Virus record (IMG/VR): IMGVR_UViG_3300025693_000001
DNA: 39,306 nt
Source of the DNA: a virus
Lineage: Duplodnaviria; Heunggongvirae; Uroviricota; Caudoviricetes
Direction: 5' to 3' (one strand)
Every line of letters begins with the position of its first letter. The first letter of the stretch is position 1. The notes beneath the pieces are model-generated. The model ran no database searches. It saw nothing but the letters and a program-made list of their open reading frames with translations, and was not told the origin of the DNA. Below, piece after piece: positions 1 through 39,306 of this stretch. A program made the translations under genes and the position numbers.

Positions 1-333
1 ATCTTTTTGTTCCCATGTAACCATATTTCCTTCGATATCGTAACCATGCTCATATATTTGTTGTTGTTCGAACAAGTACGTTAGTGATCTCATCACACTG
101 TTGCACGCAATATTAATACCTGAGGTAGATGTATCGTAACGAACTCGATCGTTTACATCCGTTCCCACCACAATCGATCCATCATCACAAAACCTTATGG
201 TCGACGTTGCAGCATTCCTAGCACACACCACAACGGACTCATTATCCATTGTTCGGTATCCGGTTATGATGTTGTTCGTATCCAACACAAACAATTTAGT
301 TATAATCGATTGAATTAGGTTAGCTCTTATCAT
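1..333 (-). CDS. hypothetical protein, runs off window edge (ends in a YD-like segment)
   Basis: My translation: ATG at 333 overlaps upstream TGA; open to position 1 (MIRANLIQ...YEHGYDIEGNMVTWEQKD); not in ORF track. Confidence 0.7.
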   Translation of the reverse strand, partial: MIRANLIQSIITKLFVLDTNNIITGYRTMDNESVVVCARNAATSTIRFCDDGSIVVGTDVNDRVRYDTSTSGINIACNSVMRSLTYLFEQQQIYEHGYDIEGNMVTWEQKD

Positions 334-677
334 TCACACCACCCATTCAATAAGTCGTTCTCTGTTAGTTCCCGTGGGGGATAGATTGGTTTGGGTTTGG
401 TTGTCAAATATTCACTTATGTATTCAATTTGATCACCAATGCGATCAATGTCATGAATCGTTCGCACTAATATACTAACATCCGGTGCGTTGGATTTTAT
501 CAACATTGTATACAAATCTTCGTTATATGTCAACTCCACCCATATAGGAGTATGCCTGCACACCCACTCCATGCGGAATGATGTTTGTGTTATGTTGATG
601 CGTGGGGAGTTACACCCACATATCTGAGCAGATCGCAACGACAATGGAAGTCGCTCGAACAATGATAGTGTGTTCAT
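330..677 (-). CDS. hypothetical protein
   Basis: 115 aa ORF in a stop/start-coupled chain. Confidence 0.7.
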   Translation of the reverse strand: MNTLSLFERLPLSLRSAQICGCNSPRINITQTSFRMEWVCRHTPIWVELTYNEDLYTMLIKSNAPDVSILVRTIHDIDRIGDQIEYISEYLTTKPKPIYPPRELTENDLLNGWCE

Positions 678-871
678 TCCTGCATCCTAAATTCGATATA
701 GTCACTGTATATACCAATACGAGCGTTGTTGGCTAAGTCACCAATCCCTTGCTCTTTGAATTCGGTATAATCATCACCAGATTGTTGTAGTGTACTGTGC
801 ATGCGATTGACTAGATATTCTCCATAACCAATATATCCACACAACACTAAAATTACGACATATTTGGTCAT
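674..871 (-). CDS. small membrane protein
   Basis: ATG 871 overlaps upstream stop; N-terminal hydrophobic YVVILVLCGYIGYG. Confidence 0.65.
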   Translation of the reverse strand: MTKYVVILVLCGYIGYGEYLVNRMHSTLQQSGDDYTEFKEQGIGDLANNARIGIYSDYIEFRMQE

Positions 872-1107
872 TCTATACTCCCATAAAACCAATAATTCCA
901 ACCATTGTTACATTCATACACACCGCCTTGTTGCCGTCTGCGTCTAGTAAACCATCTAGGTTTTGTAACTTCAGTGTAGTCATCGATATCACAATCGTAT
1001 TCAGTTAATGTGAATTCGATTAACACTCGTTGTGCACTCTTCTTAATAATCTTACCAGGGCGACCTCTACCAAGTTTACCATCCTGGTATACCATACAAT
1101 CTAACAT
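868..1107 (-). CDS. hypothetical protein
   Basis: 79 aa, coupled to neighbours. Confidence 0.7.
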   Translation of the reverse strand: MLDCMVYQDGKLGRGRPGKIIKKSAQRVLIEFTLTEYDCDIDDYTEVTKPRWFTRRRRQQGGVYECNNGWNYWFYGSIE

Positions 1108-1628
1108 TTCAACTTCTCCCGTACTTCCATTAATGCAAATCCCAATAAATTCTTACCATGCCACTTAGTTGGTATCTTAGCGTGGTGGTGTCTAGCTATC
1201 AACCCAATCCCCCACACGTGGTCATATGGGGAAGCTTCAACTAAAATGCTATCTCCAGTAGCTAACAACGCTTCTTTCATGTGCTCATCTTGGGAGAATT
1301 TCAACAAATTTCCTGCTACAACGATATCAAACTTGTGTTCATCCCACACTGCATTATCAAAATCTTTGACCAATCTACCCATTTTCTTGACCTCTCTGGG
1401 GTCACGCTCATATAACATGCGTACCGCTAGTGTGTGATCTTCAAACAACATGGCCTTCTTAACCATCATATATTGTTCAGCACTGGTGTATTCTGTGGTT
1501 CCATCGGTAAATGTGTTACTAACATACCATTGACTGGCACAACCTAAGTTACCAGTTACCCGCCAAAAGAATTCATACGAAAATTCTTGACCTTCCATAC
1601 CCAGAGCTACTAATTGTTGTACGTTCAT
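1101..1628 (-). CDS. ybiA: NADAR (YbiA-like) family protein
   Basis: Family motifs SQWY, YTSAEQYMMVKKAMLF, KKMGRLVKDFD..WD, N..KFSQ, LVEASPYD.VWGIG, G.NLLGFALMEVR. Confidence 0.92.
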   Translation of the reverse strand: MNVQQLVALGMEGQEFSYEFFWRVTGNLGCASQWYVSNTFTDGTTEYTSAEQYMMVKKAMLFEDHTLAVRMLYERDPREVKKMGRLVKDFDNAVWDEHKFDIVVAGNLLKFSQDEHMKEALLATGDSILVEASPYDHVWGIGLIARHHHAKIPTKWHGKNLLGFALMEVREKLKC

Positions 1629-2050
1629 TCGTTTTCCTCATCATCTCTTTCAATGCTACCTTCCTCACCACATTTAGGGCAAGGAGCAAATTCTCCGTTG
1701 GCGTAGTTTGTTCCTGCTGCTACATATCCGATTTCGTCACCAAACAATTCCAAGCCACAATGACTGCATGAGAATCTAGCTTCTGGTCCTGCCGGATTTG
1801 TTCCACTTCGACAACTATGTTTCATGCCTGCCAATTCAGTATCAGTGCCCCACTCCTCACTAAAAGCTTCTGCAACTGGTGGTGGATTGAAATGTGGGGT
1901 CAAGTGGTTGGTGATTAACGTAAGCACACAATCCAATGAGCTACACGGAAGAACAAAGTCCTTAATTGTTGGTTCATTCGATTCGATCCTAATAACAACT
2001 TTCCCGTCGTCTGAGGGGATAATATGCATATTTGATACACTCATCGCCAT
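1625..2050 (-). CDS. hypothetical protein with C-terminal zinc ribbon
   Basis: CSHC...CPKC. Confidence 0.7.
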   Translation of the reverse strand: MAMSVSNMHIIPSDDGKVVIRIESNEPTIKDFVLPCSSLDCVLTLITNHLTPHFNPPPVAEAFSEEWGTDTELAGMKHSCRSGTNPAGPEARFSCSHCGLELFGDEIGYVAAGTNYANGEFAPCPKCGEEGSIERDDEENE

Positions 2051-2250
2051 CCTCCAAAAGGAGGGGCACCTGTTTTAATGCATTCTTTAACTACACCAAC
2101 AGCTTCGTCGTATAACTCGGGGTTCATTTGTTTGTCCTCGTCTTCGAATAAAACCCATATCATACCGTAACGCGTGCAAGAAGTCCACCCTCCGATATCA
2201 AACAATGGTAGTTCGTGGTTTCGTATGTCAGACATACACACTCCAATCAA
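2041..2250 (-). CDS. hypothetical protein
   Basis: 69 aa, in chain; start uncertain. Confidence 0.6.
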   Translation of the reverse strand: MIGVCMSDIRNHELPLFDIGGWTSCTRYGMIWVLFEDEDKQMNPELYDEAVGVVKECIKTGAPPFGGWR

Positions 2251-2491
2251 CAGCTTCCGTCACCAGATTGGGATCGATAACCTTGTATGGCAACTCTTTT
2301 TCTTTCAGGTGAGCAATAGCACCAATGCATGGTTTCGTTGGCTCATCGTGACACGCCCAAGTTTTTCCGTGATCGATTCGCATCTTAATGATTTCGTATG
2401 GCGATGGTAAGCACCCATACCCTTGTGCAATTTCGCTAGCGTCTGTGTAAGCAAACGGACAGGTGTTGAATATATCTTGTGGGCACGTCAT
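2228..2491 (-). CDS. Cys-rich hypothetical phage protein
   Basis: CPF..GCLP..WACH..PC pattern. Confidence 0.7.
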   Translation of the reverse strand: MTCPQDIFNTCPFAYTDASEIAQGYGCLPSPYEIIKMRIDHGKTWACHDEPTKPCIGAIAHLKEKELPYKVIDPNLVTEAVDWSVYV

Positions 2492-2492
2492 A

Positions 2493-3302
2493 TCATAACT
2501 CCCTAAACATTGTTTCTACGCGTTGGACGAATTGAATGAATTCAGGTTGTACCATAATGTCCTCGCGCCATGTCAACCCTAATGCTTTCAGGTCGAATTT
2601 GTGTCTTATAACAGCACCAGGTATTTTATTTCCCGATTCATCTCGTTCGTGTCCCATGATCCACACTTGATCGGCTATACTTGCCGCATCGTTGATGTTG
2701 TGAGATACTACAACAGTTGTATTCTTTTCATCCATCAATGATATTTCTTTGATCATATCTTTGACTTCATCTTTCATGACGATATCCAAGCCGGAAAATG
2801 GTTCATCCATCAACAAGAACTTGTGGCCAATTAAAATCTGTTGTAGAATGGCTATTCGTTGACGCTGACCACCAGATAACTCACCAGGATATGAATCTTC
2901 TTTATCGGCCATGTGGAATCTATCCAAGGCTGATTTTATTTTAGACTTGATGTTGGTAGGATCAGGTGAGCGTTCCAACGCTATTCTGAGGTTGTTGTAT
3001 ATTGTTCGGTTGTGGAATAATGGGTAATCCTGAGCAATGATACCAACATCCCCTGGTACAATTTGCTTCTGATCGATAGCAACCATCCCTTCTTTTGGAG
3101 TAATCAAGCCTGTTAGTATTTTAAACAGTTGTGTCTTACCACATCCACTAGGACCTAACAAAGCAATGATTTGTCCCTGATTTACACCCGTCCGTTTAAT
3201 ATTCTTCACACCAAATGATATATCCCGTAGGATGTGTTTACCATCAATGAAATGATTAACATTTGTTGCTTCGAATATAACATCGCCTAATTCATAATTC
3301 AT
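2493..3302 (-). CDS. ABC transporter ATP-binding subunit (TauB/SsuB-like)
   Basis: Walker A GPSGCGKT, signature LSGGQRQR, Walker B LLMDEPFSGLD, H-loop VVVSH; start moved to ATG 3302 with AGGA RBS. Confidence 0.95.
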   Translation of the reverse strand: MNYELGDVIFEATNVNHFIDGKHILRDISFGVKNIKRTGVNQGQIIALLGPSGCGKTQLFKILTGLITPKEGMVAIDQKQIVPGDVGIIAQDYPLFHNRTIYNNLRIALERSPDPTNIKSKIKSALDRFHMADKEDSYPGELSGGQRQRIAILQQILIGHKFLLMDEPFSGLDIVMKDEVKDMIKEISLMDEKNTTVVVSHNINDAASIADQVWIMGHERDESGNKIPGAVIRHKFDLKALGLTWREDIMVQPEFIQFVQRVETMFREL

Positions 3303-4092
3303 GGTGCGTTCCTGTTGAAATTGCTGCATATGGACAAAAAACGTATTTGAGATTCTTAATGGAGTAGTATAACACCATTCCGGTGAATAAGATAACTATC
3401 TGCATTGCAAAAACTTCTGCTAGGTGGAAATGTTTCTCTTGGTCTTTCAATAAAATACCAATACCACCACCAGATCTCACAGTTCCTTCTACCGTAGCCA
3501 ACATCATCCATGATATTGCTATGTTCTGACCAAGACAATCAAACATCTTGTGTGCTGTTCCAAGTATAACAACCTCATACAACGTCTCCAGAGGGCTAAA
3601 CTTTAACGACTTAGCTAAGTCAAAGTTCTTCTGGGGAATACTCCACACAACTTCAATCATACTCGTTGTCAAGAATACACTCATTGAAAATACTAACAAC
3701 GCTAACTTCAATGACTCACCACCATCAAATGACATCGTGAATATATAGATTACCCCACTCAATCCCATAAAACGACACGTAGCGAAGATCATTCCAATTG
3801 GTAGACCAACAGCAAACTTGGAAAAGTACGCGAAGAATAACGATAGTGTAGCTGAATACAATACCGCTTTGAGTGTTAGTATCGAACTAATCAATAGGTG
3901 GTGTGGAAAATTGATTTCCAATAACGTCGGAAACGCAAACAAGATATCAATTGGTGATGGGTTCATTTTAACTGTACTCATCCACCAAACCAACAACAAC
4001 AATAACACTTCCGCTATAGCAATTATAATATATGTGGTTGTACTTGGTTTGATGTTCGGTGTATACAAATACTTAGGTATGTACTTTAACAT
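3292..4092 (-). CDS. ABC transporter permease (SsuC/TauC-like)
   Basis: ~6 hydrophobic helices; EAA-like loop DLAKSLKFSPLETLYEVV; MMLATVEG..RSGGGIG. Confidence 0.88.
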   Translation of the reverse strand: MLKYIPKYLYTPNIKPSTTTYIIIAIAEVLLLLLVWWMSTVKMNPSPIDILFAFPTLLEINFPHHLLISSILTLKAVLYSATLSLFFAYFSKFAVGLPIGMIFATCRFMGLSGVIYIFTMSFDGGESLKLALLVFSMSVFLTTSMIEVVWSIPQKNFDLAKSLKFSPLETLYEVVILGTAHKMFDCLGQNIAISWMMLATVEGTVRSGGGIGILLKDQEKHFHLAEVFAMQIVILFTGMVLYYSIKNLKYVFCPYAAISTGTHHEL

Positions 4093-4111
4093 TGTTGATG
4101 CCCTTATACGA

Positions 4112-4135
4112 GAAAACCGGATTGCTCCGGTTTTC
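4112..4135 (-). terminator. stem-loop after the binding-protein gene (terminator/mRNA stabiliser)
   Basis: Minus strand GAAAACCGGA-GCAA-TCCGGTTTTC, GNRA loop. Confidence 0.65.
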
Positions 4136-4157
4136 AGTGTTAATTAAATGTGTTGTG

Positions 4158-5921
4158 TTATTTTACTAACCAGATCTCAACACGACGATTCAAAGCTCTT
4201 CCAGTTGGTGTTGCATTTGTTGCAATTGGATCATCCTGACCATGTGCGACTGTATCGATTCGAGCGTCTGGGAAAGTCTTGGAGTAGTTTGATGTTACCC
4301 AAGTCTTGACTGCATTAGCACGCTTACCGGATAGAATTGCATTGCCAGCAGCTGAACCAGTACTATCAGTGTATCCATGAATCTGTAGCTTTAGCCCTGT
4401 AAGTGCTTGTTCTTCAACGATTTTTGCTAATGTTGGTTTTGAGGCTTCGGTAAAGTTGGCGCTACCAGTTCTGAATGCTAGCTTCCACACTTTCTTGCCG
4501 ACCACTGTTGAAGTGGTATCGGTTGAAGAGAATGTTGGTGTGAAAGGTTTAACATTAATGTTAGCATCATCTACACGTTTCATCAAAGCTTGGATGAATG
4601 ATTTGTTGATAACTTCGTTCGCATCTGGTAACACTTTGATCAGATCTGGATATTGACTCTGAGCAACTTGACCACGACCATTTAATACTGCTGTCATAAC
4701 ATCTACTTGACCAGCTCGTAAACCGAAAGTATTGATTGCATCACCCAAGTTGTTAGCATATGAACCACCAACCTCGACACCTTTTACTGTATAGCCTTTG
4801 TACGCTTTGGCCCAGTATGCACCATTTTCTTCTTTGTAGATTGCTGCACTTGTTGTTGCTGATACTAATAAGTCTGCATCGGATGCATTTACTCGTGTAC
4901 CACCTTCAAGTACTGCGGCTAACATATTTTCTACATCAGCTCTGTTATCTTCTGCAAATTGTTTGATGGTGATAACTGTAGTTGGCATCAACCACATATA
5001 ATCATCTTTTGTTGAAGCTACGGTAACAATCGGACGTTCACCTCGTGCTACAACATCATCACCTGGGAACCAAGTACCAACACCATCAACACATACTTTC
5101 TTAGAAGATCCAGTCTTAACACCGTTAGAGATAACTGGTCGTGTTTCACAATAATTGCTTAACCACTTGTTATCTGCTTCTACGAATGAATCGACGTGAA
5201 CCCAGTTTACTTTATCAGGATCGTATGTTGTTGAATCTGGATTGTTTGCTACACCATTACTACCCATGTAAGCGAAACAAATATCTTCATCACCATCTGC
5301 TTTAACAGCTGCGATCAAAGAACCTCTTAATTTGTTCTTTAATGCTTCTGGAGAGGCCATACATTGATCTTCACCTCGTGAGAACCCAACACCAGCAACA
5401 ATCTGTGCAATATAGTTTGGTCCTAACTTAGTTCGTAGTTGTTCATTTAACTCTGCAACAAATGCTGGAGCTCCGTTACCCATGATGGTAACAAACTGAA
5501 CACCTTTTGATGTGTGAGTGTCACCTTTGGAATATGCTTCCGCGAATGTCACTAAATCGTTTTGCATTTGTGAATATGAATCTTGGCGTGAGATTGTCAC
5601 ATCCAGCCCATATTGTTTCATTAAGCTGTTTTCACCACTAACAGCGAACATCGCACCTGACATACCATTCCAAGGAATGGTGGCCCATCGATAACTCATT
5701 GGACCGGATGCCGTTACCGGTGATACATATTCGGTAATCGGTGCTGTCGAAATTGTCAGATCTTTACCCATCGGAATGAGATTGTTTGGAATTGCTGGAG
5801 CTTCTGCTACGATAGGATCATACTCTTGTACTAAGTACTGACCTCCGAAGATAAAAATTCCTACACCAACGAACATCAAGATGAATTTTGATCCGATTCC
5901 TAATTTGCCTTTTCTAGCCAT
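4158..5921 (-). CDS. membrane-anchored ABC substrate-binding protein (SsuA/NMT1-like) fused to C-terminal OmpA-like domain
   Basis: N-terminal TM; PBP-like core; C-terminal IHGYTDSTGS..GN..LSGKRANAVK...HGQDDP.ATN.T..GRALNRRVEI. Confidence 0.88.
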   Translation of the reverse strand: MARKGKLGIGSKFILMFVGVGIFIFGGQYLVQEYDPIVAEAPAIPNNLIPMGKDLTISTAPITEYVSPVTASGPMSYRWATIPWNGMSGAMFAVSGENSLMKQYGLDVTISRQDSYSQMQNDLVTFAEAYSKGDTHTSKGVQFVTIMGNGAPAFVAELNEQLRTKLGPNYIAQIVAGVGFSRGEDQCMASPEALKNKLRGSLIAAVKADGDEDICFAYMGSNGVANNPDSTTYDPDKVNWVHVDSFVEADNKWLSNYCETRPVISNGVKTGSSKKVCVDGVGTWFPGDDVVARGERPIVTVASTKDDYMWLMPTTVITIKQFAEDNRADVENMLAAVLEGGTRVNASDADLLVSATTSAAIYKEENGAYWAKAYKGYTVKGVEVGGSYANNLGDAINTFGLRAGQVDVMTAVLNGRGQVAQSQYPDLIKVLPDANEVINKSFIQALMKRVDDANINVKPFTPTFSSTDTTSTVVGKKVWKLAFRTGSANFTEASKPTLAKIVEEQALTGLKLQIHGYTDSTGSAAGNAILSGKRANAVKTWVTSNYSKTFPDARIDTVAHGQDDPIATNATPTGRALNRRVEIWLVK

Positions 5922-5937
5922 GTTTATAATACCTTTG

Positions 5938-6861
5938 TTATTTTAAGTTAATAAATTCTTGTTGAGTAATAAGCATCCCATTTGTGTTCTGCTCAAGTTG
6001 TTTAAGTAGTTCAAATCCTTTATCTTCGTACATTCCATTTTCCAAATCTATTGAAGCTGATATTTCATTCGTTACGAACATCATATCATCCAGCTCTCCG
6101 AGCATTAAGTCAACTTGATCTGCCATATGATCCATCGATAATTCGAAAAGCTCATCACGCTTGCTATCACCTTTCAGTAAGTACAATGCTGATGATATTG
6201 CTGATCTAGCACCCTTACTCGCTTCAAACTCTTTGATCTTGATGTTTACATCATCTTCCAGGTCTTCAATCTTGTAACCCGAATTCATGTAGATCTTCTC
6301 TAAGATACGTAACAAATATTCCATTTTGTTATATAACTCTTGCAAACCTGCGACAGAATTTTGACGACGACCAGCTTTTCTGGTTCTTAATCGAAATTCA
6401 GCTGCATTACCCTCTTGTTCGGCTTTTTTGGCCATACGCAAGGTGTCGTCGATTTCCTGTTTGCTTGACGAGATAGTTGACATCAACGATTTAGCGTTTA
6501 CTCTTAGGTCCTTAACGTGAGCTTGCATATCATCTCGTTTGTCTTTTAGACTCTCGATGTGATTCTTTACAATCCCTACCGGATCTACTGTAACGAATAA
6601 ACTAGCAATGAAACGTGTAACACTTTTAAAAGTATGCCAAGCAATTGCATGGAATGTTCCATTACTCAAAACAGCCACCATGAGGAATAACGCGATAGCT
6701 AAAAATATAGTCTGTATCGTATTGGTCAACATGATGATGATAAAAGGTAACAACATCCAAGCACCATACGCTACTCCAAATGTTATAAGGGCTGTTATAC
6801 CCATACCGAAGATACCTTCTTTACGTTCCCAGAATGATCTAGGTATTAATTCATTGCTCAT
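5938..6861 (-). CDS. membrane-anchored PspA/IM30-like coiled-coil protein
   Basis: Two N-terminal TM helices, then DPVGIVKNHIESLKD and KKAEQEGNAAEFRL recalling PspA DP..L..I..M and A..G.E.LA motifs. Confidence 0.62.
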   Translation of the reverse strand: MSNELIPRSFWERKEGIFGMGITALITFGVAYGAWMLLPFIIIMLTNTIQTIFLAIALFLMVAVLSNGTFHAIAWHTFKSVTRFIASLFVTVDPVGIVKNHIESLKDKRDDMQAHVKDLRVNAKSLMSTISSSKQEIDDTLRMAKKAEQEGNAAEFRLRTRKAGRRQNSVAGLQELYNKMEYLLRILEKIYMNSGYKIEDLEDDVNIKIKEFEASKGARSAISSALYLLKGDSKRDELFELSMDHMADQVDLMLGELDDMMFVTNEISASIDLENGMYEDKGFELLKQLEQNTNGMLITQQEFINLK

Positions 6862-7445
6862 TTTTTCTCACTGTTGTTGATTAATAATTTGGTTTGGTTG
6901 TTTATCTGCGCAAGTATACCATCATACTCATCTTCGATATCACTATTGAACTTGATGTTGGTGTCTTCGAACCGATCCAGTGCTTCTGATAGATTGTCAC
7001 GGATATGCAACAGTTTATCAACTTCTACTCGTTTTAGTCCAATTTCATTTTCGATCTCTTCCAATTCAGACACACACGAAGCTGCATCTGTCTGCATCTC
7101 TTGTGCAGCAGCATGAACGCGTTTTTGTTCTGATTCAGCCAATGACTGCTTACAATCATTATATAAACCTAACAATACTGTTGCATCCACATCTGGATAT
7201 TTCTGCTTCGTGTTAATCAATACAATAGCCATTAACTGACGATCATCTTTGATCGCTGCCGCAAATAAATCCCACTGCTCTTCGAAATATACAATCTCTG
7301 GTGGCAAATTGTTACTGAACTCATCCGTTAATGATACGGCTGAGGTGTTCGGTTCGGCTCTTATCTTGGTTGGTTGTGTGTGCACTTCAGCTTGATCTGC
7401 TGTTTCGTCATCACCTGAAACCCAAAATATATCTTGTAAACCCAT
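6858..7445 (-). CDS. acidic helical hypothetical protein, first gene of the ABC/OmpA operon
   Basis: 195 aa, coupled to PspA-like gene; RBS AGAGAGGT. Confidence 0.75.
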   Translation of the reverse strand: MGLQDIFWVSGDDETADQAEVHTQPTKIRAEPNTSAVSLTDEFSNNLPPEIVYFEEQWDLFAAAIKDDRQLMAIVLINTKQKYPDVDATVLLGLYNDCKQSLAESEQKRVHAAAQEMQTDAASCVSELEEIENEIGLKRVEVDKLLHIRDNLSEALDRFEDTNIKFNSDIEDEYDGILAQINNQTKLLINNSEKK

Positions 7446-7479
7446 GTTGTACCTCTCTTGCTTGTTTGATAAAAGACAT

Positions 7480-7508
7480 ATGATACATTAGGTTACCCTA
7501 AATGTCAA
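7480..7508 (-). promoter_or_regulatory. sigma70-type promoter of the 7445-2493 operon
   Basis: TTGACA-17-TATCAT; spacer contains TTAGG-GTAA-CCTAA inverted repeat. Confidence 0.75.
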
Positions 7509-7723
7509 CTATCATATGTGTGTAATACTATTTTAAATTTGGTCCCCGTTGGACTGTTTCGTATAAGTTGGTGGATTTTGTGAATAACTCCAAATACATC
7601 ACGGAATCCCTTAAAAGATACGAAAGCCTCACCGTAATCACCACCGAGTTGAGACTGCCACGCATCTGTTGAGTGTGGTTCAACCACCACTCCATTGCAC
7701 ACTGTGGTTTTGCTTATTTCCAT
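7505..7723 (-). CDS. hypothetical protein
   Basis: 72 aa, AGGA RBS. Confidence 0.65.
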   Translation of the reverse strand: MEISKTTVCNGVVVEPHSTDAWQSQLGGDYGEAFVSFKGFRDVFGVIHKIHQLIRNSPTGTKFKIVLHTYDS

Positions 7724-7738
7724 AATACATTCCTTCTT

Positions 7739-8098
7739 TTAATTTTTGCTTGCAATATATTGTTGTAATTTTATTGGTAGTTTATCGACATCTACTTTTG
7801 ATACATATTTGAGAATATCTTCTGGGGTGTTGTTCAAATCATATGCATAACATAATTGAATGAACAACGCGAGTTCATAATCTCTGAAAAACTCAAGGTA
7901 CGGAACGTAAGTATATGGTTCGAATTCACCTTGATGCATTTCATCAACCCACAGTATCTTCTCACCGTTCATTAAACGGAGACCGTATTTCTTGTTGGTT
8001 TTGGTTACCCCAACTCCGGACAATGCGATGAAAGCCCAACAAAAAAATGCAACACCCAGTATTATCAGTCCAATTGCCACTATTGATATTGTACACAT
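7739..8098 (-). CDS. membrane-anchored hypothetical protein
   Basis: N-terminal TM helix. Confidence 0.7.
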   Translation of the reverse strand: MCTISIVAIGLIILGVAFFCWAFIALSGVGVTKTNKKYGLRLMNGEKILWVDEMHQGEFEPYTYVPYLEFFRDYELALFIQLCYAYDLNNTPEDILKYVSKVDVDKLPIKLQQYIASKN

Positions 8099-8538
8099 TA
8101 TAATATTCCTGCAGTTATTATTTTGGCTCTAATTGAGTTGGTTATTGGGTCTTCTGATTGAGTGTTGTGCATTAGGTACATTGAATACATCTTAGTATAA
8201 TTAGGTGGTGATCCGATGGTACGAAATACAGCTTGACCACCAACACTATGAAATCTATTTCGTAGCAAATGACCGACATAGTCAACATTCGGATCATCTA
8301 TAGCAAGACCTCGAAAAGGTATATTACAATCTTGGTGCATTCTCAACACGTTCATGTAAAACTCCCCAGAATTCAAATCCATATCTGGTTGCAAATCTTC
8401 ACACAATTCGTGATATAGATTTGCATATCCGTTTTTCAAAATGCTTATCTCTTCGGTGTGGTCACAAAATTTATCTGCAGCCATCAATAACTTGTATTGG
8501 TTAATCAACGTCAACCGTTCAACTTTGGTTAGATTCAT
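8098..8538 (-). CDS. yfbU: YfbU family protein
   Basis: MNLTKVERLTLINQYKLL..ILKNGY..Y, PFRGL, H..NYTKMYSMYL align with YfbU (QRLILSNQY..I.RGY..FLGFD..KY.RML). Confidence 0.75.
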   Translation of the reverse strand: MNLTKVERLTLINQYKLLMAADKFCDHTEEISILKNGYANLYHELCEDLQPDMDLNSGEFYMNVLRMHQDCNIPFRGLAIDDPNVDYVGHLLRNRFHSVGGQAVFRTIGSPPNYTKMYSMYLMHNTQSEDPITNSIRAKIITAGIL

Positions 8539-8762
8539 GATACTTTCTGCTTACATTCAATTACATTACAATCAGAAAAGGAACATGCATGTTTACTATA
8601 CATGTGTTTCTTACGATTACTGTACACCTTGATTTTATTGTGATAAACGATTATAGCTCGATCACCGTCGCTGTCATAATATGCATCACCACCACCAGGT
8701 GTCACTTCCAAAAACTCATACCCTTCAAACCAATCAGGCTCTTTAAAATTGCATCGTCTCAT
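8535..8762 (-). CDS. hypothetical protein
   Basis: 75 aa, coupled. Confidence 0.65.
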   Translation of the reverse strand: MRRCNFKEPDWFEGYEFLEVTPGGGDAYYDSDGDRAIIVYHNKIKVYSNRKKHMYSKHACSFSDCNVIECKQKVS

Positions 8763-9352
8763 TTTAATGCCTTACAAACAGCAGGAAACCAATCCATCAC
8801 ACCAACTCCAGAAGTATCGAATTGGATTCGTTGTCCGTTATACATTATCACAACAAAATCGTATGTGCTGATGATGCGGTACAGTATCTCTGTCACTGTT
8901 GGATCCACAACACCAACACTATCAGCACTGGTAATGTTGTTATCAAATTCAAACATCCGTATAACATCCTTTTTGTATACAATGGTTATCTTATCAGCTT
9001 CGTCAATGGATGGTGCTTCAATTATGAATGTCATACCTACAGAGTCAGAACAACTCACGGCTAGTTGCGTTTGGTCTGCCGGATCGATTGATTTCAGTTG
9101 CAATCGTGCATACCACTCATCAGTTGCTGAGTCTCTGGTCTTAATACCGTGAATATAATCTTCCACCTGATGATCAGTATTGGGAAAATAATCATACGTA
9201 AACGCGTTATCGTTGTGTTTGGTTTCAACGTACGACTGACTAACGTGTTGGTAAGAATCCACAGACAGTAGCATCACCAATATCAGTGCTCCTATCACCC
9301 ACGCGATAATACCAGACCAAACAGTCGTTGGAAGATCTCTCAATTTACTCAT
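8759..9352 (-). CDS. exported/membrane-anchored hypothetical protein
   Basis: N-terminal TM plus beta-rich domain. Confidence 0.75.
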   Translation of the reverse strand: MSKLRDLPTTVWSGIIAWVIGALILVMLLSVDSYQHVSQSYVETKHNDNAFTYDYFPNTDHQVEDYIHGIKTRDSATDEWYARLQLKSIDPADQTQLAVSCSDSVGMTFIIEAPSIDEADKITIVYKKDVIRMFEFDNNITSADSVGVVDPTVTEILYRIISTYDFVVIMYNGQRIQFDTSGVGVMDWFPAVCKALK

Positions 9353-9423
9353 GTTGTATAACCCTTTTCATCTCAAAAAATAACATAATACCCCAATACT
9401 GTTATCAGATCAACCGAGCTTAT

Positions 9424-9777
9424 CTAATCCGATGGTGTATTGTTTCTGTGTTTGTCTAGATTCGTTCTCCAACTATCAAGTTGATCATGTGAAATTGATT
9501 CGTGTAACGTTTTTATCGTTTGTTCAAGTTCTGCTATTGTACTAGCAGCCAGGTTTTCTTTTTTATGAACATCATTTTTAAATGCATTGAACGCAATCTG
9601 AAGATCTCTGAATTCCTCATTCTTACAATTAAGAGCATTAATTGTGTTTTCAACCTGCGTTATTGCTTGTTTGGTTTGTTCATCCTTAACACCATACGGA
9701 TACATCCGTTCAAACAACTTCCGTTGCTTTGGTGTGCATAAAGATAGAATTGATTCTAAATATTGTTTATCGCTCAT
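9424..9777 (-). CDS. hypothetical coiled-coil protein
   Basis: 117 aa, GGGAG RBS. Confidence 0.7.
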   Translation of the reverse strand: MSDKQYLESILSLCTPKQRKLFERMYPYGVKDEQTKQAITQVENTINALNCKNEEFRDLQIAFNAFKNDVHKKENLAASTIAELEQTIKTLHESISHDQLDSWRTNLDKHRNNTPSD

Positions 9778-10145
9778 GTGTACCCTCCCGCTATTATTTT
9801 ATATTGTATACGTTCCAAATAATGCAACTCAGCTTTAGCCAAATATACATACCTATCATCAATTTCTTTGTTCGTTTCACGAGCCATACATCCATATCCC
9901 ATCTTATTGTGATAAGCATAATCCCACCACGCGTCATATGGAGTCCCTTCACAATTACGATGACCACTATCCTCAAACACAGGACACCCGTTACAATCGT
10001 TGTCATCTGTGTCATACATCTTACATAACCGACAATCATCAACCATCAAATCGTTATATCCCCTAGAGACCTGTTTCCACCGATGAATTGAGTGGGCTAG
10101 ATGTATTATCTGGTTGATGTTTTCCAAACTTGGGGTGGTTGTCAT
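9774..10145 (-). CDS. Cys-rich hypothetical protein
   Basis: CRLC..CNGCPV..C motif. Confidence 0.72.
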   Translation of the reverse strand: MTTTPSLENINQIIHLAHSIHRWKQVSRGYNDLMVDDCRLCKMYDTDDNDCNGCPVFEDSGHRNCEGTPYDAWWDYAYHNKMGYGCMARETNKEIDDRYVYLAKAELHYLERIQYKIIAGGYT

Positions 10146-10276
10146 TGGTCTTCCTTAATGGGATCAAAATCTCGTCTTACTAATCTATCAACAATGATAA
10201 CACGTAGTGACCATTGTGTTACAGGATTTGTGGTAGCTTTTAGTTGCTCGATCAATTCCAATAAAGTTAATCTCAT
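10142..10276 (-). CDS. small hypothetical protein (44 aa)
   Basis: My translation MRLTLLELIEQLK...; overlapping stop/start at both ends. Confidence 0.6.
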   Translation of the reverse strand: MRLTLLELIEQLKATTNPVTQWSLRVIIVDRLVRRDFDPIKEDQ

Positions 10277-10626
10277 TTTACAAAGCCCCGTTCATTCCAA
10301 TCCCCATCAACTAGTAGTATGTGTGAGCATTGTGGATCCACTTCACTTAATGTAATGATTTTTCCCGTTGTTGACCAATTAGTGTCCAGTTTTAAACCAA
10401 CATCCTCAATTCCAGTAGATGGAACACGTTTACCACATTTGTGTGGTGGGTATGGTAGGCCTCTTGATCCAGGTAAATTTATACAAGAGGCTAAATACTC
10501 ATCAACCTCTTGTGGAACCTCAACACCCATACGAATACATCGGTCTTTAATCTGTTGCATACCATCACGCTTACTGTCTTTACCTGTGTACGCGTAATGT
10601 AACATATTTGATACGTTTATCTTCAT
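10273..10626 (-). CDS. hypothetical protein
   Basis: 117 aa, GAGG RBS. Confidence 0.7.
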   Translation of the reverse strand: MKINVSNMLHYAYTGKDSKRDGMQQIKDRCIRMGVEVPQEVDEYLASCINLPGSRGLPYPPHKCGKRVPSTGIEDVGLKLDTNWSTTGKIITLSEVDPQCSHILLVDGDWNERGFVK

Positions 10627-10663
10627 ATCGCAATACCTCGTCGTTTACAAAACATATAATTTA

Positions 10664-10843
10664 TCACGCTAACCACTCATCACATTGACGTTCGGAAAGC
10701 TCTTGGATATTCATTCCAGCTAACTCACCCATAAGATACGTTCCATCCGCCATCGTATAAATTATATAACGACGAACAGAGTTCCCTACCCTATTGGTCA
10801 CAATCTCTGTATTCACAACCTGCACACTTTCTTTTGAACTCAT
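10664..10843 (-). CDS. small hypothetical protein (59 aa)
   Basis: My translation MSSKESVQVV...; ATGA overlap with upstream gene. Confidence 0.6.
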   Translation of the reverse strand: MSSKESVQVVNTEIVTNRVGNSVRRYIIYTMADGTYLMGELAGMNIQELSERQCDEWLA

Positions 10844-11517
10844 TTGGACTTTCCTATAAAATTAAAAACACAATCACCAACACTCTTCAGTTGACCGTTA
10901 GCATATAAAATGGTGGGTGTGTTGTGTTCTCGACCATCCGAGTTCTGATAACTGATTTGATTACCATTAGCATCATACACATACCACTCTTCATAACCAC
11001 TAGCACCCAAATAATGTTGTACTTTATTGTTTAAATCATATTTAACCCAACACTCAACACCATTCATGTTCGTATAATGGATGTTATTACCACGAGCATC
11101 ATAATCCCAATGCTCCTGCTCACCATCAGATACACGACTCAACGTACCAATGCTATCAGATGTAAACGCCCTGGTGCTACGAACCCCAATCAGATTACCA
11201 ACTTCATTATACTCACGCCACGACTCAACACCATCACATTCTTTTGTATAACTCAAAAAACCAAAATCATTATATTCATATACGGCATAATACTTTGATG
11301 GGTGGTCATACATATATGGACGAACCTCACTTAAACATCCAGGCAACCACTCATCAGTGAATACCTTCGTTACCCATCGGACCAACATATTCCGTCGATC
11401 CAATTTAATAAGGTCATGAAGCGGATAACCCAATAACTTATTTCTAATAACAAAATCTATCAGATCTGGATTAGCATTACGTTCGGACATCCACTCAATC
11501 GATAATGTGTCAGTCAT
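10840..11517 (-). CDS. YD-like beta-hairpin repeat protein (paralog of 12550-13383)
   Basis: Repeats such as EEWYVYDANGNQISYQNSDG; shared termini with paralog. Confidence 0.78.
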   Translation of the reverse strand: MTDTLSIEWMSERNANPDLIDFVIRNKLLGYPLHDLIKLDRRNMLVRWVTKVFTDEWLPGCLSEVRPYMYDHPSKYYAVYEYNDFGFLSYTKECDGVESWREYNEVGNLIGVRSTRAFTSDSIGTLSRVSDGEQEHWDYDARGNNIHYTNMNGVECWVKYDLNNKVQHYLGASGYEEWYVYDANGNQISYQNSDGREHNTPTILYANGQLKSVGDCVFNFIGKSK

Positions 11518-11875
11518 GACTATGACACTCCGGATTAATACAAACTAAATCACCAAATAATATTCTATCCCTGACAGCAGAACTACCACATTCGGAACAA
11601 AAATTAGTGCAACCCTCCTTAATTATCTTACCAACTGGCCTCTTAGGAACAGGAACATCTGGCAAAAATCGAATAGGAGGTGGCTCCGGTACAGCTAACC
11701 GATCAACTTCTTCCACAACTTCACCAACAAACTGCGACGATAAGGTCCACCCATTACAATCATGAAATGTATATATCCATCCCCCAGGTACCCTCATTAC
11801 ACGTCTGTTGGTATTGAGAGACTTCTGCTCATGCAATGGCATGTTCAATAACTCATTAATATCCAATCTATACAC
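11510..11875 (-). CDS. hypothetical protein with C-terminal zinc ribbon
   Basis: RVPGGWIY; CSECG..C.NPEC. Confidence 0.72.
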   Translation of the reverse strand: MYRLDINELLNMPLHEQKSLNTNRRVMRVPGGWIYTFHDCNGWTLSSQFVGEVVEEVDRLAVPEPPPIRFLPDVPVPKRPVGKIIKEGCTNFCSECGSSAVRDRILFGDLVCINPECHSHD

Positions 11876-12140
11876 CCCTATCTAACACACCATGAATACG
11901 ATTAATGTTATATACACTAACCGGCTTCGATACCTCATCATCACTAATACTATCAATCAATAACTTCTTCGCACTTGATAATACATCATCAACATCCAGC
12001 CAATCATTAGCGGTACCAACATCAACTAATATACGACCCGTTTTATCACGCGGAAATCCAACCACACGATATGCTCGACCACATAACATAGCCCTACCAA
12101 TACTAATACTCAATGCACTAACTCTTTCTTCGAATGTCAT
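11868..12140 (-). CDS. hypothetical protein
   Basis: ATG 12140 preferred over TTG 12164. Confidence 0.6.
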   Translation of the reverse strand: MTFEERVSALSISIGRAMLCGRAYRVVGFPRDKTGRILVDVGTANDWLDVDDVLSSAKKLLIDSISDDEVSKPVSVYNINRIHGVLDRGV

Positions 12141-12162
12141 TATGCTACTCGTTATATAATAC

Positions 12163-12193
12163 AAAAAAAAAGACGGGACATTACATCCCGTCT
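12163..12193 (-). terminator. intrinsic terminator
   Basis: AGACGGGAT-GTAA-TGTCCCGTCT followed by T run. Confidence 0.85.
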
Positions 12194-12206
12194 AACCTTT
12201 ATCTAC

Positions 12207-12467
12207 TTACCACCAACTTCCACCGTGGACCTCACAGTTCTCTTTGGCTTCTTTCATGTGCTTTTTGTGTTGCTTGTCGTAGTATTCCTTATTCTCATAA
12301 TACTCAACATTACTAATATCCCTACCAGGTTCACCATTACACGTACATCTTGGTGTGGGCTTCGATTTACTACTTGAGCTACTCCCAGAACTACTCCCAT
12401 CATTGTCTGTACAAGCTGCTACAATTCCCACCAACATTAAAAAACCTAATATATAAACTACGATCAT
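12207..12467 (-). CDS. membrane-anchored protein with CxC...CxVHG motif
   Basis: TM, Ser-rich linker, CTC..YYENKE..DK..EAK.NCEVHG. Confidence 0.75.
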   Translation of the reverse strand: MIVVYILGFLMLVGIVAACTDNDGSSSGSSSSSKSKPTPRCTCNGEPGRDISNVEYYENKEYYDKQHKKHMKEAKENCEVHGGSWW

Positions 12468-12549
12468 GATACTTCTCCAAATGTTTGCTTTAATTTCATT
12501 TCGATTACTCCATAGCTCCGATGTTGTTATTCACTTTAAATTCCAGAAA

Positions 12550-13383
12550 CTATATTATATCACCCATTAGTGGGAAAATACAACTACCAATACTCTTCAA
12601 TTGTCCATTGGCGTAAAATTCAGTTGGCGTCTCAAGCCCATCACCATCATCAATAATATTACCAACAGCATCATACGTTAGAACATATACAAGCCCATCC
12701 GTATCTCGATAATGATCCTGACGATCAGTACACTCAACCCATAACTCAAAACCAGACTCCTCACGATGATGCAATAACTTTCCCTTAGCATCATACGATC
12801 GCTCATATCCCATTCCATCCAATGAACTCTCAAACTTAATAACCTCACCATCTTTAAAAGTATTGACAGTTCGATAACCATTACTGTTCCAATGCGTTAT
12901 CTTATCAACCTCATACTTAAACCACTTCTCAAATCCATCCGCTCGCCTAACATACACAATATCATCATTATCATTATACTCAGTCCACTCAGCTCGACCA
13001 TCCCTTCCAGACTTCTCATACGTTCGATTACCCCGCTCATCAAACGCATACCAAGACTCCCAACCACTATGCACACTTCGATAATATATCGTATTACCAT
13101 TAGCATCTAACTTCTTCCAACACTCACTAACCTTACCAATATCACAATGTCGGATACGAAGACCATATTCCATACTCTCCGTATACTCAACCTCAACTCG
13201 AACCCCCTCCCTAGCTATACGATCCAAAACCTCACTCACCCAATCTACATACGAATGCCTACCATCTATCTTATCAATACAACTAAATGGAAATCCAATT
13301 AACTTATTTCGCTCAATAAAATCTATACCATCACGACACGCATGATACGTACACAACCAATCTACCGTTAATACTTCACCCAT
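12550..13383 (-). CDS. YD-like beta-hairpin repeat protein (paralog of 10840-11517)
   Basis: ESWYAFDERGNRTYEK-type repeats; ends TPTEFYANGQLKSIG.C.F. Confidence 0.78.
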   Translation of the reverse strand: MGEVLTVDWLCTYHACRDGIDFIERNKLIGFPFSCIDKIDGRHSYVDWVSEVLDRIAREGVRVEVEYTESMEYGLRIRHCDIGKVSECWKKLDANGNTIYYRSVHSGWESWYAFDERGNRTYEKSGRDGRAEWTEYNDNDDIVYVRRADGFEKWFKYEVDKITHWNSNGYRTVNTFKDGEVIKFESSLDGMGYERSYDAKGKLLHHREESGFELWVECTDRQDHYRDTDGLVYVLTYDAVGNIIDDGDGLETPTEFYANGQLKSIGSCIFPLMGDII

Positions 13384-13384
13384 C

Positions 13385-14266
13385 TCAATAATGCTCCCGC
13401 TTAACTCTAATACCCCTTATAGGCCATACTACATCACGATTATACCTAGCATCAATCGCAGCCTCCATACTACCACTACCATGAACAGCACAACCCCGCT
13501 TAGCTTCAACCCGCTTCTCTTCATTGTACTTGTCAACTCTCTCCTTGTTCTCCCAATAATACGTACTACTCATACCAGCACTAGAACTATCATAACTACC
13601 ACACGTACAAAATAGATCCGTATCAGTATCCTTGGACATAGACCTAATAACTAAATCCTGCGCTCGCTCAACATACAAATCAAACCCACGACGACTCAAA
13701 TTAAACCACCAATCATCAGCTACACTAATACTATAATCAGCATTAACTCCATTACTGATAAATGGTAAACCACCATGATGACACTTAGCATTATAAGACA
13801 TAGCTATCTTCTCCGCTAAATCACCAATGTACATCTCAACTATAGCAGCAGCCTCACGCTCATTCTCCTCAGCTTCCTCACGCACAGCCATTGCATCAAA
13901 ATACTTCTCATACTTACTCGGATACTTAATTCCACTAGATCGAACACTAATAACAATACTATCAGGAATTTCATCATTGTCACGAACAACCCTACCCAAA
14001 TAATCCTTCAACTCAGTAACACTAAATCGATATACGTATGGCCCAAAATCACTCCACACATCAAACTCCGGACTATTACTAAACTCATAACACCAATCTA
14101 TATCATCACTATCTAAACGCAATACATACAAATCACGTTCACTTATAGGAACATCAACATCACCACTCACCAAAGAACACAATCCAAAGATCACAGCAAC
14201 AAAAACTATAATCCAAAATAATATCTCAAAGATATCCATAACTATATCAATAACAGGAACACCCAT
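13385..14266 (-). CDS. membrane-anchored protein with C-terminal CxC...CxVHG motif
   Basis: N-terminal TM; CTC..YYWENKE..DK..EAK.GCAVHG. Confidence 0.75.
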   Translation of the reverse strand: MGVPVIDIVMDIFEILFWIIVFVAVIFGLCSLVSGDVDVPISERDLYVLRLDSDDIDWCYEFSNSPEFDVWSDFGPYVYRFSVTELKDYLGRVVRDNDEIPDSIVISVRSSGIKYPSKYEKYFDAMAVREEAEENEREAAAIVEMYIGDLAEKIAMSYNAKCHHGGLPFISNGVNADYSISVADDWWFNLSRRGFDLYVERAQDLVIRSMSKDTDTDLFCTCGSYDSSSAGMSSTYYWENKERVDKYNEEKRVEAKRGCAVHGSGSMEAAIDARYNRDVVWPIRGIRVKREHY

Positions 14267-14376
14267 ACAACCCCCAAAATTAGTAAAACAAAAATTACAT
14301 CACCACACCAAGAAATAAATCCAAATATGATCTCAAATAAAATCCCAACAAATATCTCAAATAATTTAATACTCAT
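14242..14376 (-). CDS. small hydrophobic membrane peptide (44 aa)
   Basis: My translation MSIKLFEIFVGILFEIIFGFISWCGDVIFVLLILGVVWVFLLLI; GGGGG RBS. Confidence 0.55.
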   Translation of the reverse strand: MSIKLFEIFVGILFEIIFGFISWCGDVIFVLLILGVVWVFLLLI

Positions 14377-14851
14377 ATAACCCCCGTACGTAAGCTAGTA
14401 AAAGATTAACATATTACCCCATTATGAAACATTTATCAACATTATAGCCCTATATTATAAATAGACAAAATGAGCCCCCAAAACAACTGTATAATCAAAC
14501 AGTTAAAAATGGGTATAAATATTGTAAAACATAATGACGTTGACCCTGCAGGAATAGTGGGAATATATAGATGGTAATAAAACAAATACGGACTGTTGAT
14601 ATATAAGAGCAATAATAGGTGATTGGAGCCCCAGAACGGGACATCAGAATTGTTGTATAACGGCAAGGTGGCAGACTATCTACCTGTGTAGGTCCGCCGG
14701 TGTTCAAATTTCTATAGAAAAAATGGCCACCTAACCAAAAATTTATACTTCGGTTATGGTCTGTTGGTGGTTACTTTTTGGTGTGGTTAAAATCGGTTAA
14801 GGGCGCATGTTCTGTCTCCTGAGTGTATGTGTTTAGTTAATCAATGAAGCT

Positions 14852-14880
14852 ATTATACCACATCGCCATAGTGGGGGCAA
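14852..14880 (-). promoter_or_regulatory. leftward copy of the cassette-type promoter
   Basis: TTGCCC-17-TATAAT-AGCTTCATTGATTAAC, same leader as right-arm modules. Confidence 0.8.
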
Positions 14881-14942
14881 CGGTTTTATAAATTAAAAAG
14901 TGGCCACATGAAAGTGTGATGGTGGCCACATGATAAAGGGAT

Positions 14943-15791
14943 GTGATGATTATGGGATATGGTAAGGATGCTAGAACGAACAATGAGTACAGGGGAGATC
15001 GATATGGAGTGCAGCCGAAGTATGACAGTGTGCATAAGCGTGTGCGAGAGCGGAGGTGGATGTCGTATGAGGCTGCGAGGTCCACAACGCAACAGAAGTC
15101 GTTAGCTAAGTCGCGTAATGATTATTTCAGGTGGCATGATAGTTACAAGCCGGTGGGTATACCGAAGCAGCCGCAGAATGTATTTAAAGAGGAGTGGACT
15201 AGTTGGAATGATTTTCTAGGTGTTGAGAATACGTTTGATGGGTATGATAGGAAGTATAAGTTTTTCATAGAGAAGGGTGAGTCCAGATATGTGTGGCGTG
15301 AATTTTGGGAAGCTGTTAAGTATGTGCAGTCTTTGCGGCTTGGTTCGAAGCGAGAGTATCTAAAGTTGCATAGGGAAGGTGGTATCCCGAAGGATATTCC
15401 TATGGCTCCAGATCAATTAGCGTTGTGGAAGGATAAGTGGTCATCGGTTGGTTGGAATGGATTTTTGGGTAAGACATTGACCACACAACTGGATGCTATT
15501 AAGAATGTGCAGCAATTGCTGTGTGTATGTTCTAACGCGCATTACCCACCTAATATGTTAGAGATAATCATTGCTAAGGAAGGTATAGTATCGCTGGAAG
15601 AGACGTTAAAATCAAGGTCAGAATTGCAGGTCATGCGTACCTTTGTGTGGGAAGAGCATTTGATCGGCAGGTTTCATGTTATGGTTGATGCAATGGGGAG
15701 TAGGCAGGATGGAGGGGTGTACTTATTCCACAATGTAAATGCATTCATGTCAGAGTTAAGTAACGAATTCTTGATATATAGACCCACCTAG
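14943..15791 (+). CDS. protein with phage 'integrase repeat unit'-like repeats (probable DNA binding; not an integrase)
   Basis: Two repeats YEAAR..Y..W..P..IP..P..F..W..W.DFLG and FWEA..VQSL.L.SK.EY...P.DIP..P..W..W.GFLG. Confidence 0.7.
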   Translation: MMIMGYGKDARTNNEYRGDRYGVQPKYDSVHKRVRERRWMSYEAARSTTQQKSLAKSRNDYFRWHDSYKPVGIPKQPQNVFKEEWTSWNDFLGVENTFDGYDRKYKFFIEKGESRYVWREFWEAVKYVQSLRLGSKREYLKLHREGGIPKDIPMAPDQLALWKDKWSSVGWNGFLGKTLTTQLDAIKNVQQLLCVCSNAHYPPNMLEIIIAKEGIVSLEETLKSRSELQVMRTFVWEEHLIGRFHVMVDAMGSRQDGGVYLFHNVNAFMSELSNEFLIYRPT

Positions 15792-16023
15792 AATAGTGGG
15801 GTGTATGTAATAACGTCTTAATTACCTTTCACGTATGGGGGCATTATCCTACGTATTGATGTGTGGGTCAACGGTGTAATGCGGGTTTAAGTGGGCAATG
15901 TTCTTTATTACTATTTACTTATATTCTAATAGTAGAATATTCGAATTCTCTAATAGTAGAATATTCGAATAAATCAAAGGGTTAGTAAAAACCGACCACG
16001 TTTTTCCCGCGGGATGGTCGTTA

Positions 16024-16206
16024 GTGTGATGATTGTGTGATGATTGTGTGATGATTGTGTGATGATTGTGTGATGATAGTGTGATGATAGTGTGATGATA
16101 GTGTGATGATAGTGTGATGATAGTGTGATGATAGTGTGATGATAGTGTGATGATAGTGTGATGATAGTGTGATGATAGTGTGATGATAGTGTGATGATAG
16201 TGTGAT
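16024..16206 (+). repeat. 11-bp tandem array GTGTGATGAT(T/A), 16 full units
   Basis: 4x GTGTGATGATT then 12x GTGTGATGATA plus partial unit. Confidence 0.97.
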
Positions 16207-16580
16207 TATCGGATTTTGTTCATTGGGTTGTGATGTGGTGGCCATAGGATTGGTGGTTCATCGAATGTTGATAGCATCATGATAGGTTTACCATCTGAGT
16301 TGTATACTTCGATGATGCAGAAGTTATTGGCCAGATAGTTTGTATTGAATAGAGCGTATGAATTTTTGGGTAGGTGTTTGTGGTCTATTAGTAATTGTCG
16401 TAAGTATTGTTTATCGTATAGTATGTTATTTGATTTGTCCACATCTAATGATATTGTATTGGATGTTGTGTACGCATCGAATACGTCCCACCCATCTTCT
16501 GACCATTGTGCTACTGGGTAAGCGATGTATAGAGTTAGGTTGTATAGTTTTTGAGCATGAGCTTGAGATATTTTTTTCAT
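16206..16580 (-). CDS. hypothetical protein
   Basis: 124 aa; upstream TTGACT-17-GATAAT at 16704-16676; weak RBS. Confidence 0.55.
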   Translation of the reverse strand: MKKISQAHAQKLYNLTLYIAYPVAQWSEDGWDVFDAYTTSNTISLDVDKSNNILYDKQYLRQLLIDHKHLPKNSYALFNTNYLANNFCIIEVYNSDGKPIMMLSTFDEPPILWPPHHNPMNKIR

Positions 16581-16988
16581 AAATTTTGAGCGTATAAGTT
16601 TCCACGAATATTCGAATATCGTATATTAGCATAATCGAATATACAAAATATCAGATTATGATTATTATTATGTATATTATCACATATTTTTCCAAAAAAG
16701 TCAACAAAAATATATTTTTTATTTTCTTGAAAAACTGTTGACATTTGAAAAGTCAACAGAATAATAAAATAAAAATAAATGGATAAATTGTGGACATTGG
16801 CCACTTTGTGTGGTACTGATCTCATGCATTAAGTCTCCTAGGAACTTGTGACCAAAGTCAACAGTTATATTTTTCCGAATATTCTAATATTCGAATATTC
16901 GATAACCCTTATATGGAAATAAAAAGTTGTCTTTTAATATGTATGTTGTATAATAGCTTTATTGATTACAACAACAGAGAGAAAAAAA

Positions 16989-17282
16989 ATGACTAAAAAT
17001 AAATTTAACGAATTACAAAAATTGCATGGAAGTAACTTAGTATATGCAGAATCTGGTGTATTTAACTTTAGCATGAGTGATGGGTTAATGAATATGGATA
17101 GTGATGAAATTGACGTATATGATGAAGTAGAAGAAGAAATTAACGGTATTAAAGGTGGTGAGTGGTGGGTAGCTATGGGTGATGATATTATACACTGTAT
17201 TAGCTTTACAAGCTTGGATGATATTAGTGAAAAGGTTGAAAAATTTATTGAAGAGTGGATTGGTAATAATTGTTATGAATAA
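16989..17282 (+). CDS. acidic hypothetical protein
   Basis: ATG after module leader. Confidence 0.8.
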   Translation: MTKNKFNELQKLHGSNLVYAESGVFNFSMSDGLMNMDSDEIDVYDEVEEEINGIKGGEWWVAMGDDIIHCISFTSLDDISEKVEKFIEEWIGNNCYE

Positions 17283-17300
17283 CAGATAATTGTTGACAGA

Positions 17301-17330
17301 GAGGTGGATTTAGTATCCACCTTTCTTTTT
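17301..17330 (+). terminator. repeated terminator, copy 1
   Basis: AGGTGGAT-TTAGT-ATCCACCT + T tract. Confidence 0.9.
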
Positions 17331-17452
17331 ATCCAGTTTATCGAATATTCTAATATTAGAATATTCGATAACCATTATACTAAAATAAAATGTTGTGTTT
17401 TTATATTAAAGTGGTATAATAGCTTTATTGATTCAAACAACTGGAGAGAGAG

Positions 17453-17623
17453 ATGGAAGAGTATGATGATGTTATGGAGACAGGTACATGGTTAGAGGAT
17501 GTTAAATATGGTGGTAATCAATTCAGTAGATACAATGATGTTGATGGAAATTCGGTGTGGTTATGTCATGATGATTGTACTGTAGTTGAGAGTGGTTGTT
17601 ATAAAAGCCATGAATGTTCATAA
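17453..17623 (+). CDS. small hypothetical protein (56 aa)
   Basis: My translation MEEYDDVMETGTW...; own promoter and RBS. Confidence 0.75.
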   Translation: MEEYDDVMETGTWLEDVKYGGNQFSRYNDVDGNSVWLCHDDCTVVESGCYKSHECS

Positions 17624-17692
17624 AATAAATAGTTGCTTTTAAATATAAATGTAGTATAATAGCTTTATTGATTACCACAACTGGAGAACAAA

Positions 17693-17938
17693 ATGTCAGA
17701 TGAAATTTTATTAAACATCCACCCTGAAATTAATTCAACACAGACTTTACAATATTTGCAAGAGGTTGAGGCAGATGAGTTTGGATTGGATGATGAAGAG
17801 TTTAAGCAAATTCGTGAATGTAATGGTAGTAAGTGTGTTGTAGTAAGTTTGGCTTGTAGTGACAATTATTTTGATGTTATTGTGGTTGACAAGGGTATTA
17901 TGATACATGCATTAAGTGATTATCATTTGGGATTTTAA
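17693..17938 (+). CDS. hypothetical protein
   Basis: Own promoter, GGAG RBS. Confidence 0.8.
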   Translation: MSDEILLNIHPEINSTQTLQYLQEVEADEFGLDDEEFKQIRECNGSKCVVVSLACSDNYFDVIVVDKGIMIHALSDYHLGF

Positions 17939-18003
17939 TTGTTGTCTTTTAATATTAATGTAGTATAATAGCTTTATTGATTCAAACAACAGAGAGAAAA
18001 AAA

Positions 18004-18219
18004 ATGGCTAAGTTAACAGTTAAAGATACAATCAGAATGTTAGAGCAAGCAGTTTATGATTTACAACAGTTAGATGAAAATCTTGAAGTTGAAGGTCATG
18101 TGTCATATCCTGCCAATGGATATAGTGGTGATTATGTTAAGCCTATCAATCAGATTGATGTAGAGTATGAAGAAGGTGATGATGATTGTACCTGTGTTAA
18201 TTTAGGTATGCATTATTAA
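18004..18219 (+). CDS. hypothetical protein (possible paralog of 35989-36231)
   Basis: KLTVKDTIRML..LQQLDENLEV. Confidence 0.8.
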   Translation: MAKLTVKDTIRMLEQAVYDLQQLDENLEVEGHVSYPANGYSGDYVKPINQIDVEYEEGDDDCTCVNLGMHY

Positions 18220-18230
18220 TTAGTTGACAG

Positions 18231-18261
18231 AGAGGTGGATCTAGTATCCACCTTTCTTTTT
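18231..18261 (+). terminator. repeated terminator, copy 2
   Basis: AGGTGGAT-CTAGT-ATCCACCT + T tract. Confidence 0.9.
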
Positions 18262-18393
18262 CCTTTTTATATTAGTACATTCTAATATTCTAATATTAGA
18301 ATATTCGATAACCATAAGATAAAACAAATTGTTGTCTTTACATATTAATGTGGTATAATAGCTTTATTGATTCAAACAACAGAGAGAAGCACA

Positions 18394-18555
18394 ATGAACA
18401 ATTTTATCATATACAACTTGTTAACAACAATGCAGGTTGGTAGAACATACAAGTCGCATAAAGCTGCCAAAAAAGCATTATCACAATGTTCTAACCAACA
18501 ATCGTATGCAGTAGCATCTGAATTGTATTATATTGATCACATCCGTTGTAAGTAA
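18394..18555 (+). CDS. small hypothetical protein
   Basis: Own promoter module. Confidence 0.75.
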   Translation: MNNFIIYNLLTTMQVGRTYKSHKAAKKALSQCSNQQSYAVASELYYIDHIRCK

Positions 18556-18619
18556 TAGTTGTCTTTTAATATTAATGTAGTATAATAGCTTTATTGATTA
18601 ACAAAACAGAGAGAACAAA

Positions 18620-18967
18620 ATGTCAAAGAAAATATTTCCATATTACACTGATGAAACAGCAACAGCATGGAACACACCTATTGGTGATTATGTTGAAGGT
18701 CAATTGTGTAGTACGAATGAGCAATTGGTTGCATTAGCTGATGAACTTGATGTAGATGTGTCTAATCATATTGTTACTGACATAAGAGAAGCAACAGGTA
18801 TAATGTTTGATCGTATTGCTGTTGTGGATGATAAACATTGCGATATGTTGGAATCGTTGGGTAGAGCTGCAATTGAAGATAACAGTTGTGATTCTGGTTG
18901 GTATGCTGCTTGTGAGAACTATAATAATGTATTAGTTGAGTTAGCAGAATTCACATTACCAATTTAA
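18620..18967 (+). CDS. hypothetical protein
   Basis: Own promoter module. Confidence 0.8.
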   Translation: MSKKIFPYYTDETATAWNTPIGDYVEGQLCSTNEQLVALADELDVDVSNHIVTDIREATGIMFDRIAVVDDKHCDMLESLGRAAIEDNSCDSGWYAACENYNNVLVELAEFTLPI

Positions 18968-19031
18968 TAGTTGTCTTTAAATATAAATGTAGTATAATAG
19001 CTTTATTGATTAACAAAACCGGAGAAGTACA

Positions 19032-19196
19032 ATGGGTGAATTAGAAGCAGTAGAAGATCAAATCACAAATGCATGGGCAGCATTACATACAGCATTAGAA
19101 ACAAAGCAACAAACGTCTGTAGAGCGGTTAGAAGACCAATTAGAGGTTCTTCATAAAGAACAACAAGAGTTATATGACTTAGCAAGTATACACTAA
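19032..19196 (+). CDS. small helical-hairpin protein (54 aa; resembles 34549-34701)
   Basis: My translation MGELEAVEDQITNAWAALHTALETKQQ... Confidence 0.75.
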   Translation: MGELEAVEDQITNAWAALHTALETKQQTSVERLEDQLEVLHKEQQELYDLASIH

Positions 19197-19208
19197 GTTT
19201 GATAAAGG

Positions 19209-19235
19209 TAGCCACATTATTGTGGCTATTTTTTT
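19209..19235 (+). terminator. intrinsic terminator
   Basis: TAGCCACA-TTAT-TGTGGCTA + T7. Confidence 0.85.
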
Positions 19236-19366
19236 GTCTGTTGTATTAGTACATTCGTATATTCTAATATTAGAATATTAATAAAATAATACAAAAAAGA
19301 AATGTTGTCTTTTAATATTAATAATGTACAATAGCTTTATTGATTAACAAAACAGAGAGAAATAAA

Positions 19367-19882
19367 ATGAAAGATCAAATTACATTAGCAAATTCAAATC
19401 AAGTAGTATTATTCACAAGAGAATTATGTGGACAATTATCGGATGGATATTGGGAGAACAGTTCACCTAGAGAACATTGGAGAGCACCTTGTAGAGCTTC
19501 TGTAGTGGTAGGTGATACACCAAATGTTAATTTTATTCCACATAGAGCTTATAACTTTAATGCTAAAAAACTGGTTGATGTGGTAGGTGAACGAATGATG
19601 CAATATGTTAGATTGGCTAACAAATTTCCTGAATTGTCAACAGCAGCATTGTCGGTATTAGAGTATGGTGAATGGTGGTGGCTTCAAACACCTGCAAATC
19701 AAAAACAGCTTGACAATCACACTGATACACTAGCTGAATTGAAAACGATTGGTGTTACTCAGCACACTGATGTACAAACTATTGTTGACAATGTTGATGA
19801 AAGCAGTTACACAATGAAAGAGCTTCGAAAAGATTTAAGAGGTATAAATGAAGCTTTTAAGAATTCAAGATACACATTCTAA
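19367..19882 (+). CDS. hypothetical phage protein
   Basis: ELCGQLSDGYWENSSP motif; own promoter. Confidence 0.82.
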   Translation: MKDQITLANSNQVVLFTRELCGQLSDGYWENSSPREHWRAPCRASVVVGDTPNVNFIPHRAYNFNAKKLVDVVGERMMQYVRLANKFPELSTAALSVLEYGEWWWLQTPANQKQLDNHTDTLAELKTIGVTQHTDVQTIVDNVDESSYTMKELRKDLRGINEAFKNSRYTF

Positions 19883-19892
19883 TTGTTGACAG

Positions 19893-19924
19893 AGAGGTGG
19901 ATTTAGTATCCACCTTTCTTTTTT
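19893..19924 (+). terminator. repeated terminator, copy 3
   Basis: Same stem as 17301. Confidence 0.9.
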
Positions 19925-20056
19925 ATTTTTATATTAGTATATCCGAATATTCTAACATTAGAATATTCGATAACCATTGTGTAAATTAAATAGTTGTCTT
20001 TAAATATAAATGTAGTATAATAGCTTTATTGATTACAACAACAGAGAGAACACAGT

Positions 20057-20374
20057 ATGAGTACTAATGCAGTGATAGGTTTATTAACAGACAATAAAGT
20101 AGTAGCAGTTTGTTTACATTGGGATGGATATCCTGATCATGCTGGTAAGATTTTGTTGACTAATTATAATACTACAGAACAGTTACAAGAACTGTTGTCT
20201 TTTGGTGAGATATCCAGTATAGCTTCTACCATTGAAGATTCGGTATTTTATCACAGAGACAAAGGTGAAGATTTATATATTGAAGAAAACTTAACTGTTG
20301 ATCAATTCAATAAATTGAGAGAGGGAAGTTTTCACTATTTGTTTGATGTTGATACAGGTGAATATGTAAAATAA
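20057..20374 (+). CDS. phage hypothetical protein (HWDGYP motif)
   Basis: VCLHWDGYPDHAGKILL..YN..L..G.ISS. Confidence 0.82.
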   Translation: MSTNAVIGLLTDNKVVAVCLHWDGYPDHAGKILLTNYNTTEQLQELLSFGEISSIASTIEDSVFYHRDKGEDLYIEENLTVDQFNKLREGSFHYLFDVDTGEYVK

Positions 20375-20441
20375 ATAGTTGTCTTTTTATATCAATGTAG
20401 CTATTATAGCTACATTGATTAACAAAACAGAGAGAAATAAA

Positions 20442-20669
20442 ATGTCTAGAACAGTTAAAGAATTACATGATCATTTCAAAGAAATGCTTGATAAGGGTTA
20501 TGGTGATGCGTTGGTTGATTTCTGTGTAATACCAGAAGATGGTGAAGATGCTATTGATGTTGATTTGGATAGTAGTTGTGTTGCTGATGATACAGATTGC
20601 GAAACGACTATTATACATGCATTACTGCATGAATATCCACATGATAATAAATTAACGTTTGAAGAATAA
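20442..20669 (+). CDS. acidic hypothetical protein
   Basis: RTVKEL start; own promoter. Confidence 0.8.
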   Translation: MSRTVKELHDHFKEMLDKGYGDALVDFCVIPEDGEDAIDVDLDSSCVADDTDCETTIIHALLHEYPHDNKLTFEE

Positions 20670-20734
20670 AAGTTGTCTTTAAATATTAATGTAGTATAAT
20701 AGCTTTATTGATTAACAAAACAGAGAGAAATAAA

Positions 20735-21055
20735 ATGGCTGCAGTAAAATTGAGCATGAAAACATTAGACGATTCTGGTATTATTTCACATTCAAGTGAG
20801 AACAAAAACAAACAAACGGTGTTGATTTCATATGGTGGTTTGATGTACAGAATTACTGTTAACCATGATAGTTATGAAAGACAATCGTACGTTAGATTGG
20901 ACGTAATGTCAACAGAAAGAGAATGGACGTTTATCAAATCTGTAAATCCGCACGATTATACAGGACTAAGCTATGTAAGTCAAGTACCATATACTGGTCC
21001 AATTGCTGATTTGAAAAAAGTGATTAAAAAGACTTATGAAGTAACACCAAAATAA
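20735..21055 (+). CDS. hypothetical protein
   Basis: Own promoter module. Confidence 0.8.
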   Translation: MAAVKLSMKTLDDSGIISHSSENKNKQTVLISYGGLMYRITVNHDSYERQSYVRLDVMSTEREWTFIKSVNPHDYTGLSYVSQVPYTGPIADLKKVIKKTYEVTPK

Positions 21056-21120
21056 GTTGTCTTTTTGTATTGATGAGGTATAATAGCCTCATCAATTAAC
21101 GAAACAGAGAGAAAATAAAA

Positions 21121-21375
21121 ATGTTTACATCAACAACATCAACAATATCTAACCTTACAACACTATCACAAGTTAAATCACACGTTTGGGTTGGTAATGC
21201 TCATTCAGATCTATCTGCGTTTATGGCGATTGATAAACTCGTACAAGATACAACTGTTACAATTGAAGATCGTGCAGAATCATTACGTATTATGTCAGAT
21301 AAAGGTATGGGTTGTGGTCGTGATGAACAAATAACTGATGCTGACCTGGTACAGAATTATCTTGATAGTATGTAA
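21121..21375 (+). CDS. hypothetical protein
   Basis: Own promoter module. Confidence 0.8.
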   Translation: MFTSTTSTISNLTTLSQVKSHVWVGNAHSDLSAFMAIDKLVQDTTVTIEDRAESLRIMSDKGMGCGRDEQITDADLVQNYLDSM

Positions 21376-21391
21376 ATTAAATAGTTGACAA

Positions 21392-21422
21392 AGAGGTGGA
21401 TCTAGTATCCACCTTTCTTTTT
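21392..21422 (+). terminator. repeated terminator, copy 4
   Basis: Same stem as 17301. Confidence 0.9.
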
Positions 21423-21556
21423 GTTTTTTATATTAGTACATTCGAATATTATAATGTTATAATATTCGAATAAGCTTATACTAAAACAAATTGTTGTCTT
21501 TAAATATAAATGTAGTATAATAGCTTTATTGATTAACGAAACAGAGAGAAAATAAA

Positions 21557-21889
21557 ATGTTTAATTTTAATAATATGACTACCAAATTTGCAAAAGTATT
21601 ACTTGAAGAAATTGGTGGTTTAAGTGAGCAAGATTTTGGTGAGCTTGAGTATATTAAGTTGTTTGATGTCACGTACGATAGATACGAAGAGAAGACAACT
21701 TATATATACAAAATCGTATTCGAAGATGATAATGAAGGTGGTTGGTTTAGAACATCATTAATTGTCGATGTTGACAAATTGGGTGAATGTGTATCAATTG
21801 ATTATTCTGGTTGCCCTGATCACGAACTTGCTTACCCAACTGAGCAATCTGCAATTGATGGTTGTAATCATGTGAATTTCGAAGAATAG
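21557..21889 (+). CDS. hypothetical protein (paralog of 37976-38320)
   Basis: GG..I..F.V.Y..Y.Y.I..DD..T.L.V.VDK..DYSGC..H. Confidence 0.8.
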   Translation: MFNFNNMTTKFAKVLLEEIGGLSEQDFGELEYIKLFDVTYDRYEEKTTYIYKIVFEDDNEGGWFRTSLIVDVDKLGECVSIDYSGCPDHELAYPTEQSAIDGCNHVNFEE

Positions 21890-21897
21890 GTTGACAA

Positions 21898-21928
21898 AGA
21901 GGTGGATTTAGTATCCACCTCTTTTTTT
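21898..21928 (+). terminator. repeated terminator, copy 5
   Basis: AAGAGGTGGAT-TTAGT-ATCCACCTCTT + T tract. Confidence 0.9.
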
Positions 21929-22072
21929 GTTTTTTGTATTAGTATATCCGAATATTCTAATATTAGAATATTCGAGAACCAAATAAATGAAAAATAAACA
22001 AATAAAAGGTTGTACATTTATATGAATGGTGGATAATAGCCTTTATCGGTTAACAACACAGAGAGAAAACAA

Positions 22073-22855
22073 ATGCAAGTATCATCAGAAGTTAAACAAC
22101 AAGTAACTACTACACTACAATCATGCATCGACGTTGCAAATAAGCATTATGGTGTTGATATTCAGTTTCCTACAGTTGTATATAAAAAACGAGGATCTAC
22201 AGCAGGAACAGCTAATTATGGTACAAACACAATTGATTTGAATCCTGTGTTGTTAATGAATAATATTGATGCATTCATGAAACGTACAGTACCACATGAA
22301 ATGGCTCATTTAATCACTGATGAAATCGATCCTAAGTCCCATCAATCGTTTTTAGGACGAAAGAGACAACCACATGGAAAAACGTGGAAATCAGTAATGA
22401 GAGTGTTAGGTGCAGATCCTTCAAGATGTCATGACTATGATGTTTCATCAGTTGAACGAAAACGTAGTTCATACGAATATAAATGCGAAGAATGTGGTGA
22501 AAATTTAACGATGGGTGTTAAACGTCACAACAAACAACAACGAGCGTTAAGAAGTGGTTTGAATGCATATAGCCACAGTGGTTGTAAAGGTGCAAAATTG
22601 ATTTGGGTAACTGGGGATTTCACACCTGTTCGTAAAATTGCAGCTGATGCACCAACTCAACCAAAAAGACAACAAGAGCCTACAAAAATTCGTGTTTCAA
22701 AAAAGACAACTGCAATTACAATTTTTAATAACGAAAATGGACATGAAGGAACACACAGAGCAAAAATCATCAAACGCTACATGACTGAATTGGAAATGTC
22801 AACTGCAGGAGCATCAACCTACTACAGTAACATCAAAAAGGGAACATGGGCATAG
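22073..22855 (+). CDS. SprT-like zinc metalloprotease with C-terminal ASTYY helical module
   Basis: AGTA..IDLNP.LL, VPHEMAH (HExxH), PHGKTWKSVM..LG..P.RCH.Y, YKCEECG. Confidence 0.9.
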   Translation: MQVSSEVKQQVTTTLQSCIDVANKHYGVDIQFPTVVYKKRGSTAGTANYGTNTIDLNPVLLMNNIDAFMKRTVPHEMAHLITDEIDPKSHQSFLGRKRQPHGKTWKSVMRVLGADPSRCHDYDVSSVERKRSSYEYKCEECGENLTMGVKRHNKQQRALRSGLNAYSHSGCKGAKLIWVTGDFTPVRKIAADAPTQPKRQQEPTKIRVSKKTTAITIFNNENGHEGTHRAKIIKRYMTELEMSTAGASTYYSNIKKGTWA

Positions 22856-22874
22856 AAATTAAATAAGTTGACAG

Positions 22875-22905
22875 AGAGGTGGATTTAGTATCCACCTTTC
22901 TTTTT
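22875..22905 (+). terminator. repeated terminator, copy 6
   Basis: Same stem as 17301. Confidence 0.9.
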
Positions 22906-23039
22906 GTTTTTTGTATTAGTATATCCGAATGTTCTAATATTAGAATATTCGGAAAAGCTTATATAAAAATATAATGTTGCCTTTTAATATAAATGTAGTA
23001 TAATAGCTTTATTGATTACAACAACAGAGAGAACACATC

Positions 23040-23249
23040 ATGGCTCATATTACAATATTACAACAAACTTTCAGATCACTAGATCGCTTATATGATGTAT
23101 TAGAAGGTACTGATTATGCAGATGAGATAGAGGGAAGTGAATTTCCAGCAACACAAGCTAGAGCAGTTCAGGATAAAGTCAACAGTTTGTTGACAGAACT
23201 TGAAAATATTATGCCTGGATTACAAGCTGAAATTAACGACAAAAAGTAG
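23040..23249 (+). CDS. hypothetical helical protein
   Basis: Own promoter module. Confidence 0.78.
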   Translation: MAHITILQQTFRSLDRLYDVLEGTDYADEIEGSEFPATQARAVQDKVNSLLTELENIMPGLQAEINDKK

Positions 23250-23308
23250 TTGTCTTTTAATATAGATGAGCTATAATAAGCTCATCTATTACAGAACTGG
23301 AGAACAAA

Positions 23309-23695
23309 ATGTTTGAAGCTATAGAAGAAGGTCGTAAGTTATATGAACAGAAGTTTGTTTATTGTGGTTTTTATGATAACCTTTCTGAACATTTAATTAC
23401 CACACTGTTTGGTGAGCAGTATTTTGTTATTAAAATCACAGGGTGTGTTAGTGGATTTGGAATGGATTATAGTGTAGGGATTGATGCAGGTGGAAAAGGA
23501 CATGGCTTTACTACAAGAAAGGAAGCAGGTCAACGAAGAGATCAAATTCGTCGTAAGCAAAAAGGTTCTAGAATGTACAAATCAGTTGTTGTCCAAGGTA
23601 AGGATATGGTAGCTAAATTGGATATGATGAAAAACGTTTGTAGAACAAAACACAACCAATCAGTTTTTTCGGTAAATTTAACGTACAGTTATTAG
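23309..23695 (+). CDS. hypothetical protein
   Basis: Hairpin-type promoter, GGAG RBS. Confidence 0.8.
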   Translation: MFEAIEEGRKLYEQKFVYCGFYDNLSEHLITTLFGEQYFVIKITGCVSGFGMDYSVGIDAGGKGHGFTTRKEAGQRRDQIRRKQKGSRMYKSVVVQGKDMVAKLDMMKNVCRTKHNQSVFSVNLTYSY

Positions 23696-23773
23696 TTGTC
23701 TTTTAATATTAATGTAGTATAATAGATTTTGTGGTAGGGATTGGCCTTACCACTTCAACAAGGAAACAATACC

Positions 23774-23986
23774 ATGGCTGCAGAAGATTATACAAAAGAA
23801 CAATACAACGAACATCTACACGACCTTGTAGATGGACCATTTTACATAATCGAAGAGGATAATATAGTATCTTTAGTTCGTGTTACTGGTGAGGTAATCA
23901 CAACTGGTGATTATGAACATGTGGCTAAAAGAGCATATCTGATCCTTAAAGAAAATGGATGTTTATACAGTCTGATTAACGATTAA
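23774..23986 (+). CDS. hypothetical protein
   Basis: ATG 23774 after AGGA; structured leader. Confidence 0.75.
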   Translation: MAAEDYTKEQYNEHLHDLVDGPFYIIEEDNIVSLVRVTGEVITTGDYEHVAKRAYLILKENGCLYSLIND

Positions 23987-24054
23987 TTAGTTGTCTTTTT
24001 ATATTGATGAGGTATAATAGCCTCATCAGTTAACAAAACAGAGAGAAATAAAAA

Positions 24055-24345
24055 ATGTCTAATAATAAAACAATTCACTCAGATACATCATCAATCACAA
24101 TTGATTATAGAGCTACAAACGAAGCTCAAAACTTATATAAGTTAATATTTGAACCACAATCAACATCTACCTCATCACAATTCCGTGAAGTAGAATTGCA
24201 CATCCTAGCAAACAAACGGTGGTCTAAAATCCACACATTGTTAGAATGTCATGGAGGACGTGAGGTCATCGGTGAAGCACGTTTATCAGCTACGATCGAT
24301 TGCATGTATGAGTACATCGAAAAGATTAATGGTTATATGTCTTAG
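24055..24345 (+). CDS. hypothetical protein
   Basis: Own promoter module. Confidence 0.78.
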   Translation: MSNNKTIHSDTSSITIDYRATNEAQNLYKLIFEPQSTSTSSQFREVELHILANKRWSKIHTLLECHGGREVIGEARLSATIDCMYEYIEKINGYMS

Positions 24346-24407
24346 TTGTTGTCTTTAATTATAGATGTGCTATAATAAGCACATCTATTAAAGAACTGGA
24401 GTACGAA

Positions 24408-24629
24408 ATGGGATCTACTAGAAATCGCAATACATCGAACCGTAATTGGTTTGAAACATTAAACGAAGCGTTAGAATCGGAAGGGTTAGTTGATTTGTGG
24501 CCATTAGGTGTTACGCTTAGTTATGGTGAGACATATCGGTTTACAGCTGATGATGGTAGTAAGTTTGGTAGATTGATTAGCATATTCAGAGAGACAGATG
24601 GGAGGTATGAACGTCCCATACATTACTAA
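24408..24629 (+). CDS. phage hypothetical protein
   Basis: WFETLNEALESEGL..ISIFRETDGRYERPIHY. Confidence 0.8.
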   Translation: MGSTRNRNTSNRNWFETLNEALESEGLVDLWPLGVTLSYGETYRFTADDGSKFGRLISIFRETDGRYERPIHY

Positions 24630-24633
24630 TAAC

Positions 24634-24661
24634 AAAAAGACTACTTCGGTAGTCTTTTTTT
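24634..24661. terminator. bidirectional-type terminator with UUCG loop
   Basis: AAAAAGACTAC-TTCG-GTAGTCTTTTT. Confidence 0.9.
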
Positions 24662-24782
24662 GTCTGCAGTATGTGAATTCGAATATTATAATGTTGGAAT
24701 ATTCGAATTCACTACTGGGTATGAGTTGTTGACATTAGGGTGTTGGTGCGTATAATAAGGGTCACCACTAAAGGAGATGACT

Positions 24783-24926
24783 GTGTATGACAACCAATTA
24801 CTGATAGGACGTACAAACTTGCAGAAACAAATGATTTATGCGATGTTAGATGCTATAAACACTGAACGTCCGTATACAGAATTGTATTGGTACCTTCCGA
24901 TTTATAATAGATGGGAGCATGAATAA
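24783..24926 (+). CDS. small hypothetical protein (~47 aa)
   Basis: TTGACA-16-TATAAT at 24729, AAGGAG RBS; GTG 24783 (or ATG 24777); stop 24926. Confidence 0.6.
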   Translation: MYDNQLLIGRTNLQKQMIYAMLDAINTERPYTELYWYLPIYNRWEHE

Positions 24927-24992
24927 ATAGTTGTCTTTAAATATAAATGTAGTATAATAGCTTTATTGATTAACAAAACCGAGAGAAATAAA

Positions 24993-25409
24993 ATGAACAA
25001 CAAAACAAGAAATATCGCATTAGTATCAAAAGCAGAGATTGCAACTATGACAACTGCAATGTCAATTCAAAATGATATCATCGGTGATACAGTTACTGAT
25101 GACCTTTACATCCCAGATGGTGGGCAAGAAGTAACGGCCGGTCAGATGGTCACCATTCGTATGGCTGTTGAGCATCGTATTGATGTGTTAGTGTTAATCA
25201 CGTATATGCTTGCAGTTTTACCATTAATGAATCCAGAGGGTGATTTCATTCATCTAACAGATCGTGAGTATGAATTGTTACACTATGAACTTGAAGGTTA
25301 CTTAGCCATGATTAAAGATATGGTTGGTGAAGATTTAGATGGTACTACACTTAACAGTAGAGTACAACACATAGTTGATGTTAATATGTTACTACTCAAA
25401 TTCAGATAA
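24993..25409 (+). CDS. hypothetical protein
   Basis: Own promoter module. Confidence 0.8.
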   Translation: MNNKTRNIALVSKAEIATMTTAMSIQNDIIGDTVTDDLYIPDGGQEVTAGQMVTIRMAVEHRIDVLVLITYMLAVLPLMNPEGDFIHLTDREYELLHYELEGYLAMIKDMVGEDLDGTTLNSRVQHIVDVNMLLLKFR

Positions 25410-25471
25410 TAGTTGACTTAATATATAGATGAGCTATAATAAGCTCATCTATTAAAGAACAGGAGTACGAA

Positions 25472-25696
25472 ATGTTTAAAGCAAATCAACGAGTGACATA
25501 TGTCAATTCTGTTAATAACACATCGATGTGTGGTGTTGTTGAAATGGTTAAGGATGGTATTGCTATAATGTCCTCGGGTGAGTTTGGGGGTATGGGTCCG
25601 TTTTCAATGACATTCAAAGCTGACTCTGGTAAAGGAACTGGTGAGTATTTCGGTACACACATAGTAGATGGTCATCATTCACAGGAATCATTATGA
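25472..25696 (+). CDS. hypothetical small beta-barrel-like protein
   Basis: MFKANQRVTY..GVVEMV; AGGAG RBS. Confidence 0.78.
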   Translation: MFKANQRVTYVNSVNNTSMCGVVEMVKDGIAIMSSGEFGGMGPFSMTFKADSGKGTGEYFGTHIVDGHHSQESL

Positions 25697-25800
25697 ATAC
25701 TGCATTAGAGTTGATTTATCATTTGTCACCATATATGGTTGTTGGATTTGGTTTGATTGTTGTTACGATGTGGTTTGAAAACAAGGAGCCTAATGACTAA
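25693..25800 (+). CDS. small membrane peptide (35 aa)
   Basis: My translation MNTALELIYHLSPYMVVGFGLIVVTMWFENKEPND; ATGA overlap. Confidence 0.55.
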   Translation: MNTALELIYHLSPYMVVGFGLIVVTMWFENKEPND

Positions 25801-25963
25801 TCTGTTAGCGGTAATGCCACTCATATGTGAATTCTGTGAGTGGTTATCCATCAGCATTGATTATATCGATGCTGATAGTACAGTAATCGAACGTACGGTA
25901 CAAAAGGTTGTATTTGTGTTACCTTTCTTTGTTCTGTTATTCATACACTATTCGGAGTCGTAA
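25793..25963 (+). CDS. small membrane protein
   Basis: ATG 25793 after AAGGAG; C-terminal hydrophobic stretch. Confidence 0.6.
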   Translation: MTNLLAVMPLICEFCEWLSISIDYIDADSTVIERTVQKVVFVLPFFVLLFIHYSES

Positions 25964-25978
25964 GGCTCCTTTTTTTTA
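25954..25978 (+). terminator. intrinsic terminator
   Basis: GGAGTC-GTAA-GGCTCC + T8. Confidence 0.8.
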
Positions 25979-26105
25979 TACACATACATATCCGAATATT
26001 CTAATATTAGAATATTCGGATATGCTTATACTAAAATAGATAGTTGCCTTTTAATATCAATAATGTATAATAGCTTTATTGATTAACAAAACAGAGAGAA
26101 ATAAA

Positions 26106-26363
26106 ATGAACAAGTTTAAACGTGGTTTAGTATCAGGTGTAGTTCGTAAGAAAGTTAAGAATGAAATATATGGTCAATACGTTGACAAATGTGTAAAAAG
26201 CGTTAAGTATAAATTCTTTGTATCAAAACAATCCGATAAAGTTATTAACAAAATTCACAAAAAGTTAAAGAAACTAGGTTTAACGGATTTTGATGTTGTA
26301 AACTATAAAGCAAAAGGATGGCGTGGTAAGTACAACAAATTAATTGTTACAGTAAATTATTAA
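26106..26363 (+). CDS. basic hypothetical protein
   Basis: Lys-rich; own promoter. Confidence 0.78.
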   Translation: MNKFKRGLVSGVVRKKVKNEIYGQYVDKCVKSVKYKFFVSKQSDKVINKIHKKLKKLGLTDFDVVNYKAKGWRGKYNKLIVTVNY

Positions 26364-26431
26364 TTAGTTGTTGTCTTTTTATACAGATGCGCTATAATAA
26401 GCGCATCATTTAACAAAACAGAGAGAAAATC

Positions 26432-26623
26432 ATGCCACATAAAACAGCAACGTATAACCTAACAGTATCAGCAAATACTAAAGTTGTAACAAATGCAAAT
26501 GGTAGTACTACAATTACATTTGAGAAACAAGTGCCTGACGATAGTTACGATGAAGATGATGAAGGCAAAATGCAAAATGACATGTTGTGGGAAGGATTTG
26601 GCCACGATTTTGAAATAAAATAA
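26432..26623 (+). CDS. hypothetical protein (paralog of 29936-30175)
   Basis: ATY.LT..A.T...TN..GS.TI..E...QN.MLWE.F.HDF. Confidence 0.8.
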   Translation: MPHKTATYNLTVSANTKVVTNANGSTTITFEKQVPDDSYDEDDEGKMQNDMLWEGFGHDFEIK

Positions 26624-26687
26624 TAGGTGTCTTTTTATATAGATGCGCTATAATAAGCGCATCATTTAACAAAACAGAGAGAAAATC

Positions 26688-26909
26688 ATGCCACAAATTC
26701 TATTAAAAAACCAAGATAATGATGAGCTACTTGATATTGATCAAGAGACGTTTGATACGATTGAGAACTTATTGTTGACAGCAGTTGACAAAGAAGCTGA
26801 ATGGGAGGTTGTTGAAGATGTGTTAGATAAGTTGTTAGCTAAAGGGAGAGTATCAGCTACAATGGCTACTATTGATTTCACAGCAAATAAACCAAATTAC
26901 CATTTTTAA
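26688..26909 (+). CDS. acidic hypothetical protein
   Basis: Promoter/leader almost identical to preceding gene's. Confidence 0.78.
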   Translation: MPQILLKNQDNDELLDIDQETFDTIENLLLTAVDKEAEWEVVEDVLDKLLAKGRVSATMATIDFTANKPNYHF

Positions 26910-26972
26910 ATGTTGACTGGCAGAATCAATAAAGTATAATAGCTTTATTGATTCACTAATCGGAGAGCTGAA

Positions 26973-27488
26973 ATGACCCACATATCAAAACTAATAAAGG
27001 ATCACATTAACGGTGGTACTTTTATTTCGATCACGACTTCTACTGCTGTCAAGTTGGCAGGTGGTAAGAAGAATCCTCTACAAGGTATGGTACGTAAGAT
27101 TACTACCGGTACCAACGTCATGATATTTCAGAACAAAGTTCAGAATGGATATGAGAATATGGTAGAACGTAGATTGATTGCGGAAGGTAAGAATCCATCA
27201 ACGTTTGTATTAGGACCTCGTGTGTGGGGTACTAGATTGCCTGATACACCTTTCATAGAACACAAAGGTAATCATTATCTTGAAGTCATCACTTTACGTA
27301 CCGGGGAGGTGCATTATGAGGTGAAAGGTGTTCGAACTGCTACAAACTTTATAGTAGGGTTACCTGATGAACCAATTGATCCGAATCAAGGTGGATTGGA
27401 TAACACGGTAAAGATTAGAGCATATAATGTCAATAGTATAACATCAATGGTGGTTGATAAGAATGAGTACACGCAAATCGAATATTAA
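26973..27488 (+). CDS. phage hypothetical protein
   Basis: GGKKNP..G..YENMVERRL..WG.R..PFIEHKG.YL. Confidence 0.82.
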   Translation: MTHISKLIKDHINGGTFISITTSTAVKLAGGKKNPLQGMVRKITTGTNVMIFQNKVQNGYENMVERRLIAEGKNPSTFVLGPRVWGTRLPDTPFIEHKGNHYLEVITLRTGEVHYEVKGVRTATNFIVGLPDEPIDPNQGGLDNTVKIRAYNVNSITSMVVDKNEYTQIEY

Positions 27489-27620
27489 GTTAGCTATTGC
27501 GTTGGGTATGAGTGCGATGGCAATTCACACTCGTATGCACGTAGCAGAAGAGGAGTTTGTGTCTGATAAACCTAAACACAAAACTCCACCTAAGCCGTAT
27601 TACCGTAAGAATGAACGGTA

Positions 27621-27848
27621 TTAAGCTCGATCTCTTGCTCTGTCTGCGGCATCCATGTCAGCATCTGAGTAGTCATCGTCGCTATCATCAACATCATCGT
27701 CTTTCATCTTTGCCATCTTTTTACGATACTTGGGATCGTTTTTGAGTCTATCGTTGTTAGCCATATTACGTTCAAATCCACGTTCGCTTCGTTTTTTGTC
27801 TGTTGGTAACTCATCTTCAGTTAATTGTAGTAGTTCTTGTAATAACAT
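27621..27848 (-). CDS. highly charged small protein, possibly late/virion-internal
   Basis: AAGGAG RBS; opposite to array; CATAAATA upstream. Confidence 0.72.
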   Translation of the reverse strand: MLLQELLQLTEDELPTDKKRSERGFERNMANNDRLKNDPKYRKKMAKMKDDDVDDSDDDYSDADMDAADRARDRA

Positions 27849-27877
27849 TGTTAACTCCTTATTTTATATTATTCGAA

Positions 27878-27885
27878 TATTTATG
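27878..27885 (-). promoter_or_regulatory. possible T4-type late promoter (CATAAATA)
   Basis: One mismatch to TATAAATA, ~30 nt upstream of ATG, no -35 seen. Confidence 0.4.
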
Positions 27886-27979
27886 CTTACTAATGTTGAA
27901 CCTACTGAAAATAAATAGTTGCCTTTAAATATTAATGTAGTATAATAGCTTTATTGATTACAACAACAGAGAGAAGCAA

Positions 27980-28312
27980 ATGTCAAATTCAAGATCACAT
28001 TTACAAGAAACAGCAATTCACGTATATCACAACACGTTTGGAGATGATATGCGTTACGTTGCTTCACTATCATGCGATGATTCAGTTCGTACTGATGTAG
28101 CATTGGATGTTGCTTATCGTAATACTAATACTATAGAAGCTGCCTGGGTTAAAGGTGATGCAGTTCAAGTTGCTCAAGAAGTTTCAGATGCAGGTGGTTG
28201 TAGATCTACATCAATTGGTGATCGTATGTTAGTAGTCAAAGCAAATGGTGATTCTCAGTGGTATCAAGTAGCAATGGCTGGTTTTGATGAAATTGAAGAT
28301 CCAGCAAAATAA
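27980..28312 (+). CDS. hypothetical protein, YodL-like C-terminal motif
   Basis: RSTSIGDRMLV..WYQV..AGF resembles YodL SLS.SD.V..Y.V..GF. Confidence 0.7.
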   Translation: MSNSRSHLQETAIHVYHNTFGDDMRYVASLSCDDSVRTDVALDVAYRNTNTIEAAWVKGDAVQVAQEVSDAGGCRSTSIGDRMLVVKANGDSQWYQVAMAGFDEIEDPAK

Positions 28313-28380
28313 ATAGTTGACCCTAGTCCAAGGAAGGACTATAATAGCTTCATTGGTTACATAAACAGAGAGAGAAAAAA

Positions 28381-28908
28381 ATGAACATATTCGAATTTAT
28401 CAAAGAACACAACCTTCCTGATCACTCACGTATTTTAGCCATGCAACAAGTAATGGATACTCACAGCGATTTAGAACCATCTGAGTACCGTGTACGTTGT
28501 ATTGAACTAACTGGTCGTGGTGATGACTTACTAGATCGTGAAGCTCGTTACACCTATTTGTATATCGTACAAGAGATGTTAGCACAACATCAACGTGGTC
28601 ATGCTAATCAGATCAACCGTACAGTAGTATACAATATTGCTGAACGTAAAGCGATTGACTACATTGAAAAGAATCAACATATGTTTGTTGAGAAAGAAGA
28701 TGAAGTTAAAGTTGATGCAACAACTGGTAAAGTTAAACCAAAACGAGGTGCAAAGAAAGATAAAGTATGTGCATTGTGGGCTGAACATGCTGATAAGGAA
28801 ATGTCAAGAAAAGAATGGATTGAATTATTAATGAAAGAAGTTGACATGACGAAAGCAGGTGCTTCGACATATTATGCTTCACTTAAAAATGGTACATTCG
28901 GATGTTAA
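28381..28908 (+). CDS. protein with C-terminal ASTYY module
   Basis: MTKAGASTYYASLKNG. Confidence 0.82.
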   Translation: MNIFEFIKEHNLPDHSRILAMQQVMDTHSDLEPSEYRVRCIELTGRGDDLLDREARYTYLYIVQEMLAQHQRGHANQINRTVVYNIAERKAIDYIEKNQHMFVEKEDEVKVDATTGKVKPKRGAKKDKVCALWAEHADKEMSRKEWIELLMKEVDMTKAGASTYYASLKNGTFGC

Positions 28909-29264
28909 AAGCTAACAAAATTATATTAGGGCTATCGTTATCAGCGATAGCCATTAGTGTGGTATCAATGTATAATACGATACCATTGATTGGCAAGGAT
29001 CCATCCATGACTGAACAACATTTACATTGTGATCGTCCATTTAAAACAACAATTACAAAAGCAGATGGTATGGTGGTTGAAGCAATTGCACACACTAAGC
29101 GTTGTCTTTCTACCAGTGAGATAGTAAGCATTGCAGCTTCGATGCGTACGTACATCAAAGAAATGCCAGTTGAAATTAATTCAAAAGATACCCAGAAATA
29201 TGTTGACCAACGGATGGCTAAAGACTATAATAGTATTTTTATCCAACAAAGCGAGCAAAACTAA
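28902..29264 (+). CDS. membrane-anchored hypothetical protein
   Basis: N-terminal TM/signal. Confidence 0.72.
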   Translation: MLKANKIILGLSLSAIAISVVSMYNTIPLIGKDPSMTEQHLHCDRPFKTTITKADGMVVEAIAHTKRCLSTSEIVSIAASMRTYIKEMPVEINSKDTQKYVDQRMAKDYNSIFIQQSEQN

Positions 29265-29719
29265 TGGCATTACCAACATTACCAACAGCATCATTATTCG
29301 ATTTGTACAAAGCTGAGAAGGCAGATTTTGATGATGGGATTGCTGACTATCCAACGTTTCGTGTATGGAAAGAGACGTATTTAACTGAACGTCAGGTGGA
29401 GATGGATAACACTGACATTAGCGAAATCGAAGTGCTTGACGATGCCACTACCAACAAAGAACTAAACGGTGATGAAGAACCAACTAAGGTTACCAAACCA
29501 GCAACAAAAGTAGCTACACCCAAGTCACCAACACAACCAAAGAAAAAGAAGTTGACTAATATGGATTTAGCACGTACAATATTCCAACAGATGGTAGATG
29601 AATCTGATGAGATGCCTACTCGCAAAATGGTTATGGAAGCTTTCATATCCAAGTTACAAGTATCGGCAGCATGTGCTAGTACGTACCATTACAACATCAA
29701 ACAGAAATACAACAAGTAA
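29264..29719 (+). CDS. protein with acidic N-terminus, Pro/Thr/Lys linker and ASTYY module
   Basis: VSAACASTYHYNIKQK. Confidence 0.8.
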   Translation: MALPTLPTASLFDLYKAEKADFDDGIADYPTFRVWKETYLTERQVEMDNTDISEIEVLDDATTNKELNGDEEPTKVTKPATKVATPKSPTQPKKKKLTNMDLARTIFQQMVDESDEMPTRKMVMEAFISKLQVSAACASTYHYNIKQKYNK

Positions 29720-29728
29720 ACAAGTTTC

Positions 29729-29761
29729 GCTAATCAGAGTCCTCTCTCTTCTCTGATTAGC
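29729..29761 (+). ncRNA. hairpin with UCCUCUCUCUU loop (3'UTR element or processed sRNA)
   Basis: Perfect 11-bp stem GCTAATCAGAG/CTCTGATTAGC; loop 29740-29750 identical to loop at 33408-33418. Confidence 0.65.
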
Positions 29762-29768
29762 TTTCCCC

Positions 29769-29806
29769 GAAAAGCTCAGCATCGAAAGGTGTTGGGCTTT
29801 TCTTTT
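29769..29806 (+). terminator. intrinsic terminator, GAAA loop
   Basis: GAAAAGCTCAGCATC-GAAA-GGTGTTGGGCTTTTC + TTTT. Confidence 0.85.
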
Positions 29807-29935
29807 GTCCCACATACACATTCTAATATTCTAATGTTCGAATATTCGGTAATGCTTATAACAAAAACAAATAGTTGTCTTTAAATATAAATGTAGTATA
29901 ATAGCTTTATTGATTACAACAACAGAGAGAAGCAA

Positions 29936-30175
29936 ATGTCACAACCCCGTAAAGCAACATACAAATTAACAATACCTGCTACCACACCAATCATAACAAA
30001 CGATGATGGATCTCGAACGATTGTACTGGAAAGTGAGATAGACGAGCAACGAATCACAGACGCTCGTGACAGTGATTTCGATGAATTTAGTGGAGAGTGT
30101 CAAAATGGTATGTTGTGGGAGAAATTTGAACACGACTTTTATATCGAAGGATGTGAGGCATATTACGAATATTAG
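29936..30175 (+). CDS. hypothetical protein (paralog of 26432-26623)
   Basis: Shared motifs as above. Confidence 0.8.
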   Translation: MSQPRKATYKLTIPATTPIITNDDGSRTIVLESEIDEQRITDARDSDFDEFSGECQNGMLWEKFEHDFYIEGCEAYYEY

Positions 30176-30236
30176 TTGTCTTTAAATATAAATGTAGTAT
30201 AATAGCTTTATTGATTACAACAACAGAGAGAAGCAA

Positions 30237-30536
30237 ATGTCAAATTCTACTAAAGCAAAAACATTAACAGCAACAGCATTAGCTGATATAATGGTCATTG
30301 ATAATGTATCAAAGAAACGTGATGGTTCAGGCCACTTCATTTTCCGTAAAGGTTACTTTTATACTAATGGTGGTAGTGAAGATAAGTTAGCTGAACGGAT
30401 TGAACGTGATTGTAAAATCAACAATCTCAATGTTGAGATTGTTGATAAGGGAAATCACTGGGCTGCTTTTAATGGTGGTGCTCCATTAGCTAAGTCATCT
30501 CATTGGTGGGTTGTGGCTAAAATCACTAGAATGTAG
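30237..30536 (+). CDS. phage hypothetical protein
   Basis: FRKGYFYT.G..W..F.GG..SSHWWV. Confidence 0.8.
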   Translation: MSNSTKAKTLTATALADIMVIDNVSKKRDGSGHFIFRKGYFYTNGGSEDKLAERIERDCKINNLNVEIVDKGNHWAAFNGGAPLAKSSHWWVVAKITRM

Positions 30537-30597
30537 TTGTCTTTTTATATCGATGAGGTATAATAGCCTCATCGGTTAACAAAACAGAGAGAATAAA

Positions 30598-30816
30598 ATG
30601 AAAGTATCAGATACAATTCAAGTAGAGATTGATGATAATACAACAGTAGATGGAATCATCAGCAGTATCATATCAGATACAAAATTTGCAGCTGATCTTG
30701 ACACAGATCATCTTTACGGTTTTAACAAAAACACACCAATCAGATTAACAAAACGGAAAGATGGTAATTATCATCGTCAAGGCGTTGAAACAGGTAGAGG
30801 GTGGAGGTTAGTATAA
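30598..30816 (+). CDS. hypothetical protein
   Basis: Own promoter module. Confidence 0.78.
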   Translation: MKVSDTIQVEIDDNTTVDGIISSIISDTKFAADLDTDHLYGFNKNTPIRLTKRKDGNYHRQGVETGRGWRLV

Positions 30817-31028
30817 TGGCTGATAAACATCTTCATTGTGTAGAGTGCAGTAAATATTTGGGTGTGGTCAGGGATGGTAATTTATCTAAAGGCTTGACAC
30901 CAGTATGTTCTTCGTGTATGACCAATTTAACAGCTAACAAACCAACATCAACGCCTGAATGGTCTGATGTGTTTGGTGAAAAAGATAAAGGTGACTTTAG
31001 TGATATATTCAAGGATATATTCAAATAA
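30816..31028 (+). CDS. small zinc-finger protein
   Basis: CVEC..CSSC; GGAGG RBS, TAATG overlap. Confidence 0.72.
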   Translation: MADKHLHCVECSKYLGVVRDGNLSKGLTPVCSSCMTNLTANKPTSTPEWSDVFGEKDKGDFSDIFKDIFK

Positions 31029-31208
31029 ATAGTTGCTTTTTAATATAAACGTAGTATAATAGGTTTTGTGGTTAGGGAGTACGGGGAAGGCCAAAAGGAG
31101 ATAAAAAGTTAAAAATTAATTGTTGACTTTTTATCTGGCAGATGTATAATAGCCATATTGATTAAATATATCAATAAACACTTTTTAAACAATTTGAGAG
31201 AATATAAA

Positions 31209-31664
31209 ATGAACACATTAATTCGTAAAGACAGCAAAGTATCAGCTCACACAATCAACAATGTAGTTATCCTTGGTACTGTAAAATCAGTAGCTGGTAC
31301 TCAAATGTTAGTTGAAACTCCAGCTGGTGTTAGTCACACAGTACTTAAAGTATCAGCAACTAAGTTATCAGCAGCTGAATTTAAGGTACTAGTAACGGAA
31401 GCAAGTCAACCAAAAGTTGAAGCTAAACCTGAAGTAACAGTTGAAGCTCCTGTTGATGTTAAGAAAGAAATTAAGAAACAGGTTAAGAAAGAAGTTGCTA
31501 AAGAAGTTGCAAAAGTCAACAAAAAAGCATTAGCTCTTGAAATCTTTAACAAACACAAAGGTGCTAAACGTAAAGTTGTTATTGCTGAGTTCAAAGAGAA
31601 TGGAATGTCAGCAGCTTGTGCTTCTACATATTACCAAAACATCAAATCAGGTGCTTGGGCTTAA
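31209..31664 (+). CDS. protein with N-terminal beta domain, Lys/Glu linker and ASTYY module
   Basis: MSAACASTYYQNIKSGAWA. Confidence 0.82.
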   Translation: MNTLIRKDSKVSAHTINNVVILGTVKSVAGTQMLVETPAGVSHTVLKVSATKLSAAEFKVLVTEASQPKVEAKPEVTVEAPVDVKKEIKKQVKKEVAKEVAKVNKKALALEIFNKHKGAKRKVVIAEFKENGMSAACASTYYQNIKSGAWA

Positions 31665-31681
31665 CTAATAAGTCAACAGAC

Positions 31682-31710
31682 GGAGGGTGATTGATTCACC
31701 CTCTCCTTTT
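31682..31710 (+). terminator. probable terminator
   Basis: GGAGGGTGA-TTGAT-TCACCCTCT + CCTTTT. Confidence 0.6.
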
Positions 31711-31729
31711 AATTTCAGGGAGAAGTACA

Positions 31730-32095
31730 ATGGCAAGAACAGTAAACAAAAATTCTAAAAGACAACGAATATTTGCTAGACTTGATGGGTTATCATCAAT
31801 CAAACGAGCAGCAGCAGCTAAGATTATCGTTGATGAATTTGAGGTATCCACTTCATATGCAATGACTTTGTTTCAGAACCACAGACAGATTCGAAGTAGT
31901 GAAGCTACAGGTGATGGATTTGTAACCATATTTAAAGTACGTGACACAAGAAGTAATGCACCAGTTGACCCATACATGTCAAGTATGGTAAAGAATAATC
32001 CTGATGAAGATGAAGCAAGAACTGAATCAGCAGCAATTAAATCGTACATATCTCGTAACATAGAGAAGAATGTAATAGCGGACGGACTATCATGA
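31730..32095 (+). CDS. protein with divergent N-terminal ASTYY-like module
   Basis: KRQRIF..R..I..EFEVSTSYAMTLFQN. Confidence 0.75.
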   Translation: MARTVNKNSKRQRIFARLDGLSSIKRAAAAKIIVDEFEVSTSYAMTLFQNHRQIRSSEATGDGFVTIFKVRDTRSNAPVDPYMSSMVKNNPDEDEARTESAAIKSYISRNIEKNVIADGLS

Positions 32096-32817
32096 GCTAC
32101 AATATAGAAAAACGCCACCTATATAATCAGCAACAGGGCAAGTGCTATTATTGCAAAGAACAAATGCTACCACTACCCAAACCCGGGCAGGTTGAGCAAT
32201 CCGATTTAACACCAACCTTTGATCATAAGATACTGAAGAAGAATGGTGGGTTGGGTACTATTATGAATGGGGTGTGTGCTTGTCGTAGTTGTAATTTGTT
32301 ACGTAGTAGTATCACATTCAATGTGTTTGTTGGAGCAGTATATGATCAACCATCCAAGCAAGCATTTATTCAAGCAAAGAATGACAACATGCTACGTTAT
32401 GCCGATTTCCATGAATGGGAAAAGAAATACCCATCATGTACGATGACATTAGCTCGTCAACGATATGAGGCATTACACTCACCACAACCGATCAAACAGG
32501 TATCACCTACACCAGTTGTACGTCAACTAAGTACCACAGAACCATTGCTTGTTCCAATAAGCAGAAAGAAACGTAAGCTGGCTGAACGGTTAGCAAACAA
32601 CAGAGCTGTGTTAGCATCTCAGCATGGTAAGTGTTTATGTTGTGGTACTCATACATTGGATTTTGGTAGAACGTACGATGATCTAACATTGGAGGAGTTC
32701 AAGGTTAGTGTGTACCGACCAATGCGATTTCGTGACTATGTTGCTTGTAAAGGTTGTTATGATCTGAAAAGAAACCCAAACAAGTTGTTGACTTTTTTTA
32801 GAAATCTGCTAAAATAG
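32092..32817 (+). CDS. HNH endonuclease
   Basis: CYYC..TFDHKILKKNGG..N.VCACRSCN; second CLCC..CKGC module. Confidence 0.88.
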   Translation: MSYNIEKRHLYNQQQGKCYYCKEQMLPLPKPGQVEQSDLTPTFDHKILKKNGGLGTIMNGVCACRSCNLLRSSITFNVFVGAVYDQPSKQAFIQAKNDNMLRYADFHEWEKKYPSCTMTLARQRYEALHSPQPIKQVSPTPVVRQLSTTEPLLVPISRKKRKLAERLANNRAVLASQHGKCLCCGTHTLDFGRTYDDLTLEEFKVSVYRPMRFRDYVACKGCYDLKRNPNKLLTFFRNLLK

Positions 32818-32848
32818 ACACATCTTTCAAAGAAACGGGATTACCGAA

Positions 32849-33196
32849 ATGGCTAAGAACAAAATTGTAACAAGAGATTCACTGCAAGCGATGTTGGATA
32901 AAGACAACACCGATTATGTTCAATTAGTCATCGGTAAAGCCCTAACAGCTTTATATGATTATCAAACAGCCGAGGAGCAGAACGCTCACGCCACAGTAGA
33001 ACACAACGGTGTGGGGTTTACTGGTGCAGATGCACGTTCAGGTAGCAAGACAGCTATCTTTTGGAGTAAGCACCACAAACTACTTGACTGGCAGATCGAT
33101 ATGTGGACTAAGAAAGGTTCACGTGGGTACTCTCGATTAGCTAAGTATCATGCTCAGCTAAATCGAATTGCAGAAGATAAGTTGACTTCTGCATAG
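32849..33196 (+). CDS. phage hypothetical protein
   Basis: LY..QT.EEQ..T..NGVGF...DA motif. Confidence 0.8.
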   Translation: MAKNKIVTRDSLQAMLDKDNTDYVQLVIGKALTALYDYQTAEEQNAHATVEHNGVGFTGADARSGSKTAIFWSKHHKLLDWQIDMWTKKGSRGYSRLAKYHAQLNRIAEDKLTSA

Positions 33197-33215
33197 ATAC
33201 ATGTATAATAGCTAT

Positions 33216-33472
33216 ATAGATTAACGAATACAAAGCTCCTTATGAAACGGGAGCGTTTGTGGTAAGAAGGACATGCGTTGGGTCCTTCGCGATGGTGGCG
33301 CGAGCAATCGATAGGGGGCCAATCATCAACTTATTTTGCTTATTCATGTTTTGCTCTTTGGATGCTTGGGTCTACCCTATAAGTCATCTCCAGGTTCAGC
33401 ACTACCGTCCTCTCTCTTCGGTGGTGCGTTCAGAAGCCAGTAGCTACTCTCTCTTGCTACTGGCTTTTTTTT
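33216..33472 (+). ncRNA. putative structured small RNA (~255 nt) with two CU-rich anti-RBS loops
   Basis: Promoter TTGACT-16-TATAAT (33182-33209) with no RBS/ATG; hairpins 33230-33260, 33266-33288, ~33311-33380, 33399-33427, 33435-33465; ends in T8; 5' end estimated. Confidence 0.75.
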
Positions 33473-33596
33473 GTCTATAGGAAATGCATATCCGAATATT
33501 CCAACATTCGAATATTCGGATATGTATAGCCAGTTGCCTTTTTATATCAAGGTGGTATAATAGCTCTATTGATTAACAAAACAGAGAGACCACCAC

Positions 33597-33899
33597 ATGA
33601 GTACTTTATTCGCACAAACCATTCTTACTCACCTAACACTGGATGAGTCATTATTAAACCCCCACGACATGGACTCGTATGATTCGTATACCGTTCCCGA
33701 TGATACCGTCGTTCAAGTATCACCAAACGATCGTGACGATCCTGACTTCTATACCGTGACGTATGTTCAAGTGATGAACAGAACTAAGAATGGGTGTGGT
33801 AATGTTATCATCTTTCAACTAGAAGGGTTACCAGAAGATCCTGCTTCGTTTGATGCTTTGTCAGAGGTTCAGGTTAGAATATACACCCGAACCATTTAA
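33597..33899 (+). CDS. acidic hypothetical protein
   Basis: Own promoter module. Confidence 0.8.
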   Translation: MSTLFAQTILTHLTLDESLLNPHDMDSYDSYTVPDDTVVQVSPNDRDDPDFYTVTYVQVMNRTKNGCGNVIIFQLEGLPEDPASFDALSEVQVRIYTRTI

Positions 33900-33965
33900 T
33901 TGTTGGTTGCCTTTTAATATGGATGAGCTATAATAAGCTCATCTTAAACAGAACCGGAGGAAGAA

Positions 33966-34199
33966 ATGAGTAAGTTTGATCGCATCGTAGAAGTTAATGG
34001 AACGACTAATACCCTGACAATCAACGGTGTAACATATGAACGCCAATACATTGCTGAAGTCATAGAAGATATGTTGTCAGCCGAAGGGTCTGATAATACT
34101 GAAGAGAATAGGATGTCTGCTATGACTACACTGAATATCACTTCATACCTAACGGACATAACAAAGGAACAACAAGAAATGTTTTTTACTTTCGGTTGA
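33966..34199 (+). CDS. hypothetical protein
   Basis: Hairpin-type promoter, GGAGG RBS. Confidence 0.8.
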   Translation: MSKFDRIVEVNGTTNTLTINGVTYERQYIAEVIEDMLSAEGSDNTEENRMSAMTTLNITSYLTDITKEQQEMFFTFG

Positions 34200-34252
34200 T
34201 CCCTATACCAATTAGTAGTATACTATCCATTCAACAAACACCGGAGGGATGA

Positions 34253-34474
34253 ATGGGAGAATTAGAAGTAGCAATAATGGACAGGTGTTCACTAATAGCG
34301 AATGACACACGGATGGTAGATGCTTTGGTAGCAGAGTATCATGACAAGTATAGTTCAACAACATTTAACATAGAAGAGTGCAACTCAATCAAACTACTCA
34401 TTCTTCAACCTGACCACTTGCGGTCAATTGCAGTGGAACAATTAACCAACGAGGGTATTATACCAACACATTAA
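34253..34474 (+). CDS. hypothetical protein
   Basis: GGAGG RBS; possible TTGATC-17-TATACT at 34196. Confidence 0.75.
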   Translation: MGELEVAIMDRCSLIANDTRMVDALVAEYHDKYSSTTFNIEECNSIKLLILQPDHLRSIAVEQLTNEGIIPTH

Positions 34475-34548
34475 TGAATAAATTTGGTTGACTTAACCAC
34501 TCATTAGCACTATAATAGTCACATCTTTAATAGAACTGGAGCAACAAA

Positions 34549-34701
34549 ATGTCAGAACAAGCACTAGAAGATATATTAGCAAATGCACAAGCAGAACTTG
34601 AACAAGCAATAGCAGCTAAAGATCAACAAGCTACATTCGACTTAGAAGCCCACATAGATGATCTCGAGAATGAGATTGCGATGATGGGAGAGCCAGCCTA
34701 A
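34549..34701 (+). CDS. small helical-hairpin protein (50 aa)
   Basis: My translation MSEQALEDILANAQAELEQAIAAKDQQ...; promoter 34488, GGAG RBS. Confidence 0.75.
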   Translation: MSEQALEDILANAQAELEQAIAAKDQQATFDLEAHIDDLENEIAMMGEPA

Positions 34702-34729
34702 ACCAAACACCACACATGAGAGTAATACT

Positions 34730-34753
34730 AAACCACCTTCGGGTGGTTTTTTT
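34730..34753. terminator. terminator with UUCG loop
   Basis: AAACCACC-TTCG-GGTGGTTT + T tract. Confidence 0.9.
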
Positions 34754-34767
34754 ATGTCCACATAATA

Positions 34768-34877
34768 GTGTGATGATTGTGGCATGATAGTGGGATGATT
34801 GTGGCATGATAGTGGGATGATAATGGGATGATAATGGGATGATTGTGGCATGATTATGGGATGGGTGTGGCATGATT
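34768..34877 (+). repeat. degenerate 11-bp tandem array (RTGKSATGATW), 10 units
   Basis: GTGTGATGATT, GTGGCATGATA, GTGGGATGATT...; first unit identical to the 16024 array unit. Confidence 0.9.
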
Positions 34878-35161
34878 GATTTCTAATTTTTACATCCAGT
34901 AAATCATACACACATCAACTACCACATAACCCACCACATTAGGTTGTATAGTGGAGTACTTTGGTGTTGCAGTATCACTGTATATGTCTTTGTTGTGAGC
35001 GTGTTGTATGGGTAGCACTTGTGGTATGGGTTGATAGCTGTCCATTCTCTGATCGTGCTCTATGGCTCTTGTGTATACATTCAAGTACTCACGTACTCAT
35101 GATGGGTATCAATTGATATGCATGTGTGTACGGGTTTATGATGTGTTGTCACCACCTGTGG

Positions 35162-35224
35162 GTGGGTGTAACACATGTTGATGTGGGTGTAACACATGTT
35201 GATGTGGGTGTAACACATGATGAT
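35162..35224 (+). repeat. 21-bp tandem repeat x3
   Basis: GTGGGTGTAACACATGTTGAT x2 + GTGGGTGTAACACATGATGAT. Confidence 0.92.
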
Positions 35225-35394
35225 GTTGATGTAAAGGGTATTGAATAATGTTTTTAAATATTTAAAATATTATTACTAACATTATATAATAAAAAATATA
35301 AAAAATCAACATTTATTTTTATTATTTCCATATCCATATATCCATATATTCGAATATTCGAATATTCGGAAACACTGATATAGTGCGCGGTTAG

Positions 35395-35655
35395 TTAAGA
35401 GCCCATACTAAGTAGGAGCCCATACCACATGAGTGGATAGGTTGGTTGGGTATGTCTCATTGGATCGAATACCTGATAGGAGTGAGTGATGTGGTTATCT
35501 CTTCCGGTATGAGCTGAGTAGCATACTGTTGTAAGTGTGGATGGTTTGGTGTGTATACCTGCATATGCACGTCTCTCAACTGTTTCTATAATTGATTCCA
35601 CCATCAACACATTAAGTTGCAATAAGTTTAGGATGAACTGGATTAGGTATGTCAT
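35395..35655 (-). CDS. hypothetical protein
   Basis: Minus-strand promoter module 35717-35690; leader lacks GAGAG RBS. Confidence 0.55.
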   Translation of the reverse strand: MTYLIQFILNLLQLNVLMVESIIETVERRAYAGIHTKPSTLTTVCYSAHTGRDNHITHSYQVFDPMRHTQPTYPLMWYGLLLSMGS

Positions 35656-35988
35656 ATTGTTTGGATGTGGTTTGTTAATCAATAAAGCTATTATACCACA
35701 TTAATATTAAAAGGCAACTCTGCATATCTGTCTCCCCAGCTCACACATTAGCATTTTCGAATATTCGAATATTATAATATTCGAAAGTACTAATATGAAA
35801 TTAATTTAAAATAATTGTTGTATTTTTATATATTTAAAGTATAATATATTAAATGAAATCAAACAAATTAAAAAATAAATTAATTAAAAATATATTAAAT
35901 AATATTTTATTTAATTTTAAATATTTGTTTAATTTTATATATAAATGTAGTATAATAATATTTTAATTAATAAAAAAGAGAGATAAAA

Positions 35989-36231
35989 ATGAATAAATTT
36001 AAAGTAGTTGATTTAATAAAAAATATTAAAAGAATGAATGAAATGGTTGACAAATTGGAAGAAATGGATGAGGATTGTGAAGTATTATTTGGATATGATG
36101 AAGGAGGTTATTGTGTTGGTGGTGAAGAAATATTAAATTTGAAAATTGATATTAATATTGATAATGAAGATGAATATTATAAAAATGGTATTGTGTGTGT
36201 TGATGTTGAAGTTGAAAAATCTGAAGATTAG
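35989..36231 (+). CDS. acidic hypothetical protein
   Basis: AAGAGAGA leader; nearly C-free coding strand. Confidence 0.78.
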   Translation: MNKFKVVDLIKNIKRMNEMVDKLEEMDEDCEVLFGYDEGGYCVGGEEILNLKIDINIDNEDEYYKNGIVCVDVEVEKSED

Positions 36232-36242
36232 TATATAATGAT

Positions 36243-36995
36243 ATAATAATATATTAAATGGATTTAATATATTATTTAATTGTTGATTTTTTTGTAAATG
36301 TGTTGTTTGTTTTTATATAAGGGTTATCTAATATTCGAATATTATAATATTCGAATATCATTACATAAAAACAAAAATAATATTAAATCCATTTAATATT
36401 ATTTAATCAATCTATTTTATCCAACCATATCACTTATCCAAACTTTCAAACTATCCACATAATCAACCAACTTAACCTCTCTAATCTCCTCTTTATACCA
36501 TCTTATATCATCATCACCAACCATATCACATTCACTCACCATATCATTAAAAATCTCCTTCTCTAAATCACACAAATCACTACAAATCATTTCATTCAAT
36601 TTAACAACATCACCACCACACTCATCACCACCTAATAAATTAATTACAATACTACCTTCATTAATATATACCAACATTTCAATTCTCTCTTTTTTATTAA
36701 TTAAATTTATATTATACACCATTTTTAAATTAAATATAATATAATTTAATAATATTTTAATTTTTATATTTAATATTTTAATAATAATATTTTAATAAAT
36801 TTATTAAATTTATTAATTAATTTAATTTAAAAATATATTATATAATATATATTAATACAAAACAACTATTATTTTATATATTAGTATTTCCGAATATTAT
36901 AATATTCGAATAACATTATATAAAAAACAAACATCAATTTTAATAAAAGTCAACAATTAATAATATATTAAATCCATTTAATATATTATTAATTC
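36243..36995. repeat. ~110-bp imperfect inverted repeat (about 36243-36358 and 36885-36995)
   Basis: Shared ATAATATATTAAATGGATTTAATAT..TTGTTGA.TTTT..TGTTTGTTTT.TATATAA..TTCGAATATTATAATATTCG. Confidence 0.75.
36417..36677 (-). CDS. acidic hypothetical protein
   Basis: ATG 36677 after AAGAGAGAA; TATAAT at 36716-36711. Confidence 0.72.
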   Translation of the reverse strand: MLVYINEGSIVINLLGGDECGGDVVKLNEMICSDLCDLEKEIFNDMVSECDMVGDDDIRWYKEEIREVKLVDYVDSLKVWISDMVG

Positions 36996-37001
36996 ACTAA
37001 C

Positions 37002-37238
37002 CTAACTACCTTTTCTAATTATCTCATAACCATAATCAACAAATTTAACCTTCATATAACCCTCAATACTTTCAACAATATCCATATCATCAAAATCCTC
37101 TAACCACACATCAAAACCTTCTTCTTCTACATTACACAACAACCTTAACACCTCATACTCATCACCACACTTCATTTCCTTTCTCTCAACAACTACACCA
37201 ACACTATTTAAACATAATATAATATAAACATTTAACAT
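37002..37238 (-). CDS. acidic hypothetical protein
   Basis: TTGTTT-17-TATAAT and GAGAG RBS. Confidence 0.72.
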   Translation of the reverse strand: MLNVYIILCLNSVGVVVERKEMKCGDEYEVLRLLCNVEEEGFDVWLEDFDDMDIVESIEGYMKVKFVDYGYEIIRKGS

Positions 37239-37455
37239 TTTGGTCTCTCAATTAATTAACTTAAAAACATATTATATAACATATATTAATATAAAACAAC
37301 CATTATTTTAATTAATTTGTATACTAGTACTTCCGAATATTATAATATTCGAAAATACTAATATATTAATATAAAATTAATTTAATAATAAAGTTGCTTT
37401 TTTATATCAATACTGTACAATAGCTTTATTGATTAACAAAACAGAGAGATACTAA

Positions 37456-37722
37456 ATGTTTTTATATAAAAGAATTATTAAAAGAAATGACGAAATAGTT
37501 TTAATCGATAGTATTATAGTCAAAGACTATCAACGAGATATCAAATCTAGTTTAATACTATTTTTACAAAATAGTGATTACTGTTGGATTTCAAATGGTG
37601 AGAGTACTGAGTATATTGAAAATGTTATTAATACTGAATTTGAATTAATTGACGATAATTATATTAGTGTTTACGAATCTGATACAAACGAAATGACTGA
37701 AATATATTATTGTAAAATCTGA
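37456..37722 (+). CDS. hypothetical protein
   Basis: Own promoter module. Confidence 0.78.
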   Translation: MFLYKRIIKRNDEIVLIDSIIVKDYQRDIKSSLILFLQNSDYCWISNGESTEYIENVINTEFELIDDNYISVYESDTNEMTEIYYCKI

Positions 37723-37975
37723 TTAACAAATAACAAAATATATCAACACAAGGATGTGTTGATATATTTATAATATAATGATTCCCGAATATTCGAATAT
37801 TATAATATTCGAAAGTACTAATATGAAATTAATTTAAAATAATTGTAGACTTTATATATATTTAAAGTATAATATATTAAATGGAATTAAATAAAAACAC
37901 ATATAACAATTTATTAATTATATTAATAAATAATTATAATTTAATTTCATATATTACTATTCCATTATATTAGAG

Positions 37976-38320
37976 ATGACTACTATGAAAATGTTAAAAA
38001 AAGTACAAAAATTGTTAAGTAATAAAGCTGTTGACTTTTTGGTTGGAGTGGGGGGGTATGATAGAGATATTATGGAAATGGATGAAATAAATGTTGTCTT
38101 TTTGGATAATATAAAATACAACAAATTGAATAACATAATCGAATATCAGTATTTTATAACATACTACAATAATTTGGATGATGAGTTTTGTACAACTATT
38201 TTGGAAATAACTGTTGACAAAAATAACAAAGTGATAGGGTGTGACTTTTCAGGTTGTAATTTACACAGTGGTTTTAAGTCTCACACAGAAGCTGAGAATT
38301 CTCTAAAAGTCAACAGTTAA
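37976..38320 (+). CDS. hypothetical protein (paralog of 21557-21889)
   Basis: GG..I..LDNIKY..YQYFI..DD..TILEITVDK..DFSGC.LH; start uncertain. Confidence 0.75.
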   Translation: MTTMKMLKKVQKLLSNKAVDFLVGVGGYDRDIMEMDEINVVFLDNIKYNKLNNIIEYQYFITYYNNLDDEFCTTILEITVDKNNKVIGCDFSGCNLHSGFKSHTEAENSLKVNS

Positions 38321-38716
38321 TTTAATATATAATAAGTGGTTGTATTTTTGTATTAAAAATTGTATAATATCTTTTTTAATTAATTAAATAAATTATAAAA
38401 TTATGTTTAACAAAACAAAAAAAGCATATTTAATAATCAACAGTTATTATTTTTATTATATCATTTTAAATCCATATATTCAAATATTCAAAAAACAATT
38501 AATAATCAACATTAATAACTCAAACATTCAAATAACATTATACAAATAAACTAATTTAATATAATAATATAGTCATATATTATTATATTTTTTATATTAT
38601 CAATACCGAATATTATAATATTCGAATATTCGAATAACATTATAACAAAACAAATGGTTGTCTTTTAATATTAATAATGTACAATAGCTTTATTGATTAA
38701 CAAAACAGAGATACAT

Positions 38717-38857
38717 ATGCAACATACAGAACCATTTGAATATGAACTTTTAATGTCATCAGAAGATCACTTGAAATTAGTCAAAATTGGTAAGATTATT
38801 GTTAATAGTATTATAAGCTTAGGTACAATTTTATTAGGAATTGTTGTATATATTTAG
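38717..38857 (+). CDS. small membrane protein (46 aa)
   Basis: My translation ending IIVNSIISLGTILLGIVVYI; promoter 38658. Confidence 0.65.
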   Translation: MQHTEPFEYELLMSSEDHLKLVKIGKIIVNSIISLGTILLGIVVYI

Positions 38858-38917
38858 TTGACTATTTGAATCAATATAGTATAATAGCTATATTGATTCA
38901 AACAAAGAGAGAATAAA

Positions 38918-39112
38918 ATGAGTACTGAATTAACTACATTAACATCAAATGTTAACAACCACATATCTGTTACTACATTCGGTGGTGGCCCTATTAGAAG
39001 AAGATGCATTCAATTGAATCAAGTATCAGATGATGGTATACAATACATTCAACTTACCGAAGATCAAGTCAAACAACAAATCAAAGTAATGTCCGATTGG
39101 TTAAATAAATAG
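38918..39112 (+). CDS. hypothetical protein
   Basis: Hairpin-type promoter 38858. Confidence 0.78.
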   Translation: MSTELTTLTSNVNNHISVTTFGGGPIRRRCIQLNQVSDDGIQYIQLTEDQVKQQIKVMSDWLNK

Positions 39113-39191
39113 TTGCCTTTTTATATCAAAGATGTATAATAGATTTTGTGGTAGGGAATTAACTCAACCACATCAACAAAGAGAGAATACC

Positions 39192-39306
39192 ATGTTTTAT
39201 ATTATGAATGCTTCAGCAATGACAGGTCCTAAAGCAATTACAGTAGAAGAAGTAATTGAACACATGGGAACCGATTGTACCATCATTGTAGGCAAAAGAG
39301 AAATAT
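39192..39306 (+). CDS. hypothetical protein, truncated by window end
   Basis: ATG after GAGAGAA; open to edge. Confidence 0.65.
   Translation, partial: MFYIMNASAMTGPKAITVEEVIEHMGTDCTIIVGKREI

What the first reader, a model, noticed from the sequence alone, without database searches (positions are those of the whole stretch)
20379..38899. -10 box displayed in the loop of a hairpin with compensatory covariation
Seen: the stem changes but pairing is kept around (T)ATAATA(G): ATAGATGAGCT/AGCTCATCTAT (23262, 25425), ATAGATGTGCT/AGCACATCTAT (24361), GATGCGCT/AGCGCATC (26386, 26642), GATGAGCT/AGCTCATC (33922), ATTGATGAGG/CCTCATCAAT (21069), CGATGAGG/CCTCATCG (30551), GAATCAATAAAG/CTTTATTGATTC (26923), GAATCAATATAG/CTATATTGATTC (38868), ATCAATGTAGCT/AGCTACATTGAT (20391). 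The common AATGTAG/CTTTATT form pairs mainly with G-U, hinting at RNA. The 5' arm lies upstream of the TSS, so the hairpin exists only as a DNA cruciform or in read-through RNA from the previous cassette. Inference: supercoiling-gated promoters (cf. N4 hairpin promoters), RNase processing sites that split read-through RNA per gene, or recombination hairpins.
Basis: partly seen in the sequence, partly recalled or inferred. Interest (0 to 1): 0.82.

Follow-up and report, generated by a model that had tools for sequence, protein, structure and literature searches.

The report
Promoter cassettes with hairpin around -10
In an uncultivated giant phage, about a third of some 40 repeated early-promoter cassettes carry a real, co-varying hairpin that encloses the -10 box; this is the promoter-plus-stem-loop (PeSL) design already known from T4-like phages, and it most likely acts in read-through RNA, not as a new way of switching promoters.

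Summary
12 of 41 cassettes fold into 8-16-bp hairpins with (T)ATAATA(G) in the loop (RNA dG -12.8 to -18.3, z -5.6 to -7.7). With relatives there are about 16 different stem sequences. 9 of 11 stem positions show compensatory double changes, which no shuffle matched (0/500).

The abundant 'common' form is not a significant hairpin (z -1.5 and +0.3; no fold as DNA).

The design matches PeSLs (promoter-early stem-loops) of T4-like phages (PMC2839356), where stems 'overlapping the -10 box' are described. I found the same geometry directly in phage phi1. A more distant relative (L058) puts the hairpin inside the spacer, the other common PeSL position.

Three results point to a role in read-through RNA:
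- Strong hairpins occur only in cassettes that directly follow an ORF (12/27), never after a terminator (0/14; p=0.003).
- Non-Watson-Crick stem positions are G.T on the + strand (12), never A.C (0).
- The likely transcription start lies inside the 3' arm.

There is no U tract, so these are not canonical terminators. Gene order and cassette halves differ between relatives, as in PeSL shuffling. Supercoil gating is disfavoured.

This scan has already noted PeSL-like cassettes in other phages, with the hairpin in the leader. Verdict: a new member of a known kind.

The parts
16920..39160 (+). Array of about 39 plus-strand promoter cassettes. Each has the upstream stop codon in an AT-rich stretch, -35 TTGTCT/TTGACT, a 16-nt spacer, TATAAT, a conserved A-rich leader, GAGAG/GGAG and ATG, in front of a small ORFan gene. 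Two further copies lie on the minus strand, with -10 boxes at 14857 and 35695.
   Evidence: no Pfam family for the cassette proteins tested
20391..20419 (+). Perfect 14+1+14 palindrome ATCAATGTAGCTAT-T-ATAGCTACATTGAT. The -10 (TATTAT, 17-nt spacer) lies inside the stem.
   Evidence: I21; RNA -16.2, z -6.0; DNA -11.4
21069..21096 (+). Hairpin ATTGATGAGG / tataatag / CCTCATCAAT around the -10
   Evidence: (-15.1, z -6.6)
23262..23289 (+). Hairpin ATAGATGAGCT / ataata / AGCTCATCTAT
   Evidence: -15.2, z -5.9
24003..24030 (+). It differs from 30549-30576 only by one compensated pair.
   Evidence: -15.1
24361..24388 (+). Hairpin ATAGATGTGCT / ataata / AGCACATCTAT (A-T to T-A relative to 25425)
   Evidence: -15.0
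25425..25452 (+). Hairpin ATAGATGAGCT / ataata / AGCTCATCTAT
   Evidence: -15.2
26386..26407 (+). Hairpin GATGCGCT / ataata / AGCGCATC
   Evidence: -13.5, z -5.6
26642..26663 (+). Hairpin GATGCGCT / ataata / AGCGCATC. Tandem duplicate of the previous cassette; its -35 is GTGTCT.
26923..26954 (+). Hairpin GAATCAATAAAG / tataatag / CTTTATTGATTC. The common 3' arm is paired with a perfectly matching 5' arm.
   Evidence: -15.2, z -6.0
30549..30576 (+). Hairpin ATCGATGAGG / tataatag / CCTCATCGGT
   Evidence: -16.3
33921..33944 (+). Hairpin GGATGAGCT / ataata / AGCTCATCT. Its ortholog in relative L012 (4587-4629) has two uncompensated mismatches.
   Evidence: -12.8 against -1.9 in L012
38865..38902 (+). 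Hairpin TTTGAATCAATATAG / tataatag / CTATATTGATTCAAA, the longest at 15-16 bp
   Evidence: -18.3, z -7.7; DNA -12.3
20677..20719 (+). Example of the 'common' cassette (about 25 copies): ATTAATGTAG / TATAATA / GCTTTATTGAT. Only a marginal RNA hairpin.
   Evidence: -4.5, z -1.5; DNA -0.2

Best explanation
These are PeSL-type composite elements: compact early-promoter cassettes of an uncultivated phage of about 325 kb. In about a third of them, the promoter-proximal part of the spacer (8-15 nt) and the 8-15 nt after the -10 box are reverse complements.

Shown:
- Pairing is conserved while the sequence changes, giving compensatory substitutions in the window and in four related phage lineages.
- The same cassette family in a more distant relative keeps a hairpin but places it inside the spacer.
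- Strong hairpins occur only where an upstream gene runs into the cassette with no terminator between.
- Mismatches inside stems are G.T on the sense strand only.
- The hairpins lack a U tract.
- Cassette halves and whole promoter-gene modules are exchanged between relatives.

Inferred:
- The cassette's own transcript starts at the invariant A 7 nt after the -10, inside the 3' arm. The full hairpin therefore forms only in RNA that reads through from the upstream cassette.
- In that RNA it acts as an intercistronic stem-loop: a barrier to 3' exonucleases for the upstream message, and/or a processing or pause/attenuation signal. It would tune how much each small gene depends on read-through rather than on its own promoter.
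- The -10 ends up in the loop because the spacer and the bases just after the -10 are the only unconstrained positions in a 60-65-nt intergenic region. The loop is not there to present the -10 to RNA polymerase.
- As in PeSLs, the conserved cassettes also serve as homology for modular gene shuffling.
For: Same cassette layout as PeSLs:
- this window; phi1.
- PMC2839356 states that the stem-loops are most commonly between -35 and -10 or overlapping the -10 box.
- phi1 promoters with the -10 enclosed by a stem were found directly, e.g. TGCGGTTAA-tcTATAAT-AACCGCA.

Covariation:
- (0/500 shuffles; 9/11 pairs with double changes).
- Pairs of closest cassettes.
- New stems in relatives: ATCAATGAGC/GGCTCATTGAT, TGGTGAGCT/AGCTCACCA, TTGATAGGGTC/GGCTCTATCAA against TTGTTAGGGTC/GGCTCTAACAG, and others.
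- Spacer hairpins that also co-vary in L058: GGTCAT..ATGACC, GCTCAT..ATGAGC, GTTCAT..ATGAAC.

Action at the RNA level:
- 0/14 first-in-cluster against 12/27 internal cassettes are strong (Fisher p=0.003). Pooled with relatives p=1.5e-5.
- The same trend holds in the L058 lineage (1/6 against 10/14, p=0.05).
- 12 G.T against 0 A.C inside strong stems.
- The A-T at the presumed start site is nearly invariant.

Shuffling:
- L012 carries homologous pieces in a different order, with junctions at cassettes.
- L019 has a 5' arm ATCAATGAGC paired with a foreign 3' arm where L014 has the perfect stem.
Against:
- 15 of 27 internal cassettes lack a strong hairpin, so it is dispensable.
- The hairpin is lost in orthologous cassettes of close relatives (window 33929 against L012 4605; L014 2760 against L019 2493), which argues for weak or fluctuating constraint.
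- First-in-cluster promoters belong to a larger repeated module (terminator, palindrome, promoter; 86-90% identical). The position rule could therefore reflect shared descent rather than selection.
- The wobble counts are partly non-independent.
- There is no U tract, so the terminator activity measured for one RB49/phi1 stem-loop cannot simply be transferred.
- Stems of 8-16 bp are short for RNase III.
Confidence: 0.55

Rival explanations
1. No function of its own. The near-palindrome around the nearly self-complementary TATAATA is perfected again and again by intrastrand template switching during replication (quasi-palindrome correction) and by short-patch gene conversion between cassettes. 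Compensatory-looking changes then arise from mutation, not from selection.
For: - Window 26923 is exactly the common 3' arm with its reverse complement as 5' arm. Window 20391 is the common 5' arm with its reverse complement as 3' arm, and there the palindrome even runs through the -10 at the cost of the consensus (TATTAT).
- L014 2760 and L019 2493 differ by a 4-base patch confined to the 3' arm.
- Hairpins are gained and lost between close relatives.
- Most cassettes work without one.
Against: - Template switching yields perfect Watson-Crick palindromes. It does not explain stems that keep G.T wobbles on one strand only (L022).
- It does not explain the absence of hairpins at terminator-preceded promoters.
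- It does not explain single compensated pairs in otherwise identical cassettes (24013 and 30559).
- It does not explain retention of a hairpin when its location moves into the spacer (L058).
Confidence: 0.2
2. DNA-level switch. Negative supercoiling extrudes a cruciform at the promoter, either presenting the single-stranded -10 to sigma-70 or, as in the synthetic Horwitz-Loeb promoter, repressing it. Early transcription would then follow the topology of the injected DNA.
For: - The 12 strong copies are also stable as DNA hairpins (-7 to -12.3 kcal/mol).
- They have an AT-rich centre, which favours extrusion (general knowledge).
- A synthetic precedent exists: Horwitz and Loeb 1988, cited in PMC6060812.
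Against: - About 25 cassettes with the same -35/-10 have no DNA hairpin at all.
- The L022 stems need G.T pairs, which become A.C on the other strand.
- Loops of 6-8 nt with 8-11-bp stems are poor cruciform formers (general knowledge).
- The position rule has no DNA-level rationale.
- The start site would be buried in the stem.
Confidence: 0.1
3. The hairpin is the recombination signal itself. A structure-specific nuclease or recombinase would recognise the folded strand or cruciform and drive excision and capture of promoter-gene modules, in the manner of PeSL mini-circles or integron attC sites.
For: - Modules are relocated and cassettes are chimeric between relatives.
- The structure is conserved while the sequence is free, and strand-specific wobbles are also attC-like features (knowledge).
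- An HNH endonuclease gene lies in the array (32092-32817).
Against: - Junctions seen here fall in the leader or at the -35 edge as well as near the -10, as expected from plain homologous recombination over about 70 bp of identity.
- Most cassettes that have evidently moved have no hairpin.
- No recombinase was identified.
- The position rule is not predicted.
Confidence: 0.1
4. The inverted repeat is an operator for a dimeric phage or host regulator that overlaps the -10 and shuts early promoters off.
For: Dyad symmetry centred on the -10 is typical of repressor operators (general knowledge).
Against: The half-site sequence is not conserved: about 16 different stems with compensatory changes. 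Most cassettes lack the symmetry. A protein would read sequence, not complementarity.
Confidence: 0.03

Closest known systems
PeSLs (promoter-early stem-loops) of T4-like phages RB49/phi1, T4/PST and KVP40/nt-1 (Arbiol et al. 2010, PMC2839356; Comeau et al. 2014, PMC4122927)
   Same: - Same layout: upstream stop codon in an AT-rich stretch, sigma-70-type -35/-10, a stem-loop inside or overlapping the promoter, a short A/C-rich leader, SD and ATG.
- Placed in front of small ORFan genes in dense arrays.
- The stem sequence varies while pairing is kept, with G-T pairs noted.
- Both published main positions of the stem occur in this phage clade: spacer, and overlapping the -10.
- Relatives differ by gain, loss, relocation and chimerism at the cassettes.
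- Even the leader resembles phi1 (CATCAAAACGAAAC against CATCAATTAACGAAAC).
   Different: - The host phage is an uncultivated phage of about 325 kb whose relation to T4 could not be established.
- The stems are AT-rich and variable, not Gn-loop-Cn.
- The geometry is very regular (loop ATAATA or TATAATAG).
- The only PeSL stem-loop tested as a terminator is the spacer type, which is followed by TTATAAT. The type with the -10 in the loop has no U-rich tail.
- Terminator activity and mini-circles were not tested here.
Intercistronic stem-loops that shape polycistronic mRNA (REP-type 3' stabilisers in E. coli; RNase III sites between T7 early genes). From general knowledge.
   Same: Stable hairpins without a U tract lying between cistrons of a read-through transcript. 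They are strand-specific and tolerate G.U.
   Different: Here the hairpin is built from promoter-spacer and initial-transcribed positions of the next gene's own promoter. Stems of 8-16 bp are shorter than classical RNase III substrates. No cleavage or stability data exist.
Synthetic cruciform-regulated E. coli promoter (Horwitz and Loeb 1988, Science 241:703; cited in PMC6060812)
   Same: An inverted repeat at a sigma-70 promoter, so that a cruciform could control initiation.
   Different: That promoter is engineered. Here most copies cannot form a DNA hairpin, and the wobble asymmetry and position rule argue for RNA.
Phage N4 early promoters (hairpins used by the virion RNA polymerase). From general knowledge.
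   Same: A hairpin at the promoter; it is dependent on supercoiling in N4.
   Different: N4 promoters have short stems with 3-nt loops, carry conserved bases read by a phage RNA polymerase, and lack sigma-70 -35/-10 boxes. Here the boxes are sigma-70 consensus and the stems are free in sequence.
PeSL-like promoter-hairpin-RBS cassettes noted earlier in this scan in phAPEC8-type and giant coliphages (e1-265764, e1-330430, e1-225709; unchecked notes)
   Same: Arrays of tiny early genes, each with a portable promoter-plus-hairpin unit that marks the seams of gene exchange.
   Different: In those phages the hairpin lies in the transcribed leader. Here it straddles the -10, so the cassette's own transcript lacks it.

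Membership tests
PeSL (promoter-early stem-loop) cassettes | Repeated sigma-70-like early promoter (-35, about 17-nt spacer, -10) | tested here: met
   41 copies; TTGTCT/TTGACT, 16 (rarely 17) nt, TATAAT
PeSL (promoter-early stem-loop) cassettes | [quoted passage not shown] | tested here: met
   For example TAAATAG-TTGTCT; the stop lies 0-9 nt from the -35 in internal cassettes
PeSL (promoter-early stem-loop) cassettes | A sequence able to form a stable stem-loop within or overlapping the promoter (five positional subclasses, including overlap with the -10) | tested here: met
   Met in 12 of 41 window cassettes. The rest are marginal. Same geometry seen in phi1. Spacer subclass seen in relative L058.
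PeSL (promoter-early stem-loop) cassettes | Shine-Dalgarno sequence and start codon of the downstream gene at the 3' end | tested here: met
   GAGAGA or GGAG, then ATG 30-45 nt after the -10
PeSL (promoter-early stem-loop) cassettes | Association with ORFans in hyperplastic regions; relatives differ by insertion, deletion or replacement at the cassettes | tested here: met
   No Pfam family for 10 cassette proteins. L012 has novel genes and a different order, with junctions at cassettes. A 3.8-kb segment (34.76-38.6 kb) is absent between homologous flanks.
PeSL (promoter-early stem-loop) cassettes | Stem-loop attenuates or terminates transcription coming from upstream | not testable with these tools
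   By sequence there is no U tract, and none is called terminator-like.
PeSL (promoter-early stem-loop) cassettes | Recombination between flanking cassettes yields mini-circles | not testable with these tools
   Needs inverse PCR or reads
PeSL (promoter-early stem-loop) cassettes | Carried by a T4-like (Straboviridae) phage | tested here: inconclusive
   The genome is not held and there are no isolate relatives. Hints only: a Phage_T4_Y00F gene beside the homologous gene in L056, and an unchecked note on T4-type late promoters elsewhere in the genome. TATAAATA is not enriched in this window.
Intrinsic (Rho-independent) terminator | G+C-rich stem followed directly by a U tract | tested here: not met
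   None of the -10 hairpins is among the 18 terminator-like sites. The true terminators of the array are separate elements.
N4-type hairpin promoter | Short hairpin with a 3-nt loop and conserved bases, read by a phage virion RNA polymerase, with no sigma-70 boxes (from general knowledge) | tested here: not met
   Consensus sigma-70 boxes, 6-8-nt loops and stems free in sequence
Known RNA families (Rfam 15, including self-cleaving ribozymes) | Match at the gathering score | tested here: not met
   0 matches in the whole window

The most novel reading that the evidence does not exclude
The hairpins are structure-specific recombination sites that fold from one DNA strand, like integron attC sites. 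They would let this giant phage excise, capture and reorder promoter-gene cassettes through a dedicated nuclease or recombinase, making the array a phage 'integron' with sites that are free in sequence but conserved in structure.
Probability: 0.07. Interest if true: 0.8.

Novelty: new member of a known kind. Interest (0 to 1): 0.4.

Why it matters
PeSLs were described from a few cultured T4-like phages, and the role of their stem-loops has hardly been tested.

What this case adds:
- The same design in an uncultivated giant-phage clade.
- Clean covariation evidence that the pairing itself is maintained.
- The observation that the hairpin can move between the spacer and the flanks of the -10.
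- A simple positional rule: hairpins occur only where read-through can transcribe both arms. This turns 'what is the stem-loop for?' into a cheap reporter or RNA-end-mapping experiment.

It also warns against reading such palindromes as promoter 'display' devices.

Tried and rejected
- Megablast of 6.8 kb against 50,697 phage records: no match.
- tblastn of the conserved 171-aa cassette protein against the same records: no match.
- Three IMG/VR pattern scans gave only chance hits (L001-L011, checked).
- The single metagenome scan gave one true relative, L012.
- No whole genome is held.
- Rfam at gathering score: nothing.
- PHROGs and Pfam on flanking and cassette proteins did not place the phage taxonomically.
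- The T4 late-promoter box TATAAATA is not enriched in the window.
- More distant relatives L017 (61% aa) and L018 (54% aa, a 327-kb contig) have no such cassettes.
- My automatic 'terminator within 200 nt' classifier was noisy because of spurious small ORFs. The first-against-internal classes were therefore set by eye from the sequence and from gene gaps.
- The tool-wide inverted-repeat scan was dominated by the AATATT palindromes and added nothing.
- Reading the hairpins as terminators was considered and rejected for lack of a U tract.
- Reading them as an operator was rejected because the half-site sequence is not conserved.

Full report
WHAT IS THERE

The right-hand 22 kb of the window (16.9-39.3 kb, + strand) is an array of small genes. 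Almost every gene has its own copy of one compact unit. Its consensus is aaataG-TTGTCT-tt(a/t)aatat(a/t/c)aatgtag-TATAAT-agctttattgattaacaaaacagagagaaataaa-ATG. A profile built from 38 seeds finds 41 copies with a recognisable -10, two of them on the minus strand. Separate canonical terminators (G+C-rich stem plus T run) divide the array into clusters.

The window belongs to an uncultivated phage of about 325 kb (contig length; earlier notes). No whole genome is held and no isolate phage resembles it.

CHECK OF THE OBSERVATION

The geometry is fixed: base (t-k) pairs with base (t+7+k), where t is the first T of TATAAT. This leaves ATAATA, or TATAATAG when the closing T.G is not counted, as the loop.

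Folding is bimodal:
- 12 cassettes give RNA hairpins of -12.8 to -18.3 kcal/mol (z -5.6 to -7.7, 0/200 shuffles as good) and DNA hairpins of -7 to -12.3.
- The roughly 25 'common' copies give -1.7 to -4.5 as RNA (z +0.3 and -1.5) and nothing as DNA.

So the hairpin belongs to about 30% of the cassettes. At 20391 the palindrome is perfect through the centre (14+1+14), so the -10, changed to TATTAT, lies in the stem.

IS IT MORE THAN CHANCE, AND IS THE COVARIATION REAL?

- Of 70 unique cassettes from the window and relatives, 24 reach dG <= -10. The figure is 0.56% when the two arms are shuffled and 6.4% when arms are swapped between cassettes.
- On an ungapped alignment of 47 copies, 81.6% of cells pair (74.3 +/- 1.1 shuffled) and the covariation score is 0.345 (0.223 +/- 0.017). 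Both are reached by 0/500 shuffles, and sliding the partner by 1-3 columns drops pairing to 28-57%.
- On 73 copies aligned with a covariance model, 9 of 11 pairs carry double changes against 5.4 +/- 0.9 (0/500). By the tool's own trials this measure is rarely fooled by relatedness. The alignment is fitted to the model, which biases it somewhat.
- Contrasts between closest relatives need no tree. Cassettes 24013 and 30559 differ at exactly two of 43 columns, and these are pairing partners (T-A to C-G). Cassettes 25435, 24371 and 26393/26649 carry A-T, T-A and C-G at one pair. In relative L022, 565 and 872 differ by A-T to T-A.

RELATIVES

- L013 is the same phage (99.97% identity).
- L012, from the same sample, is 80-97% identical in pieces that lie in a different order.
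- The 171-aa cassette protein (26973-27485) has more than 100 homologs, and I fetched contigs for several.

| Relatives | Identity to the 171-aa protein | What their cassettes show |
|---|---|---|
| L014-L016 | 76% | Same cassettes, new stem ATCAATGAGC/GGCTCATTGAT |
| L019-L023 | 73-77% | New stems ATCAATGAGC/GGCTCATTGAT, TGGTGAGCT/AGCTCACCA, ATCAATAAAG/CTTTATTGAT |
| L022 | 71% | Four strong hairpins shifted by 1-2 nt so that exactly TATAAT(A) is the loop; stems of 15-18 bp with G.T wobbles |
| L058 | 57% | Same cassette, but a co-varying 5-7-bp hairpin inside the spacer (GGTCATggATGACC, GCTCATggATGAGC, GTTCATggATGAAC), plus two cassettes whose stem encloses the -10 |
| L017, L018 | 61%, 54% | Other promoters, no hairpin |

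Hairpins turn over quickly. The ortholog of window 33929 in L012 has two uncompensated mismatches. L019 2493 has the 5' arm of L014 2760 but a foreign 3' arm.

WHAT IT IS

The literature describes exactly this kind of element. [quoted passage not shown] They are associated with ORFans in hyperplastic regions and mediate modular shuffling (PMC2839356; extended to T4/PST and KVP40/nt-1 in PMC4122927).

I checked phi1 directly. Among its TTGACA-N17-TATAAT sites are stems enclosing the -10 (TGCGGTTAA-tcTATAAT-AACCGCA; GGGGATAT-agCATA-ATGTCCCC) and stems inside the spacer (GGGGATC-ggtG-ATCCCC). Its leaders resemble those here. Every sequence-level PeSL feature is met. The functional features (attenuation, mini-circles) and the T4-like nature of the phage could not be tested.

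HOW IT MOST LIKELY WORKS

1. The cassette's own transcript should start at the nearly invariant A 7 nt after the -10 (the A of CAT/TAT), inside the 3' arm. Only RNA reading through from the upstream cassette contains both arms. This is inference from promoter geometry.
2. Strong hairpins occur only in cassettes that directly follow an ORF (12/27). They never occur in cassettes that follow a terminator, an AATATT palindrome or a divergent gene (0/14; Fisher p=0.003). The rule holds in L014, L019 and L022 (pooled p=1.5e-5). The independent spacer-hairpin lineage L058 shows the same trend (10/14 against 1/6, p=0.05). Two caveats apply: the classes were set by eye, and the first-in-cluster promoters form a homogenised repeat.
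3. Inside strong stems the non-Watson-Crick positions are 12 G.T and 0 A.C. The structure is therefore good on the sense strand only, as expected for RNA and not for a two-sided cruciform.
4. None of the hairpins is followed by a U tract, and none is called terminator-like. The phage has proper terminators elsewhere. The one PeSL stem-loop shown to block read-through (PeSL211/210) is of the spacer type and is followed by TTATAAT.

I therefore favour an intercistronic RNA stem-loop acting as a 3' exonuclease barrier, a processing site or a pause signal in read-through transcripts. The -10 lands in the loop because the spacer and the discriminator/initial transcribed bases are the only free positions in a 60-65-nt intergenic region. 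That the hairpin can sit either in the spacer or around the -10 in sister lineages supports this packing argument.

SHUFFLING

L012 has the module 'window 38918-39112' at another place and behind a different, chimeric cassette. Homology to the window resumes inside the leader. Other homology blocks begin at the -35 edge (33906) or just upstream of it (39096). The 3.8-kb very AT-rich segment 34.76-38.6 kb is absent between homologous flanks. This is the PeSL pattern. Nothing shows that the hairpin itself, rather than the roughly 70 bp of identity, is what recombines.

RIVALS

- Mutational origin (quasi-palindrome template switching or short-patch conversion). It fits 26923, 20391 and the L014/L019 patch. 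It does not fit the one-sided wobbles, the position rule or the single compensated pairs (confidence 0.2).
- Supercoil-driven cruciform. Horwitz and Loeb 1988 is the synthetic precedent. It is disfavoured for the reasons above (0.1).
- Hairpin as the recombination site, attC-like (0.1 as stated; 0.07 for the full 'phage integron' reading).
- Operator for a dimeric protein. Nearly excluded by the covariation (0.03).

VERDICT

The element is a new member of a known kind (PeSL-type promoter/stem-loop cassettes), here in an uncultivated giant phage. It adds useful evidence on covariation, hairpin position and strand specificity. This scan has already met PeSL-like arrays in other phages, with the hairpin in the leader instead of around the -10. 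Interest is moderate.

Noticed in passing
window 17338-17371, 21425-21486, 22908-22969, 25987-26024, 33487-33524, 35330-35382, 36869-36930, 37315-37370: Long AATATT/CGAATATTC-type palindromes (up to 20+20 perfect) lie between each terminator and the first promoter of the next cluster. Together with the terminator and promoter they form a repeat module of about 170 bp that is 86-90% identical between copies.
   Followed up: partly
window 17298, 18229, 19891, 21392, 21896, 22873: Six copies of one terminator sequence (AGAGAGGTGGATTTAGTATCCACCTTTCT plus a T run), so the terminators are also a repeated family.
   Followed up: no
window 23718-23770, 31055-31100, 39135-39185; L012 351, 5722: A third cassette class has no hairpin around the -10. 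Instead it has a G+C-rich hairpin inside the leader (GTGGTAGGG...CCTTACCAC), which would be at the 5' end of its own transcript.
   Followed up: no
window 34760-38600: A 3.8-kb segment holds tandem repeats (34.76-34.87 and 35.15-35.21 kb) and a sub-array at about 20% G+C with cassettes in both orientations. It is absent between the homologous flanks in relative L012 (L012 5434/5444).
   Followed up: partly
window 33204-33470; L012 1-302: A cassette-type promoter is followed by no ORF but by a chain of hairpins ending in a terminator. This stretch is conserved at 90% in L012, so it is a likely small RNA.
   Followed up: no
window 22073-22855, 28381-28908, 29264-29719, 31158-31664: Four otherwise different cassette proteins end in the same C-terminal motif, A(G/C)ASTY(Y/H)..(I/L)K.G. 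The first also has an SprT-like domain in the JGI annotation of L013.
   Followed up: no
L058 2400-12300 (ENA ERZ23495071): A more distant relative uses the same cassette with a co-varying palindrome NNNCAT-gg-ATGNNN inside the spacer. The half next to the -10 (ATGAGC) is the same as the 5' arm of the window's class GATGAGCT/AGCTCATC, as if the partner arm had moved from upstream to downstream.
   Followed up: partly
window 26364-26910: Tandem duplication of a cassette plus gene. The promoters with -10 boxes at 26393 and 26649 are near-identical, and both genes start MPH/MPQ. The second copy has a weakened -35 (GTGTCT).
   Followed up: no
L012 4860-4905: One cassette of the relative has a 10-12-bp hairpin (CCAGTTGGTT...AACCAACTGG, RNA -17 kcal/mol) that encloses the -10. 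Its 3' arm overlaps the Shine-Dalgarno sequence. The window ortholog (about 34200-34255) has no such stem.
   Followed up: no
window 32092-32817: An HNH endonuclease gene (PHROG hits down to 4e-10) lies inside the cassette array.
   Followed up: no
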